In this document: positions 1 through 63,561 of the stretch, one piece after another
How the letters are laid out: every line of letters begins with the position of its first letter
Numbering within the stretch: position 1 is the first letter of the stretch
From: Candidatus Eiseniibacteriota bacterium
Lineage (GTDB): Bacteria; Eisenbacteria; RBG-16-71-46; SZUA-252
Length of the DNA: 63,561 nt
Reading direction: 5' to 3'
Assembly (NCBI GenBank): GCA_035494915.1
Contig: DATJGP010000173.1
Coordinates: forward strand, 1-63,561
The notes under the pieces: generated by a model
The model's database searches: none
Seen by the model: only the letters and a program-made list of their open reading frames with translations
Told to the model about the DNA's origin: nothing
Made by a program: the position numbers and the translations under genes

Positions 1-1
1 A

Positions 2-988
2 CCGACGGGCGCACCATCCACATCTAGCGACGCCGAGGGCCGCGCCGACAGCGACCGCCGGAGCCAGGCGGGCGAGAAGCGGAAGCCGCTGCGCCAGTAT
101 CAGCCGCTCACGCTGACGCCGCCGGGCCCGCGCCGCCCCGATTGGCTCCGCGCGCGCATTCCGTCCGGCAAGGAGTACCAGGAGACGAAGGCGATCCTTC
201 GCACCCTGGATCTCCACACCGTCTGCGAGAGCGCGAACTGCCCGAACATCGGCGATTGCTTCTCGCGCCACACCGCCACGTTCCTCATCCTCGGCAACGT
301 CTGCACCCGGGCTTGCCCGTTCTGCGACATACGCAGCGGGAAGCCGCTTCCCGTGGACCCGGACGAGCCGGCGCGCGTCGCCGATGCGGTGCGGCGCCTC
401 GGACTCCACTATACCGTCGTCACATCCGTGAATCGGGACGAGCTTCCGGACGGCGGCGCGGTGCACTTCGCGCAGACGATCCGCGCGATCCACGAGGCGC
501 TACCCAGCGTGAAGGTCGAAGTGCTGATCCCCGACTTCCTCGGGGACGAAGCCGCGCTCGAGACCGTGCTCGAAGCGCGCCCGGACGTCTTGAACCACAA
601 TCTCGAGACCGTGAAGCGCCTCTACAAGCGCGTGCGCCCGGCGGGGAAGTACGACCGGTCGCTCGAGCTCCTGCGTCGGGTCGCGGCCCACACCCCCGCG
701 ATCCCGGCGAAGTCCGGGATCATGGTCGGAATCGGCGAGACGGTGGAGGAAGTGGAAGAGCTCCTGCGCGACATTCACGCCCAGGGTGTGTCGATGGCCA
801 CCATCGGGCAGTACCTGCCGCCGTCGAAGAACCATCTCCCGCTCGAGCGGTACGTCACGCCCGACGAGTTCGCGCACTACCGCGAATACGGACTCGCGCT
901 CGGCATCCGCCAGGTCGCGTCAGGACCGCTCGTGCGGAGCAGCTACCACGCCGAGGAGCAGGCGGGAGAGACCGTCTTCATCCCCTGA
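2..988 (+). CDS. lipA: lipoyl synthase (radical SAM); true start at or beyond the left window edge
   Basis: The frame of track ORF 353..988 stays open back to nt 2 with no ATG/GTG. The upstream part encodes C-ESAN-C-PNIGD-C (CX4CX5C auxiliary cluster) and C-TRA-C-PF-C (CX3CX2C radical-SAM cluster). The downstream part has SGIMVGIGET and RSSYHA LipA-type motifs. Confidence 0.9.
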   Translation, partial: PTGAPSTSSDAEGRADSDRRSQAGEKRKPLRQYQPLTLTPPGPRRPDWLRARIPSGKEYQETKAILRTLDLHTVCESANCPNIGDCFSRHTATFLILGNVCTRACPFCDIRSGKPLPVDPDEPARVADAVRRLGLHYTVVTSVNRDELPDGGAVHFAQTIRAIHEALPSVKVEVLIPDFLGDEAALETVLEARPDVLNHNLETVKRLYKRVRPAGKYDRSLELLRRVAAHTPAIPAKSGIMVGIGETVEEVEELLRDIHAQGVSMATIGQYLPPSKNHLPLERYVTPDEFAHYREYGLALGIRQVASGPLVRSSYHAEEQAGETVFIP

Positions 989-1004
989 GGAGCCGCCCAA
1001 CCCT

Positions 1005-2339
1005 CTAGAGGAACGTCCCCGTGAGCAGCACCTTGGCGGCCGTGAAGTAGATCATCAGTCCGGTCACGTCGACGAGCGTCGCGACGAAGGGGGCGGAGGC
1101 CGTCGCGGGGTCCAGCCCGAGCCTACGGAGCAGGAAGGGCAGCATCGACCCGACCAGGGTTCCCCAGAGAACGACGCCCACGAGGCTCACCGCGACGCAG
1201 AGGGCCAGGATCACATGGTGCGGACCGTAGGCGTGGAAGAGTACCTGCCACAGCGTGATTCTCGCGATCCCGATGGTGGCCAGGATCGCCCCGAGACCGA
1301 GGCCGGAGAGGATCTCGCGCCGCATGACGTGCCACCAGTCGCGGAGCTTCACCTCTCCCAGAGCCATGGCACGGATGACGATGGTCGTTGCCTGGCTTCC
1401 AGAGTTCCCGCCGCTCGAGATGACGAGAGGAACGAAGAGCGCCAGCACGACCGCCCGCGCGATCTCGTCCTGGTAGTACCCCATGGCGGTCGCGGTCAGG
1501 GTCTCTCCAAGGAATAGAAACGCGAGCCAGCCCGCGCGTTTCTTGATCATCTGGCCGATGCCCACCCGGAGATACGGCGCGTCGAGCACCGCGGTACCGC
1601 CGATCTTCTGGATGTCCTCCGTGGCCTCCTCGCGCACGACGTCGACGATGTCGTCGAGGGTGACGATCCCCTTCATACGCCCCTCGGAATCGACGACGGG
1701 GAAGGCCATGAGCCGATAGGTCGCGAAGAGGCGGCTCACTTCTTCCTGGTCCATGGCCTCGGGCACCGTGACGAGGTCCGTGCGCATGATCGACTCGATC
1801 TTCTGGTCCGACTTCGCGGTGATGAGGTCGCGATAGCTGACCACGCCGAGGAGCTTGTTTTCGTGCGAGAGCACGTACGCGTAGGTGAGGGTCTCCGCCC
1901 GCTCGGCGGCGACGCGCCTCAGATAGGTGATCGCCTCGTCCACGGACATGTCGGGACGGAGCCGCGCGTACCGCGGGTTCATGAGCCCGCCGGCGTCGTC
2001 CTCCGCGTAGGCGAGGAGGCCGCTCACGTCCGAGCGGGTCGGATCGTCGAGCAGCTGGAGCAGCTCTTCCCTCTGCTCGGGCTCTAGCTCCTGCACCAGA
2101 TCCGCGGCGTCGTCGGGGGCGAGGAGGCGCATCCACGAGCGGCGCTCGGCCGGTGGAAGGGCGAGGAGGAGCTCGGCCTGATCGCGCGCGCTCAGGCTGA
2201 GGAAGAAGTCCTCGGCCTCGGTGCGCTCGAGCGCGCGAAAGCTCTCGAGACGATCGGACGGGACCAGGAGCGACCATGCCTCCTGGAGATCCGCCGTCGA
2301 GAGCGGTTCCTCGAGCTCGGGTTCCGGGCTGGACGTCAT
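1005..2339 (-). CDS. mgtE: magnesium transporter MgtE
   Basis: Acidic MgtE_N helical region, tandem CBS pair and C-terminal 5-TM channel domain (GGNSGSQA, DVTGLMIYF). The ATG at 2339 has GGAGG 5 nt upstream on the minus strand. The track start at 2384 is a GTG without an SD. Confidence 0.9.
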   Translation of the reverse strand: MTSSPEPELEEPLSTADLQEAWSLLVPSDRLESFRALERTEAEDFFLSLSARDQAELLLALPPAERRSWMRLLAPDDAADLVQELEPEQREELLQLLDDPTRSDVSGLLAYAEDDAGGLMNPRYARLRPDMSVDEAITYLRRVAAERAETLTYAYVLSHENKLLGVVSYRDLITAKSDQKIESIMRTDLVTVPEAMDQEEVSRLFATYRLMAFPVVDSEGRMKGIVTLDDIVDVVREEATEDIQKIGGTAVLDAPYLRVGIGQMIKKRAGWLAFLFLGETLTATAMGYYQDEIARAVVLALFVPLVISSGGNSGSQATTIVIRAMALGEVKLRDWWHVMRREILSGLGLGAILATIGIARITLWQVLFHAYGPHHVILALCVAVSLVGVVLWGTLVGSMLPFLLRRLGLDPATASAPFVATLVDVTGLMIYFTAAKVLLTGTFL

Positions 2340-2549
2340 GACCGCCTCCGCATCGAAAGGGGGGAGTGCCCGCGGACCGGGCACGAGCGCCGATGGTACC
2401 GGCCGCTCGCTCCATCATCAACCCTGGAGCGGCCTTCCGGGTGCCCGTTTGCGAAGTTGGGGGCGCCCCCGGGTCCGGCGCGAAAGGGCCAAGCTAGGGT
2501 ACAATAGGGCAGCGGCGCTCCCCGCGCTGCTACCGAGGGGGTCCAAACC

Positions 2550-3977
2550 ATGTCATCCCGTGTGCGTCCCACGCTGCTCGTCGTCGACGACGATCCCGGA
2601 TCGTCCGGTCTTCTGCGCGAAGTCTTCGTGCAGGAGGGCTACGACGTCTCCGTGGCGCAGAGCGGCGCCGAGGCGCTGAAGCAGGCAGCCGAGCGTCCCT
2701 TCGACGTCGTGCTGAGCGACGTCCAGATGCCGGACATCGACGGGATCGAGGTGCTGCGCAGGCTTCGCGGCGTGGCCCCCGACTCGACCGTGATTCTCGT
2801 CACGGCCTACAGCACGATCGAGATGGCCATCCGCGCGCTCAACGAGGGGGCGTTCGACTACGTGCGCAAGCCCTTCAAGCTCGACGAGGTGCGGCGCGTG
2901 GTGGAGCGGGCCATGGAGCGCCGCCGCGCGCGCGAGCAGACGCCCAAGACCGCGCCGGCGTCGGCTCCGACTCCGTCGGCCCAGGAGCCGAGGCGTCGCG
3001 GCCGTCCGATTGCGGCGATCATCGGCTCGCATCCGGACATGGTCGAGCTCTTCAAGCTCGTCTCGCGCGTCGCGGGGACGAAGAGCTCGGTCATGATCAT
3101 CGGCGAGAGCGGCACGGGCAAGGAGCTCATCGCGCGGACGATCCACGAAGCCTCCACGCGCCGGGACCGCCCCTTCGTTGCGGTGAACTGTACGAGCCTC
3201 TCGGAGACGCTCTTGGAGTCCGAGCTCTTCGGCCACGTGAAGGGGGCCTTCACCGGCGCCATCGAGCGACGCCCGGGGCTCTTCCTCGAGGCCAACCGGG
3301 GCACCGTGTTCCTGGACGAGGTGGGGGACATGTCGCTCTCGATGCAGGCGAAGCTCCTCCGTGTGCTGCAGGAGGAAGAGGTGAAGCCGGTCGGGGGCAC
3401 GGACACCGTACCGGTCGATGTGCGCGTGGTCGCGGCCACGCACCAGGACCTCGAGGCGCTCGTGCGCACGGGGCGATTTCGGCTCGATCTCTATTACCGG
3501 CTCCACGTGGTGGCGCTGCGGGTGCCGCCCCTTCGCGAGCGGCGCGACGACATTCCAGTCCTGGCCGAGCACTTCCTCCGCGAGTACGGACTCCTCGCGC
3601 AGCGGCCGATCCAGGGCTTCTCCACCAAAGCGATGCGCGCCTTGATGAACTATCCCTGGCCCGGAAACGTCCGGGAGCTCGAAAACGTCGTGGAACGCGC
3701 CGTCGCGCTCGCGCCGGGGTCGATCGTCGAGGAGTCGGATCTCCCGGACAAGATCGTCCACCATGCCGGGCCGATCCCGGCGACGCCCGGGGGGCAGGCC
3801 ACCTTGGACGAAATGACCCGACGATACGTCCTCTCGGTTCTCGACAAGGTCCGCGGGAACAAGACTGAGGCCGCCCGGATCCTGGGGGTGCCACGGCGGA
3901 CGCTCTACCGGATGCTCGAACGTTACGGGGTCGCCTCCGAAGAGGAAGTGAGCCAATCTGGCACATCGATTCATTGA
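2550..3977 (+). CDS. sigma-54-dependent response regulator (REC + AAA+ bEBP + Fis-type HTH, NtrC family)
   Basis: REC domain (LLVVDDD...DVVLSDVQMPDIDG...KPF). AAA+ sigma-54 interaction domain (GESGTGKE Walker A, ESELFGHVKGAFTGA GAFTGA loop, VRVVAAT). C-terminal HTH (NKTEAARILGVPRRTLYRMLERYGV). No histidine kinase gene is adjacent. Confidence 0.92.
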   Translation: MSSRVRPTLLVVDDDPGSSGLLREVFVQEGYDVSVAQSGAEALKQAAERPFDVVLSDVQMPDIDGIEVLRRLRGVAPDSTVILVTAYSTIEMAIRALNEGAFDYVRKPFKLDEVRRVVERAMERRRAREQTPKTAPASAPTPSAQEPRRRGRPIAAIIGSHPDMVELFKLVSRVAGTKSSVMIIGESGTGKELIARTIHEASTRRDRPFVAVNCTSLSETLLESELFGHVKGAFTGAIERRPGLFLEANRGTVFLDEVGDMSLSMQAKLLRVLQEEEVKPVGGTDTVPVDVRVVAATHQDLEALVRTGRFRLDLYYRLHVVALRVPPLRERRDDIPVLAEHFLREYGLLAQRPIQGFSTKAMRALMNYPWPGNVRELENVVERAVALAPGSIVEESDLPDKIVHHAGPIPATPGGQATLDEMTRRYVLSVLDKVRGNKTEAARILGVPRRTLYRMLERYGVASEEEVSQSGTSIH

Positions 3978-4160
3978 TTGGCTCACGTATCTTAACTGAT
4001 TTGTTGCATTTCGTTTAGAACGACTCATCCACACCCGCGGTACCCTGCGGCACAAAAACCTCGCCGGTCTCGTTCCGAGTTCTCTCGGAGCCCTTTTGCC
4101 AAGCTCTATTTCCACAATAGCTTAAGGCCACTTTCAAAACGTTCGCGGCTTCGATTGCCA

Positions 4161-4176
4161 TGGCACGGTGAGTGCA
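4161..4176 (+). promoter_or_regulatory. candidate sigma-54 (-24/-12) promoter element
   Basis: TGGCAC-GGTGA-GTGCA versus consensus TGGCAC-N5-TTGCA, with one deviation. It lies in a non-coding AT-richer spacer directly downstream of a bEBP gene. A perfect inverted repeat TCCGAG-N4-CTCGGA at 4074..4089 sits about 75-90 nt upstream and could be an enhancer. Confidence 0.45.
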
Positions 4177-4437
4177 AAAGCACTAGGCCGTACCCAGACC
4201 TCACGGCTGGGACCCAGCGCGGTCCGCGCGCGTGTGCACGACACCCTGCCCTGCTTCGGCGTATCGGATCGCGTGTGGGTTCACGTCGACGGTTCAGGCC
4301 CCTGGTAGCTGGCGGCAGCCTCGCGATGCTTCTGCCCCCCACACTTCGCGAGAACCGCCCTCCAGGGGCTTTTCTTTGGCCCGAACCGGCATTTCGCGTG
4401 GACACGACCCAGACCCGTTTCTAGACTTGCCGTCCCA

Positions 4438-7428
4438 GTGAAACCCCCCAACATTTTGCGTCTCGCCGTCATCGCCGTCGCCCTGCTCGTGGGCGCCGCC
4501 GCGCTCCAGGGCGCGCCGGCTCAGCCGGCTCAGCCACCCGCATCGGCGAAATCCGCCGCGAAGTCTCCGGCCAAGCCCAGATCGCAGCCTCCCGCTCCCG
4601 CCCCGCGGCCGGACGAGGTCGGCATGGTGGACGGCATTCCCATCTACCAGGTCGATTGGGACCGTCTGGCCGATCCCTACTTCGAGGAGGTCGAGGCCAA
4701 GGCGGGGCGCAAGCTGAACGACGACGAGAAGAAGCTCCTGCGCAAGAACATCCTCGACGAGCTGATTCGCGAACGCCTGTGGCTGGCCGACGCCCGCCGC
4801 CGCGGGATGGTCGCGACCGAGGCGGCGGTCGACTCCCGCATGAAGCAGAACGACTACTTCAAGAAGGGGGGCAAGGTCGACGAGGCCATGTTCCAGCGCT
4901 TCAAGAAGTCGGACACCTCGAACTATCCGGCGCTCAAGGACGAGATCCAGGACGCGATCCTCCTCGAGGAATACGTCCGATGGATGGAGCGGCGGTTCGG
5001 CCCGCGCGACGCCGAGCTTCGGAAAGAGTTCGAGGCGCGGAGCGCGACCGCGACCATCCGCTACATGCTCATGGGCCCCGACGCGGTGTCCCTCGATCCC
5101 GAGGCGACTCCGGCCCAGATCCGCGCCTACTACGACGCGCATCCGGACGAGTTCGAGAGCGCCGACGAGGCGCACATCCAGTACATCCGCATTCCCATCG
5201 GCGCGGACGCGTCGGTGCCCGACTCGGCCAGGGAGAATGCCGCGCAGGCTGCTTCCAAGATCGCCTCGGACGTGATCGCCGCGATTCGCACGGGGGCTCC
5301 CGCCGAGACGGCGGCCAAGCCGTACGGCGGCATTCAGGACCCAGGCTGGTTCAAGCTCGGCGATCCCATCCGGGGCATCGGCCGCTCCGAGGCGCTGACG
5401 GCCGCGATCAAGGGGGTCGATCCACCGGTCTGGATCCGTGAGCCGCTGCGCATCGGACCGATGTACCTGGTCGTGAACGTGGTGGAGCGCCGGCGCGCGA
5501 AGCGTCTTCCGTTCCACGACGTCGTCTACTACGCCAAGCGCAAAGCCGATCTCGAGGTGCGGGACCAGATGATCGACTCGCTCGCGCGAGAGGACGTGCG
5601 GCTCCATCCCGAGTCCTACTACGCGCCCAAGATCGAGGTCTCGATCGTCGCGCGCGGCCTCAACACGTTCGAATCGGGCTCGCCTCCGACTCCGAAGGAG
5701 ATCGATCGGCGCCTCGAGAAGCTGAAGGACGACCTCCATCTACCCGACTCGTCGCGCGCCTACCTGGACTCGACGCGCGCGAGCATCCCCGCGCTCATCC
5801 TCCAGGAGCGCCAGGTCAAGTCGGGCTTCCACGTCATGAAGGACGCCGCGGGGAAGCTCGCCAAGAAGGAATCGGCCGCCCGTGTGGCGTCGCGCTATGG
5901 CGGCGTCCTGAGCCTCCTTCGCACGTACCGCGGACAGCCTCCCGAGCGCGCGTCGCTCCTCGAGGGGAAGCTCCTCGACAGCCTCTACACGATGCGGGCC
6001 GGAGCCGTCGTCGGACCCCGGGTGAAGGACGACTCGGTGTACGTGGTCCGTCTCGAGTCGATCGACGGCACGCACGTGCCTCCGTTCTCGGAGATCCGGG
6101 AGGATGCGCGCGCGGCGGCGGAGGCGAAGCAGAGGGCCGACATCGCTCGCGAGGCCGAGGCCTGGTTCAGCGCGCGGGGAGGCAGCTACCGCACCGCGAG
6201 CAAGTACCTGCTCGACGTCGTCTTCTTCGCGAAGAAGAAACCGGAGCAGATCACGGTGCCCGATGATTCGATCGCGTCCTACTGGCGCGACCATCCGCTC
6301 GAGTTCACCGAGCCCGCGAAGGCGAAGGTCCGTCACATCCTCGTGCGCTCGCAGGATGCAACCACGCTCGACGCCGCGCGCCAGAAGGCCCTCGCGGCCC
6401 GGAAGCGTCTCGTCGCCGGCGAGGACTTCGCGGTCGTGGCGCGGGAGATGTCCGAGGACGCCACGTCCGCGACCCGGGGCGGCGACCTCGGCGAGCTCAC
6501 CCGGGGCGCCGTGCCGAAGGAGTTCGGGGACGCCATCATGAGCCTCGGGATCGGTGAATTCAGCGACCCCATCGAGACCAAGTTCGGGTACCACATCGTG
6601 CAAGTCGAGTCCCGGACGCCGGAGCGCCTGCGTCCGCTGGAGGAGTGCAAGACGGAGATCCGCGGTGTGATCGCCGACCAGATCGCCGATTCGCTCGCGC
6701 GCATTCCGGCCCGCATCCTCGCGGACCGTGCGAGCCGGGTGGGCTACCACGCCGCCGACTCGCTGGCCGCGCCGTATGGGGGTTGGACGCGGAAGGGCCC
6801 GGTGGGTGCGGACGGAGAGATCGAGGGCGTCGGCAAGATTCCGTTCCTCGCACGCGTGGTCGCCTCGCTCGCCGACAGCGGCGTGGCGGCGGAGCCGGTC
6901 GAGCTTCCCGAAGGGGATGTCGTCCTCCGGAAGATGCGCGAAGAAGCTCCGAGGCAAGCGCGCTTCGAGGAGGTCCGCGACAAGGCGATCGCCGACTATC
7001 AGGAAGAGCGCAAGCGGGCGGAGGCGGATTCGCTCAACACGCGCTTCAAGGCGGCCCTCAGGGAGGGCGCCGATCCCGAGACGCTCTTCGTGGCTTATGG
7101 GGGACTTCGCCCGAGCAAGTCGTTTGGACGTCAGGGTCCGATTCCGGACTTTCAGAAAGACGCGGTGCTCGGGCGCGACTCGACCTATCTCGCCCGCGTC
7201 TTCGCGTCGAAGCCGAAAACCGTACTGCCCCCCCTCACGGGGTCGAGCGGCACGCTCTACGGCGTGGTCGACACCGTGACGATCCCGCCCGCGAGCGATT
7301 TCGCGCGACAGCGCGACGCGCTCCTCCGCCAGGTGCTGGACGAGCGGATCGACGCGTGGACCGGACGCCTCCGGACCAAGGCGCCGATTCGGATGAACCG
7401 GAAGGACCTGCAGGCGCTCGTCAGCTGA
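4438..7428 (+). CDS. periplasmic peptidyl-prolyl isomerase/chaperone, PpiD/SurA family (unusually long, 996 aa)
   Basis: N-terminal signal/anchor (ILRLAVIAVALLVGAAALQGAPA). One parvulin/PpiC rotamase domain (ARHILV...SEDATSATRGGDLGELTRGAVPKEFGDAIMSLGIGEFSDPIETKFGYHIVQVESR). Long SurA_N-like helical chaperone regions lie before and after it. GTG start; exact start uncertain (an in-frame TTG lies 18 nt downstream). Confidence 0.8.
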   Translation: MKPPNILRLAVIAVALLVGAAALQGAPAQPAQPPASAKSAAKSPAKPRSQPPAPAPRPDEVGMVDGIPIYQVDWDRLADPYFEEVEAKAGRKLNDDEKKLLRKNILDELIRERLWLADARRRGMVATEAAVDSRMKQNDYFKKGGKVDEAMFQRFKKSDTSNYPALKDEIQDAILLEEYVRWMERRFGPRDAELRKEFEARSATATIRYMLMGPDAVSLDPEATPAQIRAYYDAHPDEFESADEAHIQYIRIPIGADASVPDSARENAAQAASKIASDVIAAIRTGAPAETAAKPYGGIQDPGWFKLGDPIRGIGRSEALTAAIKGVDPPVWIREPLRIGPMYLVVNVVERRRAKRLPFHDVVYYAKRKADLEVRDQMIDSLAREDVRLHPESYYAPKIEVSIVARGLNTFESGSPPTPKEIDRRLEKLKDDLHLPDSSRAYLDSTRASIPALILQERQVKSGFHVMKDAAGKLAKKESAARVASRYGGVLSLLRTYRGQPPERASLLEGKLLDSLYTMRAGAVVGPRVKDDSVYVVRLESIDGTHVPPFSEIREDARAAAEAKQRADIAREAEAWFSARGGSYRTASKYLLDVVFFAKKKPEQITVPDDSIASYWRDHPLEFTEPAKAKVRHILVRSQDATTLDAARQKALAARKRLVAGEDFAVVAREMSEDATSATRGGDLGELTRGAVPKEFGDAIMSLGIGEFSDPIETKFGYHIVQVESRTPERLRPLEECKTEIRGVIADQIADSLARIPARILADRASRVGYHAADSLAAPYGGWTRKGPVGADGEIEGVGKIPFLARVVASLADSGVAAEPVELPEGDVVLRKMREEAPRQARFEEVRDKAIADYQEERKRAEADSLNTRFKAALREGADPETLFVAYGGLRPSKSFGRQGPIPDFQKDAVLGRDSTYLARVFASKPKTVLPPLTGSSGTLYGVVDTVTIPPASDFARQRDALLRQVLDERIDAWTGRLRTKAPIRMNRKDLQALVS

Positions 7429-7491
7429 GGTACCATTCAGGTTCCTCGAGCTTCGTCACCCCGCGCGTTCCCGCTCCCGGAGGGTTGGATC

Positions 7492-8178
7492 ATGAATCGG
7501 GAGTCGGGCGTCTTGATGCACGATGTGGAGGAGTCGGAGCGGCCGCGTGAGCGCCTGTTCGAGCTGGGACCGGGCGCGCTGTCCGATGCGGATCTCGTCG
7601 CGCTCGTTCTCGGCGTTGGAAGCGGAGGCGAGAGCGTGCTGGATGTCGCCGCGCGCGTCACGCGCACCATCCAACTCCGGCGGCTCCATCAAACCGCGGT
7701 GGAGGACATCCTCGCGGTCAAGGGCATGGGCCCGGCCCGCGCGGCGCAGCTCCTCGCGGCGGCGGAGATCGGGCGGAGGATCTGGCCCGACGCCGATCCC
7801 ATCCCGCTCGTGCGTGGACCGGAGACGATCTTCGAGCTGACGGCGGACATCCGGCGCTCGAACCGGGAGCATTTCGTGGGCTTCTACCTGAATTCGCGGA
7901 ACCAGGTGCTCCGCCGGGAGATCATCTCCATCGGGAGCCTGAACGCGAGCATCGTCCACCCCCGCGAGGTCTTCATCCCGGCGCTCGCGGTTTCCGCGGC
8001 GAGCCTGATCCTCGCGCACAACCACCCCTCCGGCGATCCCTCGCCCAGCGAGGAGGACCTGGCCATCACACGCCGCATCGCCGAGTCGGGACGCCTCCTC
8101 GGAGTGGAGCTCCTGGACCACGTCGTTGTCGCCCGCGAGGCGTACACGAGCTTCAAGGAGCGGAGGCTCCTCCGATGA
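7492..8178 (+). CDS. radC: RadC-family JAB/MPN domain protein
   Basis: N-terminal HhH region (RPRERLFELGPGALSDADLVALVLG) and JAMM motif HNHPSGDPSPSEEDLAITRRI. Confidence 0.9.
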   Translation: MNRESGVLMHDVEESERPRERLFELGPGALSDADLVALVLGVGSGGESVLDVAARVTRTIQLRRLHQTAVEDILAVKGMGPARAAQLLAAAEIGRRIWPDADPIPLVRGPETIFELTADIRRSNREHFVGFYLNSRNQVLRREIISIGSLNASIVHPREVFIPALAVSAASLILAHNHPSGDPSPSEEDLAITRRIAESGRLLGVELLDHVVVAREAYTSFKERRLLR

Positions 8179-9188
8179 GGGGCCGGTGGTGCGCCCTCGC
8201 GCTCGCCCTCGTCGTCGCCGGGTGCGCGGGCTCGCGTCCTCCGGAAGAGCCCGAGGCCAAGATCGATCCGCACGCATCGCCGGCGCAGCTGATCGCGCTC
8301 TCCGACTCCGCGCTCGCGGTCGCGGAGCCCGCGCTCGCCCGGCGCGCGCTCGAGCGCGCGGCCTCCCTCGCGCCGCAGAGCGCGGCGGTGCGGCTGGGTT
8401 ACGGGCGGTTCTACACGGCGATCCAGCGGTACAAGGACGCGAAGACCGAGTTCGAGCGTGCGGAGGCGCTCGATCCATCGAGCCCAGAGCCCGCGTACCA
8501 GCTCGGGCTCGCGTACCTGAAGGCGGGACAACAGGACCTCGCGTTCGCGTCCCTCTCCCGGGCGATCCACATGGAACCCAAGCACGAGGAAGCCTGGAGG
8601 GCCATCCGGCCGATGCTCGAGGAGCGCTACAAGCGCGCCGGCGTGCCCCCGGAGTACGCGTCCCTTCCCGTCGCCGCGAGCGTGTCGCGCGGCGAGCTCG
8701 GGGTGATTCTGGCGGTCGAGGCGGGGCTCGATCCGGACCGCGTCTCCTTCCAGGCGGACGCGTCCTATCGGGCGGATTGGCCCGCCATCGACAAGGCGTG
8801 GGGCTCGCGATGGCTTCGCGCATCGGTGGCGCGCGGCTGGATCGCCCCCTTTGCGGACCGGGATCTCCATCTCGACGATCCGCTCACGCGGGGCAATCTC
8901 GCCGTGCTGCTCGGGCGAATCGAGGCGGCCTCGCCGCGCGCTCCCGCGGACACGACGCGCGCGGCGCCGGTGCTGACCGCGACCTTTCCCGACCTCGGGA
9001 GCCGCCACTACCTCGGGCACGCCGCGGCCGAGGCGGTCCGCCTCGGGCTGCCGGAGCGCGACGGAGGGCGCTTCGAGGCGGAGGCGCTCGCGACGGGGGC
9101 GGAGACCTTGTCCGTGGTGCGCGGGCTCGCGCACCGCATGGGGGCGCTTCCGATCGTTTCGATCGACCCCGTCCCTCTGGTAAAATGA
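8175..9188 (+). CDS. lipoprotein with TPR repeats and SLH-like repeats
   Basis: Lipobox LVVAGC after a signal peptide. TPR-like helices (AVRLGYGRFYTAIQRYKDAKTEFERAEALDPSSPEPAYQLGLAYLKAGQ). C-terminal SLH-like segments (SRGELGVILAVE, TRGNLAVLLGRI, FPDLGSRHYLGHAAAEAV). ATGA overlap with the radC stop. Confidence 0.7.
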   Translation: MRGRWCALALALVVAGCAGSRPPEEPEAKIDPHASPAQLIALSDSALAVAEPALARRALERAASLAPQSAAVRLGYGRFYTAIQRYKDAKTEFERAEALDPSSPEPAYQLGLAYLKAGQQDLAFASLSRAIHMEPKHEEAWRAIRPMLEERYKRAGVPPEYASLPVAASVSRGELGVILAVEAGLDPDRVSFQADASYRADWPAIDKAWGSRWLRASVARGWIAPFADRDLHLDDPLTRGNLAVLLGRIEAASPRAPADTTRAAPVLTATFPDLGSRHYLGHAAAEAVRLGLPERDGGRFEAEALATGAETLSVVRGLAHRMGALPIVSIDPVPLVK

Positions 9189-11998
9189 TGGTCGTGAAGC
9201 GCATTTCGGCGGCCCTGACCGCCGCGGCCTGCCTCTTCCTCTTCGTATGCCCCCGCGCCTCGGCCTCCGGCAGTGAGCCCGTCCGGTCGCCCGCTTCGGT
9301 AAAGGCCAGGATTCCCGTGCGCGTGACCGGGGATGTCGTGCCCGTAGACCGACCTCCCGACGACGCATTCTCGGCGCGCCTCGCGGCCCGGGTCTACGCG
9401 ACCACCGACACGATCGCCGTCTTCACCGACAGCCTCGAGACCTGGTCGAGCCCCGGGAACGAGGGGAAGTGGTCGCACATCGACGAATCCTTCCAGCCGA
9501 CCGCGTGGAACATCTCGACGCTCTTCGGCTGCGGGGGGCACGCGTTCTGGTGCGGGGTCGTCGACTCCTCGTGGACCGGCGATGCGAACCGGCGCGGCTA
9601 CGACAACAGCTGGGAGCAGACGCTCGAGAACTACGCGGATCTGGCCGGAGCCGCGTCGCCCTACACGATCTCGTTCGATCAACGGATGAACGTCCAGAAC
9701 GGCCCCGACTACGGCGTGGTGGAGATCTTCGACCGCGACGACGCGTGGCTGCCGGTGGGAACGTTCACCGGCGTCGTCGGTCCGAGCGGCTGCGTCAACG
9801 TCGTCCTGAGCCTGCCCGACTCCTCGGTCGCGAAATCGAATCCGGTCCACTTCCGCTTCCGCTTCCACAGCAGCATCGACGTGTCGTCCGCGGACGGTCT
9901 CTACCCCGCGGGCGAAGGATGGGCGATCGACAACGTGACCGTGAAGGGGGGCTCGTTCGACGTCCGCTTCTTCGATGACATGGAGGCGGGGATGGGCACG
10001 TGGATGCGCTCCACGTTCCCGGCGGTCGGCGACTACTGGCGCATCCAGGCCAATCCCATCACCCAGCAGGTCTGCACCACGAACACGAGCAAGGTCTGGC
10101 GCGCCGCGAACACGGTGACGAACTCGCTCGTGCCGCGCCAGGACGACAAGCTGATCCTCCCGCCGGTCGCCGTGGGCCAGGCGGATCAAATCTTCCTCTT
10201 CTTCGATGCCTATCGGAGCCTTCCCTTCAACGGGTGCTTCTATTACAACGTCGAGTTCCGGACGCGGAACGTGGGGAGCGGAGGCTGGTCCCCGTGGATG
10301 GATCCATCAGGGCTCCTCTACTACGGTGCCGAGCAGGAGTGGATGAGGCAGACCGTTGCGTTGACGGGGGCCGGCGGCGTGGACTCGGTGCAGGCCCGCG
10401 TCGGCATCAAGGACTGGGGACCCATCCTCTGTGACGGAAGCCAGGCCGTGTCGGGCACCGATCTCATGCTCGACAACTTCCGGGTGGGCACCATCGGCTC
10501 GTCCGGGCCGTCGATCGCAGCCAACGAGTTCGATCTCTACAACGACACGTTCCGCACCACGGCCTTCAATGGGAACGACAACTTCAACACGCCGAGCGGC
10601 GACAGTGTCGCGGTCCGGATCGGGGCCGCGAACGGACTCAAGAACGGGTCCTTGTTCACGAGCATCGCGAACGCGCCGTTCACGCAGACGCCGCTGGTCA
10701 AGGTCGCGGGCACCGAGAACGCCTACAGCGCCGACGTGCCGGCAGGGAACTACGCCCGAGGGACCGAGCTTCGCTACTACTTCTCCGCCACCGACTCGCT
10801 GAACCAGGTCGCGACCTTGCCGGCCGACGCGCTGACGTCGAGTCACTACTTCAGCGCCACGATCCTGCCCGGCGTGTACGCAACGAGCGGCGCCTGCCCC
10901 GACGACACCGCGCGCGTGCTCTACGTGAACAGCTGGGGCGGTCCGGACCTATCGTCCGGCGTGGCTCAGTCGCTCGCCGCGATCGGCGCGCGCTTCGACC
11001 GGTTCGACGTCAACGCGCCGCAGCTCGCCGCGGGGAACTCGCCGGGCGGCGGATCGGCGGGCAGCGGCACCGCGATCTGGCCGGCGGCGCCCCTCGGTGT
11101 GCTCGGCGCCTATCGCGCCATCGTCTGGGACGTGGGGGACCGGAACGCCGTCACGCTGAGCGCGGAGGATCAGTCGCTCCTCACGAGCTGGCTCTCCTTG
11201 CCCGGGAAGAACCGGGGGCTCTTCCTCTCCGGGGACAATCTCGCCTACGACCTCCTGGTGAACGGGCAGGGGACGGGGAACTTCCTCTCCTGCACGCTTG
11301 GCGCGAGCTACGTCCGCGACGTCTGGGAGAACGCGCCCCAGGACACCCTCCTGCCGATCCTGGCGGGAGCGTCCGGGACGCGCATCGCGAACGAGCCCTT
11401 CCTGATCGACGGAGGGTGCCCCGTGATCGATGAGTACGATGCGATCGCCCCCTCGTCGTGCGTGGGCGCGAACGGGCGCGTGTGGCTCCGCTATCCGAAC
11501 AATCTCGCGGCGGCGACGGAGCGGCAGGCGCCGAACGGCGCTCCCAACGCGGACAGCACCCGCGTCGTCCTATCCGGATTCTCGCTCCGGAACCTCACCA
11601 ATCCCGTGCGGCGGAACCTGCTCCTCTACCGGACCATCGTGCAGGAGTTCGAGACGCCGAGCTGCTACGTCGCTACGGGCATTCCGGAGGACGCGACCGC
11701 CGCGGCGCCGCGCGCAACCCCGGCGCGCCTCTACGCTCCATCGCCCAATCCGTTCAATCCGCACACGACCATCCGCTTCGGCCTCGATCGAGGCGCGCGA
11801 GTCACGCTCCGCATCTACGCGGTGGACGGCTCGCTCGTCCGCACCCTCGTCGACCGTCCCTACGAGGCGGGGGAGCACCAGGTCGTCTGGGACGGGCGGG
11901 ACCTCCGCGGCCGGGACCAGGCGAGCGGGGCCTACTTCGTGACCCTCGAAGCCGACGGCGTCCGGACCCCGGCGCGGAAGGTCATCCTCTTGCGCTGA
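9185..11998 (+). CDS. large secreted protein (937 aa) with C-terminal FlgD-Ig-like / T9SS-type sorting domain
   Basis: The start is ATGATG at 9185, overlapping the upstream stop, and is followed by a signal peptide (MMVVKRISAALTAAACLFLFVCPRASA). The C-terminus PSPNPFNPHTTIRFGL..VTLRIYAVDGSLVRTL.....GEHQVVWDGRDLRGRDQASGAYFVTLEADG...RKVILLR matches the FlgD-Ig/T9SS C-terminal pattern. Codons 8126..9184 of the track ORF overlap the lipoprotein gene and look like a GC artefact. Confidence 0.75.
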   Translation: MMVVKRISAALTAAACLFLFVCPRASASGSEPVRSPASVKARIPVRVTGDVVPVDRPPDDAFSARLAARVYATTDTIAVFTDSLETWSSPGNEGKWSHIDESFQPTAWNISTLFGCGGHAFWCGVVDSSWTGDANRRGYDNSWEQTLENYADLAGAASPYTISFDQRMNVQNGPDYGVVEIFDRDDAWLPVGTFTGVVGPSGCVNVVLSLPDSSVAKSNPVHFRFRFHSSIDVSSADGLYPAGEGWAIDNVTVKGGSFDVRFFDDMEAGMGTWMRSTFPAVGDYWRIQANPITQQVCTTNTSKVWRAANTVTNSLVPRQDDKLILPPVAVGQADQIFLFFDAYRSLPFNGCFYYNVEFRTRNVGSGGWSPWMDPSGLLYYGAEQEWMRQTVALTGAGGVDSVQARVGIKDWGPILCDGSQAVSGTDLMLDNFRVGTIGSSGPSIAANEFDLYNDTFRTTAFNGNDNFNTPSGDSVAVRIGAANGLKNGSLFTSIANAPFTQTPLVKVAGTENAYSADVPAGNYARGTELRYYFSATDSLNQVATLPADALTSSHYFSATILPGVYATSGACPDDTARVLYVNSWGGPDLSSGVAQSLAAIGARFDRFDVNAPQLAAGNSPGGGSAGSGTAIWPAAPLGVLGAYRAIVWDVGDRNAVTLSAEDQSLLTSWLSLPGKNRGLFLSGDNLAYDLLVNGQGTGNFLSCTLGASYVRDVWENAPQDTLLPILAGASGTRIANEPFLIDGGCPVIDEYDAIAPSSCVGANGRVWLRYPNNLAAATERQAPNGAPNADSTRVVLSGFSLRNLTNPVRRNLLLYRTIVQEFETPSCYVATGIPEDATAAAPRATPARLYAPSPNPFNPHTTIRFGLDRGARVTLRIYAVDGSLVRTLVDRPYEAGEHQVVWDGRDLRGRDQASGAYFVTLEADGVRTPARKVILLR

Positions 11999-12018
11999 GG
12001 CGCGTTCCGGGGTAGTCT
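11990..12018 (+). promoter_or_regulatory. putative sigma-70-type promoter of the riboflavin operon
   Basis: TTGCGC (11990..11995), 17-nt spacer, TAGTCT (12013..12018). This places the transcript start a few nt before the FMN aptamer. The -10 follows the TANNNT pattern seen at the other candidate promoters in this window. Confidence 0.35.
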
Positions 12019-12027
12019 CCGGGGTAG

Positions 12028-12156
12028 CAGACATCCTTCGGGGCGGGGTGAAAGTCCCCACCGGCGGTAGAGCCCGCGAGCCAAGGGATCCGGTCCCACG
12101 GCAGATCCGGTGTGATTCCGGAGCCGACAGTCAAAGTCTGGATGGGAGAAGGACGT
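12028..12156 (+). promoter_or_regulatory. FMN riboswitch (RFN element) aptamer
   Basis: CCUUCGGGGCGGGGUGAAAGUCCCCACCGGCGGUAGAGCCCGCGAGC ... GAUCCGGUGUGAUUCCGGAGCCGACAGUCAAAGUCUGGAUGGGAGAAGGA reproduces the conserved RFN core almost position for position. It is located directly upstream of ribD. Confidence 0.95.
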
Positions 12157-12195
12157 CGCACACGGTACGGGCATGTCCGGCCATCGCCGCTCACG

Positions 12196-12226
12196 CCCCG
12201 CGGGTGTCTGCCTGCGGGGTTTTTTC
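12196..12226 (+). terminator. riboswitch expression-platform intrinsic terminator
   Basis: CCCCGC-(12 nt loop)-GCGGGG hairpin followed by TTTTTT (12220..12225), between the aptamer and the ribD start. Confidence 0.8.
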
Positions 12227-12250
12227 ATTGTGAGCCTACACATCGATTCC

Positions 12251-13399
12251 ATGGCGGCCAGGCCGGGGCGTGCTTCCTCCTCTGCGGAGGCGGCGGAGAC
12301 CGCGGCCATGCGCCGCGCCATCCAGATCGCGCGGCGAGGCGTGGGGACCACGCATCCGAACCCGAGGGTCGGAGCCGTGGTGCTTCGTCGCGGCCGCGTG
12401 ATGGCCGAAGGCTTTCACGCGCGCGCCGGCGAGGCGCACGCCGAAGTCCGCGCCCTCGACCTGGCGGGCGAGGCCGCACGCGGGGGAACGCTCGTCGTGA
12501 CGCTCGAGCCGTGCGCCCACGTGGGACGCACGCCTCCGTGCACCGAGGCCGTGCTGCGGGCGGGGATCCACCGGGTGGTCATCGGCATGCGGGATCCCAA
12601 TCCTCTCGTCGACGGCCGCGGCATCCGGGAGCTCGAGCAGGCGGGGCTCGACGTCGTGGTCGGGGTGCTCGAGGAGGAGTGCCGGGAGCTCAATCCCGCC
12701 TATCTGAAGCACCTCGCGACCGGACTCCCGTGGGTGACCCTGAAGGCCATGCTCTCGCTGGACGGCCGGCTGGCCACGGAGAGCGGAGAGTCGCGGGGAC
12801 TCGGGAGCGACGCCGAGATCCGGGCGGCGCACCGGCTTCGCGCGGGGAGCGACGCCGTGATCGCCGGCATCGGGACGGTGATCGCCGACGATCCGCGCCT
12901 CACGGTGCGGGGCGTGCGCGGCCGCCGGCCCTTGCGCGTCGTGCTCGACTCGACGCTTCGGATTCCGGAGGGCGCCCGCATCTGGAGCACGGTGGCCGAA
13001 GCGCCGCTCGCGATCGCGACGGTCTCGCGCGATGAGACGAAGGCGCGCGCGCTCGAGGAGCGCGGCGCGTCGGTGTGGACGTTCGAGCCGGGACCGGGCG
13101 GACGCGTGCCGCTCCGAAGCCTTCTCGAGCGCCTCGCGCTCGAGGGCCGGATCTCGATCCTGGTCGAGGGCGGATCCGAGGTGCACACCTCGTTCCTTCG
13201 CGAGGGTCTGGCGGATCAGATTGCGTTCGGCATCTCGCCACGCATCGTCGGGGGCACGAGCGCTCCGATCCTGACGGGCGATCTGGGGCGCCCCAAGCTC
13301 GCGGACGCCATCCGGATCGAAGGACTCACGGTGAGGCGGCTCGGACCCGACGTGTGGCTGACCGGCCGGATCGCGGCCGATGGAGGATCCCGTGTTTAG
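12251..13399 (+). CDS. ribD: bifunctional diaminohydroxyphosphoribosylaminopyrimidine deaminase / 5-amino-6-(5-phosphoribosylamino)uracil reductase
   Basis: CMP/dCMP deaminase zinc motifs HAEVRAL and TLEPCAHVGRTPPC. C-terminal RibD_C reductase domain (KAMLSLDGRLA, ILVEGGSEV). The start was placed at the first ATG after the terminator (12251); it has no clear SD, so the start is uncertain. Confidence 0.9.
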   Translation: MAARPGRASSSAEAAETAAMRRAIQIARRGVGTTHPNPRVGAVVLRRGRVMAEGFHARAGEAHAEVRALDLAGEAARGGTLVVTLEPCAHVGRTPPCTEAVLRAGIHRVVIGMRDPNPLVDGRGIRELEQAGLDVVVGVLEEECRELNPAYLKHLATGLPWVTLKAMLSLDGRLATESGESRGLGSDAEIRAAHRLRAGSDAVIAGIGTVIADDPRLTVRGVRGRRPLRVVLDSTLRIPEGARIWSTVAEAPLAIATVSRDETKARALEERGASVWTFEPGPGGRVPLRSLLERLALEGRISILVEGGSEVHTSFLREGLADQIAFGISPRIVGGTSAPILTGDLGRPKLADAIRIEGLTVRRLGPDVWLTGRIAADGGSRV

Positions 13400-14003
13400 C
13401 GGCATCGTGGAGCGCGTGGGCGTGGTCGAGCGCGCCGCGTCCGAGGGCGGAAGCCGGACGTTCGTCATCACCGCCCCGTTCGGCGCTTCCCTTCTGGCGG
13501 GGGAGAGCGTGGCCGTGAACGGCGTCTGCCTCACGGTGGAGCGGGCCGACGCCCGCTCGTTCGAGGTGACGGCCGTGCGCGAGACGCTCGACAAGACGAC
13601 CCTCGATACGCTCGTCGAAGGCGTTCACGTGAATCTCGAGCGCGCGCTCCGCGTGGGACAGACCCTCGGCGGACACTGGCTCCAGGGGCATGTCGACGCG
13701 ACCGCGGTCGTGCGCGACGTGATCGAGGACGCGGGTCAGGTGCGGCTCCTGATCGACGTCCCCGAAGCGTGCCGGCGGTTCGTCGCGCCGAAAGGCTCGA
13801 TCGCGATCGACGGCACGAGCCTCACCGTGGCCCACTGGGCGGATCCCATCGTGGAGATCGCGATCGTGCCGTTCACGCTCGCGCACACCATCGCTTCGTC
13901 ATACGCGCCCGGAACCCGGGTGAACCTGGAAGTCGATCTCATCGCGCGCTATCTCGACCGCCTGCTCGAAGCGCGTGGCGCCCATCTCGTGGGCAGACCC
14001 TAG
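13392..14003 (+). CDS. ribE: riboflavin synthase alpha chain
   Basis: N-terminus VFSGIVE (canonical MFTGIVE) with two lumazine-binding repeats ([25 protein letters not shown]). GTG 13392 has GGAGG 5 nt upstream. The track's ATG 13380 lies inside that SD. Confidence 0.9.
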
Positions 14004-14011
14004 AGGACACG

Positions 14012-15301
14012 ATGAACGCACGCGTGAAGCGCCGCCGGGCCGGGGCCGGATTCGACTCGATCGCCGACACACTCCGCGCGCTCCGCGCCGGATCGATGGC
14101 GGTCGTGGTGGACGACGAGGACCGGGAGAACGAAGGGGACTTCGTCATGGCGGCGGAGAAGGTCACGCCCGAGGACGTGAACTTCCTCACACGGGACGCG
14201 CGAGGACTCCTCTGCGTGTCGATGCCCGGCCCGCGCCTGGAGGAGCTCGGCCTCGCGCTCATGACGCCGCTCAACACCGCGCGCTTTTCGACTCCGTTCA
14301 CGATCTCCGTCGATCTCCTCGCGGGGACCACATCCGGATCGTCGACGCAGGACCGCGCGCTCACGATTCGGGCCCTGGCGAATCCGAAGACCCGTCCGGA
14401 GGAGCTCGCGCGGCCCGGGCACGTCTTCCCCCTGCGCGCGGCCGACCAGGGCGTGCTGAGCCGCCCGGGGCACACCGAGGCCGCGCTCGACCTCGTGCGC
14501 CTGGCCGGTCTGAAGCCGGCGGCGGTGCTCTGCGAGATCCTCTCCGCGGACGGAACCATGGCGCGGGGCCCCGAGCTTCGAAAGCTCGCGAAGAAGCACG
14601 GTGTTCCGCTCATCACGATCCGGGATCTGATCCGCTACCGGTATCGCAAGGAACGGCTCGTCCATCGCGTCGCCGCCTCGCATCTTCCGACGCGCTACGG
14701 CAACTTCCGCATCGTGGTGTACGAGAGCCGGATCGATGGCTATCACCATGTCGCCCTCGTCAAAGGGCGTCCGCCCGCGCGCGGCCGCTCTTTGGCGCCG
14801 CTCGTGCGGGTGCACTCGCAGTGCCTCACGGGCGACGTGTTCGGCTCCATGCGCTGCGACTGCGGCGAGCAGATGGCGTCGGCGCTCGAGCGGATCGACG
14901 CCGAGGGATCGGGCGTGTTCCTCTACCTGCGCCAAGAGGGGCGCGGCATCGGGCTCGCGAACAAGCTCCGCGCGTACGAGCTGCAAGACCAGGGGCTCGA
15001 CACCGTCGAGGCCAATCTCAAGCTGGGCTTCGCGCCCGACCTCCGCGACTACGGCGTGGCGGCGCAGATTCTGGAGGATCTCGGGTTCATGCGTGTGCGG
15101 CTCCTGACCAACAATCCACGGAAGATCCAGGCGCTCGGCGAGTACGGGATCGACGTCGAGGCGCGCGAGCCGCTCGAGGTGCGCCCGAACGATGTGAACC
15201 GGCGTTACCTGCGAACCAAGCGCGAGCGACTGGGCCATCTCCTCGGGCACCCGCACCTCGAGCTCGTGGCCGGGCGGCGCCGGAACGGGAGGCGCGCGTG
15301 A
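14012..15301 (+). CDS. ribBA: bifunctional 3,4-dihydroxy-2-butanone-4-phosphate synthase / GTP cyclohydrolase II
   Basis: DHBP synthase motifs ([33 protein letters not shown]). GCH-II motifs ([42 protein letters not shown]). ATG 14012 is preceded by GAGGA. The track ORF start at 13769 is an upstream extension overlapping ribE. Confidence 0.93.
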
Positions 15302-15837
15302 CGGCGAAGGACGCGGGATACGCGCCGCCGCTCGCAGGCGTGGGATCGCAGGGACACCGGCTCCTCGAGGGGTCGCTCGACGGGAGCGGTCTCTCCATCG
15401 CGATCGTGGCCGCGCGATTCAACCGCGCGATCTGCGACCGGCTCCTCGAGGGGGCGCTCACCGCGCTCTCGCGCCGAGGCGTGTCCGCCGAGCGGGTGAC
15501 CGTGGTCCGCGTGCCGGGAGCGTTCGAGACCCCGTTCGCGTCGCGCCGGCTCGCGGCATCCGGCCGCTACGACGCCGTGGTCGCGCTCGGGGCCGTGATC
15601 CGCGGCGAGACGCCGCACTTCGACTACGTGGCGGGTGAATCGGCGAGCGGGATCGCGCGGGCGGCCGAGGAGACCGGGGTTCCCGTCCTCTTTGGAATCC
15701 TGACCACCGAGACGCCCGAGCAGGCGCTCGACCGCTCCGGCGGAGCGCACGGGAACCGGGGTGCGGACGCGGCGGAAGCGGCGATCGAGATGGCGCGCTT
15801 GAAGCGCCTCCTCGACGCGGAGCCTCGCACGCGATGA
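15298..15837 (+). CDS. ribH: 6,7-dimethyl-8-ribityllumazine synthase
   Basis: [45 protein letters not shown] and GILTTE motifs. The GTG overlaps the ribBA stop (GTGA). Confidence 0.9.
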
Positions 15838-16250
15838 ACCGGCGCCGGGAAGGACGCGAGATCGCGTTTCGCGCGGTCTATCAGGCCGACGTCACGGGCG
15901 AGCCCGCCGATCGCTGCCTGGGCGAGATCGTGGAGGACGTGGCTCCCACCGAGGACGTGAGCGAATTCGCCGCAAGCCTGGTCCGGACCCTCGACGATCA
16001 CAGGGCCGAGATCGACGCGACCGTGGAGCGGATCGCGAGGAACTGGTCGCTCAGCCGCATGGCCGCGACCGATCGGTCGGTGATCCGCGTCGCCGCCGCG
16101 GAGCTTCTCTACCACTTCGAAACGCCCGCGCGGGTCGCCCTGGACGAGGCGATCGAGATCGCGAAGAAATACGGTATGGAGACCTCGGGATCCTTCGTGA
16201 ACGGAATCCTTGACCGGATCGCCCACGAAGCGCGACCCTCCGTCGGATGA
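15834..16250 (+). CDS. nusB: transcription antitermination factor NusB
   Basis: RREGREIAFRAVYQ N-terminus, W.L.R....DR..IRVA..EL and IDEAIEIAKKYG..S..FVNGILD motifs. ATGA overlap with ribH. Confidence 0.9.
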   Translation: MNRRREGREIAFRAVYQADVTGEPADRCLGEIVEDVAPTEDVSEFAASLVRTLDDHRAEIDATVERIARNWSLSRMAATDRSVIRVAAAELLYHFETPARVALDEAIEIAKKYGMETSGSFVNGILDRIAHEARPSVG

Positions 16251-16972
16251 CCACCGCCATCCTGTCGGACATCCACGGCAATCTCGAAGCGCTCGAAGCC
16301 GTGCTGGCCGAGCTCGACCGGCGCAAGCCGGATCGCGTCATCTGCCTCGGCGACATCGTCGGCTACGGCGCGAGCCCGAACGAGTGCCTCGATCACGTTC
16401 GGAAGCGCTGCGGCACGGTGCTCCTCGGGAATCACGACGCCGCCGCGAGCGGTGGTCCGGAGGCGGCGCGATTCAACATCTACGCGCGGGTCGCGGCCGA
16501 GTGGACGATGAAGACCCTCACGCGCGACAACCGGGAGTACCTCCAGCGTCTCCCGCTCACCGCGAACGAGAACTCCTTCTACCTCGTCCATGCGTCCCCC
16601 GCGTGCCCGCGGGACTGGGAGTACCTGCTCGACCGCTTCGACGCGGAGCCTCAGTTCCACTACTTCACCGAGATGATCTGCTTCATCGGACACACCCACC
16701 AGCCGGCCATCTACCTGGCGGACCAGAGCGGAACGAAGTCGCTTCCGCTCTCGGAAGGGAAGCTCGATCCGAGTCGCCGCTACATCGTGAACGTCGGGAG
16801 CGTGGGGCAGCCGCGCGACCACGATCCTCGAGCCTGCTTCGTCCTGTACCACGAGTCCTCCACCACCATCGAATACGTGCGCGTTCCCTACGACATCGAG
16901 GGGGCGCAGTCGAAGATCCGGGCCGCCCAGCTTCCGGAAGTGCTCGCCGCGCGCCTCGCCACCGGGGAATAG
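16247..16972 (+). CDS. metallophosphoesterase (YfcE/MJ0936-like calcineurin-fold)
   Basis: ILSDIHGN, CLGDIVGYG, GNHD and GHTH metal-binding motifs. Confidence 0.85.
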   Translation: MTTAILSDIHGNLEALEAVLAELDRRKPDRVICLGDIVGYGASPNECLDHVRKRCGTVLLGNHDAAASGGPEAARFNIYARVAAEWTMKTLTRDNREYLQRLPLTANENSFYLVHASPACPRDWEYLLDRFDAEPQFHYFTEMICFIGHTHQPAIYLADQSGTKSLPLSEGKLDPSRRYIVNVGSVGQPRDHDPRACFVLYHESSTTIEYVRVPYDIEGAQSKIRAAQLPEVLAARLATGE

Positions 16973-16974
16973 CC

Positions 16975-17775
16975 GTGCGGGCGTCGACCGAAGCGCACTG
17001 GAGCCGCTTCTGGAAAGAGCGGGCCGAGATCGACGAGGTCTATCCGACCGCCGGCCGCGTCGTGGAACAGATGACCGCCGAGGGCCCCGTGAAGGGGAAG
17101 GTGGTCCTCGAGGTGGGGGCGGGATCGGGACGTGACAGCGTCGGGCTGGCGGAGCAGGGGGCGATCGCGGTGATGCTCGACTACTCGATGGCGTCGCTCC
17201 AGGTGGCGCGCGACGTGGCCGAGCGGTCGGGGGTGACTCCGCTCCTGGTCCGCGCGGATGCGCTCCGGATGCCGTTCCGGGACGGCACCTTCGATGCGGT
17301 CTTCCATCAGGGACTGCTCGAGCACTTCCGCGATCCGATGCCGCTCCTGCGCGAGAACGTGCGCTCGCTCAAGAAGGACGGCATCCTCCTCGTCGACGTG
17401 CCGCAGCGCTGGCATCTCTACACCGTGGTCAAGCACGCGCTCATCGCCGCGGGGCGCTGGTTCGCCGGCTGGGAGACCGAGTTCTCGATCGGTGAATTGA
17501 CCGGACTCATGTCGCGGGCCGGAGTGCGCATCGAGCGCCGCTACGGCGCCTGGATGGTGCCGGGCCTCGCCTACCGGTCGCTTCGACTCGGGCTCTTGAA
17601 GCTGCGGCTCGCGCGCCTGCCGCTCGATCCGCCGTCCGTCCCGCTGATCACGCCCGTCTTCGCGGGGATCCGCGGGCTCGTCGCGCGGACGCCGCTCGCG
17701 TACCACACCTACTTCGTGATCGGCGCGATCGGACGCAAGGAGGCGCCGGAACCTCCGGCTGCCCGAGCCGGTTGA
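16975..17775 (+). CDS. class I SAM-dependent methyltransferase
   Basis: Motif I VLEVGAGSGRD and post-I/II motifs (VMLDYS, FDAVFHQGLLEHF). GTG start 2 nt after the upstream stop. The longer track ORF (16210..) overlaps the phosphoesterase gene in another frame. Confidence 0.8.
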   Translation: MRASTEAHWSRFWKERAEIDEVYPTAGRVVEQMTAEGPVKGKVVLEVGAGSGRDSVGLAEQGAIAVMLDYSMASLQVARDVAERSGVTPLLVRADALRMPFRDGTFDAVFHQGLLEHFRDPMPLLRENVRSLKKDGILLVDVPQRWHLYTVVKHALIAAGRWFAGWETEFSIGELTGLMSRAGVRIERRYGAWMVPGLAYRSLRLGLLKLRLARLPLDPPSVPLITPVFAGIRGLVARTPLAYHTYFVIGAIGRKEAPEPPAARAG

Positions 17776-18893
17776 ACCTCATCGCGTTCAACTGGCGCGA
17801 TCCGCGCCACCCCGAAGCCGGCGGCGCCGAGCTCCACCTCTTCGAAATCCTCCGCCGCGCGGTTCGCGACGGCGACCGGGCGGTCTGGCTGGCGGAGCGC
17901 TATCCTGGTGCGGCAGAGGAAGATCGGATCGAGGGCATCGAGATCCACCGTGCGGGTACGTGGTACAATGCGCACCTTGCCCTCGGGGCTCTCTATCGAC
18001 GTCGGTTCCGGAGGGAACGGTTTGACCTCGTCGTGGAAGATATCAACAAGGTCCCCTTCTTCGCCCCGCTCTACGCGACGGCGCCGGTCCTGGCCGTCGT
18101 GCCTCACCTATTCGGCACCACCGCCTTCGACGAAGCGTCCGCACCGATCGCCGCGCTGGTCTCCGCACACGAGAGCCTGATCCCGATCGTGTACCGGAAG
18201 AGCCGCTTTCTCGCGATCTCGGAGAGCACGCGGGACGACCTCGCGCGCCGCGGCATCGCGCGCGCCCGGATCGACGTCGTGCGCTGCGGCTTGAACCAGG
18301 GGGACTACGCCGTCGACGTTGCCCCGGAGAATCGCGCGGAGCCCGAGATCGTCTTCCTCGGCCGGCTCCGCCGGTACAAGGGGGCGCAGCACGCCATCGC
18401 GGCGCTACCGATCATCGCCGCGTCGGTACCCGGGGCGCGCCTCGCCATCGTCGGCGACGGGCCGTATCGTCCGGAGCTCGAGCGTCTCGCGACGGAGCTC
18501 GGCGTGTCGGACCGCACCCGCTTCCTTGGAGCGGTGTCGCAGGCGGGGAAGGTGTCGGCGCTCAATCGCGCGCAGGTCGCGGTGAATCCCTCGCCGAAGG
18601 AAGGCTGGGGACTCACCGTGATCGAAGCGAACGCGTGCGGCGTGCCCGTGGTCGCGAGCCGGAGCCCGGGCCTGATCGAGTCGGTGCGGGACGGCGAGAC
18701 GGGACTCCTCGTTCCCCACGGCGATCCTCGTGCGCTCGCGGCCGGCGTGGTGAAGCTCCTCACCGATCACGATCTCAGGCTCCGGCAGGCGCGAGCCGCG
18801 ATCGCGTGGGCGCACACCTTCGACTGGGAGACGTGCTACCGCGGGAGCCGCGCGGTCATGGAGCTCGCGGCCCGGGAGGGCGCGCGCCCATGA
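17772..18893 (+). CDS. glycosyltransferase family 4 (GT-B)
   Basis: EGWGLTVIEANACGVPVVASRSPGLIESVRDGETGLLVPHGD signature. The TTG start overlaps the upstream stop. Confidence 0.85.
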   Translation: MNLIAFNWRDPRHPEAGGAELHLFEILRRAVRDGDRAVWLAERYPGAAEEDRIEGIEIHRAGTWYNAHLALGALYRRRFRRERFDLVVEDINKVPFFAPLYATAPVLAVVPHLFGTTAFDEASAPIAALVSAHESLIPIVYRKSRFLAISESTRDDLARRGIARARIDVVRCGLNQGDYAVDVAPENRAEPEIVFLGRLRRYKGAQHAIAALPIIAASVPGARLAIVGDGPYRPELERLATELGVSDRTRFLGAVSQAGKVSALNRAQVAVNPSPKEGWGLTVIEANACGVPVVASRSPGLIESVRDGETGLLVPHGDPRALAAGVVKLLTDHDLRLRQARAAIAWAHTFDWETCYRGSRAVMELAAREGARP

Positions 18894-19945
18894 GCGGCGG
18901 GGGCCTCAAGGGCTTCTACGAGAAGTATCACGTGCCCTTGATCGCGGCGAAGGTGATCCTGAGCCTCGCGCTCTTCGCCTACGTCGTGGCGAAGGTCTCG
19001 CCCGGGGACATCTGGGCCACCATCCGTCCCGCGGACCCCGGCCTTCTCGTGCTCGCCGGCTCACTCCTTTTTTTCTCGAGCCTCGTCGGCGGATGGCTCT
19101 GGGCGCGGCTCCTCCAGGCGCAGGGCGTGAACATCCCGTTCCGCAAGGCGGCGTCGTATTACTTCGTCGGACTCTTCTTCAACAACTTCCTCCCGTCCAA
19201 CATCGGCGGCGACATCGCGCGGATCTCGGACGCGTCGAAGCACGCGGACAACGTGAGCCGCGTGTTCACGGCCACGCTCATGGACCGGCTGATCGGCGTC
19301 CTCGCGATCGCGTTTCTCGCGCTCCTCGCCTCGTTCGCGTCCGTCGACCGGTTCCACCTGTACGCCATCTACGGGATGATCGCGCTCGTGTTCTTCACGA
19401 TGCTCGGCCTCTTCGTCAGCATCTTCCACCGCCGCGTGCTCGAGGCCTTCGAATGGCCGTTCCGGATGATCGGCGCGCGGGGGATCGCGCGCGCGATCTC
19501 GCGCCTCATGGACGATCTTCACGGCTACAAGGGCCAGGGGGGCGCGCTCGTCACCGCCGTCGCGGCGTCGATGCTGGTCCAGGTCGGCCGGATCGTCGCG
19601 CACTACCTCGTGGGGCTCGCCCTCGGCGTGCGCGTGGCGATGGGTTATTACTTCCTCTTCGTGCCCGTGCTCGCGGCGCTCGTGTCGCTCCCGATCTCGT
19701 TGAACGGTCTCGGCGTCCGTGAAGGCGCCGGCGTCGTCCTCTTCCAGATGTCGGGCATGACCAAGGAGCAGGCGTTCACGGTACCGTTTCTCACCTATCT
19801 CCTCTCCGTCCTCATCAGCTTGATCGGAGGGCTCATCTTCGTGACCCGCCCATCGCGCCGCGCCCTACAGGCGATGCTCGAGAAGAAGCGGAGCGTGCGC
19901 GAGGCGGAGACCGGAGACACCCAAAGGAGACGCATCGGCTCATGA
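18890..19945 (+). CDS. MprF-flippase-like integral membrane protein (UPF0104 / LPG_synthase_TM family)
   Basis: Polytopic membrane protein. FFNNFLPSNIGGDIARI and LPISLNGLGVREG motifs are characteristic of this family. ATGA overlap with the upstream gene. Confidence 0.65.
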   Translation: MSGGGLKGFYEKYHVPLIAAKVILSLALFAYVVAKVSPGDIWATIRPADPGLLVLAGSLLFFSSLVGGWLWARLLQAQGVNIPFRKAASYYFVGLFFNNFLPSNIGGDIARISDASKHADNVSRVFTATLMDRLIGVLAIAFLALLASFASVDRFHLYAIYGMIALVFFTMLGLFVSIFHRRVLEAFEWPFRMIGARGIARAISRLMDDLHGYKGQGGALVTAVAASMLVQVGRIVAHYLVGLALGVRVAMGYYFLFVPVLAALVSLPISLNGLGVREGAGVVLFQMSGMTKEQAFTVPFLTYLLSVLISLIGGLIFVTRPSRRALQAMLEKKRSVREAETGDTQRRRIGS

Positions 19946-22533
19946 CCTGGAAGCGCGGCCACGCCCTGTTCGCGGCCCTCTCCTTCTTCGTCCCGCTCTT
20001 GGCCTACATGCGCACCGTCACGCCGACGGTGCCGTTCTGGGACTCCGGGGAGTTCATCGCGACGTCGTACATCCTCGGCCTTCCGCACCCGCCCGGAAAC
20101 CCGGTCTACACCATGCTCGGGCGCATGATGACGTTCCTGCCCTTCGAGACCGTCGCGTGGCGGGTCAACTTCATGAGCTCGCTCGCGTCGGCGATCACCT
20201 GCTTCTTTACCTATCTCTTCACCGCGCGTGCCATTCGCCGCACGTTCGGCATCGGCTCGGCCGCGGAACGGGGCGACGATGCGGCCCCGGCGTCGGATCT
20301 CACGTGGCTTTCGAGCTGCGTGGGCGGCCTGGTCGCCGCCCTCTTCCTCGCCTTCGGCTCGTCCTTCTGGGACAGCGCGATCGAGGCCGAGGTCTACTCG
20401 CTCTCGTCCGCCATCATCGCGTTCGTCGTCTGGCTCGCCTTCGTCTGGTGGGACCGGCAGGGAGAGCCGGGAAACGACAAGCTCCTCATCCTCATCGTGT
20501 ACATCCTGGGCGTGTCGACCGGCGTGCATCTCGGCACGATCCTGATCGCGCCGTCCCTGCTCGTGCTCTTCTGGATGGTGAGACCGGGCACGTTCAATAG
20601 CTCGAAGTTCCTCGTCCCGTTCCTCGCGATCTGCGGCTTCGTCGTGCTCCTGTACCTGAACGGCGCCCTGGACATGGGGCTCTCGGACAAGGTCATCCTG
20701 GGAATCCTCGCGCTGGGGTTCCTCTACGCCCTCGTCCAGAACAAGTTCTTCATCCGGAAGAACCTCGTCGCCTGGTGGGTGCTCGTCGGGATGATCGGGA
20801 TCACGGTGCAGCTCTTCCTCCTCATCCGAAGCCAGCAGATGCCGAACGTGAACGAAGGAGCCCCCACCACGCTCGGAACGTGGCTCGAGTACCTGAGCCG
20901 CAAGCAGTACGGGCCGGCCGATCCCTTCGACCGGCGCGCCGAGCTCTGGTACCAGATCCAGCACATGTACCTGCGCTACGTGGGGCAGCAGTGGCACCTG
21001 ATCGAGCGGCTGGGGAACCTGGACCTGGGGTCCTTCTGGGTCCGGCTCGTCAACGCGGTCCCGTACCTCTTCTTCTTCACGGGCGCGTTCTGGAACTACC
21101 GTCGCGACCGGAAGTCGTTCTGGTTCTTCCTCGCGACGCACATCATCATGGGTCCGGCGCTCATCTTCTATCTCAACTTCACGGACCACGAGGTTCGCGA
21201 GCGCGACTATTTCTTCACGAACTCCTATCACTTCATCGCGGTGTGGATCGGCATGGGGGCGGCCGCGGCGCTCCACGCTCTCGCGGGCGCGCTCGCGCCA
21301 GGGGAGGTGGCCGCACGAGACGACGAGTCGGAGGAGGTTCCCGCGGCGGCTCCGCTTCCATCGGGAAGCTCCAACCGCGCCGTCCTCGGCCTGGGCGCGC
21401 TCACGCTCACCGGCCTGGCGCTCCTGCCCATGCGGACCAACTGGTTCGAGCACGACCGCTCGGGCTTCTACATCGCGCACGATTACGCCTACAACATGCT
21501 CGAGCCGCTCGAACCCAACGCGGTCGTGTTCACGAACGGGGACAACGACACGTTCCCGCTCTGGTACATCCAGGAGGTGGAGAAGGTCCGTAAGGACGTC
21601 CGGGTCGTCAACCTCAGTCTTCTCAATACTCCCTGGTACATCCAGCAGCTTCGGGACCAGGAGCCGAAGGTTCCGATAAGCTTCACGAATGCGCAGCTCG
21701 CCGTGATGGGCCCCTACCAGGATCCCCAGACCGGGCAGATCGTCTGGGTGAAGGACCTCGCGGTGAAGGACATCGTGAAGACGAACCAGTGGAAGAAGCC
21801 GCTCTACCTGGCGGTCACCGTGCCGGACCAGATGGGGATGGAGAAGCAGCTCTCGCTCGAGGGCCTGGTCTTCCGCATCGACCCGAAGGAGACGCAGAGG
21901 TCGGTCGATCTCGACAAGACCATGCACAACCTCTACTCGACCTTCAAATATGGCGGGCTCCTGGACAAGAACCGCGCCTACGATACGACCGTGTACAAGG
22001 ACGAGAACGCCTATCGTCTCGTCCAGAACTACACGGCGGCGCACGTCCAGGCCGCGTATCAGCTCCAGCTGGCCCGGCGGAATCCGGAAGCGGTCAAGGT
22101 GCTGGAGGACGCGGTGAAGATCTCGCCCGACTTCCCGGGCCTGCTCGAGTACCTGGGCAAGCTGTACGAGGACACGGGACGCCCCGACAAGGCGGAGCAG
22201 ATCTACGTGGAGGGTGTGCGCCGCTTCCCGACGCAGCCCGAGTACCACTATCACCTGGGGATCCTCTACTACCAGACCGGCCGGGTGGATCCGGGCATTG
22301 CGGAGCTCAGGCGCGCGGCCGAGCTGAATCAGCAGTACTTCGACTGGTTCAGCGCGCTCTTCACCGCACTCTGGCAGACGGGCCGGCGCGCCGAGGCGGT
22401 CGACGTGCTCCGCACCTGGGCGCGCGCGCATCCCGAGGACGCGCAGGGGGCGGGCTACCTGAAGGTCTACGAGGAATCACTCCGCGTGCTGGGCTCCGGT
22501 CCCCCAGCGCGCGTGACGCCGGGGCGCGGATGA
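19942..22533 (+). CDS. DUF2723 (TMEM260-like) GT-C-fold membrane glycosyltransferase with C-terminal TPR repeats
   Basis: N-terminal PFWDSGEFIATSYILGLPHPPGNPVY motif, more than 10 predicted TM helices, a soluble domain, then TPR repeats (…AVKISPDFPGLLEYLGKLYEDTGRPDKAEQIYVEGVRRFPTQPEYHYHLGILYYQTGR…). Confidence 0.8.
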   Translation: MTWKRGHALFAALSFFVPLLAYMRTVTPTVPFWDSGEFIATSYILGLPHPPGNPVYTMLGRMMTFLPFETVAWRVNFMSSLASAITCFFTYLFTARAIRRTFGIGSAAERGDDAAPASDLTWLSSCVGGLVAALFLAFGSSFWDSAIEAEVYSLSSAIIAFVVWLAFVWWDRQGEPGNDKLLILIVYILGVSTGVHLGTILIAPSLLVLFWMVRPGTFNSSKFLVPFLAICGFVVLLYLNGALDMGLSDKVILGILALGFLYALVQNKFFIRKNLVAWWVLVGMIGITVQLFLLIRSQQMPNVNEGAPTTLGTWLEYLSRKQYGPADPFDRRAELWYQIQHMYLRYVGQQWHLIERLGNLDLGSFWVRLVNAVPYLFFFTGAFWNYRRDRKSFWFFLATHIIMGPALIFYLNFTDHEVRERDYFFTNSYHFIAVWIGMGAAAALHALAGALAPGEVAARDDESEEVPAAAPLPSGSSNRAVLGLGALTLTGLALLPMRTNWFEHDRSGFYIAHDYAYNMLEPLEPNAVVFTNGDNDTFPLWYIQEVEKVRKDVRVVNLSLLNTPWYIQQLRDQEPKVPISFTNAQLAVMGPYQDPQTGQIVWVKDLAVKDIVKTNQWKKPLYLAVTVPDQMGMEKQLSLEGLVFRIDPKETQRSVDLDKTMHNLYSTFKYGGLLDKNRAYDTTVYKDENAYRLVQNYTAAHVQAAYQLQLARRNPEAVKVLEDAVKISPDFPGLLEYLGKLYEDTGRPDKAEQIYVEGVRRFPTQPEYHYHLGILYYQTGRVDPGIAELRRAAELNQQYFDWFSALFTALWQTGRRAEAVDVLRTWARAHPEDAQGAGYLKVYEESLRVLGSGPPARVTPGRG

Positions 22534-23474
22534 CGGGGCCCGTGCTGGTCACCGGGGCCGCCGGCTTCATCGGCTCCACGCTCAGCGAGAGGCTGCTCGC
22601 CTCCGGAGCGGACGTGATCGGCGTCGACTCGTTCACCGACAACTATGCCCCCTCCATCAAGCGGATGAACATCTCGCGCCTCACGGCGAACCCTCGCTTC
22701 CGGCTGGTCGAGACCGATCTCCGGACCGCGGCCATCGACCCGCTCCTCGACGGCGTGGATGGCGTCGTGCACCTTGCGGCGCTTCCGGGCGTCCGAGCGA
22801 GCTGGGGGGAGCCGTTCCGCGCGTACGCCGAGCACAACGTGGTCGCGACGCAGCGCCTCCTCGAAGCGGTCCGCCGCCATCCCGTCCGGCGGCTGGTGGC
22901 GGCGTCGAGCTCGTCCATCTATGGGCTCCCGACGCGATTTCCGACGCCCGAAGACGAGGCGCCCCGGCCGGTCTCGCCGTACGGCGTGACGAAGCTCGCG
23001 GGGGAAGCGCTGTTCCATGCGTACTGGGCCACTTACCGCCTGCCGCTCGTCGGGCTCCGGTACTTCACGGTCTACGGCCCGCGGCAGAGGCCCGACATGG
23101 GCATCCACGCTTTCTTCGAGGCGGCCAAGAGCGGCACGCCCGTGAAGGTCTACGGCACGGGGGACCAGACCCGGGACTTCACATTCGTCGACGACGCCGT
23201 GGCCGCGACGATCTCAGCGCTCACGCAGCCCGCCGTGCCGGGGCTGACGTACAATGTCGGCGGCGGCCATCGCGTGTCGCTCAACGACCTGCTCGCGCGC
23301 ATCGAGCTCGTGACGGGGCGTCCGCTCGAGCGGAGGCTCGTCGCGGCACCGCCGGGCGATCCGCCCGATACGTCGGCCGACTGCTCGCGCGCGCGACGGG
23401 ACCTGGGGTACGAGCCCAAAACCGAGCTGACGGAGGGACTCAGGCGCCAATGGGAGTGGCAGCGGAGGTCGTGA
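22530..23474 (+). CDS. SDR-family NAD-dependent sugar-nucleotide epimerase/dehydratase
   Basis: VTGAAGFIGS Rossmann motif and SPYGVTKLAGE (YxxxK) catalytic motif. ATGA overlap upstream. Confidence 0.85.
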   Translation: MTGPVLVTGAAGFIGSTLSERLLASGADVIGVDSFTDNYAPSIKRMNISRLTANPRFRLVETDLRTAAIDPLLDGVDGVVHLAALPGVRASWGEPFRAYAEHNVVATQRLLEAVRRHPVRRLVAASSSSIYGLPTRFPTPEDEAPRPVSPYGVTKLAGEALFHAYWATYRLPLVGLRYFTVYGPRQRPDMGIHAFFEAAKSGTPVKVYGTGDQTRDFTFVDDAVAATISALTQPAVPGLTYNVGGGHRVSLNDLLARIELVTGRPLERRLVAAPPGDPPDTSADCSRARRDLGYEPKTELTEGLRRQWEWQRRS

Positions 23475-24427
23475 CCGCGGCGACGCGGGGCGAGCCCGGA
23501 CGGGAGCTCGATCTCACCGTGCTGGTTCCCGTTCTGAACGAGGCTCCGAACATGGAGCCTCTCATCCGGAAGCTGGTCCAGGATCTCGCGCCGCTCCATC
23601 TCTCGTACGAGATCCTGGTGCTCGACGACGGATCGAGCGACGGCACGTTCGACGAGGTGCGCCGGCTGCGCGCGTCCACACCCGGACTCCGCGGCATCCG
23701 CTTCCGGAGGAACTTCGGCAAGTCGGCGGCGCTCTCGGTGGGTTTCGCGGAGGCCCGCGGCCGAGCGGTCGTGACCATGGACGGCGATCTCCAGGACGAT
23801 TCGGCGGAGATCCCGCGCCTTCTCGCAGCCCTCGACGAGGGCTACGACCTCGTGTCGGGGTGGAAGCAGAATCGCCGCGACCCCATCATGAAGACGGTCC
23901 CGTCCAAGCTCTTCAACGCCGTCACGGCCGCGGTGAGCGGCGTGTCGCTCCACGACATGAACTGCGGGCTCAAGGCGTACCGTCAGGAAGTGGTGCGCTC
24001 GGTCAAGCTCCGCGGCGAGCTCCACCGGTTCATCCCGGTGCTCGCGCACAATCAGGGATTCAAGGTGGGCGAGATCCGCACGGTCCACCACCCGCGACTC
24101 CACGGCACGTCCAAGTTCGGCATGTCGCGCTTCCTGAACGGATTCCTGGACCTGATGGCCGTCCAGTTCATGGCCACGAGCAGCACGCGGCCGCTCCATC
24201 TCTTCGGACGCATCGGCGTCACGTTCGCGCTCGTCGGCGGCCTCGTGACGATCGCGACCGTGTGGCCCTGGTTCCTCGGTCATGGACTCCACGTGCGCCC
24301 CGCGCTCCTCTTCGGCCTCGTCCTCGTCATCATGGGCATCCAGTTCCTCTCGCTCGGCTTCCTCGGCGAGCTGATCGCCGGGACGAGGGCGGAGGAGCCG
24401 CGGTATGAGATTCGGGAGTCGTTCTAG
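23450..24427 (+). CDS. GT2 polyprenol-phosphate glycosyltransferase (GtrB/ArnC/CsbB-like, membrane anchored)
   Basis: VLVPVLNEAPN, VLDDGSSDGT and MDGDLQDD (DXD) motifs, followed by two C-terminal TM helices (…FGRIGVTFALVGGLVTIATV…LLFGLVLVIMGIQFLSLGFLGEL). Confidence 0.8.
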   Translation: MGVAAEVVTAATRGEPGRELDLTVLVPVLNEAPNMEPLIRKLVQDLAPLHLSYEILVLDDGSSDGTFDEVRRLRASTPGLRGIRFRRNFGKSAALSVGFAEARGRAVVTMDGDLQDDSAEIPRLLAALDEGYDLVSGWKQNRRDPIMKTVPSKLFNAVTAAVSGVSLHDMNCGLKAYRQEVVRSVKLRGELHRFIPVLAHNQGFKVGEIRTVHHPRLHGTSKFGMSRFLNGFLDLMAVQFMATSSTRPLHLFGRIGVTFALVGGLVTIATVWPWFLGHGLHVRPALLFGLVLVIMGIQFLSLGFLGELIAGTRAEEPRYEIRESF

Positions 24428-24450
24428 CGACGCGTGCGAAGCACGCGTCG
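24428..24450 (+). other. perfect 10-bp GC-rich hairpin in intergenic spacer
   Basis: CGACGCGTGC-GAA-GCACGCGTCG immediately after the TAG stop (24425..24427), with no U-tract. A related GCGTGCGAA copy follows at about 24466. Confidence 0.6.
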
Positions 24451-24493
24451 GAACGCATTCCCCGGCGCGTGCGAACGCCTCGGATCGCATGAG

Positions 24494-25627
24494 ATGAAGG
24501 TCGCCCTCCTAGGCCCGACCTACCCCCACCGAGGCGGCATCGCCCACTACACCACGCTCCTGGCCCGCGCCTTCGCGCGCGATCACGAAACCCACTTCAT
24601 CTCCTTCAGCCGCCTCTACCCATCGTTGTTCTTCCCCGGCACGACGCAATTCGACGCAAGCGGTGAAACGATCGAACCTCCGGTGAAGCCCGAGGCGCTC
24701 CTCGACAGCGTGAACCCCATCACCTGGTACGCCGCGGGCGACCGCCTACGCGCCCTGACGCCCGACCTCCTCGTGGTCCCGTGGTGGCATCCCTTCTTCG
24801 GCCCGTCCCTCGGAACGGCCGCACGCCGCGCGCGCCGCGGCCCGCGGCCGAGGAGGATCTTTCTCTGTCACAACGTGGAGCCGCACGAGGCGACGCCGCT
24901 GGATCACGCGCTCGCCTCCTACGGACTCGGCGCGGCGGACGGCTTCCTCGTCCACGCGCGCGCCGAGGCGGCGCGCCTCGAGCCGCGCGCGCACGGACGT
25001 CCCATCCGCGTGCACCCGCATCCGTCGTACGAGATCTTCCACCGCGGCGCTCCGTCGCGCGACGAAGCGCGCGCGCGGATCGGGGCGAGCGGGCGCGTGC
25101 TCCTTTTCTTCGGGTACGTGCGTCCCTACAAGGGCCTTGCCGATCTTCTGGAAGCGCTCCGCCGCGCGCGCCCGGATTCATGGGACCGGCTCTTCCTCGT
25201 GGGGGAGTTCTACGAGCCGCGCGACCGGTACGCGGCGTGGCTCGACGATCCCGCGCTTCGCGCGAAGATCACCGTCGTGGATCGCTACGTGCCGAACGAG
25301 GAGGTGCGAACATACATGGCCGCGGCCGATCTCGCCGTGCTCCCGTACCGGTCCGCGACCGGCTCAGGCATCGCTCAGGTGGCGTTCGGGGCCGGCGTAC
25401 CGGTGATCGCCACCCGCACGGGCGGGCTCGAGGACGTGGTCGAGGACGGCGTGTCCGGACTCCTCGTCGCCCCCGAGTCGCCCGAGGATCTGGCCCGCGC
25501 CATCGAGCGCTTTGCGGACGAGGATCTCGGCCCGAGGCTCCGCGACGGCGTGGAGCGCGCCCGCGCCCGGTTCAGCTGGGAGTCGCTCGTGGACGCGCTC
25601 GTGAGCCTGGCCGGAGCGTGCTCTTGA
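24494..25627 (+). CDS. glycosyltransferase family 4 (GT-B)
   Basis: N-terminus MKVALLGPTYPHRGGIAHY. C-terminal SATGSGIAQVAFGAGVPVIATRTGGLEDVVEDGVSGLLV signature. Confidence 0.8.
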   Translation: MKVALLGPTYPHRGGIAHYTTLLARAFARDHETHFISFSRLYPSLFFPGTTQFDASGETIEPPVKPEALLDSVNPITWYAAGDRLRALTPDLLVVPWWHPFFGPSLGTAARRARRGPRPRRIFLCHNVEPHEATPLDHALASYGLGAADGFLVHARAEAARLEPRAHGRPIRVHPHPSYEIFHRGAPSRDEARARIGASGRVLLFFGYVRPYKGLADLLEALRRARPDSWDRLFLVGEFYEPRDRYAAWLDDPALRAKITVVDRYVPNEEVRTYMAAADLAVLPYRSATGSGIAQVAFGAGVPVIATRTGGLEDVVEDGVSGLLVAPESPEDLARAIERFADEDLGPRLRDGVERARARFSWESLVDALVSLAGACS

Positions 25628-26568
25628 GCGCCGTCTGGGCCGTGGTCCTCGCCTTCAACGAGTGGGAGGCGACGCGCGAGTGCCTGACCTCGCTCCGCGC
25701 TCTCGATCCCGCGCCCGGCCACACGCTCCTCGTCGACAACGGATCGAGCGATGGGACGCCGGACCAGGCGCGCGCCGCGTTTCCCGAGGTCGAGGTGCTC
25801 GCGCTCGGCGAGAACCGGCTCTTTGCCGGTGGCGTGAACGCGGGGCTCAGGCGCGCGCTCGAGGCGGGGGCGGCCTCGGTGCTCCTCCTCAACAACGACG
25901 TGGTGCTCGAGCGGCAAGCGCTCCGCCATCTCGCGGCCGCGCTCGAGGCCGATCCCAAGCGCGGCGCGGTCAGCCCGAAGCTCTACTTCTGGGATCCGCC
26001 CGACCGCATCTGGTTCGCGGGAGGCGTCGTGACGAAGGGATTCGGTCTGATCCGCCATCGCGGCGTCCACCAGAAGGACGACGCGTTCCGGGACGGCCCG
26101 CGGGCGGTCGACTACGTCTCCGGGGCCGCGGTGCTCCTCTCGCGGCGCGCGCTCGAGACCGTGGGACTCCTCGATCCCGACTACGTGATCTACGTCGAGG
26201 ACGTGGACTGGTCGGCGCGCGCGCGGAAGGCGGGATTCACGCTCTGGTACGAGCCCCAGGCGCGAGGCTGGCATCACGTCTCGCGATCGAGCGGCGGCGG
26301 CAGGCTCACACCGCTCAAGGCCTACTACCGCTTGCGAAGCGGAGCGCTCTACCTCACGCGCCACGCGCCCGCTTGGGAGCGGCCGCTCGCGTGGATGGCG
26401 TACGGGCTCTGGACGTCGTATCTGGTCGGGCGCGCGATGGCGGTGCCCGACGTCGCGTCCACCAAGGCGCTCATCCAGGGATACACCGACTTCACGACGA
26501 TTCTGTTCGGAGGCCGAGCGCCCGATCGTAGGCTCGAAGAATTCGCTCCGCAAACGCGTCCGGGTTGA
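25624..26568 (+). CDS. glycosyltransferase family 2 (rhamnosyltransferase-like)
   Basis: VVLAFNEWEATRECLTSL, VDNGSSDGT and YVEDVDWSARARKAGF motifs. The TTG start overlaps the upstream stop; start uncertain. Confidence 0.8.
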   Translation: MSAVWAVVLAFNEWEATRECLTSLRALDPAPGHTLLVDNGSSDGTPDQARAAFPEVEVLALGENRLFAGGVNAGLRRALEAGAASVLLLNNDVVLERQALRHLAAALEADPKRGAVSPKLYFWDPPDRIWFAGGVVTKGFGLIRHRGVHQKDDAFRDGPRAVDYVSGAAVLLSRRALETVGLLDPDYVIYVEDVDWSARARKAGFTLWYEPQARGWHHVSRSSGGGRLTPLKAYYRLRSGALYLTRHAPAWERPLAWMAYGLWTSYLVGRAMAVPDVASTKALIQGYTDFTTILFGGRAPDRRLEEFAPQTRPG

Positions 26569-27646
26569 ATCGAGCGGCGCGAGCGTTGCCCCGCTCGCCG
26601 AAGGCCGTGCGCTCCTCCGGGGTCAGCCCGGCCGCGCGGGCGAGCGCCTTCGACAGCGCCCCCGCGTCTCCCGCGGGGAACGTCAGTCCCGCGTCCCCGA
26701 GCACCTCGGGGATCGATCCTGCGTCGCTCGCCAACACGGGCACCCCCGAGGCCATGGCCATGAGGAGGGGGAGCCCGAACCCCTCGTAGCGGCTCGGATA
26801 GAGAAAGAGCGCCGCCCCCGCGAAGAGCGACGGCAGATCCCGATCGTCCACGTAGCCCGGAAAGCGCGCGCGTACGCCGAGCCGATGCGCCTCCGCGCGA
26901 AGCGCGTGCCCGGTCGCGTTCAGGCCCCCCGCCAGGATGAGGTCCGGAGCGCGCGACGGATCGGGGAAGGCGAGCGCCATGGCCTCGAGCAGGGTCGCGA
27001 CCCCCTTGCGCGGATCGAAGCCCCCCAGGTAGAGCCAATAGGCGCGCCCGTCGTTCCACTCCGCGCGGGACTCCGACGCGGCCTCCGGCGGGAGCGGCCG
27101 GAACCAGCGGGGAAGGGAGATCGGAACGGCTTCGGTCTTCGCGGCCGTTTCGGGAAGAACGCGCACCAGGTCCTTGCGGCTCGCTTCGCTGTCCGTCATG
27201 ACAAGAGCCGCGGCTTTCGTGGACGCCCGGAGCGCGCGACGATAGAGCCAGCGATGGAGCGGCGCGGGGCTGGGCCATGGGACGAGGTGCGGCAAGAGCC
27301 ACGGGATCACGTCGTGCACCGTGAGAACCGAGGGGAAGGGGAGTCCACCGGGCACGCCATGATTCCAGGTCGCGTGGAAGAGATCGGGAGCGGGATCGAT
27401 CGCGCGCAGAGCGCGCGGTAGCGCGCTCGATTCCCAGCGGATGCGTCCCCCCGCGGCGCCGGTCGCGACGACGGGAACGGATTCGGGAAGGCGGCCCTCC
27501 GGAACGGGCCGGTCCGTGACGGCGACGAACTCCACGCCGCGCGCCCCCAGCTCGTAGAGGAGCGTGGTCACGACGAGGCCCACCCCGGTCACTTCCGCGA
27601 GGGCCAGAGGCCTCACGTCGATCGCCACACGGATCTCGCGCGCCAC
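26492..27646 (-). CDS. glycosyltransferase family 4 (GT-B)
   Basis: YPSRYEGFGLPLLMAMASGVPVLASDAGSIPEVLGDAGLTF signature. GTG start. The 3' end overlaps the convergent GT2 gene by 77 nt. Confidence 0.8.
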   Translation of the reverse strand: MAREIRVAIDVRPLALAEVTGVGLVVTTLLYELGARGVEFVAVTDRPVPEGRLPESVPVVATGAAGGRIRWESSALPRALRAIDPAPDLFHATWNHGVPGGLPFPSVLTVHDVIPWLLPHLVPWPSPAPLHRWLYRRALRASTKAAALVMTDSEASRKDLVRVLPETAAKTEAVPISLPRWFRPLPPEAASESRAEWNDGRAYWLYLGGFDPRKGVATLLEAMALAFPDPSRAPDLILAGGLNATGHALRAEAHRLGVRARFPGYVDDRDLPSLFAGAALFLYPSRYEGFGLPLLMAMASGVPVLASDAGSIPEVLGDAGLTFPAGDAGALSKALARAAGLTPEERTAFGERGNARAARFNPDAFAERILRAYDRALGLRTESS

Positions 27647-27720
27647 GGCGGCACGCTACGGGACCGGGCTCGCCCGGGTCAATGCCCCTCCGCCTGGCGC
27701 GGACACGCGCATCCTCCGGC

Positions 27721-27750
27721 TTGACTGGGCCTTGCGCCCGCACGTAGGCT
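27721..27750 (+). promoter_or_regulatory. putative sigma-70-type promoter for the 27.8-39.6 kb glycosylation operon
   Basis: TTGACT (27721..27726), 18-nt spacer, TAGGCT (27745..27750). GGAGG lies 6 nt before the GTG at 27779. Confidence 0.4.
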
Positions 27751-27778
27751 ACTCCGGTGCACAACCACGGAGGCTCAC

Positions 27779-28924
27779 GTGCGTCCCTTGTGGGACGTCG
27801 TCTGGCTGAGTGACATTCCGTGGGCCGGCCTCTGGCAACGCCCTCAGCAGCTCGCCACGCGATTCCCCGAGGGCGCGCGCATCCTCTTCGTGGAGCCCTG
27901 GACGCTCGGACATGAAGCCGCGATCCGGCCGGCGCCGGTTGCGGAGCGAATCCAGCGCGTCTCGTTTCCGTTCCTGCCGCTCCACGCTCGCTCGCTTCGC
28001 TTGAGGCGGCTCGCGTACCGGCTGGGCGGCTCGGGCGCCGCGACCGCGTCGCTCGCCGCGTTGCAGCGGGCGTGGATCGGAACGCTGGGAGGCTTCTTCA
28101 GGCCCCACGCGAAACGGCTGACCCTGGTGGAGAACTTCATGGCCTATCCGACGCTTCGCTCGTGGCGTCCCGATCGCATCGTCTACGACATGATCGACGC
28201 GCCGCTCCATTTCGCTCCGGTGCCGCCGCGCCTCGTTCCCGCGTGGGAGACGCTCCTTCGCGAAGCGGATCGCGTCGTGGTCACGTCGGGACCGCTCGAG
28301 TCGCTCGCGCGCCACGGCGGCTCGACGCGCATCGCGCTCGTCGGCAACGGCGTCGAGGCGCGCCGCTTCGCCGAAGCCGAGCCCGCGTCCCTGCCCGGGA
28401 ACGCAGGCAGCCCGGTGCTCGGCTACGTCGGCTCGCTCCACGCATGGTTCGACGTTCCGCTCGTGGGCGCGCTCGCCCGCCGCATGCCCGAGACCCGCGT
28501 CGTCCTCGTCGGCCCCGCGCATCCGGACACGAGGAACGCGATCGAGCGCGAGGCGGCCACGGCCCCCAATCTCCACTGGATCGGGCCCAAGCCGTACCGC
28601 GAGATCCCGTCCATCGTCGCCGCGTTTCGCGTCGGCCTGATCCCGTTCCGCCGGACGCCGCTCACCGAAGCCGTGAATCCGGTGAAGCTCTACGAGTACG
28701 CGGCCGCGGGCGTGCCCTGTGTCACCACGCGCTTCAGTGACGAGGTCGATTCCTGGCGGCGCGCGGCGAGGGTCGCGGACACGGAGGATGGCTTCGTCGA
28801 AGCGGTGCGGGGGGAGCTCCTGCGCGAGCCCGACCGCGCGGCGCTTCGCGCCTTCGCCGAGGAGCACGATTGGGACGCGATCGCTTCGCGCTTCACTCGG
28901 GTCGTGCTGGAGGACGCGGCGTGA
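27779..28924 (+). CDS. GT-B glycosyltransferase (GT1/GT4-like)
   Basis: GYVGSLHAWFDVPLV and NPVKLYEYAAAGVPCVTT C-terminal motifs. Confidence 0.7.
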   Translation: MRPLWDVVWLSDIPWAGLWQRPQQLATRFPEGARILFVEPWTLGHEAAIRPAPVAERIQRVSFPFLPLHARSLRLRRLAYRLGGSGAATASLAALQRAWIGTLGGFFRPHAKRLTLVENFMAYPTLRSWRPDRIVYDMIDAPLHFAPVPPRLVPAWETLLREADRVVVTSGPLESLARHGGSTRIALVGNGVEARRFAEAEPASLPGNAGSPVLGYVGSLHAWFDVPLVGALARRMPETRVVLVGPAHPDTRNAIEREAATAPNLHWIGPKPYREIPSIVAAFRVGLIPFRRTPLTEAVNPVKLYEYAAAGVPCVTTRFSDEVDSWRRAARVADTEDGFVEAVRGELLREPDRAALRAFAEEHDWDAIASRFTRVVLEDAA

Positions 28925-31380
28925 GCACTCCGGGCAAGAAGAAACCGACAGGACGTCCCGCCGCGGGGCGCGGGACTGCGGCCGGACGCGCCGCGCTTCG
29001 TTCCGCCGAGAGCCCCGACCTCAAGGCGCTCTGGGCGTACGCGATCCTCGCGGGGCTCGTGCTCCTCTTCTTCTATCCGATCACCTTCGGCAAGGTCTTC
29101 GTCTCGCCCGACTCGGTCGCACCCGCCGGTTTCTCCAAGATCGCGGCGCAGGCGCTCCAGACGCGGCATTACTTCCCGCTCTGGAACCCGTACACCTTCC
29201 TGGGGATGCCGAGCTTCGGAAGCCTCATGTTCGTCCCGGGCGCCTATCCGCCCGATCCGATCTTCGGCTTCCTGAACACCAAGCTCGGATTCCCCGATCT
29301 CACCTGGCTCCTGGCGCACTATCTCCTGCTCGGATTCTCGATGTACGCGCTCCTGCGCGGTTTCGGGACATCGCGCGGGTCCTCGATCCTCGGCGCGCTC
29401 ACGCTCGCCTTGACGCCCAACCTCGTCGCGGTGGGAGCGTTCGGTCACGGGAGCCAGATCATGACGGCGGCGTACCTGCCGCTTCTCATCCTTCTCTACG
29501 ACCGGTTCGCCCGGCGAGGATCGTGGCTCGCGCTCTCCGGTTTCGCGATCGCGGCCGCGTTCCAGCTCCTGCGCGGTCACGTGCAGATCGTCTTCTACTC
29601 GTGGCTCGCGCTCGGTCTCTACGCGCTCTTCCTCGCGGTCGACGCGTTCCGATCGGGGCGCAAGGGCGAAGGGGTGCGCGCGATCGCCGGGCTGGCGGGG
29701 GGCCTCGCGCTCGCGTTCGGGCTGAGCGCCTTCCTCTACCTGCCGGTGCACGAGTATTCGAAGCTCTCGACGCGCGGCGGCGGCGAGGGAGGCGGCGCCG
29801 GGCTCACGTACGCGACCTCGTGGTCCTTCTCGCCGAACGAGATCCTCACGTTCATCCTGCCCGGCTTCTTCGGCTTCGGCGGCGCGACCTACTGGGGAAC
29901 GATGCCGTTCACCGACTACCCGAACTACATGGGGATCGTGGCACTCGTGCTCGCGATCTACGGGGCGGCGAGCACGCGGGGCCGGACGCGCACGTACCTG
30001 ATCGTGCTCGCGGTGGTCGCGCTCCTCATGTCGTTTGGCAAGCACTTCCAGCCGCTCTACGCGCTCCTCTACTACCATCTCCCGTTCTTCAACAAGTTCC
30101 GGGTGCCGGTGATGATCCTGGTTCTCGTTCAGTTCGCCGTGGCCGCGCTCGCCGCGCTCGGGCTCGACCGGGCGCTCACCCCGGAGCGCTCGCAGGGGAA
30201 GGATCCGGGAAGCCCCTGGATGCGCGGCGCGCTTCTCTCGCTCGCGGGAGGGTTCGTCCTCCTCGTCGCGCTGAACGCGCTCGGGCCCACGTACCGGGAA
30301 GCCGCGATGCGCTCGCGCCAGGGCTTTGACGAAGCGCGCGCCCGGGCGGCCCTCGACATGGCGTCGACCGACGCGCTGAAAGCGGGCCTCTTCCTCGCGG
30401 CCGCTCTCTTCGTGATCGGGCTCGCGCGCCGGGGGAGGCTCACGCGCGCGGCGGCGTCGCTGCTCGTCGTGCTGATCGTGGTCGTGGACCTCTGGCCGGT
30501 CGACCGCAAGATCATCGATCCCCAGGTCGGAACTCCGGTCGAGTACGACGCGAACTTCAAGGCGACGCCGGAGATCACGTTCCTGCGCTCGGACACGACG
30601 CAGTTCCGCGTGTTCCCGCTGCAGTGGAACGACAGCCGCCTCGTCGCGTTCGGCATCGCGTCGGTGCTCGGCTATCACCCCGCGAAGCCGTACCTCTACC
30701 AGGCGTTCGTGGACACGGCGGGCATCCAATCGTTCGGGACGCTCGAGATGCTGAACGTGAAGTACGTTCTCGCGGACGGCTACTTCCCGCCCGAAACGAA
30801 GGACGCGGCGGCGCTTCGTCATGACGGCGAGGTGAAGGTCTACGAGATCCTGCACACGATGCCTCGCGCGTCGGTGATTCACGCGGTGCGGCCGGTGCGG
30901 GACGACGGCGTCGCGCTCGCGACGATGCGCACCGGCGGATTCGACCCGCACCAGGAGATCCTCTGGAGCCTCCCGGCAGCGCCCCCGGCCGTGGGCACTC
31001 CCTCGACGCCCGATTCCGTGCGCACGCTTCGCTACGATTTCAACGACATCGAGTACTTCGTCTCGACGACCGCCCCCGGCATCTTCCTCACGATCGAGCA
31101 GTACGACCCCGACTGGAAGGCGTTCGTCGACGGCAAGGCGGTGCCGATCGAGCGCGTGAATTACTTCATGCGAGGCGTGCCGCTGACGCCCGGGGTGCAC
31201 CGCGTGCGCTACCAGTACGAGCCGAAGGCGCTCGCCGAAGGGATCCGGATCTCGATCGCCTCGGCGATCGTCGCGGTCCTGATCGGGCTCTGGGGCGTGA
31301 AGCAGCTGCTCGACGATCGCCGGCGCCGCGCGTCCACCACGCCGGTTCCGCCCCCCGCCACCGAGGGCGCCGCGGGATGA
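28921..31380 (+). CDS. YfhO-like polytopic membrane protein (GT-C-type glycosyltransferase candidate)
   Basis: About 820 aa. N-terminal block of many TM helices with the FPLWNPYTFLGMP motif, a second TM cluster and a large C-terminal extracytoplasmic domain ending in a TM helix. GTG overlaps the upstream stop (GTGA). Confidence 0.6.
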   Translation: MSTPGKKKPTGRPAAGRGTAAGRAALRSAESPDLKALWAYAILAGLVLLFFYPITFGKVFVSPDSVAPAGFSKIAAQALQTRHYFPLWNPYTFLGMPSFGSLMFVPGAYPPDPIFGFLNTKLGFPDLTWLLAHYLLLGFSMYALLRGFGTSRGSSILGALTLALTPNLVAVGAFGHGSQIMTAAYLPLLILLYDRFARRGSWLALSGFAIAAAFQLLRGHVQIVFYSWLALGLYALFLAVDAFRSGRKGEGVRAIAGLAGGLALAFGLSAFLYLPVHEYSKLSTRGGGEGGGAGLTYATSWSFSPNEILTFILPGFFGFGGATYWGTMPFTDYPNYMGIVALVLAIYGAASTRGRTRTYLIVLAVVALLMSFGKHFQPLYALLYYHLPFFNKFRVPVMILVLVQFAVAALAALGLDRALTPERSQGKDPGSPWMRGALLSLAGGFVLLVALNALGPTYREAAMRSRQGFDEARARAALDMASTDALKAGLFLAAALFVIGLARRGRLTRAAASLLVVLIVVVDLWPVDRKIIDPQVGTPVEYDANFKATPEITFLRSDTTQFRVFPLQWNDSRLVAFGIASVLGYHPAKPYLYQAFVDTAGIQSFGTLEMLNVKYVLADGYFPPETKDAAALRHDGEVKVYEILHTMPRASVIHAVRPVRDDGVALATMRTGGFDPHQEILWSLPAAPPAVGTPSTPDSVRTLRYDFNDIEYFVSTTAPGIFLTIEQYDPDWKAFVDGKAVPIERVNYFMRGVPLTPGVHRVRYQYEPKALAEGIRISIASAIVAVLIGLWGVKQLLDDRRRRASTTPVPPPATEGAAG

Positions 31381-32090
31381 AGGCGCTCATCATCGTCCCG
31401 ACCTACAACGAGCGGGAGAATCTCGAGGAGCTGGTGCGCCGGATCTTCGACAAGCAACTCCCGATCGAGGTCCTTATCGTGGACGACAACTCCCCCGACG
31501 GCACGGGCGCGCTCGCCGACGAGATGGCGTCGCGCGATCCGCGGGTCCATGTGATGCACCGCGCGGGGAAGATGGGGCTCGGGTCCGCCTATGTCGCCGG
31601 CTTCAAGTGGGCCCTCGCGCGGGACTACGAAGCGGTCTTCGAGATGGACGCCGACTTCAGCCACAGCCCGGACAGCCTGGTGGATTTCCTCCGGGAGTTG
31701 GAGCACGCCGACCTGGTGCTGGGCTCCCGCTACCTCCACGGGGTGACCGTGGTGAACTGGCCCCTGTCCCGGCTCATCCTCTCCTATACGGCCAATCTCT
31801 ATAGCCGGGTCATCACCGGGATGCCGGTGAAGGACCTCACCGGGGGGTTCAAGTGTTTCCGTAGGCAGGTGCTCGAGGCCATCGACCTGGACCGGGTCCG
31901 GTCCGACGGATACGCTTTCCAGATCGAGATCAACTTCAAGGCTTGGAGGAAGGGATTCCGGATCCAGGAGATTCCCATCCTGTTCGTCGACCGCCGCGCC
32001 GGCGTGTCGAAGATGTCCCGCCGGATCGTCCGCGAGGCCGCCTGGATGGTCTGGCGACTGCGCCTCCTGGACCTCCTCGGCGCGCTCTAG
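31377..32090 (+). CDS. polyprenol-phosphate mannose/glycose synthase (Dpm1/Ppm1-like GT2)
   Basis: IIVPTYNERENL, VDDNSPDGTG, MDADFSHSP and GGFKCFRR motifs. About 237 aa, soluble. ATGA overlap upstream. Confidence 0.85.
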   Translation: MKALIIVPTYNERENLEELVRRIFDKQLPIEVLIVDDNSPDGTGALADEMASRDPRVHVMHRAGKMGLGSAYVAGFKWALARDYEAVFEMDADFSHSPDSLVDFLRELEHADLVLGSRYLHGVTVVNWPLSRLILSYTANLYSRVITGMPVKDLTGGFKCFRRQVLEAIDLDRVRSDGYAFQIEINFKAWRKGFRIQEIPILFVDRRAGVSKMSRRIVREAAWMVWRLRLLDLLGAL

Positions 32091-32101
32091 CGGGAGGGGT
32101 C

Positions 32102-34045
32102 CTGGGCCTCTCGCTCGTCGTCGTCCACTACAACACCCGCGAGCACCTGGAGCGCCTCTTTCAGTCCCTGCGGGAGGCACGTCCCGCACCGCTGCGGGAG
32201 ATCGTGGTCGTGAACAATTCCGGGGAGCCGCTCGACGATCTCGCGCGCGCGTCCGGGTATCCGACCCGGGTCCTCACGCCGGGCTCCAATCTCGGGTATG
32301 CGCGCGGCGTGAACGAGGGGATCCGGGCCGCGTCCGAGGAGAACGTGCTGCTCCTCAATCCGGACGTCCGCGTGCTGCCGGGCTCGGTGGAGGCGCTCGA
32401 GCGCGCGGCGGCGGAGCATCCCCGCGCGGGGATCCTGGCGCCCAAGCTCCTCGAGTCGGACGGATCGCTCCAGCTCTCGGCGCGGCGGTTCTACACGTGG
32501 CGGACGCTCCTCTACCGCCGCATGCCGCTCCCCGGCGTCGCCGCGCGGAGCCGCGAGGTGCGGGAGCACATGATGGAGGACTGGGACCACTTGGACACCC
32601 GCGCGGTCGACTGGGTGCTGGGGGCCGCGATGTACGTGAGGCGGAGCGCCATGCGCGACGTGGGCCTCATGGACGAGCGGTACTTCCTCTATTTCGAGGA
32701 CGTCGACTGGTGCCAGCGGATGTGGCGCCACGGTTACGAAGTGGTCTACTGTGCGGATGCGCGGATGGTGCACGAGTACGAGCGCGCGAGCGCCCAGATG
32801 CGACCGCGCTCGGTCCGGGCCCACGCGGCCGGACTCCTTCGATTCACGGAAAAGTGGAGCGCGATTCTCTACGCCATGAGCCAGCATCGACGCCGGACGA
32901 TCCAGGTGGTGACGCTCGCGATGGACGCCCTCGCGGCCGTGGTCGCGTGCGCCGCCGCGTACGCGATCCGCAGCGCGCTCGATCCCTGGTTCGACCGCCC
33001 GGTGTTCCCGGCGGAGAGCTACGCGGGACTCCTCTACTTCACGGTGGGCGTCACGATCGCCGCGCTCGCGATGAACGGCCTCTACCGGCGGACCGATTTC
33101 ACGGACCGCATCGAGCGCGCGTTCCTGGTGGGGAAGTCGGTGGTCCAGGCGGTGCTCCTCCTCATGGCCGCGACCTTCCTCTTCCAGATGCCGCGCTACT
33201 CCCGCTTCCTCGTGCTGCTCGTCGGGCCCCTCCTCTTCCTCTTCCTCTACGTCGCGCGCGGAGCGCTCGCGAGCGTGGCGGCCGGCGCGCGGAAGCAAGG
33301 GTTCGCGTTTCGCCGCGTGCTCCTCCTCGGCTCGGGCGCCGAGGCGGAGCAGGCGCGCGCCGCGCTCGAGGGCTCCCGCCGCGAAGGATTCGAGCCGCTC
33401 CACGCGCGCGCCTCGTCGAGCCCGGACGAGCCGCCCGAGGCCGCGGCCGCGCGGATCCGCTCGCTGGTCGAAGGGGAGCGCGTGCAGATCGTCTGCCTCG
33501 TCCCGGAGCCGGACGAGGTGCCGTACCTCCTCGCGATGGGGTCCGCGCTCCGCGACTCGGGCGCCGCGCTCTGGTGGGCCGGCTCCGTCGCGCATCTCGC
33601 GGCCGCGGCGGGGGAGTCGCGCCGTCTCGGGCCGCTCGACGCGGTTCTGCTCCACGCCCCGAGCCGCGGGCTCTCGCTCCGCGCAAGGAAGCGCGCGAGC
33701 GATCTCTTGCTCTCGTTTCTCATCGCCCCCTGGCGCTGGGGCCGCATCCGCTCCTATCTCGCGGAGCGCGGGGACGGCCTCGCTGCGGGCGAGGCATGGC
33801 GCCAGGTGGTGACCGGCGCCCGGAGCTGGGTGGGACGGAGCCCGTACGAAGCGGATCGCTGGACCGGTGTGCCGCCCTGGGCGCGGCTCGCGCTCGAATC
33901 GCTCCGCCCCGGGGTGGTGTCGCCCGCCAACGGCGCGGGCTCGGACCGGCGCGCGCGTCTCGAGTCGGAGCTCGCCTACCTCACGCGCTTCTCGATCGCG
34001 GAAGATTTGCGCGTGTTCCTCCGCGCCACGGAGCGAAAGCGGTGA
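32102..34045 (+). CDS. fusion protein: N-terminal GT2 domain + WbaP-like TM/Rossmann module with degenerate phosphoglycosyltransferase C-terminus
   Basis: GT2 motifs (LSLVVVHYN, VVNNSGE, YFEDVDWCQRMWRHGY). From about 32876 there are four TM helices plus a Rossmann-like linker. The C-terminus (KRASDLLLSFLIAP…ARSWVGRSP…AYLTRFSIAEDLRVFLRT) resembles a bacterial sugar transferase but lacks the central catalytic block. No ATG/GTG/TTG lies near the domain start; a CTG at 32102 has GGGAGGGG just upstream. The only in-frame ATG (31943) would overlap the previous gene by 148 nt. Confidence 0.65.
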   Translation: MGLSLVVVHYNTREHLERLFQSLREARPAPLREIVVVNNSGEPLDDLARASGYPTRVLTPGSNLGYARGVNEGIRAASEENVLLLNPDVRVLPGSVEALERAAAEHPRAGILAPKLLESDGSLQLSARRFYTWRTLLYRRMPLPGVAARSREVREHMMEDWDHLDTRAVDWVLGAAMYVRRSAMRDVGLMDERYFLYFEDVDWCQRMWRHGYEVVYCADARMVHEYERASAQMRPRSVRAHAAGLLRFTEKWSAILYAMSQHRRRTIQVVTLAMDALAAVVACAAAYAIRSALDPWFDRPVFPAESYAGLLYFTVGVTIAALAMNGLYRRTDFTDRIERAFLVGKSVVQAVLLLMAATFLFQMPRYSRFLVLLVGPLLFLFLYVARGALASVAAGARKQGFAFRRVLLLGSGAEAEQARAALEGSRREGFEPLHARASSSPDEPPEAAAARIRSLVEGERVQIVCLVPEPDEVPYLLAMGSALRDSGAALWWAGSVAHLAAAAGESRRLGPLDAVLLHAPSRGLSLRARKRASDLLLSFLIAPWRWGRIRSYLAERGDGLAAGEAWRQVVTGARSWVGRSPYEADRWTGVPPWARLALESLRPGVVSPANGAGSDRRARLESELAYLTRFSIAEDLRVFLRATERKR

Positions 34046-36243
34046 TCTCGTCCGCGCGCCGAGCATCGGTGCTCCTCGTTGGATGGCTTCTCGCCTCCCC
34101 CGCCGTCGGGCGTGCCGCGACGAGCGTGTTCATCACCAACCACATCCACTCCGACCAGGTCAGCGCGCTGACCGTGTGGCAGGGAAAGGTGGTGGCGGCG
34201 ACGCTCGGAGGGCTCGTCATGGTGGACCCCGCGACGCGCGAGCGCACGAAGCTCCTCGCGTCGCCCGGAGGATTGCCGTCGAACAGCGTGCTCGCCGTCG
34301 CGGTCGGGCCGAGCGGGATCCTCTGGGCGGGAACGGCCGACAAGGGTCTGGCACGGCTCGTCCCGGGCGGAGGATTCAAGCGCACCCTGACCAGCTTCGA
34401 CGGGCTTCCCAGCGATCGCGTGCAGTCGCTCTACGTGCACGGCGACAGCATCTGGGTGGGGACGAGCGGGGGCGTGGCGCTCTTCACCGAGAGCGCGTCG
34501 GGCCAGACGACGCTCCGGCGGAGCGACTCGCAGGCGAGCACCGGGGGCGGCCTCGTGTCGGACGACATCCTCGCCTTTCAGCAGGTGGCGGACACGCTCT
34601 GGGTGGGGACGTCCGGGGGACTCTCGACGTTCACGAGCGGTGTGTGGCAGAACCGCGCGTCGACGCTCGCGGTTGCGGTGCGCAGCCTCGCGCTATTCGC
34701 CGATACCCTTTGGGCTGCAACACCGTCCGGGCCGAGACGCTATGCAGGGGGAACCTTTACGCTCGTAGGTGCGGGACACCCAGGATCCAGCTTCGCGCTC
34801 TTCTCCGATGGGACGAGATTGATCTCGGGTACCGCGTCGGGTGCATTCGTGTACACAGGTCTTGATTGGACTCTCTTCCGTCCGGGCCCGTCGGGTTTCC
34901 GGCCGACGTCGTTCGTGACCGCACCGGACGGGAGCCTCTGGGCTGGTACCGACCGTGGTGTTGCACGCTTGGACGCTGCATGGATCATCTATCCGACTGA
35001 CGGCCCCGCGGTGAACGGCGTGGAGCGCGCGCTCGTGGACTCGCGCGGCGCTTGGTTCGCGACCGGCAACAACGTGCCCCCCGGCGGCAGTCTCGGAAAC
35101 GTTCTCCATTACGACGGCACGAGCTGGTCGCTTCTCGCCCCGTCGACCACGGGCAACGCGCTCCAGTCCACGAGCGTGTTCGGACTCGCGGAAGACCCAG
35201 AGGGGGCGATCTGGATGGGGCACTGCTGCAGCGCCTCCGACCCGCTGCCGCGGACGGACCGCTATCAGCCCGACACCGACGCATGGACCGCGCTCGGCAC
35301 GACCAACATCTTCGTCCTCACGCGCGGCCCGGATGGGCTCATGTACGCGGGGAGCGCGGAGCTGGCGAACGGCATCTACGTCTACGATCCCACCGTGCCC
35401 GCGGTCGTCGACTCGCTGACCCCGCTCAACACTCAAGGCTCGGCCGTCGGAGCCGGGCTCGCGAGCAACAATCTGCGCGGGATCTCGTTCGACACGTCGG
35501 GGCGCGGGTGGATCGCGCACGCGGCGGCCGGCCTCGACATCTGGGACGGGCGCGGCACGCTCACGGATCATTCGGACGATGTCTGGAAGCATCTCGCCAC
35601 GGGATTTCCCTCCCTGCAGACGACCGCGGTCGAGACCGACGGCGCGTCCTCCGGCTGGGTGGGAACCGTGGCTGGGGTGGTCCGGATCGTGAACGACGTC
35701 ATCGTTCCGGGGACAACCGTGGCCATCAACGCTGCGCTTCCGTCTCCGGCGGTTCACGATCTCGAGCTCGACTCCGAGGGAAATCTCTGGGTTGCGACGA
35801 CGGCGGGGCTCGCCCGCGTGGCCGAGGGCTCGACCTTCGTGGAGCACTGGGGAACCGCGGAAGGGCTCGCTGGAGACGACGTGCGGGCGCTCGCGTGGGA
35901 CGCGGCCCACCGCACGCTCTGGGTGGGCACGACGTCCGGCATCTCGGAGGTGGTGGTGCCCCAGGCGGGCGCGACGACGTTCACGTCGAAGAGCTACGTC
36001 TATCCCAGCCCCATCGGCCCGCAAACCACGGCGCTCCGGATCGGCGGGATCACGGGGGAAGTGACGGGGGAGATACGGGACGTGACCGGGGCCATCATCC
36101 AGCGGTTCCGCTGCGATCCCGCGCACGACGTGGTCTGGAATCTCCTCCTCGCCGACGGCGCGCGAGCCCGGTCGGGCGTCTTCGTGGTGGTGCTTCGAGA
36201 TCGCGACGAGCATCGGATGCTGCGCGTGGCGGTGGTGCGATGA
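34042..36243 (+). CDS. secreted beta-propeller protein (two-component-regulator-propeller type repeats) with divergent FlgD-Ig/T9SS-like C-terminal domain
   Basis: Signal peptide (ASVLLVGWLLASPAVGRAAT). Repeated LW(V/A)GT..G(L/V) blades (ILWAGTADKGLARL, IWVGTSGGVALF, LWVGTSGGLSTF, LWAGTDRGVARL, LWVATTAGLARV, LWVGTTSGISEV). C-terminus YVYPSP…SGVFVVVL…VAVVR. GTGA overlap upstream. Confidence 0.75.
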   Translation: MISSARRASVLLVGWLLASPAVGRAATSVFITNHIHSDQVSALTVWQGKVVAATLGGLVMVDPATRERTKLLASPGGLPSNSVLAVAVGPSGILWAGTADKGLARLVPGGGFKRTLTSFDGLPSDRVQSLYVHGDSIWVGTSGGVALFTESASGQTTLRRSDSQASTGGGLVSDDILAFQQVADTLWVGTSGGLSTFTSGVWQNRASTLAVAVRSLALFADTLWAATPSGPRRYAGGTFTLVGAGHPGSSFALFSDGTRLISGTASGAFVYTGLDWTLFRPGPSGFRPTSFVTAPDGSLWAGTDRGVARLDAAWIIYPTDGPAVNGVERALVDSRGAWFATGNNVPPGGSLGNVLHYDGTSWSLLAPSTTGNALQSTSVFGLAEDPEGAIWMGHCCSASDPLPRTDRYQPDTDAWTALGTTNIFVLTRGPDGLMYAGSAELANGIYVYDPTVPAVVDSLTPLNTQGSAVGAGLASNNLRGISFDTSGRGWIAHAAAGLDIWDGRGTLTDHSDDVWKHLATGFPSLQTTAVETDGASSGWVGTVAGVVRIVNDVIVPGTTVAINAALPSPAVHDLELDSEGNLWVATTAGLARVAEGSTFVEHWGTAEGLAGDDVRALAWDAAHRTLWVGTTSGISEVVVPQAGATTFTSKSYVYPSPIGPQTTALRIGGITGEVTGEIRDVTGAIIQRFRCDPAHDVVWNLLLADGARARSGVFVVVLRDRDEHRMLRVAVVR

Positions 36244-37214
36244 AGGCGGACGCGCTTCCGGCGGAGATCATGACGCCCGATCCCGCGGCCTGGGACGATC
36301 TCGTTCTCGCGTCGTCGGGCGGCAGTGTGTTCCACACCGCGGCGTGGGCTCGGCTCTGGACCGGCCTCGCGTCCTCGACGAGGTGGGAGGCGGCAGTCCT
36401 CGAGGAGGGAGGCCGGTACGTGGCCGCGCTCGGCTGGATCGTCCGCCGCCACGGGTGGTTCGAATCGCTCGACGCGATGCCGTACGCCACGTACGGGGGT
36501 CCGATCGTGCGCGAAGGGCACCCGGATCCCGGCCAGGCACGCCACGCGCTCCTCGAGACCTTCCTCGCGCGCGCGTCGCGCCGGCGCGTGCTGCGCGCGC
36601 AGCTCACGTGGTACGGCGGCCGGCCCGAGGATTTCCCCGACGGCTCGTCCCCCGAGGAAGCGAGCACGCACGTGCTCGGGCTGGAGAGCGATTACGAGCG
36701 GGTCGCCGATCGCTTCTCTCCGTCCACGCGGAGGCTCGTGCGCCAGTCCGACGAGAGCGGCCTCTCGATCCGAGCGGCCGAGTCCGCGGAGGACGTCGCG
36801 ACATTCATCGCGATCGCCGAGGAGACGGTGGTCCGGCGCGGTGGAAAACCGAAGCCGCGAGCCCTCTACGAGCGGATCCAGGGCGACCTGGTTCCGGCCG
36901 GCCTCGCGCGCTACCACCTGGTCGAGCACGAGGGCAAGGCGGTCGCGGGGAGCCTCCATCTGTTCCACCAAGGCGTGGCGACGAGCTGGCTCCCGGTGTC
37001 GCTGGAGTCGTCGTGGCCGCTGCGGCCGAACAACTTTCTCGTGGCGAGTCTCCTCGAGACGCTCTGCCAGGCGGGATACGCGGAGTACAACTTCGGCGCT
37101 TCGCCGTCCGACGCGGCGGGCCTGATCCGCTTCAAGGAGGGATGGGGCGCGCGGCCGCGTCCCGTCTGGACGTTGACGCGGCGGAGCGCCCTCCACCGCC
37201 GGCTCCGTCCGTAG
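36240..37214 (+). CDS. FemAB-like / GNAT-fold acyl(aminoacyl)transferase
   Basis: LHLFHQGVATSWLPVS and YNFGASP…GLIRFKEGWGARP motifs typical of the FemAB-like acetyltransferase family. ATGA overlap upstream. Confidence 0.6.
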   Translation: MKADALPAEIMTPDPAAWDDLVLASSGGSVFHTAAWARLWTGLASSTRWEAAVLEEGGRYVAALGWIVRRHGWFESLDAMPYATYGGPIVREGHPDPGQARHALLETFLARASRRRVLRAQLTWYGGRPEDFPDGSSPEEASTHVLGLESDYERVADRFSPSTRRLVRQSDESGLSIRAAESAEDVATFIAIAEETVVRRGGKPKPRALYERIQGDLVPAGLARYHLVEHEGKAVAGSLHLFHQGVATSWLPVSLESSWPLRPNNFLVASLLETLCQAGYAEYNFGASPSDAAGLIRFKEGWGARPRPVWTLTRRSALHRRLRP

Positions 37215-38308
37215 TGCGCATTCTCCTCCTCGCGCACGCCCCGTCCACCCACACCGCCCTCTGGGCTCGCGCGCTCGCGGCCCGTGGACACGCGATCCGT
37301 CTCTTGTCGGCGGAGCCGGGCGCGCCTGGTCCGGTGTCCACGCGCGTGGTGGGAACGAGCGTGCCGCTTCAGGCGCTTCGCTACGCGAGCGCGCGCGGAG
37401 CGGTGCGCGAGGAGATCCAGCGCTTCAAGCCCGACGTCACCGTGGCTCACTTCCTTCCCAACTACGGCTTCCTCGCCGCCCTCGCGGGCGCGCGCCCCTG
37501 GATGCTCGTCTGCTGGGGGTCCGACCTCCTCGTGAACGCCTGGAAGACGCCGCTCCATCGCGCGCGAGCGCGATGGACGCTCCGGAAGGCGGATCGAATC
37601 CACGTGGACGCGGCCAACCTGGCGCGCGCGGCGGAGGAGCTGGGCGCGCCGCGCGATCGAATCTGGACCCGCGCGTGGGGCGTCGACGTTCCGTCGCTCG
37701 CTCCGTCCGAGACGTGGAGCGCGCGGCGCGAGCGGAGCCCCGCGCTCCGGATCCTCTGGACGCGGCAGCTCGAGGATCTCTACGACCCCGAGACGTTCAT
37801 CCGCGCGCTCGGCGCGCTCGGACGGCGCGGCGTGCCGTTCGAGGCGACCATCGCGGGATCGGGGCCGCTTCGCATGGGGCTCGAGCGGCTGGCCAAGCGG
37901 GAGAAGGTCGCCGACCGCATCGCCTGGACCGGCTGGGTCGACCGTCCCCGGATCACCGCGCTCTATCGAAGCCATCATGCGTACGTGTCGCTCTCGCGCT
38001 CCGATTCCACGTCGCAGTCGCTCCTCGAGGCGATGGCGGCGGGGCTCGTGCCGGTCGTCACCGACATCGATGGGAATCTCGAGTGGGTGCGCCACCGGCG
38101 CGAGGGGCTGCTCGTTCCCACAGGCGATGAAGAAGCGGTCGCCGCGGCGCTGGCCGAGGTGGCGAAGGACGCCGCGTCCGCGGAGGCGATGTCGGAGCGC
38201 TCGGCCACGGTCGCGCGCGAGCGGGGGAATCTCGCCGACACGGTGGACCTGATCGAGCGGCAGCTCAGCGAGCTGGCCGGCGCTCCGGCCGCTCGGGCGG
38301 TCTCGTGA
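37214..38308 (+). CDS. glycosyltransferase family 4 (GT-B)
   Basis: N-terminus VRILLLAHAPSTHT. C-terminal SRSDSTSQSLLEAMAAGLVPVVTDIDGNLEWVRHRREGLLVP signature. Confidence 0.8.
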   Translation: MRILLLAHAPSTHTALWARALAARGHAIRLLSAEPGAPGPVSTRVVGTSVPLQALRYASARGAVREEIQRFKPDVTVAHFLPNYGFLAALAGARPWMLVCWGSDLLVNAWKTPLHRARARWTLRKADRIHVDAANLARAAEELGAPRDRIWTRAWGVDVPSLAPSETWSARRERSPALRILWTRQLEDLYDPETFIRALGALGRRGVPFEATIAGSGPLRMGLERLAKREKVADRIAWTGWVDRPRITALYRSHHAYVSLSRSDSTSQSLLEAMAAGLVPVVTDIDGNLEWVRHRREGLLVPTGDEEAVAAALAEVAKDAASAEAMSERSATVARERGNLADTVDLIERQLSELAGAPAARAVS

Positions 38309-39630
38309 AACGGCTCCTCGCGATCGCCTACTTTTTCCCACCACTCGGCGGCGGAGGCTGTCAGCGGACGCTCAAGCTCGTGCGCTACCTCGAGCCCGAG
38401 GGGTGGGCGTCGACCGTGGTGACCACGCGGGACGCCGACTACTGGATCCTCGATCCGTCCCTCGAAGCCGAGATCCCGAGAACGGCGGAGGTGATCCGCG
38501 TGGGCGGGATCACCTCCCTCCGGCTCGTGCGTCTCCTCGCGGAGGCCGGCGGCATCGAGCGGCGGCAAGGCGCGCGCGACGCGCGCGCGTTCCAAAGGCT
38601 GAGGCGCGCGCAGTCGTGGCTGCTCCTGCCCGATGGGTACCGCGCCTGGGCGCGCGAAGCGCAGCGCGCGGCGGCGCGCCGGATCGCGGCGGGCGGGATC
38701 GACGCGCTCTGGACGACCTCGTCGCCGGAGAGCGCCCATCTCGCCGGGCTGGCCCTGAAGCGTCGCTTCGGGATCCCCTGGGTCGCCGACTTTCGCGATC
38801 CCTGGGTGGGGCGCGTCACGTACGCGCCTCCGACGTCGTGGCACGACGCGCGCCACAGGGAGCTCGAGCGCTCGGTCGTGACGGCGGCCGATCGCGTGAC
38901 CCTGGTGAGCGAGCCGATGACCGCTCTTTACCGGGAGCGCTATCCCGATCTCCCGGGTGAGACATTCGTGACCCTCCCGAATGGCGTCGACTCGGACGAC
39001 TGGCGCCGCGTGGCCGAGCTTCCGGCATCGCCCGACTCGCGCGACGAAGGGCGCTGCGTGCTCCTTCACGCGGGGCAGCTCGCGCACCGCCCCACGGTGC
39101 GCACGCTCCTCGACGCGGTCGAGCGCGTGATCTCGGCCGATCCGAGCGCGCGGGATCAGCTCCGGCTCCGGTTCCTGGGCGGAAACGAGGAGCTGAGGCC
39201 GGGGGAGTGGTCCGAGCGCGGCCTCGACGGGATCGTGCAGGCGGAGCCGTCGCGGCCGCATCTCGAGGCGCTCCAGGCCATGCGCCGTGCCTACGCCCTC
39301 GTCCTCCTGGGGCACGGCGGCGACGCCGACTCGCTCCTCTACACGGGAAAGATCTACGAGTACCTGACGAGCGGCCGCCCCATCCTCGGGGTCCTGGACC
39401 CCGGCCCGGCCGCGGACCTGATCCTCGAGGCCGGGGCCGGGACGGTTTCCCGGCCTGGCGACGAGGCCTCGACCGCCCGAGCCATCGAGAATCTCCTCCG
39501 GTCCTTCCGAGAGGGCCAGGACTCGGCGGTCCGGCCCCCGGCCGCCCTGGCCGGAGGCTGGGAGCGGAAGGCCATGGCCGGCCGGGCCGCGGCCCTCCTC
39601 GGACGCCTCGTTTCGCCCGTCGCGGGCTAG
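38305..39630 (+). CDS. GT-B glycosyltransferase (GT4-like)
   Basis: AYFFPPLGGGGCQRTLKLVRYL N-terminus and YTGKIYEYLTSGRPILG C-terminal motif. GTGA overlap upstream. Confidence 0.7.
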   Translation: MKRLLAIAYFFPPLGGGGCQRTLKLVRYLEPEGWASTVVTTRDADYWILDPSLEAEIPRTAEVIRVGGITSLRLVRLLAEAGGIERRQGARDARAFQRLRRAQSWLLLPDGYRAWAREAQRAAARRIAAGGIDALWTTSSPESAHLAGLALKRRFGIPWVADFRDPWVGRVTYAPPTSWHDARHRELERSVVTAADRVTLVSEPMTALYRERYPDLPGETFVTLPNGVDSDDWRRVAELPASPDSRDEGRCVLLHAGQLAHRPTVRTLLDAVERVISADPSARDQLRLRFLGGNEELRPGEWSERGLDGIVQAEPSRPHLEALQAMRRAYALVLLGHGGDADSLLYTGKIYEYLTSGRPILGVLDPGPAADLILEAGAGTVSRPGDEASTARAIENLLRSFREGQDSAVRPPAALAGGWERKAMAGRAAALLGRLVSPVAG

Positions 39631-39684
39631 TTCTTACCCACCACACCCCCTTCCGCTCCACCCAGCGCCAAAGCCCTGGGCCCC

Positions 39685-39749
39685 AATAAAATAAAATTTC
39701 AGAAAAATGACGATTGTTTGTTGACACCCCCCGGCCGCCCTTCTAGGAT
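39685..39749 (+). promoter_or_regulatory. dcw-cluster promoter (UP-like A/T tract, -35, -10)
   Basis: AATAAAATAAAATTTCAGAAAAATGACGATTGTTTG A/T-rich tract (39685..39720) in an otherwise GC-rich genome. TTGACA (39721..39726), 17-nt spacer, TAGGAT (39744..39749). Confidence 0.65.
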
Positions 39750-39756
39750 GCGCGGC

Positions 39757-39781
39757 GTGGCAAATTGTGGGGCGAAGTGGG
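39757..39781 (+). promoter_or_regulatory. MraZ operator: three direct GTGG(G) repeats with 10-bp phasing
   Basis: GTGGcaaatt GTGGggcgaa GTGGgg at 39757, 39767 and 39777. It lies immediately downstream of the -10 box and upstream of mraZ. Confidence 0.7.
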
Positions 39782-39833
39782 GAACCAACTAGCCCCATCC
39801 TTCCGGCAGCACAAGCGAGCGAGAGCGAGGGGA

Positions 39834-40274
39834 ATGGCAGCGTTCCGGGGGAGCTATCAGCACTCCGTGGACCACAAGGGCCGCGTGAGCATCCCCGCCC
39901 GTTTTCGGCGCACCCTCTCCGGTGATGCCGAAGGCTCCTTCGTCGTACTCCGGGGTCTCGACGCGTGCGTGTGGCTGTTTCCGGCGGACGAGTTCAAGCG
40001 GTTCGAGGACCGGCTGCGCGGGCGCTCCTTCGGCGACGAAGTGGCGCGGCGCTTTCAGCGCATGTTCCTCCTCGATTCGCGGGACGAGACGCTCGACGCG
40101 CAGGGACGCGTCGCGATTCCGCCGCGCCTCCTCGAGCACGCGAAGATCACGAAGGACGTGCTCGTGAACGGCGTGCTCGACCATCTCGAGGTCTGGGATC
40201 CCAAGGTGTTCGAGCAGTACATGGCGTCCTCCGACCGCACCTACGAGGACATCGCCGGGGAGCTGCTCCTGTGA
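39834..40274 (+). CDS. mraZ: transcriptional regulator MraZ
   Basis: Two SpoVT/AbrB-like halves (DHKGRVSIPARFR and DAQGRVAIPPRLL). ATG 39834 is preceded by GAGGGGA. The track start at 39765 lies inside the operator. Confidence 0.92.
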   Translation: MAAFRGSYQHSVDHKGRVSIPARFRRTLSGDAEGSFVVLRGLDACVWLFPADEFKRFEDRLRGRSFGDEVARRFQRMFLLDSRDETLDAQGRVAIPPRLLEHAKITKDVLVNGVLDHLEVWDPKVFEQYMASSDRTYEDIAGELLL

Positions 40275-40702
40275 TCGCGATCCCGAGCATGCGACCCGCG
40301 CTCAGGGCCGACCGTCCGACGTGCCAGTGGGAGCTCTCGCGCGCGGGCGGCCCGGTCCGGCTCCGGCTCTATGGCGTGCTCGGCACGCGCGATCTGGATC
40401 GGGTGGCGGACACGCTGCGGGACCGGTGCCGCTCGCCGCGCGATCTCGCGTGCGTCGACTTCGACGAGGTCGAGCACCTCGACTACCGCGCGCTCGCCGA
40501 CTTCGTCGCGCGCCTCGGTCGTCAGCGCGAGCGCGGGGCATCGGTCTGGCTCGTGGGTTTGAATCCGTACTTGAGGGCGCTCTTCCAGGTGGCGGGGCAG
40601 GGCCCCGCGCTGGCGCGGCTCGAATGGGGCGCCGGGGAGAGTGCGGAGACGAAGGACGGAAGGATGTCCCATGCCGAGGCGTGGGACGGGATGGTGGCCT
40701 AG
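40271..40702 (+). CDS. STAS-domain (anti-sigma-factor-antagonist-like) protein
   Basis: LRLYGVLGTRDLDRVADTL…DLACVDFDEVEHLDYRALADFVARLGRQRERGASVWLVGLNPYLRALFQVAG fits the SpoIIAA/RsbV STAS pattern. The GTG overlaps the mraZ stop (an alternative ATG is at 40289). It ends 6 nt before rsmH. Confidence 0.6.
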   Translation: MIAIPSMRPALRADRPTCQWELSRAGGPVRLRLYGVLGTRDLDRVADTLRDRCRSPRDLACVDFDEVEHLDYRALADFVARLGRQRERGASVWLVGLNPYLRALFQVAGQGPALARLEWGAGESAETKDGRMSHAEAWDGMVA

Positions 40703-40708
40703 AGAGAG

Positions 40709-41623
40709 ATGCCGGGACACGTCCCGGTTTTGAAAGAGGAAGCAATCCGGTGGCTGGTCACCGATCCCGAGGGCGTCTACGTCGACGTGACCCTCGGTCT
40801 CGGGGGCCACTCGAGGGAACTGGTGGCGGCGTTGGGAGGAGGAGGAAGGGTGATCGCGTTGGACTGCGATCCGGCGGCGGTTGAGCGCGCGAGCGCGAAC
40901 CCGCCGGCGCCGCCACCCCGTTTCACCCCCGTTCGGGGGCGTTTTTCCGATCTCGATACCCGACTCGATCAAATCGGAATCACCGAAGTCGACGGGATCC
41001 TGGCCGATCTGGGCTTGAGCTCGGACCAGCTGGACGATCCCGCCCGTGGACTCTCGTTCGCCACCGAGGGACCGCTCGACATGCGACTCGATCCGTCCCG
41101 GCCGATGTCGGCCGATGCGCTGATTCGAAGCGTCGACGATCGAGCGCTCGAGCGGATCCTCGGAACCTATGGCGAGCTGCCGCGCGCACGGACCGCCGTG
41201 CGCGCGATCCGCCGTGCCGAGCGCGCCGTGCAGCCCCTCACGACCGGGGCCCTTCGCGACGCGCTCGCTCCGATCTATCCCGGCCCCCAGCGTCCCCGCC
41301 GCCTGGCGCAGGCGTTCCAGGCGCTCCGCGTCGCCGTGAACCACGAGATGGAGGAGCTCGAGGCGCTCCTCGAAACGGCCGCTCGGCGCACGCGCACGAA
41401 CGGCCGCCTCTGCGTGATCGCCTATCATTCCCTGGAGGACCGGATCGTGAAGAACGCGCTCCGTCCCCCTCGCCCTCTCGACGTTTGGGAGGAACCGGCC
41501 GAAACCCCGTGGACCCCCCTCACGCGGAAGCCGATTCGTCCCTCCGACGAGGAAGTCGCCGCCAACCCCCGCGCCGCGAGCGCGCGGCTCCGGGTGGCGG
41601 AGCGAAAGGAGAACCACCGGTGA
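40709..41623 (+). CDS. rsmH: 16S rRNA (cytosine1402-N4)-methyltransferase
   Basis: HVPVL, DVTLGLGGHS, ADLGLSSDQLD and AYHSLEDRIVKNAL motifs. Confidence 0.93.
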   Translation: MPGHVPVLKEEAIRWLVTDPEGVYVDVTLGLGGHSRELVAALGGGGRVIALDCDPAAVERASANPPAPPPRFTPVRGRFSDLDTRLDQIGITEVDGILADLGLSSDQLDDPARGLSFATEGPLDMRLDPSRPMSADALIRSVDDRALERILGTYGELPRARTAVRAIRRAERAVQPLTTGALRDALAPIYPGPQRPRRLAQAFQALRVAVNHEMEELEALLETAARRTRTNGRLCVIAYHSLEDRIVKNALRPPRPLDVWEEPAETPWTPLTRKPIRPSDEEVAANPRAASARLRVAERKENHR

Positions 41624-42132
41624 GTCTGACCCTGGAGCGCGCCCTTCCCGCACGAGACGTGGCCCCGGGCGCGAAGGAGCGCCCCGACCAGGCCTATCTT
41701 CGCCGCTACGCCGTTCGCGGACGCCGCGCACGCTATGGCATGCCGCTCCTCATGGGCCTCGCGGTGCTCCTCCTTCTCATGGCACGGGTCTGGGAGAACA
41801 CGGTCGCGCACGGGACCGCGATGGAGCGCGACCGGCTTCGCCGCGAGGTTCGAGCGCTCGAGAACCGGCTCCAGCTCTCGTCCGAGGTGAGTGAGCAGTC
41901 GTCGCTCCTCTCCGGCGTGGATCCCCGCTCGCTCCGCGAGCTCGGCTTCCTCGCTCCCGATCCCGCGCACATCGTCGACATCGATCTGCAACAGTCGCTC
42001 CCGCGCGCCATGCCGGGCGGTGGCGTCGCCGCACGCGTGAGCTCGTGGTTCCAGGGACTCAGGCGTCGCAACGTCACGCCCGCGACTCGGGGCGTGGATG
42101 CGGTGCCGGTGCGCGCGCAGGTGGGACCGTGA
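41620..42132 (+). CDS. ftsL: cell division protein FtsL-like (bitopic, coiled coil)
   Basis: Located between rsmH and ftsI. Single TM helix (MPLLMGLAVLLLLMARVW) followed by a heptad-like segment (RDRLRREVRALENRLQL). GTGA overlap upstream. Confidence 0.65.
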   Translation: MSLTLERALPARDVAPGAKERPDQAYLRRYAVRGRRARYGMPLLMGLAVLLLLMARVWENTVAHGTAMERDRLRREVRALENRLQLSSEVSEQSSLLSGVDPRSLRELGFLAPDPAHIVDIDLQQSLPRAMPGGGVAARVSSWFQGLRRRNVTPATRGVDAVPVRAQVGP

Positions 42133-44228
42133 TTCCGAACGACGCCCGGCGCCTCCGCCTTCTCGCGGTCGTCGGGCTCGCCGCGTTCCTCGTGCTCCTC
42201 TCCCGGCTCGTCCAGATCCAGGTGGTCCAGCACGAGAGCTTCGCCAGGGCCGCGCGGCAGCAGCAGACGCGGCGCGTCCTCCTCGAGCCGGAGCGCGGCC
42301 GGATCTTCGACCGCCACCTCCGCTCCCTCGCCGACAACGTCGCCCTGAGCCGCCTCTCCGTGCGTCCCAAGGACGTGAAGAACGCGCGCGCCATCCAGAC
42401 CTTTCTCGCGAAGGCCGCGGGGCAGAACGCCGTGAGCCGTTTCAAGGCCGGTCGGAGCCGCCATGCCGCCTACATCCGCCTCTCGTCCTCGCTCTCGCCG
42501 CAGCAGGAGCTCGCGCTCCAGGCCACGCAGCTTCCCGAGGGACTCCGGGTCGAGGCCGTGCCCGGGCGCGTCTATCCGCTCGAGACGGTCGCCCGCTCCG
42601 TGGTGGGCGTGATCGGTAGCGAGGGAGACGGGCTCGAAGGACTCGAGCGCGTGTACGACCGGGAGCTCAAGGGGAAGAGCGGGTGGGCGACGCTCTTCTG
42701 CGACGCGCGCGGCGCCGCGTACGAGCTGCCGCGGAGCCTGGTGAAGCTCCCCGAGTCGGGAGAGAGCATCGTCTCGACCATCGATCTCGACGCGCAGTCG
42801 ATCGCGGCGATCGAGCTGAAGAAGGCGGTGGAGAAGAACGGCGCCAAGGGCGGCATGGCCGTCTTCGCCGATCCGAGGACCGGCGACATCCTCGCCATGG
42901 TCACCGTGGACGCCGAGGGGCGCACGGACTCGGGCCAGCACCGGAACCGCGTCATCGCCGACCAGTACGAGCCCGGCTCCACGTTCAAGATCCTCGCCGG
43001 ATGCGCCGCGCTCGAGGAGCGGCTCCTCCAGCCGTCCGATTCGTTCTACGTCGACAAGGGAGAGGCGGACGTCGGCGGGTTCACGATCCACGACTCGCAT
43101 CCCGAGACCCGCTGGTACACGTTCCGCGACGCGACCGCGCTCTCGAGCAACGTCTGCTACGCGCGCATCGGGACCAAGGTCGGCGCGAAGACGCTCTACG
43201 GCTACGCGCGGCTCTTCGGCTTCGGCCAGCCCACGCGCATCATGCTGCCGGGCGAGGCGCCCGGGCAGATCCGCCACCCCGACAAGTGGTCCGGCCGCTC
43301 GCTCGCGACCATCTCCATCGGCCAGGAAGTGCTCGTCACGCCTCTGCAGATCCTCATGGCGTACTGCGCGATCGCGAATGGCGGCGAGCTCCTTCGCCCG
43401 CGCGTGGTCTCGACCGTGGTGGACGATCAGGGCTCGCCGATCCGCGAGGTTCCGGTCGAGCACGTGCGCCGCGTGGTCTCGTCCGAGACCGCGCGCACGT
43501 TCCGATCCTTCCTGCGCGACGCGGTGCTGACCGGGACGGCGAACGAGGCGGCGCTTCCGTGGTGCGAGGTGGCGGGGAAGACCGGTACGGCGCAGAAGGC
43601 GCTCGAGGGCGGTCGGGGCTACGGCGCCGGCGCCTACATCTCGTCCTTCGTCGGCATGGCTCCCTACGAGAATCCATCCGTCGTCGGGCTCATCGTCATC
43701 GACGAGCCCCGCGGCGGCCTCTACTACGGCGGCTCCGTCGCCGCGCCGGTGTTCCGCGACATCCTCGCCGCGTGGGCGCTTCAGGGGCGCGGCCCCATCG
43801 CGCTCCCGCCCTCTTCGGTGGTGCGCGGGGACGACGAGCCGAGGGCGCGCATGGCGGTTCCGGACGTTCGCCTCCTCGAGATCGATCGGGCCCGCGAGGT
43901 CCTCGCGCATGCGGGCTACGGGCTTCGCGTCGCCTCGGGCGGCGCCGTCGGTGGTCGCGTGATGGCGCAGACTCCGGCTCCCGGAACCGAGATCGGATCG
44001 GGCGCGGTGATCGAGCTCGCTCTCGACACGGGAGGCGACGGAGACACCACCGTTCCCGATCTCCACGGCCTGGCGCTCAGGGACGCGCTGGCGCGGCTCA
44101 CCGCGAGCGCGATCGAGGTCGCGCGCGTCGAGGGGAGCGGCACCGTCGTCCGTCAGTCGCTCGAAGCGGGCAAGACCGTCAAGAAGGGGACCCGGTGCAC
44201 GCTGGTCCTCTCGCCGCGAGGCGCCTGA
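42129..44228 (+). CDS. ftsI: class B penicillin-binding protein (FtsI/PBP2x-type) with two C-terminal PASTA domains
   Basis: TM anchor, dimerisation domain and transpeptidase motifs STFK, SSN and KTGTA. Two PASTA-like repeats start at VPDVRLLEIDRAREVL and VPDLHGLALRDALARL. Confidence 0.9.
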   Translation: MIPNDARRLRLLAVVGLAAFLVLLSRLVQIQVVQHESFARAARQQQTRRVLLEPERGRIFDRHLRSLADNVALSRLSVRPKDVKNARAIQTFLAKAAGQNAVSRFKAGRSRHAAYIRLSSSLSPQQELALQATQLPEGLRVEAVPGRVYPLETVARSVVGVIGSEGDGLEGLERVYDRELKGKSGWATLFCDARGAAYELPRSLVKLPESGESIVSTIDLDAQSIAAIELKKAVEKNGAKGGMAVFADPRTGDILAMVTVDAEGRTDSGQHRNRVIADQYEPGSTFKILAGCAALEERLLQPSDSFYVDKGEADVGGFTIHDSHPETRWYTFRDATALSSNVCYARIGTKVGAKTLYGYARLFGFGQPTRIMLPGEAPGQIRHPDKWSGRSLATISIGQEVLVTPLQILMAYCAIANGGELLRPRVVSTVVDDQGSPIREVPVEHVRRVVSSETARTFRSFLRDAVLTGTANEAALPWCEVAGKTGTAQKALEGGRGYGAGAYISSFVGMAPYENPSVVGLIVIDEPRGGLYYGGSVAAPVFRDILAAWALQGRGPIALPPSSVVRGDDEPRARMAVPDVRLLEIDRAREVLAHAGYGLRVASGGAVGGRVMAQTPAPGTEIGSGAVIELALDTGGDGDTTVPDLHGLALRDALARLTASAIEVARVEGSGTVVRQSLEAGKTVKKGTRCTLVLSPRGA

Positions 44229-45718
44229 TCGAAGCCTCCGCCCGGCACGCCGCCTCGATCGCCCGGATCGTGGGCGCGGTCGAGGTGCACGGATCGCCGC
44301 GCGGCGTCTGGGAGCGCGTCCAGTACGACTCGCGCGCGGTCGGATCGGGAGACGTCTTCGTCGCCGTTCGCGGACAGAAGCAGGACGGCCACGCGCATCT
44401 ACGGCAGGCGCGCGATCAGGGGGCGGTCGCCGCCGTCGTCGAGACCGTGACGCCGGGGCTCGACCTCCCGCAGATCCGCGTGACCGACTCGAGGCGCGCC
44501 CTCGCGCTCCTCGCCGCGGAAGAGACAGGCCATCCCTCGCGCGAGCTCGTGATGGTCGGCGTGACCGGGACCAACGGCAAGACCACGACGGCCCACCTGA
44601 TCGCGGCGGAGCTCGAGGCGCGCGGCGAGCGCGTGGGCGTGATCGGAACCGTCGGCTACAAGTTCGGCGGACAGACCGAGCCCGCCCCGCACACGACCCC
44701 CGAGGCGCCCGATCTGTCCCGGCTCCTTCGACGCTTCCGCGACCGCGGCGCGACCGCCGTGGCCATGGAGGTCTCCTCGCACGCGCTCGCGCTCGACCGG
44801 ACCTACGGCGTCGCGTTCGACGCGGGCGTGTTCACCAACCTGACGCAGGATCATCTGGATTTCCACGGGACCATGGAGGCCTACCGGGACGCCAAGGCGC
44901 GGCTCTTCCGCGCGGATGCGCGCGGCGATCGCACGAAGGCGTTCGTAGGGGCCGTCAACACGGACGATCCCGAAGGGCGCTGGATCCGAGAGCATGGAGA
45001 CCCCCCCATGCTCGGATTCGGCCTCGAGCCCGGAGCGGAGGTGACGGCGGAAGAGATCCAGTGGGAGCGGTCTGGCACGAGACTCCGGATCCGAAGCCCG
45101 CAGGGAAGCTCTTCAGTCGCCCTCCGTCTCCGTGGCGCCTTCAACGTCATGAACGCGCTCGCGGCCTTCACCGCGGGGCTCGCCGTCGGCATCCCGGTGA
45201 GCGCCATCGCGGCCGGCCTCGAGTCGGTCGCGTCGGTGCCGGGGCGGCTCGAGCCGGTCGAGGCGGGACAGCCCTTCCTCGTGCTCGTCGACTACGCGCA
45301 CACGCCGGACGCGCTCCTCCGCGCGCTCGACGCCGTCCGCGCGACCGGACCGAGGCGGCTCCTCTGCGTGTTCGGGTGCGGCGGCGACCGCGACCGCGGC
45401 AAGCGGCCCTTGATGGGAGCGGTGGCCGCGGAGCACGCGGACGAGGTATTCCTGACCTCGGACAATCCACGGAGCGAGGATCCGCGTGCCATCCTGGCCG
45501 AGATCGAGGCGGGCGTGCGCGGCGCCGCGCACGTGCATACCATCGTGGACCGCACGGAGGCGATCGGCGCGGCGGTGGAAGCCTGTGGAGAAGGAGACGC
45601 GCTCTTGATCGCGGGGAAGGGACACGAGACCTACCAGATCCTCGGCGCGCGCACCATTCCCTACGACGACCGGAAGGTCGCGCGAGAGGCCCTCGACGCG
45701 CGGGGGTATCGCGCGTGA
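44195..45718 (+). CDS. murE: UDP-N-acetylmuramoyl-L-alanyl-D-glutamate--2,6-diaminopimelate ligase
   Basis: YDSRAV.SGDVFVAV.G...DGH, GVTGTNGKTTT and DYAHTPDAL motifs. The start is uncertain: GTG 44195 (34-nt overlap with ftsI), CTG 44225 or GTG 44270. Confidence 0.88.
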   Translation: MHAGPLAARRLIEASARHAASIARIVGAVEVHGSPRGVWERVQYDSRAVGSGDVFVAVRGQKQDGHAHLRQARDQGAVAAVVETVTPGLDLPQIRVTDSRRALALLAAEETGHPSRELVMVGVTGTNGKTTTAHLIAAELEARGERVGVIGTVGYKFGGQTEPAPHTTPEAPDLSRLLRRFRDRGATAVAMEVSSHALALDRTYGVAFDAGVFTNLTQDHLDFHGTMEAYRDAKARLFRADARGDRTKAFVGAVNTDDPEGRWIREHGDPPMLGFGLEPGAEVTAEEIQWERSGTRLRIRSPQGSSSVALRLRGAFNVMNALAAFTAGLAVGIPVSAIAAGLESVASVPGRLEPVEAGQPFLVLVDYAHTPDALLRALDAVRATGPRRLLCVFGCGGDRDRGKRPLMGAVAAEHADEVFLTSDNPRSEDPRAILAEIEAGVRGAAHVHTIVDRTEAIGAAVEACGEGDALLIAGKGHETYQILGARTIPYDDRKVAREALDARGYRA

Positions 45719-47169
45719 ACCGCTCCGGCGGAATTCCCTGGATGACCGTCGAGGACGTCCTCGCCGCGACCGGCGGCACCTTGAAGCGGGGCGCGGCCGG
45801 AACGGGGCTCACCTTCCGGGGCTGCGCGATCGACAGCCGCACGATCCATGAGGAGGAGCTCTTCGTTCCGCTCCCCGGATCGAACGTGGACGGACACGCG
45901 TTCGTCGCGTCCGCGCTCGAGGGGCGCGCGGCGGGAAGCCTCGTCGCGCGCGGCGCCACGTGGAGCGCGGGGTCGGCTCCTTCGCCGAAGCCTGTGATCG
46001 AGGTGGCGGACGTGCTCCAGGCGCTCCAGGCGATCGGCCGGCACTGCCGCGAGCGCTCGGGCGTGCCCACGGTCGCGGTGACCGGCTCGAACGGGAAAAC
46101 GACCACGAAGGAGATGACCGCCGCCGTGCTCGGCGCGCGGCTCCAGGTGCACCGGAATGTGGGGAATCTGAACAATCACATCGGCGTGCCGCTCACCCTC
46201 TCGCACCTGACGCCGGAGCACCAGGTCCTCGTGATCGAGATGGGGATGAGCGCGCGGGGCGAGATCGCGTTTCTCGCGTCGCTCGCGAGGCCCGACGTCG
46301 GCGTGATCACGAATGCCTCCGCGGCGCATCTCGAGCAGCTGGGATCGGTCGAGGAGATCGCGCGGGCCAAGAGCGAGCTCGCCGAGGCCCTCCGGCCCGA
46401 CGGGCTCCTGGTCGTGAACGCCGATGACGCGCTACTCTGGGCGATGAACCGCGGCCGTCCCACGACGGTGCGCGGCTATGCTCTCGACAACCGGGACGCG
46501 GATCTCAGGCCGGACTCGGTGACGGAGAGCGGCGACGGCGGCACCCGGTTCATCCTGCCCGACGGAACGGAGGTCACCCTGGCACTCCTCGGACGCCACA
46601 ACGTGAGAAACGCGCTCGCGGCGATCCTGGTCGGCGATCGCTTCGGCATTCCGCGCGGCGAGGCGGCGCGCGCGCTCGGCGCGCTCCGTCCGCCCAAGCA
46701 CCGGCTCGAGCGAGTCACGACGCCCGTCGGGGTGCACGTGATCGACGACGCGTACAACGCGAACCCCGCGTCGATGAAGGCGGCGCTGGCCCTGCTCGCC
46801 TCCATGGACGCGCGCGGCGCACGGCGCGCGGTGCTCGGCGACATGCTCGAGCTTGGCCCTGAATCGGCGCGGCTCCACGAGGACGTGGGGCGCGCGGTGC
46901 CCCGGGACGGCTGGCTCTACGCGGCCGGCGGGCACGCGGCCGATCTGGAGCGCGGCGCGCGCTCCGCGGGCGTGGATCCCGCGCGCATCCGGCGCTTCGA
47001 GGACGTGCCCGCGATGGCGCATGCGGTGGCGGCGGACGCGCGCGCGGGAGACCTCGTCCTCGTGAAGGCGTCGCGCGGCATGCGGCTCGAGCGGGTGGTG
47101 GAGGCGCTCATGGGCGCCTCCGGATCGGGGCGCGGCGCGGCGTCGCCGGCTCCGGCGGGACGGGCCTGA
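45715..47169 (+). CDS. murF: UDP-N-acetylmuramoyl-tripeptide--D-alanyl-D-alanine ligase
   Basis: IDSRTI…LFVPLPG.NVDGH, VTGSNGKTTTKEM and DAYNANPASM motifs. GTGA overlap with murE (an alternative ATG is at 45742). Confidence 0.9.
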   Translation: MNRSGGIPWMTVEDVLAATGGTLKRGAAGTGLTFRGCAIDSRTIHEEELFVPLPGSNVDGHAFVASALEGRAAGSLVARGATWSAGSAPSPKPVIEVADVLQALQAIGRHCRERSGVPTVAVTGSNGKTTTKEMTAAVLGARLQVHRNVGNLNNHIGVPLTLSHLTPEHQVLVIEMGMSARGEIAFLASLARPDVGVITNASAAHLEQLGSVEEIARAKSELAEALRPDGLLVVNADDALLWAMNRGRPTTVRGYALDNRDADLRPDSVTESGDGGTRFILPDGTEVTLALLGRHNVRNALAAILVGDRFGIPRGEAARALGALRPPKHRLERVTTPVGVHVIDDAYNANPASMKAALALLASMDARGARRAVLGDMLELGPESARLHEDVGRAVPRDGWLYAAGGHAADLERGARSAGVDPARIRRFEDVPAMAHAVAADARAGDLVLVKASRGMRLERVVEALMGASGSGRGAASPAPAGRA

Positions 47170-48257
47170 TGCTCTATCACTTCCTCTATCCGCTCCACGT
47201 CTACTTCACGCCGCTGAACGTTTTCCGCTACATCACGTTTCGCTCGGCGTACGCGCTCGCGACCGCGCTCGTCATCGCGCTCGTGCTCGGGCCTCCGGTG
47301 ATCAAGAAGCTGCGCGAGCTCAAGATCGGGCAGAAGGTGCGCGACGACGGACCGCAGAGCCATCTCCCGAAAGCGGGCACCCCGACCATGGGCGGGATCC
47401 TGATCGTGATCGCGATCCTGATCTCCACGCTCCTCTGGGGGAACCTCGGCAATCGAAACGTGCTGATCGCGCTCGTCGCGACGCTCTGGATGGGCGCGGT
47501 CGGCTTCATCGACGACTACCTGCGCGTGGTGAAGCACTACCGGAAAGGACTCCTCGGCCGGTACAAGCTGGCGGGGCAGATCCTCCTCGGCATCGGCATC
47601 TTCGTCGCGGTCTACTTCTATCCTTCGCCGGGCATCCTCAATCCCGGGGAAACCAACATTCCGTTCCTCAAGGAGACGGTGATCCACCTGGGCTGGCTCT
47701 ACCTTCCCTTCGTGGTCCTGGTCGTGACCGGCGCGTCCAACGCCGTGAACCTGGCCGACGGTCTGGACGGTCTGGCCGCCGGGCTCACCGCGTTCGCCGC
47801 GGTCGCGCTCGGCGGGATGTGCTACATCACCGGCCACGTGAAGTTCTCGGGCTACCTGCAGGTGCCCTACATCGCCGACACGGGGGAGCTGACGGTCTTC
47901 TGCGCGGCGGTCATCGGCGCGACGCTCGGCTTTCTCTGGTGGAACTGCCACCCCGCGGACGTCTTCATGGGGGACACGGGCTCGCTCTCGCTCGGCGCCG
48001 CGCTCGGCACGGTGGCGGTGCTCATCCGGCGCGAGTTCCTCCTCGCGGTCATCTGCGCCGTGTTCGTGGCCGAGGCGCTCTCGGTCATGGCGCAGGTCCT
48101 CTCGTTCAAGATCATGGGGAGACGCATCCTCCGAATGGCGCCGCTCCACCACCATTTCGAGCTGTCGGGCTGGAAGGAGTCGCGCGTGGTGGTCCGCTTC
48201 TGGATCGCCGCCGCGCTCGCCGCGCTCGTCAGCCTGAGCACGATCAAGCTCCAATGA
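47169..48257 (+). CDS. mraY: phospho-N-acetylmuramoyl-pentapeptide transferase
   Basis: 10-TM protein with KAGTPTMGG, NAVNLADGLDGLA and MGDTGSLSLGA motifs. Confidence 0.95.
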   Translation: MLYHFLYPLHVYFTPLNVFRYITFRSAYALATALVIALVLGPPVIKKLRELKIGQKVRDDGPQSHLPKAGTPTMGGILIVIAILISTLLWGNLGNRNVLIALVATLWMGAVGFIDDYLRVVKHYRKGLLGRYKLAGQILLGIGIFVAVYFYPSPGILNPGETNIPFLKETVIHLGWLYLPFVVLVVTGASNAVNLADGLDGLAAGLTAFAAVALGGMCYITGHVKFSGYLQVPYIADTGELTVFCAAVIGATLGFLWWNCHPADVFMGDTGSLSLGAALGTVAVLIRREFLLAVICAVFVAEALSVMAQVLSFKIMGRRILRMAPLHHHFELSGWKESRVVVRFWIAAALAALVSLSTIKLQ

Positions 48258-49651
48258 CGACCGCCGCTCGCACTTCCGCCCCGTGGTTCGCCGGCGCGCG
48301 CGCGCTCGTCGTGGGCGTGGCGCGGAGCGGCTCGGCGGCCGCGCGCCTCCTCCTCCGGCACGGCGCGAGCGTGCGCGCCATCGACCGCCGCCGTCGCGAC
48401 GAGATCGCGGGGGATGCGGCGGAGCTCGAGGGGCGCGGCGTCGAGGTGCGCTACGGCACGATGGACGCATCCGCGCTGGAGGGGTGCGATCTCGTGGTCA
48501 CGAGCCCCGGCGTCCCCGCCGACCTCCCGCTCTTCCTGGAGGCGGCCAAGCGCGGGATCCCGGTCGCGCCGGAGCTCGAGCTGGGCTTCGCGGTGGCGCG
48601 CGCGCCGATCATCGCCGTGACGGGGACCAACGGGAAGTCGACGACGGTGGAGCTCCTGGGCGCGATCGGCCGGAACGCCGGCAAGCGGACCGAGGTGCTC
48701 GGCAATATCGGGACCGCGCTTTCGGAGCGTGCGGAGGAGGTGCCCGAGGACGGCTGGCTCGTGGTCGAGGTGTCGAGCTTCCAGCTCGAGCTCTGCACGC
48801 GCTTCCGGCCCCACGTGGGCGTGCTCCTCAACGTCACCCCCGACCATCTCGACCGCCACGGATCGATGGAGCGCTACGCCGAGATCAAGGCGCGGCTCTT
48901 CGCGTTCCAGAACGAGCACGATTTCCGCGTGCAGCCGCTCGGTGATTCCCGCCTCACGCGCCTGCTCGAGCCGATGCGCTCGTCGGCGATCTGGTTCGGC
49001 TTCGCCGACCCGACGGGGGACGGCGTGTGGGAAGAGAAGGGCACGCTCCAGTTCCGCTTCCAGGGGCGCGAGGGGATGATCGTGAAGCGCGGGGACGCGC
49101 TCCTCCGCGGGCCGCACAACACGGAGAACATCTGCGCCGCCGCCGGCGCCGCGCTCGCGGCCGACGTCTCGGAGAAGGTCGTCGCGAAGACGCTCAAGGA
49201 GTTCCGCGGCCTTCCGCACCGGCTCACGCTGGTCGCGGAGATCGAGGGCGTGCGGTACATCAACGACTCCAAGGCCACGAACGTCGACGCGATGAAGCGC
49301 GCGCTCGAATCGTTCACGGAGCCGATCACCTTGATTGCGGGAGGACGGGACAAGGACGGGGACTTCGGGGCCATCGCGTCCCTGGTTCACGAGCGGGTCC
49401 AGCACGCCGTTTACGTCGGGGAAGCGACGTCCAAGCTCGAGCGCGCCTTCAGCCAGGTGCCAGGGACGCGGGCGAAGACCCTCGAGGAAGCGGTCGGGCT
49501 GGCCCGGTCCCACGCGACCCCAGGAGGGGTCGTCCTCCTCTCTCCCGGCTGCGCGAGCTTCGACATGTTCCGGAACTTCGAGGAGCGCGGCGCGCGCTTC
49601 GAAGCGGCGGTGATGGAGCTGAAGCGCTCGATCGAGCGGGGGCGTCGATGA
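48254..49651 (+). CDS. murD: UDP-N-acetylmuramoylalanine--D-glutamate ligase
   Basis: VVGVARSG Rossmann-like N-terminus, VTGTNGKSTT, NDSKATN. ATGA overlap with mraY. Confidence 0.9.
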   Translation: MTTAARTSAPWFAGARALVVGVARSGSAAARLLLRHGASVRAIDRRRRDEIAGDAAELEGRGVEVRYGTMDASALEGCDLVVTSPGVPADLPLFLEAAKRGIPVAPELELGFAVARAPIIAVTGTNGKSTTVELLGAIGRNAGKRTEVLGNIGTALSERAEEVPEDGWLVVEVSSFQLELCTRFRPHVGVLLNVTPDHLDRHGSMERYAEIKARLFAFQNEHDFRVQPLGDSRLTRLLEPMRSSAIWFGFADPTGDGVWEEKGTLQFRFQGREGMIVKRGDALLRGPHNTENICAAAGAALAADVSEKVVAKTLKEFRGLPHRLTLVAEIEGVRYINDSKATNVDAMKRALESFTEPITLIAGGRDKDGDFGAIASLVHERVQHAVYVGEATSKLERAFSQVPGTRAKTLEEAVGLARSHATPGGVVLLSPGCASFDMFRNFEERGARFEAAVMELKRSIERGRR

Positions 49652-50814
49652 GCCAGCTCGCGGTCCCGCGGATCGACCGCACGCTCCTTCTCACCGTGGC
49701 CGCGCTCACCGCGCTCGGCATCGTGATGGTCTACTCGTCGAGCGCGTTCCTCGGCGCGGAGCGGTTCCAGTCGGAGTACTTCTTCCTCAAGCGGCACGTC
49801 GTCCGCGTGGCCCTGGGGCTCGCGCTCCTCTTCGTCCTGGCCCGGGTCGACTATCACATCTACGCGCGCTTCGCACCCTGGGCGTTCGGGGGGAGCGTGG
49901 CGCTCCTCATCGTGCTCGTGGCGCTCGGGGGCGAAGGCATCCGGGGCGCCAATCGCTGGCTCTCGCTCGCGACCATCAACATCCAGCCGACCGAGTTCGC
50001 GCGCGTGGCGTGCGTGGTCTATCTCGCCCGCCTCCTGGACCGGAAAGGGGACCGCATGTCCTCGTTCCGGGACGGCGTGCTCCCGGCCGTCCTCACGCTC
50101 GGCCTCCTCTCGGTCCTGATCCTGCTCCAGCCGAACCTCGGGAGCACCATCGCGCTCCTCACCACCGGGTTCGTGATGCTGCACCTGGCGGGGGCCAGGA
50201 CGCGCCACCTGGGCCTCCTCGTTCTCTGCGGCGTGGTCGCGGCGTGGGTGCAGGTTCTGCGCCACCCGTATATGATGGAGCGGGTCGTGGCGTGGCGCGG
50301 GCTTTGGGGAGGGTCGGTGGAAGCCCTCGGCCGGAACTGGCAGCTATCGCAATCGATCCTCGCGCTCGGGTCCGGGGGTGTCCTCGGGACCGGGCCGGGG
50401 CACGGGCTCCAGAAGGTCTTCTTCCTTCCGGATCCCCATACGGATTTCATCTTCGCCGTGATCGGCGAGGAGCTCGGCTTCGTGGGAACCGCCCTCGTGC
50501 TGGCGGCGTACCTCGCGCTCTTCCTCCGCGGTCTCAAGATCGCGGGATCGGCGCCGGACCGCTTCGGCTTTCTCCTGGCCGCCGGGCTCACCGTGAACCT
50601 GTCCGTCTATGTCGCCATGAACATCGCGGTCGTGACCGGCGTGATTCCCACCACCGGCCTTCCGCTTCCGTTCCTCAGCTACGGGGGCTCGGCCCTCGTC
50701 GTGAACCTGGGAGTCATCGGTGTCCTACTCAACATCGCGAGTCAGATGGAATCCGGCATCCGAGCACGCACGTTCGACGCCCCAATCGGAAACCGGCGAC
50801 CAGGTGGCCGATAG
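49648..50814 (+). CDS. ftsW: SEDS-family peptidoglycan glycosyltransferase FtsW
   Basis: Polytopic SEDS protein (VMVYSSS, QPTEFARV, DFIFAVIGEELGF, LPFLSYGGS). ATGA overlap with murD. Confidence 0.9.
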   Translation: MSQLAVPRIDRTLLLTVAALTALGIVMVYSSSAFLGAERFQSEYFFLKRHVVRVALGLALLFVLARVDYHIYARFAPWAFGGSVALLIVLVALGGEGIRGANRWLSLATINIQPTEFARVACVVYLARLLDRKGDRMSSFRDGVLPAVLTLGLLSVLILLQPNLGSTIALLTTGFVMLHLAGARTRHLGLLVLCGVVAAWVQVLRHPYMMERVVAWRGLWGGSVEALGRNWQLSQSILALGSGGVLGTGPGHGLQKVFFLPDPHTDFIFAVIGEELGFVGTALVLAAYLALFLRGLKIAGSAPDRFGFLLAAGLTVNLSVYVAMNIAVVTGVIPTTGLPLPFLSYGGSALVVNLGVIGVLLNIASQMESGIRARTFDAPIGNRRPGGR

Positions 50815-51940
50815 CGCGGTCCCCGTGCGCCTCCTCGTGGCGGCCGGAGGAACCGGCGGCCACGTCTATCCGGGAATCGCCATTGCCGAGGAATGGATGC
50901 GCCTGCACCCCGATTCGCAGGTGACGTTCGTGGGCACGGCCCGGGGCGTGGAAGCCAAGGCCGTTCCTGCGGCCGGCTTCGCGTTTCGTCCCATCGAAGC
51001 CCGCGGCTTTCCGCGCAGTCCGTCGCCCGCGGCGGTCGGTTCGCTCTGGTCGTTCGTGCGAGGCTTCTCGCAGATGGCCGGGATCATCAAGGAAGTGAAG
51101 CCGCACGTGATCGTCGCGACCGGCGGTTACGTGAGCGGTCCCGCGGCGGTCTGGGCGCGGCTCCTCTCGATCCCGCTCGTGCTGCAGGAGCAGAACTCGG
51201 TGCCGGGCGCCGCGAACCGGTGGCTCAGCCTGATCGCGAGCCAGGTGCACATCAGCTTCGTCGAGTCGCGGAACTACTTCCGCCGGAAGAACCACCTCAA
51301 GGTGACCGGCAATCCGATCCGCCGCTCGCTCCTGCTCCAGGACAAGGCGAGCGCGTACGAGGCGCTCGGGCTCGACCCGTCGCGCCGCACGCTCCTCGTG
51401 TTCGGCGGGAGCCGCGGCGCGGCGAGCATCAATCGCGCCGTGGCCGGCGCGCTCCCGGCGCTCGCGCGGGTGCCCTCGCTCCAGGTGCTCTGGCAGACCG
51501 GCTCCGAGGACGAGGCGGCCATGATGGAGGCGAGCCGGACCGCGCCTTACCCGGTGCGTGTGCGCGCGTACGTGGATCGCATGGAAGAGGCGTACGCGGT
51601 CGCGGATCTCGCGATCTGCCGCGCGGGGGCGATGACGATCACGGAGCTGACCGCCTGCGGCGTGCCGGCGATCCTGATCCCGTATCCGCACGCGGCGCGC
51701 GACCACCAGACGCAGAACGCGCGCGGCCTCGTGGATCGCGGCGCTGCGGAGATGATGGAGGACAAGAATCTCGACCCCGCGGAGGTGGCGTCGCGGGTCG
51801 AGACGCTCTTCCGGCAGGAGCCGAGGCTTCGCCGGATGGCGCGCAACGCACGCGCGTTCGCGCGCACCAACGCCGCCGAGAAGATCGCGCATTCGATCGA
51901 AGCGCTGGCCGGGCTCTCGGGCCCGGTCGACGAGAGCTAG
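50804..51940 (+). CDS. murG: UDP-N-acetylglucosamine--N-acetylmuramyl-(pentapeptide) pyrophosphoryl-undecaprenol N-acetylglucosamine transferase
   Basis: AAGGTGGHVYP, GGSRGA, RAGAMTITEL and HQTQNA motifs. The start is either GTG 50804 or GTG 50825. The track's ATG 50720 would overlap ftsW by 95 nt. Confidence 0.9.
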   Translation: MADSAVPVRLLVAAGGTGGHVYPGIAIAEEWMRLHPDSQVTFVGTARGVEAKAVPAAGFAFRPIEARGFPRSPSPAAVGSLWSFVRGFSQMAGIIKEVKPHVIVATGGYVSGPAAVWARLLSIPLVLQEQNSVPGAANRWLSLIASQVHISFVESRNYFRRKNHLKVTGNPIRRSLLLQDKASAYEALGLDPSRRTLLVFGGSRGAASINRAVAGALPALARVPSLQVLWQTGSEDEAAMMEASRTAPYPVRVRAYVDRMEEAYAVADLAICRAGAMTITELTACGVPAILIPYPHAARDHQTQNARGLVDRGAAEMMEDKNLDPAEVASRVETLFRQEPRLRRMARNARAFARTNAAEKIAHSIEALAGLSGPVDES

Positions 51941-51945
51941 GAAGG

Positions 51946-53313
51946 ATGTACGGACGGATCCGCCGGATCCATCTGGTGGGCATCGGGGGCAGTGGGATGA
52001 GCGGGATCGCGGAAGTCCTCTTGAACCTCGGCTACGAGGTCTCGGGCTCCGACGTCAAGGAGAGCGAGGCGGTGAGCCGGCTGCGCGGCCTCGGCGCGCG
52101 CGTCGCCGGAAGCCACGCCGCGGCCAACGTCGAAGGCGTGGACGTGGTGGTCGCATCCACGGCGATCGCCGCGGGCAATCCCGAGGTGGATCGCGCGCAC
52201 GCGCTCGGCATTCCGGTGATCCCGCGCGCCGAGATGCTCGCCGAGCTCATGCGCATCAAGGTCTCCGTGGCGGTGGCGGGGGCTCACGGGAAGACCACCA
52301 CGACCTCGATGGTGGGCGACATCCTCGCGCGCGGCGACCTCGATCCGACCGTCATCGTGGGCGGGCGGCTCAAGGCGGTCGGCGCGAACGCGCGGCTCGG
52401 CCGGGGCCCCTTCCTCGTGGCCGAGGCGGACGAGAGTGACGGCTCCTTCCTCCTCCTCTCGCCGACGATCGCGGTCGTCACCAATATCGATCTCGAGCAT
52501 CTCGATCACTACAAGGACCTGGACGACATCCGGGGCGCCTTCCTTCGCTTCGCGAATCGCGTCCCGTTCTACGGCACCGTCATCTTCCCCGCCGACGACC
52601 CCAACGCCGCGATGATCCGCGCCGACGTGCATCGCCGCGTGGTCACCTACGGCTTCGAGCACGAGGCCGAGTTCCGCGGCCACGACCTCGAGGTCGGCCG
52701 GCGGGGCGCGCGCTTCCGCGTCGTCGTCCGCGGCCAGGAGCAGGGGTGGATCGATCTTCAAGTGGCGGGTGTGCACAACGCGCGGAACGCGCTGGCCGCC
52801 GCCGCCGCGGCGTGGGAGCTCTCGGTTCCCTTCGAGACCATCCAGGCTGGGCTCCGCGACTTCGCCGGCGTGGGCCGCCGTCTCGAAGCGCGCGGCCAGG
52901 TGAAGGGCGCGCCCTGGGTCGACGACTACGCGCACCATCCGACCGAGATCGAAGCGGCGCTCGGCGCGCTCCGCGCCGCGCACGGCCGCCCCATCGTCGC
53001 CGTGTTCCAGCCGCATCGCTACACGCGCACGCAGGCGCTTCTCGACCGTTTCTCGACCTGCTTCCATGGGGTGGAGACGCTCGTGCTCCTGCCCATCTAT
53101 CCGGCGGGAGAGGCGCCCATTCAGGGCGTGTCGTCGGAGCGGCTCGCGAACGCGGTGGCCGCCGCCGGCGGGCCGCGCGTCGTGCTCGCGCACTCGTTTG
53201 CCGAAGCCGCGGAGTCCGCGGCCGAGGCGCTCGGCCCCGAGGGACTCCTCGCCACGATCGGGGCCGGCGACGTCTATCGAATCGGCGAGATGATCCGGGG
53301 AGGTGGGGGATGA
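51946..53313 (+). CDS. murC: UDP-N-acetylmuramate--L-alanine ligase
   Basis: HLVGIGGSGMSGIAEVL, AGAHGKTTTTSM and DDYAHHPTEI motifs. GGAAGGA SD before ATG 51946. Confidence 0.93.
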   Translation: MYGRIRRIHLVGIGGSGMSGIAEVLLNLGYEVSGSDVKESEAVSRLRGLGARVAGSHAAANVEGVDVVVASTAIAAGNPEVDRAHALGIPVIPRAEMLAELMRIKVSVAVAGAHGKTTTTSMVGDILARGDLDPTVIVGGRLKAVGANARLGRGPFLVAEADESDGSFLLLSPTIAVVTNIDLEHLDHYKDLDDIRGAFLRFANRVPFYGTVIFPADDPNAAMIRADVHRRVVTYGFEHEAEFRGHDLEVGRRGARFRVVVRGQEQGWIDLQVAGVHNARNALAAAAAAWELSVPFETIQAGLRDFAGVGRRLEARGQVKGAPWVDDYAHHPTEIEAALGALRAAHGRPIVAVFQPHRYTRTQALLDRFSTCFHGVETLVLLPIYPAGEAPIQGVSSERLANAVAAAGGPRVVLAHSFAEAAESAAEALGPEGLLATIGAGDVYRIGEMIRGGGG

Positions 53314-54146
53314 GAGCGGGGTACGCGGGACTTCCGACTTACAAGCGTCCGGCGCGGAGACGGAGGAACCGCCGCATCCTCCTTCTCGGCCTGATGCTGC
53401 TCCTGACCACGCTGGCGGCGCCCTTTCTCGCCCAGCCGTGCGAGCGCGCGCTCGGCGTGATCCCGTTCTTCCGCGCCGAACGGATCGAGGTCACGGGACT
53501 CCTCTATCTCTCCCCCGACGAGGTCCGCTCGTGGATCCCGGTGCGGGAGCGGGAGAACCTCCTCCTCATCCATCCGGACGAGGTCGCGTCCGCGCTCGCG
53601 CTCCACCCGCGGATCGCCAGCGCGCGTGTGTCGCGGCACCCGGGGCGCCTGCGGATCGACGTCACCGAGCGGCGCACGTTCCTCCTGGTGAACGCGGGCA
53701 CGCTCCTCGAGGTGGACCAGTCGGGAACGATCCTCTCGCCGCTCGACCGGGGGCTCGTGGCCGACCGTCCGGTTCTCTCGGGGGTTCCGTTCCCGACGGT
53801 GAAGCCGGGCGCGCGGGTGACGACGGCGCGCCTGCGGGACATCCTCCATCTCGTGGAGGTGCTCGAGTCGCCCGAGGTGGGGCTCGTGTCCGATGTGTCC
53901 GAGGTCGTCTCGGAGGATCCGCATCGGGCGATCCTGCGCCTCTCGCGGGATCACATCCCGGTCACGGTCGACCCGGAGCGCGCGACGGTCGCGTCCATGC
54001 GGGCGCTTTCCGCCGCGCTCCGGGACCTCCGCGAGCGGGAGCGGCACGTGCTCTCCGTCGACGCGCGGTATCGGGGACAGGTCGTGGTGCGTTGCGCGCC
54101 CGAAGACAGCCTGAGCGCGGCCCTGCCGCCGCGCGGAACCACCTAG
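53310..54146 (+). CDS. ftsQ: cell division protein FtsQ/DivIB (POTRA domain)
   Basis: Basic N-terminus, one TM helix (ILLLGLMLLLTTLAAPFLA), a POTRA-like segment (IEVTGLLYLSPDEVRSWI) and a position between murC and ftsA. ATGA overlap with murC. Confidence 0.8.
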   Translation: MRAGYAGLPTYKRPARRRRNRRILLLGLMLLLTTLAAPFLAQPCERALGVIPFFRAERIEVTGLLYLSPDEVRSWIPVRERENLLLIHPDEVASALALHPRIASARVSRHPGRLRIDVTERRTFLLVNAGTLLEVDQSGTILSPLDRGLVADRPVLSGVPFPTVKPGARVTTARLRDILHLVEVLESPEVGLVSDVSEVVSEDPHRAILRLSRDHIPVTVDPERATVASMRALSAALRDLRERERHVLSVDARYRGQVVVRCAPEDSLSAALPPRGTT

Positions 54147-54156
54147 GGGGGCGGAC

Positions 54157-55383
54157 ATGGCGGACGGACCCATTTATGCGGGACTCGACATCGGGACCAC
54201 CAAGATCACGGCGATCGTGGCGGAGGCGGACGGTGACGCAATCCGGATCATCGGCGTCGGAAGCGCACCTTCGGACGGACTGAAGCGGGGCGTGGTGGTG
54301 AACCTGGAGCGCACGGTGCGCTCCATCCAGCACGCCGTCCAGGAGGCCGAGCGGATCGCGGGGCGGAGCGTGAAGAGCGTCTCCGCGGGCATCGCCGGGG
54401 ACCACATCCGCGGCATCAACAGCCGCGGCGTGATCGCGGTCTCGCGCAAGGACTCGGAGATCCGCGCCGTGGACGTGGCGCGCGTCGTGGAGGCCGCGAA
54501 GGCGGTCGCGATCCCCGCGGACCGCGAGATCCTCCACGTGCTCCCACAGCAGTACGTGGTCGACGACCAGGACGGAATCCGCGATCCAACCGGTATGTCG
54601 GGCGTCCGGCTCGAGGCGGAGGTGCACATCATCACGGGCGCGGCCAGCGCCTGCCGGAACGTGCTGCGTGCCGCGGAGCGCGCGGGACTCCAGGTGGATG
54701 AGCTCGTGCTCGAGCCACTGGCGTCCGCGGCGGCGGTGCTCCGGCCCGACGAGAAGGACCTCGGCGTCGCTATTTTGGATATTGGAGGCGGAACCACTGA
54801 CATTGCTGTTTTCTACGAGGGCTCGGTGAGGCACACTGCGGTCATCGGACTCGGCGGCGCCAACGTGACGAACGATCTCGCGATCGGTCTCCGAACGCCG
54901 GTCGAGCGCGCCGAGCAGCTGAAGCTCGACGCAGGATGCGCGCTCACCTCGATGGTGCGACCGGACGAGACGGTGCGCGTGCCGAGCGTGGGCGGGCGGC
55001 CCGATCGCGACATCTCGCGGCACATGCTCGCGATGATGATCGAGCCGCGCGTCGAGGAGATCTTCGCGCACGCGAACAAGGAGATTCGAAAGAACCACAT
55101 GGGCGCCGAGCTCCTGGGCGGCGGTGTGGTCCTGACGGGAGGCGCCTCGCTCCTTGCGGGGATGACGGAGCTGGCCGAGCAGGTGTTCGATCTGCCGGTC
55201 CGGCGCGGCGCCCCGATGGGGTTCTCGGGACACGAGGAGACGGTTTCGGATCCGCGGTACGCGACCGGCGTCGGGCTGGCCATGTACGCCTACCAGAACG
55301 ACGGCGGCCGCCGCGTCGCGGACGGCAACTGGATGGGCCGCATCGGTGTCGGAATTCGTCGCTGGATCGAAGAGCTGGTTTAG
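54157..55383 (+). CDS. ftsA: cell division protein FtsA
   Basis: Actin-fold motifs GLDIGTTKI, ILDIGGGTTDIAVF and VVLTGGASLLAG. Confidence 0.95.
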   Translation: MADGPIYAGLDIGTTKITAIVAEADGDAIRIIGVGSAPSDGLKRGVVVNLERTVRSIQHAVQEAERIAGRSVKSVSAGIAGDHIRGINSRGVIAVSRKDSEIRAVDVARVVEAAKAVAIPADREILHVLPQQYVVDDQDGIRDPTGMSGVRLEAEVHIITGAASACRNVLRAAERAGLQVDELVLEPLASAAAVLRPDEKDLGVAILDIGGGTTDIAVFYEGSVRHTAVIGLGGANVTNDLAIGLRTPVERAEQLKLDAGCALTSMVRPDETVRVPSVGGRPDRDISRHMLAMMIEPRVEEIFAHANKEIRKNHMGAELLGGGVVLTGGASLLAGMTELAEQVFDLPVRRGAPMGFSGHEETVSDPRYATGVGLAMYAYQNDGGRRVADGNWMGRIGVGIRRWIEELV

Positions 55384-55432
55384 GAGGGTCGGGTACCGCT
55401 AGAGCTGGTTTGGGAAGACCGGCGTAACCGCT
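55371..55432 (+). repeat. imperfect tandem duplication (30 + 32 nt) spanning the ftsA stop codon
   Basis: AGAGCTGGTTTAGGAGGGTCGGGTACCGCT / AGAGCTGGTTTGGGAAGACCGGCGTAACCGCT. The first 11 nt are identical, and the ftsA TAG in copy 1 reads TGG in copy 2. Confidence 0.7.
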
Positions 55433-55449
55433 GCACAGGGAGGAATGAC

Positions 55450-56703
55450 ATGTTCGAGCTGGTGGAGGATGGGAAGGTGGTGCTGGGAGCCTCGATCAAG
55501 GTCATCGGCGTCGGCGGCGCCGGGGGCAACGCGGTCAATCGAATGATGGAGGCCGGTCTTCGCGGCGTCGACTTCATCGCCGCGAACACAGACGCACAGG
55601 TTCTGGAGCAGTCCCGCTGTCCGAAGCGCATTCAGCTCGGCACCGGGATCACGAAGGGGCTCGGGTCCGGCGCGAATCCAAACGTCGGGCGCGAGGCGGC
55701 CGAGGAGGACGAGGCGGCGATCGCCGAGGCGCTCTCCGGGGCCGACATGGTGTTCGTCACCGCCGGCATGGGGGGCGGAACCGGAACCGGCGCGGCGCCG
55801 GTCGTGGCGCGCGTCGCGCGCTCGATGGGCGCGCTGACGGTCGCGGTCGTGACGCGTCCGTTCGAGTTCGAAGGACGCCGCCGCATGCAGATCGCCGAGG
55901 AAGGGCTCCAGGCCCTCCGCGAGAAGGTGGACACGCTGATCGTGATCCCCAATCAGCGGCTCCTCGCGATCGTCGAGAAGCACACCCCGCTCAAGGAGGC
56001 CTTCCGCGTCGCGGATCAGGTGCTCCACTACGCGACCAAGGGAATCTCCGATCTCATCACCGTGCCCGGGCTGGTGAACCTCGACTTCGCCGACGTGAAG
56101 ACGGTCATGGCGGAGCGGGGGAACGCGCTCATGGGCGCGGGACACTCGAGCGGCCCGAACCGCGCGTACGAGGCGGCGCAGTGCGCGGTCTCGAGCCCCC
56201 TGCTCGACGACGTGTCGATCTCGGGGGCGGAGGCGCTCCTCGTGAACGTCACCGGCGGCGAGTCGATGACGCTCCACGAGATCAACGAGGCGGTCACGGT
56301 GGTCGTGGACGCCGCGGGACGGGATGCGAACGTGATCTTCGGCGCGGTGATCGACGAGTCGATGGGGGATGCGCTCTCCATCACCGTCATCGCGACCGGC
56401 TTCGGCAAGGCCGAGATGATGAAGGCGCGCGCCGCGGAGACCCCGCGGGCCCACGCGCCTCGCATTCTCGAGATGGAGACGCGCTCGGTGCGACCGACCG
56501 TAATCGTGCGCCCCGTGCTCGAGGAGATGGAGGAGGAAACGGTGCTCGAGGCCTCGCCTCCGGGCGAAGCGCCGGCTCAGGCCCCGGCCGGCCGTCCCCA
56601 GTTCAAGATGTCGCCCGGCACGGCTCGGCGCCCCTTCGGCGGCCGCGCGATCAGCAAGGAGAACATGGACGTGCCCGCATTCATGCGGAAGCAGATGGAC
56701 TAG
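55450..56703 (+). CDS. ftsZ: cell division GTPase FtsZ
   Basis: Tubulin signature [16 protein letters not shown], a disordered linker and a C-terminal peptide DVPAFMRKQ. Confidence 0.97.
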
Positions 56704-56710
56704 GCAGGGA

Positions 56711-56739
56711 AACGAAAAAGCCCCGGCAGGCGCCGGGGC
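56711..56739 (-). terminator. intrinsic terminator downstream of rpmB (the hairpin is shared with the ftsZ 3' end)
   Basis: GCCCCGGC-AGGC-GCCGGGGC (56720..56739). On the minus strand it is followed by TTTTT (56715..56719). There is no U-tract on the + strand. Confidence 0.7.
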
Positions 56740-56766
56740 GTGAAGCGGTGCGGCAGCGCGTCCGGA

Positions 56767-56991
56767 CTAGATCGCCCGGGCGCGCTGCGCCGCTTTGGCC
56801 CCCATGTGCTTCTGGACCGAGCCGGTCCGGATGCACCGGGTGCAAACGCGAATCCGCTTCGGCTTCCCGCTGACGAGCGCGCGGACCGTCTGGAGATTGA
56901 CCTCCCAGCGGCGCTTCGTCACGTTGTGGGCGTGGCTCACGTTTTGACCGTGCTGGACGCCCTTGCCGCAGATATCACAGGTTCTGGCCAT
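56767..56991 (-). CDS. rpmB: 50S ribosomal protein L28
   Basis: MARTCDICGKGVQHGQNVSHAHNVTKRRWEVNLQ is the canonical L28 N-terminus. AAGGAGG SD upstream. Confidence 0.95.
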   Translation of the reverse strand: MARTCDICGKGVQHGQNVSHAHNVTKRRWEVNLQTVRALVSGKPKRIRVCTRCIRTGSVQKHMGAKAAQRARAI

Positions 56992-57016
56992 CTTGCCTCC
57001 TTGGGTAGAGCCGGGC

Positions 57017-57045
57017 AGTTTATCTCACCTTGGGGCATGGTGCAA
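57017..57045 (-). promoter_or_regulatory. putative rpmB promoter
   Basis: Minus strand: TTGCAC (57045..57040), 17-nt spacer, TAAACT (57022..57017), about 25 nt upstream of the rpmB SD. Confidence 0.5.
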
Positions 57046-57058
57046 TTGTGACTTGGCC

Positions 57059-57177
57059 GGCGCGGGGAGGGTGTGGGGGTCCTGGACCTCACATGCTGGC
57101 GCTCGATATTCTACCCCTACAGTGGTTTGGTGGGCGCCAGCTGCGGTGGTCCTGGACCCCCACACCCTCCCCGCGCC
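57059..57177. repeat. 119-bp near-perfect palindromic element (30-bp arms, nested 8-bp inner stem)
   Basis: GGCGCGGGGAGGGTGTGGGGGTCCTGGACC (57059..57088) matches the reverse complement of 57148..57177 at 29/30 positions. Inner inverted repeat GCTGGCGC / GCGCCAGC. A central 31 nt is unpaired. Single copy in this window. Confidence 0.85.
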
Positions 57178-57270
57178 TCCCAAAGCGAGTACAGCATTAC
57201 CTGGGTGCGCGGACTGCGCCTGTTCTGCGCACAGGATCCCCGTGATTTCCGCCCCTTCCGCCAACTCGGT

Positions 57271-57299
57271 TTGACTCGATCCGACGCCGCCCCTAGCAT
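57271..57299 (+). promoter_or_regulatory. putative recG promoter, placed for a leaderless transcript
   Basis: TTGACT (57271..57276), 17-nt spacer, TAGCAT (57294..57299). The only possible recG start (GTG 57306; an in-frame TAG is at 57294) lies 7 nt after the -10 and has no SD. Confidence 0.4.
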
Positions 57300-57305
57300 C
57301 GCTTC

Positions 57306-59381
57306 GTGACCGCCCTGTCCGATCCGATTCGCTATCTCGAGGGGGTCGGGCCGGAAATGGCGCGCCGCCTGGCGCGCCTCGAGATCCGAACCGTCAGAGA
57401 CCTCCTCTTTCATATACCGGTGGGCTACCGGGATCGCCGCGAGGTGACCCCGATCGCCAAGCTCGTGCCCGGCGTGGAAGCTTCGATCGAAGCCTCGGTC
57501 GCCTCGGTGCGTCCGCTCCGGCGCGCGCGCGGACGCCGCGATCTCGAGGCCACGCTCCGCGACTCGACCGGGATCATGCGCGCTGTTTGGTTCCACCAGC
57601 CCTACCTCGCGTCCACGCTGAAAGCGGGGGAACGCTACGTCTTCTCGGGGATCGTGCACGCGTTCCGCGGCCCCGAGCTCCACAACCCCGAGTTCGAGCC
57701 GGTCGCGGAAGGCGAGGGGAACCATCTCCATGTCCGCCGGATCGCGCCTCGCTACGCGCTCACCGAAGGGATCACGGAGCGGTGGCTAAGAGCCCGCGTG
57801 CGCGCCGCGCTCGACAAGTTCGAGCCTCCACCCGAGGTGCTCTCGGGCGAGTGGAGGACGCGGCTCGAGCTTCCGCCTCTGCCGATCGCCTTCGAGCGGA
57901 TCCATTTCCCGGAGGACGTCGCGCAGAAGGAGCCGGCGCGCAAGAGGCTCGCGCTCGAGGAGATCCTCGCGCTCCAAGTGGCGCTCCAGCTCGCGCGACG
58001 CCGTCACCGGAAGGCGCACAAGGCCTCGTCGCTCACGACCGGCGATCCCGCGATGCGGCGCTACCTCGAGGCGCTCCCGTTTCCGCTCACGAGCGCGCAG
58101 GAGCGATCGCTCGGCGCGATGGCGGAGGACCTCGATGGCGAGGTGCCGATGCGACGGCTCCTCCTCGGGGACGTCGGCTCCGGCAAGACGGTGCTCGCGC
58201 TCGCGGGGGCCGTGCGCGCGGCGGGGGCGGGACACCAGGCCGCGCTCCTCGCGCCGACGATGCTCCTGGCCGAGCAGCATGCGGCCACCGCCGCGAAGCA
58301 GCTCGAAGCGGCCGGCGTCAGGTGGGGGCTCTTGACCGCGGCGACGCCGGAGCGTGATCGGAAGCTACTGCTCGAGGGTTTTGCCTCGGGAGAGATCTCG
58401 ATCGCGATCGGCACGCACGCACTCCTCGAGCCCAAGGTCGCGTTCCGCTCGCTCGCGTTCGTCGCGGTGGACGAACAGCACCGCTTCGGGGTGCGGCAGC
58501 GGATCTCCCTCGCGCGTGGCGCGGACCCCGGGCGAAGCGCGCATCTCCTCGTCCTCACGGCGACGCCGATCCCGCGCAGCTACGCGATGACCCTCTACGG
58601 CGATCTCGACCTCTCCATCCTCGACGAGAAGCCGCCCGGCCGCCTGCCGGTCGAGACGACCTCGATCGACGGCACGCGGCGGGAGGCGCTCCTCGATCTC
58701 CTGCGCGGTGAAATGGAGCGAGGCGGAAGCGCCTTCGTGGTGTATCCCATCGTGGAGGAGAGCGAGAAGGTGGATCTCGAGGACGCGACCTCGACGGCGG
58801 CGGCGCTCCGGGAGGAGCCCGCGCTGGCCGAGGCCGGCGTGGAGCTGGTCCACGGCCGTCTCCCCGCGGAGGATCGGCGTCGCGCGCTCGAGCGATTCCG
58901 GAACGGGGAAGCGAGGATCCTCGTCACGACCACGGTGGTGGAGGTGGGACTCGACATTCCCGACGCCACGCTCGTCGCGATCGAGCATCCGGACCGGTTC
59001 GGCCTCGCACAGCTTCATCAGCTCCGCGGCCGCGTGGGCCGGGCGGGGCGAGCCGGGCGTTGCGTGCTCGTCACGCGGGGCGGCCTCGGCGAGGCGGCGC
59101 GCCGGCGGCTCCACGTGTTCCAGACGGTGTCGGACGGATTCAGGCTCGCGGAGGAGGACCTGAAGCAGCGCGGTCCGGGGGAGTTCCTGGGCACCTCGCA
59201 GCACGGATTTCCCACGTTCCGCGCGGCGGATCCGATGCAGGATCAGGAGTTGATCGAGGCCGCGTCCACGCTCAGCCGGGAGCTCCTGGACCGCGCCGAG
59301 ACCGAGACCTCGGGCGGGCGCGTGGAGGCCTGGATCGAGACGCACGTACCGGGGGCGGAGCGGTACCTGGGGAGCGGGTAG
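57306..59381 (+). CDS. recG: ATP-dependent DNA helicase RecG
   Basis: N-terminal LEGVGPEMARRL wedge region, Walker A GDVGSGKT, DEQHRFG, and helicase C motifs (TTVVEVGLDIPDAT, QLHQLRGRVGR). Confidence 0.95.
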   Translation: MTALSDPIRYLEGVGPEMARRLARLEIRTVRDLLFHIPVGYRDRREVTPIAKLVPGVEASIEASVASVRPLRRARGRRDLEATLRDSTGIMRAVWFHQPYLASTLKAGERYVFSGIVHAFRGPELHNPEFEPVAEGEGNHLHVRRIAPRYALTEGITERWLRARVRAALDKFEPPPEVLSGEWRTRLELPPLPIAFERIHFPEDVAQKEPARKRLALEEILALQVALQLARRRHRKAHKASSLTTGDPAMRRYLEALPFPLTSAQERSLGAMAEDLDGEVPMRRLLLGDVGSGKTVLALAGAVRAAGAGHQAALLAPTMLLAEQHAATAAKQLEAAGVRWGLLTAATPERDRKLLLEGFASGEISIAIGTHALLEPKVAFRSLAFVAVDEQHRFGVRQRISLARGADPGRSAHLLVLTATPIPRSYAMTLYGDLDLSILDEKPPGRLPVETTSIDGTRREALLDLLRGEMERGGSAFVVYPIVEESEKVDLEDATSTAAALREEPALAEAGVELVHGRLPAEDRRRALERFRNGEARILVTTTVVEVGLDIPDATLVAIEHPDRFGLAQLHQLRGRVGRAGRAGRCVLVTRGGLGEAARRRLHVFQTVSDGFRLAEEDLKQRGPGEFLGTSQHGFPTFRAADPMQDQELIEAASTLSRELLDRAETETSGGRVEAWIETHVPGAERYLGSG

Positions 59382-59457
59382 AATTTCGGCCAAAGAAGGC
59401 GGCGGCGGCCGCCGATACTGGAGACGCGAGTCCACTTACGAGCCGCCAGGAGCCGCG

Positions 59458-60621
59458 ATGACCTTCGAATGCACGAACTGTCAGCTTCGCTACAAGATCG
59501 ACGACTCGCTCATTCCGCCTGACGGCGCCCGGGTGAAGTGCCGTCGGTGCTCGACCCTGATCGACGTTCCGGCCCCGGTCATCGAGCTCGCGCCCGTCGA
59601 CCTGGAGCTGATCCCGCCCCCTCCGCCGAAGCGCATGCCGCGCATCGACGAGGCTCCCGCGGTCAGGGTCGAGACACCCGCGGAGCGCACCCCCGCGCCA
59701 GCCCCCTCCGTCGCTGCGCCAGCGCCGCCGCCGCGCGCCGCCGACCCGGAGCCTCGGGCGGCCGACGAGAGCGTGACGCTGGAGCAGCAGCTCGCCGCGG
59801 AGGCGCGGAGCGTTCCGCCGTCGCCCGACATCGAGCACGATTCCTCCTTCGTGGAGCGGTTCGACGCCCCGTCGGCGGCCGCCATCCCGGCCGATCCCGC
59901 GTTCGAGCACATCGGCGCCGCGGCCGCGCAGGCTTCGTACGAGCCCGCGACGCCGTCGCTCGAGACCGAACCGCTCGGCACTCCGCCGCCCGCGGCTTTC
60001 GAGTCGACGCCTGCGCCCGAGCCCGCACCCGCACCCGTGCTGGAGACCTCCGGCGCGCCGAATCTGGGCGAGCCGTCACTGTCCGAGTCACCGTCCTTGG
60101 CCGCGCCGACACTCGCAGCGCCGACGCTCGCGGCGCCGTCGCTGTCGGCTCCGTCGTTCGAGACCGCACCGCCGTCCATCGGCGCGCCCGCGCTCGAGTC
60201 GCCGCAGGAGCCCGCGCCTCCTGCCGCCGAGTCCACCCCGTCGCACGCCCCGGCGCCCGCGCCCGCGGCCGCGCCGGCGCTCGCCACGTCCGAAACCGCG
60301 GAGGCTCCCATGGCCACCGACAACGTCGTTCCTCTCACGCTGGGGACGCCGATCCCCGACGGCCTCTCGCCCGAAGAGCGCACGCGCCATGAAAAGGCGC
60401 GGCGGCTCGCGCGCGTGCTCGCGTCCGACATCGCGATCTACAACCGTGAGAAGAAGGAGCGGGGCATGGTGGACGGGAATCTCGTGGCGGTGCTCGGCTA
60501 CGAGATCAAGAAGTCGTGGGAGACCTACAAGGAGCGGGTGGGGGCCGACTTCGCGAACTCGACTCCGTATTTCCGCGACGCCCTGAACGACCTCCTCGCC
60601 GAGGGCAAGAAGATCTTCTGA
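59458..60621 (+). CDS. MJ0042-type zinc-ribbon protein with Pro/Ala-rich linker and conserved basic C-terminal domain
   Basis: FECTNCQLRYKIDDSLIPPDGARVKCRRCSTLI zinc ribbon. About 250 aa of P/A/S/E-rich low complexity, including four 15-nt tandem units (60097..60156, LAAPT/LAAPS). C-terminal helical domain (EKARRLARVLASDIAIYNREK…YFRDALNDLL). Confidence 0.75.
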   Translation: MTFECTNCQLRYKIDDSLIPPDGARVKCRRCSTLIDVPAPVIELAPVDLELIPPPPPKRMPRIDEAPAVRVETPAERTPAPAPSVAAPAPPPRAADPEPRAADESVTLEQQLAAEARSVPPSPDIEHDSSFVERFDAPSAAAIPADPAFEHIGAAAAQASYEPATPSLETEPLGTPPPAAFESTPAPEPAPAPVLETSGAPNLGEPSLSESPSLAAPTLAAPTLAAPSLSAPSFETAPPSIGAPALESPQEPAPPAAESTPSHAPAPAPAAAPALATSETAEAPMATDNVVPLTLGTPIPDGLSPEERTRHEKARRLARVLASDIAIYNREKKERGMVDGNLVAVLGYEIKKSWETYKERVGADFANSTPYFRDALNDLLAEGKKIF

Positions 60622-60627
60622 CCGGGT

Positions 60628-61875
60628 TCAGCCCGCCTGCCGCGTCCGTCCCAGGAGCCCGCCCGCCGCGCCCCCCAGGACGAGGAGGCAGCCCGCCAGC
60701 ACGACCGCCGATCCGGGCGTGAGACCACCCCGCTGGACGAGCCATCCGAAGATCGACGCGCTCACCACCACGCCGAGCCGCGCGAGGAAATCGCGCAGCG
60801 CGAAGACCCGCGCTCTCACTTCGGGGCGGGCCGCCTGCTGGATGGCCGACTCCGTCGTGATGAGGAGGAGCGCCACGAAGAGTCCCGCCAGGAACGCCGC
60901 AGCGCCCCCGGCGGCGCGCGAGGGGAATCGCGCGAACGAGACCACGGCGAGCCCGGCGCCGGCGAGCGATGCGGCGAGCACCCACGCCCTCGAGCCTCTC
61001 CGGCCCCACGCGGCGAGGAGGAGCGTGCCCGCCACCATGCCCGCGGCCGCGAACGCGATCACGCCGCCGACGCCCGACACCACGCCCGATCCATGCCCCC
61101 GGATGACGGTCGGGAGCGCGACATGGAGCGCCCCCCCCGCGATCCAGAGGAGCGCCATGGCCAGCATCGATCCCAGGATCGGCTTCGACGAGAGGGAGAG
61201 CCGCGCCCCTTCGGCGACGTTCTTCGCGAGCCCGCGGTACGCCGCTGCCGCGGATTGGTGCGGCTTCGCCCGGGGGCGCAGGTCGCTCGGACGGATGAAC
61301 GCGAGCGCGATCACGGACACGAAATAGGTCGCGGCATCGAGCGCGAAGCCGAAGCGCCATCCCGACCGCTCCACCCAGAGTCCTCCGAGCCACGATCCGA
61401 GGATCGTCGCGACGACGCCGGCCAGGGTCGCGAGCGAGTTCGCCTCGACGAGCGCGCCCTCGGGCACGAGGTCGGGGAGGATGGCCGACCGCGCGGGAAG
61501 GAAGAAGGTGTTCACCACGTAGAGGAGGAAGACGAGCGCGAAGGCGGCCGGAAGCCCCCACGTCTCCGCCGCCGGAATCATGGCGAGCACGACGACGCCG
61601 CGGAGCGCGTCCGACACGAGGAGCGTGGTCCGTGTGTTCCAGCCATCCACCAGCGCGCCCACGACCGGCGAGAAGAGGATGGCGGGGAGGAAGCTGAAGA
61701 GCGGGATCAGCGCGAGCTCGCGCGCGGGATTGGCGGGATCGGCCGCGCGCTCGACGACGAGCGCGAGGAGTGCCAGGTAGGTGAACCGGTCCCCGAAGAT
61801 CGAGACGAGCTGCCCAATCCAGAGGGCGCGGAAGCTGCCGCTCCGGAAGAGGCGGAGCGACGCGGCCCCCCGCAT
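60628..61875 (-). CDS. MFS transporter
   Basis: 12-TM pattern beginning MRGAASLRLFRSGSFRALWIGQLVSIFGDRFTYLAL. The ATG overlaps the upstream TGA (TGATG). The 182 extra N-terminal codons in the track ORF overlap the GT4 gene in another frame. Confidence 0.8.
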   Translation of the reverse strand: MRGAASLRLFRSGSFRALWIGQLVSIFGDRFTYLALLALVVERAADPANPARELALIPLFSFLPAILFSPVVGALVDGWNTRTTLLVSDALRGVVVLAMIPAAETWGLPAAFALVFLLYVVNTFFLPARSAILPDLVPEGALVEANSLATLAGVVATILGSWLGGLWVERSGWRFGFALDAATYFVSVIALAFIRPSDLRPRAKPHQSAAAAYRGLAKNVAEGARLSLSSKPILGSMLAMALLWIAGGALHVALPTVIRGHGSGVVSGVGGVIAFAAAGMVAGTLLLAAWGRRGSRAWVLAASLAGAGLAVVSFARFPSRAAGGAAAFLAGLFVALLLITTESAIQQAARPEVRARVFALRDFLARLGVVVSASIFGWLVQRGGLTPGSAVVLAGCLLVLGGAAGGLLGRTRQAG

Positions 61876-63047
61876 CAGCGGACGGCCGTCTCGAACTCCG
61901 GCTCTCGCTCCTCCGCCTCGACCGCCGCGAGCCTGCGCTCGAGACGGACCGGAAGGAGCGAGGCGTAGACCTGCTCGAGGCGCTCCACGATTCCGTCCCA
62001 GCCGTAGCGCCGCGCCGTCTCCACTCCGCGCGCCCCCATGGTGGCGCGGAGTTCCGCATCGGCGAGGAGCCGGCGGAGCGCGAGCGCCATGGCCTCTACG
62101 TCCCGCGGCTCGACGAGGATCCCTTCCGCCTCCGGCGTGAGCACCGTGCGATAGCCCGGCAGGGAGGTCGCGACGATGGGGATCCCGGTCGCCATCGCTT
62201 CGAGGAGGACGAGCCCGAAGCTCTCGCCCGAGCGCGCCGGCGTGCAGAAGATGTCCGCGGCCGCGTAGCGGCCGGGAAGCAGGTCCGGCTCGACCCGCCC
62301 CGCGAACTCGACGCGTCCGTCGAGCGCGCGACGCGCCCTCCGCTCCATCCGCTCGCGGAGCGGTCCATCCCCGACGACGACCAGACGGAACGGAACGTCG
62401 AGCCGCGCGAGGATCGTGCACGCGTCGATCAGATCGGGGAGTCCTTTCCTCGGATCCAGCCGCCCGACGAACAGGATCGTCGGCACGCCGTCGTCATCCC
62501 GCGTCGCGCGCGGCCGGAATCGATCGAGGTCGACGCCGTTCGGCAGGACCTCGACGGGTCCGGGGAAGTGCCGCTGGATGTAGTCCCGCGCCACGACCGA
62601 CACCGCGAGGCGATGGTCGATGCGTCGGTAGAGGGGGCGAAGGAGCCCGCCGAAGAGGCGGTACGGAAGATCCGAAGACACGGAGTGGAACGTGCCGACG
62701 ACGGGGACCCGCGCGAGCCGCAGCGTGAGGAGCGGGAGCACCGGGGCCACGGGGCAGTGCACGTGGATCACGTCGAACCGCCGCTCCTCGAAGAGCCCGC
62801 CCAGCCGCTCCGGCAGATCGAAGCCGACCGTCATGTCGTTCTGCGCGCCGTTGTAGGGGAGGACGATGTTGTGTCCCACGCGCACGGTCCCGGGCTCGAA
62901 GCGCGGCCTTCCGGCGATTCCGGACGTGACCACGGTGACGTCGTGTCCGCGCCGCCTCAGCCCCTTCGCGGTGGCATCCACGTGCTCCGTCACACCCCCC
63001 ACGGTGGGGACATACGCCTGGGAGACGATTCCGATCCTAAGCCGCAT
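61875..63047 (-). CDS. GT4 glycosyltransferase, PimA-like (phosphatidylinositol mannosyltransferase-like)
   Basis: N-terminus MRLRIGIVSQAYVPTVGGVTEHV…GHDVTVVT. C-terminal SGESFGLVLLEAMATGIPIVATSLPGYRTVL signature. It lies directly downstream of an HtrB/PatA-like acyltransferase gene. Confidence 0.7.
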   Translation of the reverse strand: MRLRIGIVSQAYVPTVGGVTEHVDATAKGLRRRGHDVTVVTSGIAGRPRFEPGTVRVGHNIVLPYNGAQNDMTVGFDLPERLGGLFEERRFDVIHVHCPVAPVLPLLTLRLARVPVVGTFHSVSSDLPYRLFGGLLRPLYRRIDHRLAVSVVARDYIQRHFPGPVEVLPNGVDLDRFRPRATRDDDGVPTILFVGRLDPRKGLPDLIDACTILARLDVPFRLVVVGDGPLRERMERRARRALDGRVEFAGRVEPDLLPGRYAAADIFCTPARSGESFGLVLLEAMATGIPIVATSLPGYRTVLTPEAEGILVEPRDVEAMALALRRLLADAELRATMGARGVETARRYGWDGIVERLEQVYASLLPVRLERRLAAVEAEEREPEFETAVR

Positions 63048-63561
63048 CGGCGGCGCTCCAGAGGGGACGGAAGATGCACCACTGCGTCACGTTCTCCGCG
63101 ATGGAGCGCTCCTGCGCCCGCGCGACGAGGGTGGTGAGGCGCTCGAGATCCTCGCGCAGCGTGAGCCGTGGATCCGCTTCGTCGAGACCGTCGAACACCA
63201 CTTCGTGGCTCCCGTCCTCACCGCGCGTCGCGTGCGCGTGGAGGATCGGAACCCGCGCGCGGCGCGCGAGGATGGCCGGGCCGGCGGGAAAGGGGATGCG
63301 GCGTCCGAAGAAGGGGGCCGGCAGCGATCTCGAGTGGATGTCGCCATCGACCAGGAGCACCACGACGGCCCCGCGCCTTAGCGCGGCGACGAGCGGCGCG
63401 AAGCCCTCGTCGGGCGTCCGGATCACGAGCCCCTCGCGCGCCTTCCGGTCGCGCAGGGCACGCGCGAGGAGCGGATGGATCTGCACCCCGCTCACCGCCT
63501 GCACCTCGATCCCGAGCCTCGCGAGCGCGAGTCCAGCCAGCTCCCAGCTCCCCAGGTGCGG
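63037..63561 (-). CDS. LpxL/HtrB/PatA-family lipid acyltransferase (N-terminus outside the window)
   Basis: The frame is open to the window edge. It encodes PHLGSWELAG (the H..WE catalytic motif region), VLLVDGD and FFGRRIPFPAGPAILARRARVPIL, all typical of the lauroyl/PIM acyltransferase family. Confidence 0.75.
   Translation of the reverse strand, partial: PHLGSWELAGLALARLGIEVQAVSGVQIHPLLARALRDRKAREGLVIRTPDEGFAPLVAALRRGAVVVLLVDGDIHSRSLPAPFFGRRIPFPAGPAILARRARVPILHAHATRGEDGSHEVVFDGLDEADPRLTLREDLERLTTLVARAQERSIAENVTQWCIFRPLWSAADAA

Follow-up and report, generated by a model that had tools for sequence, protein, structure and literature searches.

Gene calling by third-position GC frame analysis and family assignment by Pfam and NCBIfam scans revealed a cluster of 16 genes (G1 to G16) at positions 17772 to 39630 of the window, the 63.5-kb stretch of DNA from Candidatus Eisenbacteria that was analyzed as a whole. 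Each item of gene content listed in the initial annotation was recovered at its coordinates, with a total of 16 genes instead of 17, and the free-standing soluble glycosyltransferases, formerly put at about eight, number seven (G1, G6, G7, G8, G9, G15, and G16). Except for G8, all genes described here are encoded on the plus strand. Four-base overlaps of start and stop codons join G1-G2-G3-G4, G9-G10-G11, G12-G13-G14, and G15-G16. The host phylum Eisenbacteria is uncultured and is found in soil.

In every conserved locus the cluster is located between the riboflavin (rib)/nusB operon and the mraZ-dcw cell wall cluster. Its conserved left-hand neighbor encodes a YfcE-like metallophosphoesterase (16247..16972; Metallophos_2, 9.5e-19) and is followed by a gene for a SAM-dependent methyltransferase (16975..17775; Methyltransf_11, 6.7e-20), which adjoins G1 on its upstream side and is possibly a sugar methylase. 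The order nusB, metallophosphoesterase, optional methyltransferase, G1 is kept in loci L001, L006, and L007, and the methyltransferase is adjacent to G1 in L007, L085, and L087. Clusters were compared within about 22 kb around each locus. The full order from G1 to G16 and mraZ is kept in about 25 loci of the near clade, the conserved gene order being accompanied by 57–85% identity, and a core of G6-G7-G9-G10-G11-G13-G15-G16-mraZ is kept in deep Eisenbacteria at 24–69% identity. G10, G11, and G13 occur together in each of the 55 Eisenbacteria-type loci that have sufficient flanking sequence. As its GC content equals that of the flanks and conservation extends over the whole phylum, the earlier label of an island is a misnomer: the cluster is neither mobile nor variable, but a fixed core locus of Candidatus Eisenbacteria.

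The first of two modules pairs G3 with G5. Upstream of G3, G2 (18890..19945) codes for an MprF-type flippase-like membrane protein of the UPF0104/LPG_synthase_TM family with about eight transmembrane segments, which matches the full PF03706 model (2.6e-39) and exceeds the cut-off of the TIGR00374 flippase-like domain (7.7e-19). It is a candidate flippase of a lipid-linked sugar. G3 (19942..22533) encodes a GT-C protein of the TMEM260/DUF2723 family (CAZy GT117; PF11028, 3e-49; precomputed annotation PF28495, TMEM260_2) with C-terminal TPRs at residues 700–834. In the alignment with human TMEM260 (PDB 9rql, 6e-16) its D34 corresponds to the catalytic D52, and the motif W33-D34-S35-G36-E37 is at least 97% conserved among 113 relatives. 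G4 (22530..23474) codes for a GalE-like SDR, an NAD-dependent sugar-nucleotide 4-epimerase/dehydratase (PF01370, 5.1e-58), whose best NCBIfam match, GalE (4e-49), stays under the cut-off. In 22 of 26 loci it is flanked by G3 and G5, and it probably supplies the donor for G5. G5 (23450..24427) encodes a membrane-anchored polyprenyl-phosphate GT2 with C-terminal transmembrane helices, which resembles ArnC over its full length (PDB, 1.8e-45; NCBIfam, 4e-49) as well as GtrB (PDB 5ekp, 5.6e-31) and PgfS (NCBIfam, 1.4e-40).

The second module consists of G10 and G11. The Pfam match of the YfhO-like G10 (28921..31380; PF09586, 2.9e-10) is confined to the C-terminal 58 residues, and its C-terminus also matches PgfM1/M2 (NCBIfam). 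The AlphaFold model (pLDDT 85, pTM 0.85) bears out the GT-C assignment: it has a GT-C fold with a periplasmic beta-sandwich domain and a last transmembrane helix, and the top 22 Foldseek matches are all GT-C enzymes, led by AftD, STT3, ArnT, PglB, Emb, and Pmt4, with the mycobacterial arabinofuranosyltransferase AftD in first place. P63-D64 in the first outer loop is invariant. G11 (31377..32090) codes for a soluble Dpm1/DPMS-like polyprenyl-phosphate GT2, the catalytic domain of which is best matched in the PDB by the dolichol-phosphate-mannose synthase of Pyrococcus furiosus (5mlz, 3.3e-34). No other gene of the cluster is conserved as well as this one (62–85% identity across loci).

Both pairings of a polyprenol-phosphate-sugar synthase with a GT-C protein, as proposed in the initial annotation, are conserved: G5 is found no more than 1.6 kb downstream of G3 in 25/26 loci, and G11 immediately downstream of G10 in 55/61. 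The flippase-like G2 is absent from several versions of the cluster (e.g., L006 and L007). The conserved acidic residues of G3 and G10 sit in the first extracytoplasmic loop. Since the two modules are conserved and both GT-C proteins stay assigned to glycosyltransferase families, extracytoplasmic glycosyl transfer is very likely.

The seven soluble glycosyltransferases are distributed over the whole cluster. G1 (17772..18893; Glycos_transf_1, 3.9e-40), a cytoplasmic GT4, is always located 5′ of the G3 module, as in L006, L007, L010, L085, and L087. G6 (24434..25627, with a possible alternative ATG at 24494; Glyco_trans_1_4, 4e-23) is a cytoplasmic GT4 kept in nearly all loci, including those of KSB1 and Latescibacterota. 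G7 (25618..26568), a rhamnosyltransferase-like cytoplasmic GT2 (PF00535, 4e-17; TIGR01556, 4.5e-19), is conserved across loci. The GT4 gene G8 (26492..27646; Glycos_transf_1, 2.2e-26) is restricted to the near clade, where its minus-strand orientation is kept. The TuaH-like G9 (27779..28924; Glyco_trans_1_4, 3.9e-9; TuaH, 3.1e-23), which is GT4-like, lies immediately 5′ of G10 in 55 of 67 loci. Finally, the cytoplasmic GT4 G15 (37214..38308; Glycos_transf_1, 3.1e-24) is kept in both near and deep clades, and the GT4-like G16 (38305..39630; Glyco_transf_4, 4.7e-13), the last gene 5′ of mraZ, is conserved across loci.

G12 (32102..34045) encodes a GT2 fused to a WbaP-like module with four transmembrane segments and a degenerate phosphoglycosyltransferase (PGT) domain. 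Its start is most likely the CTG at 32102, which is directly preceded by a GGGAGG ribosome-binding site. CoA_binding_3 was found next to the GT2 domain, whereas the Pfam scan gave no Bac_transf match and TIGR03025 was matched at model positions 3–270 of 445 only, in line with the loss of the catalytic block noticed before. A PDB search with the module fragment gave no significant match to a PGT, and the L085 orthologue reached WbaP at a marginal 0.011. Orthologues have kept the degenerate tail. Judged by these matches, G12 is a GT2 whose membrane anchor is a module derived from WbaP, which no longer matches PGT models.

The absence of genes for Wzx, Wzy, Wza/Wzc, an ABC exporter, an O-antigen ligase, and an intact phosphoglycosyltransferase holds for all genes of the 63.5-kb window, where MraY, encoded in the neighboring dcw cluster, is the sole polyprenyl-phosphate sugar-phosphate transferase. 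Outside the near clade, however, the homologous clusters L040, L085, and L036 of deeper-branching Eisenbacteria carry MOP/Wzx flippases, which tells in part against the pathway of the initial annotation. The lack of Wzx is thus specific to the near clade, and its occurrence in homologous deeper clusters points to a lipid-linked oligosaccharide stage, which is also supported by the WbaP-derived module kept in G12. Wzy, WaaL, Wzz, and Wza were found in none of the inspected cluster versions.

The assembly of mycobacterial lipomannan and lipoarabinomannan (LM/LAM) combines GT4s, a DPMS-like synthase, and GT-C enzymes, and the same logic can be read from the present genes. In a lipoglycan pathway of the PIM/LM/LAM or glycosylated lipoteichoic acid style, the GT4s would glycosylate a glycerolipid in the cytoplasm, G2 would flip the glycolipid, and the GT-C enzymes would extend it outside with polyprenyl-phosphate sugars from G5 and G11, so that no undecaprenyl-diphosphate intermediate occurs. 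The missing functional initiating phosphoglycosyltransferase, the AftD likeness of G10, the homology of G2 to the phospholipid-flipping domain of MprF, and a weak similarity of G6 to GlcNAc-phosphatidylglycerol synthase (8e-17) agree with this. However, the WbaP-derived module and the Wzx of sister clusters indicate polyprenyl-diphosphate intermediates, G2 is dispensed with in several versions, and the GT4 matches are generic, all under the cut-offs, which makes such a pathway very unlikely.

The secreted propeller protein with an Ig-like tail mentioned in the initial annotation is encoded by G13 (34042..36243). It has a signal peptide, a pair of beta-propellers, and, at the C-terminus, a beta-sandwich domain of type IX style, and its AlphaFold model (pLDDT 90.7) is compact and fully structured without any Ser/Thr-rich disordered region. 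PorZ (5m11) is the first-ranked Foldseek match (E 2.4e-27, TM 0.65/0.63). NCBIfam T9SS_PorZ was matched by 47/47 G13 orthologues (best 7.8e-27), although the score of G13, 60 against 260 bits, is far below the equivalog cut-off. The T9SS type A sorting domain (TIGR04183) was matched by 18/47 orthologues, the copy in the window being below detection at 1e-3. G13 is located within 6 kb 3′ of G10 in 54–55 of 61 loci. A further resemblance is to the propeller domains with which hybrid two-component sensors of Bacteroides sense glycans, but G13 has no transmembrane or kinase part. Porphyromonas uses PorZ in attaching secreted proteins to surface sugar chains. PorZ binds A-LPS and presents it to PorU (PMC8545088).

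Directly 3′ of G13 lies G14 (36240..37214; PF13480, 2e-19), encoding a FemAB/VimA-family acyl- or aminoacyl-transferase. It matches the whole TIGR03019 model (pepcterm_femAB, 7e-15), the family to which VimA of Porphyromonas gingivalis belongs (PMC7468200), with a score far below the NCBIfam equivalog cut-off (55 against 260 bits). Enzymes making an amino sugar for G14 were not found in the cluster of this clade. G14 and G12 were undetected in many deep-clade loci, and L040 keeps a diverged G14. Outside the cluster, U7 (9185..11998) encodes a secreted protein of 937 residues with a FlgD_ig match (1.8e-8, residues 862–924), weak matches to T9SS C-terminal regions (NCBIfam), and similarity to the tail of G13 (BLASTP, 2e-5; C-terminal-domain HMM, 9.6e-5). 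Its C-terminal domain is of the G13 kind, and it is a candidate cargo. Two unrelated large secreted proteins end in this domain.

G13 had been regarded as an obvious acceptor candidate of the glycosylation. Given its best structural match, its lack of Ser/Thr-rich disorder, and the VimA-family gene next to it, it is more plausibly a component of PorZ type that binds glycan within a type-IX-like attachment system. The acceptor idea stays alive as a rival because the YfhO-type enzymes of the Streptococcus mutans Pgf system adjoin their own substrate genes, the pgf cluster encoding its substrate adhesins, and because streptococcal YfhO-family enzymes (PgfM1, PgtC2) O-glycosylate proteins together with GtrB/PgfS-type partners (bioRxiv 10.1101/2024.05.05.592596). 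For protein O-glycosylation, G4/G5 and G11 would make lipid-phosphate sugars which G3 and/or G10 transfer to Ser/Thr of secreted or membrane proteins including G13, while the soluble glycosyltransferases extend the protein-linked glycan or serve another product. The Pgf-like matches of G5 and G10, the constant vicinity of G13 to G10-G11, and the catalytic Asp and TPRs retained by G3 fit this scheme, as the sole characterized member of the TMEM260 family is a protein O-mannosyltransferase that modifies Ig-like IPT domains (PMC10214176). Nevertheless, G13 is confidently folded without a disordered segment as targeted by the streptococcal enzymes, G3 and G13 are located at opposite cluster ends, and seven soluble glycosyltransferases, a WbaP-derived module, and the Wzx of sister clusters would be superfluous for a single-sugar modification. 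Protein O-glycosylation is hence considered rather unlikely.

GtrB and GT-C modules classically decorate O-antigen in Gtr systems. An ordinary Wzx/Wzy cluster for O-antigen or EPS, with initiation, flippase, polymerase, and ligase/export genes elsewhere in the genome, would use the two modules for side-branch sugars in a Gtr-like manner and G13 as an accessory for glycan binding or sensing without a role in anchoring. The MOP/Wzx genes embedded in homologous clusters, the lipid A genes of the host, among them one for a lipid A acyltransferase, and the sensor-like propellers of G13 are in accordance with this. However, few loci in bacterial genomes vary as much as those for O-antigen and EPS, whereas gene order and identity are kept here throughout the phylum at a fixed place beside dcw. 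Together with the consistent lack of polymerase, ligase, and Wzz/Wza genes in the inspected cluster versions, the PorZ architecture and type-IX-style tail of G13, and the VimA-family gene travelling with it, this renders an ordinary cluster of this type unlikely.

The cluster is tentatively interpreted, with a probability a little short of even, as a core envelope-glycoconjugate operon with lipid-linked assembly in the cytoplasm and GT-C decoration in the periplasm, whose product may be the glycan to which type-IX-style secreted proteins are anchored. After initiation by an enzyme encoded elsewhere, the soluble glycosyltransferases and G12 would assemble a polyprenyl-linked oligosaccharide. 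The intermediate would be flipped by Wzx in the sister lineages and here by G2 or a flippase encoded elsewhere. G3 and G10 would then attach further sugars in the periplasm, using the lipid-phosphate donors that G5 and G11 synthesize, and G14 would modify a sugar with an amino acid or an acyl group. G13 would then bind the finished surface glycan in a PorZ-like way and present it to a sortase-type enzyme, which anchors C-terminal-domain proteins such as U7; this last step, from glycan binding to anchoring, is the least secure. The TPRs of G3 and the activity of its characterized relative, pointing to protein rather than glycan acceptors, speak against this interpretation, as does a near-clade cluster without Wzx, Wzy, WaaL, a functional initiating transferase, and enzymes for an amino sugar that G14 could modify. 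The sub-cut-off scores of G13 and G14, the missing TIGR04183 match of the G13 copy in the window, and the patchy detection of G12 and G14 in the deep clade weigh in the same direction. Of the extracytoplasmic glycosylation pathway first proposed in place of a classical one, the GT-C transfer is retained, whereas a lipid-linked stage is indicated and G13 is no obvious acceptor.

Type IX secretion has been reported from other phyla of the Fibrobacterota-Chlorobiota-Bacteroidota (FCB) superphylum (PMC11285876). The lipid A acyltransferase gene of the host likewise fits a parallel to the PorZ/Vim system. The sister clusters additionally encode an eps_aminotran_1/WbpS-like amidotransferase (2.7e-112) and a UDP-GlcNAc 3-dehydrogenase-like, WbpB-type enzyme (2e-61), and share these enzyme types with the Wbp/Vim linking-sugar pathway (PMC7468200, PMC13086638). 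Because a relative of PorZ is present, the cluster is a new combination of known parts and not a new kind of machine.

Since the GC content of the window is about 70%, genes were called from third-position GC frames and then scanned with the Pfam and NCBIfam models. At positions 17772-39630, 16 genes (G1 to G16) were identified, 15 of them on the plus strand and one (G8) on the minus strand. The initial annotation had counted 17 genes in this glycosylation cluster; each component which it had listed was found where it had been placed. Start/stop overlaps of four bases join G1-G2-G3-G4, G9-G10-G11, G12-G13-G14 and G15-G16. The genes G7 (+) and G8 (-) are convergent and overlap at their 3′ ends by 77 bases (26492-26568), an arrangement which is kept in all loci of the near clade.

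Seven genes (G1, G6, G7, G8, G9, G15, and G16) encode soluble GT4 or GT2 glycosyltransferases. All of their NCBIfam matches are generic and below the cut-off, with none being specific for a sugar or a linkage, so that neither can be named for these enzymes. The SDR epimerase G4 is followed by G5, a membrane-anchored GT2 synthase with ArnC (1.8e-45, full length) and GtrB as closest solved relatives. The synthase G11 is a soluble GT2 enzyme, whose closest solved relative is the dolichol-phosphate-mannose synthase of Pyrococcus (3.3e-34). A match to the small flippase GtrA/GtcA (PF04138) was found in none of the window genes; instead, G2 encodes a flippase-like LPG_synthase_TM protein (2.6e-39).

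The gene G3 encodes the first of two large membrane proteins of the GT-C type. It matches the Pfam model PF11028 (TMEM260/DUF2723, CAZy GT117) with 167.7 bits (cut-off 24.2, E 3e-49), and PF28495 (TMEM260_2) is listed among its precomputed matches. In an alignment with the structure of human TMEM260 (PDB 9rql), D34 of G3, within the sequence PxVPxxDSGE of the first extracytoplasmic loop, corresponds to the catalytic D52, whose exchange in the mutant D52A inactivates the human enzyme (PMC10214176). The W-D-S-G-E motif including D34 is at least 97% conserved among 113 relatives. Region 488-577 of G3 aligns to TMEM260 395-484, and TPR models match residues 700-834. By its sequence, G3 is classified as a TMEM260-family GT-C protein with a C-terminal, extracytoplasmic TPR-containing domain; a transfer of mannose from polyprenyl phosphate to Ser/Thr of Ig-like domains, as known for the family, would be its putative activity. 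The TMEM260 precedent and the TPR domain speak for the model of the initial annotation, in which the GT-C modules O-glycosylate proteins. No paper characterizing a bacterial member of the TMEM260/DUF2723 family was found in full-text literature searches. Some deep lineages have two copies of the DUF2723-TPR gene side by side (10001-15060 in locus L006 and 630-5806 in locus L071), a tandem duplication which hints at a diversified acceptor specificity.

The second GT-C protein, G10, matches PF09586 (YfhO) with 39.6 bits (cut-off 28.5), but only at model positions 779-835 of 835. Because this match covers only the last 58 residues, the matches to PgfM1/M2 being likewise restricted to the C-terminus, and since a sequence search of the PDB gave no match for G10, the fold was tested by structure prediction. 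The AlphaFold model built from 48 homologues has a pLDDT of 85 and a pTM of 0.85, and the Foldseek ranks 1-22 are all occupied by GT-C glycosyltransferases (AftD, STT3, ArnT, PglB, Emb, and Pmt4). P63-D64 in the first outer loop is invariant in the 48 sequences. The initial annotation had named a reassignment of the two GT-C proteins to non-glycosyltransferase families as a refutation; this is thus not borne out for G3 and G10. Protein O-glycosylation also has precedents among YfhO-type enzymes, as the streptococcal PgfM1 and PgtC2 glycosylate Ser/Thr-rich disordered regions (bioRxiv 10.1101/2024.05.05.592596), and the pgf cluster of S. mutans includes its own substrate genes.

The gene G12 encodes a GT2 domain followed by four transmembrane helices and a CoA_binding_3 domain, as in WbaP. 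NCBIfam TIGR03025 (EPS_sugtrans) matches at model positions 3-270 of 445 with 72 bits (cut-off 296), whereas Pfam Bac_transf matches neither the whole protein nor its C-terminal 141 residues, and the window copy matches none of the phosphoglycosyltransferase structures in the PDB. The less reduced orthologue of locus L085 yields a marginal WbaP alignment (E 0.011) that is restricted to the surroundings of MSLVGP and KPGITG. As judged by eye, G12 lacks the Asp-Glu dyad in all four lineages inspected, with other residues at these positions. An intact initiating transferase within G12 is therefore rejected in view of the Pfam result, the partial NCBIfam coverage and the negative or marginal PDB searches. 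Although degenerate, the tail is well conserved among the orthologues; instead of being a pseudogene in decay, it may have been retained as a module for membrane or lipid-carrier binding. The orthologues have 647-648 residues and begin three residues before the sequence SL(V/I)VVHY. At the corresponding site of the window (32088-32110) there is no ATG, GTG, or TTG; the N-terminus as placed by the orthologues falls on a CTG at 32102, a few bases past GGGAGG and 12 bases past the stop codon of G11. The start codon of G12 is therefore probably a non-canonical CTG.

The gene G13 has a single NCBIfam match, the T9SS protein PorZ (NF052228, 1.5e-16), with 60 bits and thus below the cut-off of 260. 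PorZ is also the only consistent family among the aligned G13 orthologues, all 47 of which match the model (best 7.8e-27). The T9SS type A sorting domain (TIGR04183) was detected at 1e-3 or better in 18 of these 47 proteins (best 1e-5), but not in the window copy. The predicted structure of G13 (AlphaFold pLDDT 90.7) consists of a signal peptide, two propellers and a C-terminal beta-sandwich, and its top Foldseek match in the PDB is PorZ (5m11, E 2.4e-27, TM 0.65/0.63) at a sequence identity of 18%. As the sequence also matches propellers of Bacteroides hybrid sensors, a hybrid two-component sensor was considered for G13 and rejected: the protein has no membrane or kinase part, and the sensor propellers, despite E-values similar to that of PorZ, reach a TM of only about 0.34, so that PorZ superposes far better. 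G13 also has no Ser/Thr-rich disordered region, which argues against protein O-glycosylation of the kind described for streptococci.

The tail of G13 resembles that of U7 (2e-5), a secreted protein of 937 residues encoded outside the cluster at 9185-11998 (+), which ends in a FlgD_ig/T9SS-like domain of approximately 80 residues related to the G13 tail. An HMM of the G13 tail also matches the C-terminus of a Big_3_3 protein of 6338 residues in locus L007 (2-475). This common tail suggests a sorting signal shared by proteins of these bacteria.

Downstream of G13, the FemAB-like protein G14 matches positions 1-281 of the TIGR03019 model (pepcterm_femAB, 330 positions) at 7e-15, but its 54.9 bits lie below the cut-off of 260; with Pfam Acetyltransf_6, it scores 70.6 (cut-off 22). 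The family TIGR03019 is also reported for VimA, the enzyme by which Ser or Gly is attached to the linking sugar (Veith et al., PMC7468200). PorZ is an A-LPS-binding protein that presents its ligand to the sortase PorU, which anchors the cargo (PMC8545088), and the linker of P. gingivalis is built on undecaprenyl diphosphate by WbaP, GtfC, GtfF, and VimF (PMC13086638). Several FCB phyla are proposed to possess a T9SS (PMC11285876), and Eisenbacteria and Latescibacterota share a root (PMC11323493); no paper linking Eisenbacteria to the T9SS was found. The Eisenbacteria operon thus unites, side by side, gene types of the Porphyromonas anchoring pathway, with the T9SS being putative here.

Each of the genes G3, G10, and G13 has more than 100 orthologues, which are mostly labelled Candidatus Eisenbacteria. 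Contigs with G10 orthologues show the entire order G1 to G16, including G8 on the minus strand, and always end with mraZ-STAS-rsmH. A scan by G10 alignment with one genome per GTDB species gave at least 584 relatives, and the best 80 of these loci, each read over about 22 kb around the cluster, were compared with all window proteins. Among these 80, the full gene order was found in about 25 near-clade loci with a G10 identity of at least 58%, while a deep Eisenbacteria clade, in which G10 is 37-41% identical, retains G6-G7-G9-G10-G11-G13-G15-G16-mraZ. Where enough flanking sequence was available among the best 80, G11 directly follows G10 (55 of 61 loci), and G13 lies at most 6 kb away in 54 of these 55 loci and was found in one more by a C-terminal-domain HMM. 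The six loci without this adjacency belong to KSB1, Latescibacterota, Marinimicrobia, or unlabelled contigs. In at least three of them (L043, L048, and L055, from KSB1 and Latescibacterota), the YfhO-like gene is located near a G5-like synthase of the GtrB/ArnC type and not near G11, and no PorZ-like gene follows it. Because of this, the G10-G11-G13 unit appears to be specific to Eisenbacteria. Similarly, 25 of 26 loci have G5 downstream of G3, and in 22 loci G4 lies in between. Both pairs of synthase and GT-C gene thus bear out the neighborhood conservation which was expected of them. The conserved linkage of the units G3-(G4)-G5 and G10-G11-(G12)-G13, the operon structure and the families or folds of the components are established.

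In loci reached via distant G3 relatives (42-43% identical), the genes nusB, a metallophosphoesterase, a methyltransferase (not in every case), G1, G3, G4, and G5 occur in this order. To the left, the functional unit therefore probably extends beyond G1 to include the metallophosphoesterase and methyltransferase genes at 16247-17775. The GC content of the locus (0.65-0.73) is the same as that of its flanks, and gene order and position are kept across Candidatus Eisenbacteria. The term island used in the initial annotation is hence not appropriate, and a horizontally acquired island is rejected.

Two features of individual contigs were observed in addition. On the MAG contig_43542 (loci L004 and L032), the slot of G11 (12424-13148), otherwise the best-conserved gene, holds only a called ORF of 73 residues, which may be explained by a genuine loss of the gene or by a frameshift error in the long-read assembly. 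Furthermore, clusters of the Eisenbacteria type with a G10 34-65% identical to that of the window occur on contigs (L013, L018, L020, L029, L035, L065, and L086) labelled as Binatia, Dormiibacterota, Limnocylindrales, Hyphomicrobiales, Bacteroidota, Saccharimonadaceae, and 'archaeon', which are probably mis-binned or mislabelled MAG contigs.

On the left, the cluster is preceded by genes for lipoyl synthase, MgtE, a sigma-54 activator, a SurA-like protein, RadC, a TPR protein and U7, by the riboflavin operon and by nusB. The SurA-like protein (4438-7428, +), encoded upstream of RadC and the TPR protein, is unusually long with 996 residues and combines an N-terminal SurA domain with parvulin-type PPIase domains. 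On the right, the complete dcw cluster from mraZ to ftsZ, recG, an MFS transporter, a GT4 gene and an LpxL-like acyltransferase gene follow. At the head of dcw, between mraZ and rsmH, lies a STAS-domain gene (40271-40702, +), an unusual member of a division and cell-wall cluster, which is kept in L003-L005 and many other Eisenbacteria loci. The FtsI-type transpeptidase (42045-44228, +) carries two C-terminal PASTA domains, a typical Gram-positive feature. By contrast, the LpxL-like lipid A acyltransferase, located beside the GT4 gene at the end of the window (61875-63561, -), implies an outer membrane with lipid A. No signs of defence systems, phages, or RNA elements were seen in the window.

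According to the Pfam and NCBIfam scans, the window genes include no Wzx, Wzy, Wza/Wzc, ABC exporter, or O-antigen ligase, and MraY is the sole sugar-phosphate transferase of the window. The absence of Wzx, Wzy, Wza, and ABC export genes described in the initial annotation thus holds for the window, and Wzx is likewise missing from the near-clade loci; however, it does not extend to the deep lineages, in whose cluster gaps MOP/Wzx proteins (Polysacc_synt or Polysacc_synt_3) are encoded at 5290-6786 in L040, 19996-21546 in L085, and 18340-19671 in L036. The lack of Wzx is therefore a trait of the clade of the window and not of the system. The same gaps contain an asparagine-synthase-type amidotransferase (eps_aminotran_1 family, 2.7e-112), a UDP-GlcNAc 3-dehydrogenase-like oxidoreductase (2e-61), a PseB/PglF-like dehydratase, heptose-activation enzymes and further putative GT-C-like membrane proteins. 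Most likely, the soluble glycosyltransferases act on a polyprenyl-linked oligosaccharide. No Wzy, WaaL (Wzy_C), Wzz, or Wza was found among the genes of the window, those annotated in L003-L007 and the scanned extra genes of L036, L040, and L085.

Based on this, the following pathway is proposed. The soluble glycosyltransferases together with G12 would assemble a lipid-linked oligosaccharide, whose initiation would be encoded elsewhere. The intermediate would be flipped by Wzx in the sister lineages and by the product of an unlinked gene or by G2 in the clade of the window, and outside the cytoplasm G3 and G10 would add sugars from donors made by G5 and G11. We are largely confident that these three steps jointly form a mixed cytoplasmic and periplasmic pathway for an envelope glycan. 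Subsequently, G14 would modify a sugar, and G13 would bind the product and pass it to a sortase-type enzyme which anchors C-terminal-domain proteins. For the full chain including this anchoring role, we see a little less than an even chance. The protein O-glycosylation model is the main rival of the envelope-glycan pathway; the two are compatible, since G3 could act on proteins and G10/G11 on the glycan. A bolder reading, which we regard as improbable, is that the operon is a self-contained version of type-IX cargo anchoring with periplasmic GT-C enzymes. Here, G3 would O-glycosylate, via its TPR domain, the Ig-like beta-sandwich domains of C-terminal-domain proteins, G10/G11 would complete the glycolipid that G13 gives to the sortase, and a catalytically dead WbaP domain would serve as a lipid-carrier-binding scaffold. 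If this were true, the animal O-mannosylation of IPT domains would have a prokaryotic counterpart in G3, which might even be its ancestor.

The logic of lipid-phosphate sugars and GT-C enzymes is established, and all parts of the cluster belong to known families. New are their combination, which is strictly conserved beside dcw in this uncultured phylum, the bacterial homologue of TMEM260 and its defined set of partners, a PorZ-like and VimA-like pair within a glycan operon outside Bacteroidota, and a GT2 whose fusion to a degenerate phosphoglycosyltransferase module is conserved. To our knowledge, the Eisenbacteria have no cultured member. The fixed place of the locus next to the genes for division and cell wall suggests that it serves a housekeeping component of their envelope. 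The human member of the TMEM260 family causes a congenital glycosylation disorder. The locus supplies a bacterial TMEM260/DUF2723 partner set (a GT4 enzyme, a flippase-like protein, an epimerase and an ArnC-like synthase) that could be reconstituted in a heterologous host. Furthermore, PorZ-like and VimA-like genes in an operon for glycan assembly give independent genomic support for PorZ-type proteins working on surface glycans. They suggest that, among FCB-related phyla, the glycan anchoring of secreted proteins has an earlier origin and a wider distribution than is apparent from the Porphyromonas model. Finally, fusions of the G12 type may represent the reuse of an enzyme domain as a membrane or lipid-carrier anchor.

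Among the known systems, the attachment of T9SS cargo to A-LPS in Porphyromonas gingivalis shares with the cluster a secreted double propeller with a putative C-terminal sorting domain (G13, structurally closest to PorZ), a putative VimA-family protein (G14, TIGR03019) followed by GT4 enzymes, and a WbaP-type membrane module (G12). The sister clusters add WbpS-like and UDP-GlcNAc 3-dehydrogenase-like (WbpB-type) enzymes as well as Wzx, and lipid A is made by the organism. In Porphyromonas, as far as we know, the genes of the attachment pathway are scattered and porZ is not located within a glycan cluster, whereas in Eisenbacteria the gene types form one conserved operon. However, the WbaP-like domain of G12 no longer matches PGT models, the near-clade cluster lacks the VimE deacetylase, the Wbp amino-sugar enzymes, Wzy, and WaaL, the low identity of G13 to PorZ sets the two apart, and the T9SS in Eisenbacteria is a putative one. 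In addition, the cluster has two GT-C modules, which are not among the listed A-LPS-specific genes of Porphyromonas (PMC13086638).

As in the TMEM260 (GT117) and the Dpm1 plus PMT/TMTC systems of protein O-mannosylation, a lipid-phosphate-sugar synthase is encoded near G3, which matches both TMEM260 Pfam models, keeps the catalytic Asp and joins an N-terminal GT-C module to a C-terminal TPR domain. Unlike the animal enzyme, G3 comes from a bacterium, and the synthase encoded nearest to it resembles ArnC/GtrB and not Dpm1.

Three-component systems are formed by GtrA/GtrB/GtrC for O-antigen, CsbB/GtcA/YfhO for teichoic acids, and PgfS/PgfE/PgfM1/PgfM2 and GtrB/PgtC2 for streptococcal protein O-glycosylation. 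The cluster resembles them in pairing a GT2 for polyprenyl-phosphate-monosaccharide with a GT-C protein, in the C-terminal YfhO signature of G10, in the epimerase beside the synthase (cf. PgfE) and in the secreted-protein gene beside the GT-C gene (cf. cnm in the pgf cluster). It differs in that an MprF-type flippase-like protein replaces the small flippase GtrA/GtcA and that the YfhO-like protein of Eisenbacteria is paired with a soluble DPMS-like synthase, whereas KSB1 and Latescibacterota retain the GtrB-like pairing. Moreover, the host encodes lipid A and is presumably Gram-negative, and the modules are set among many soluble glycosyltransferases.

The modification of lipid A by ArnC/ArnT likewise makes a lipid-phosphate sugar inside and transfers it outside; ArnC is the closest solved relative of G5 over the full length, and ArnT is among the structural matches of G10. 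In contrast to that system, ArnA/B/D/E/F are missing, the neighboring gene encodes a simple epimerase and the GT-C partners belong to other families.

Finally, the mycobacterial synthesis of PIM/LM/LAM with the GT4 enzymes PimA/B, Ppm1, and GT-C mannosyl- and arabinosyltransferases combines, like the cluster, cytoplasmic GT4 enzymes with a DPMS-like synthase and several GT-C proteins. It also proceeds with no Wzy or ABC exporter, and AftD is the top fold match of G10. However, the phylum is unrelated, the cluster has no phosphatidylinositol-related genes, and its WbaP-derived module as well as the Wzx of the sister clusters point to a polyprenyl-diphosphate route.
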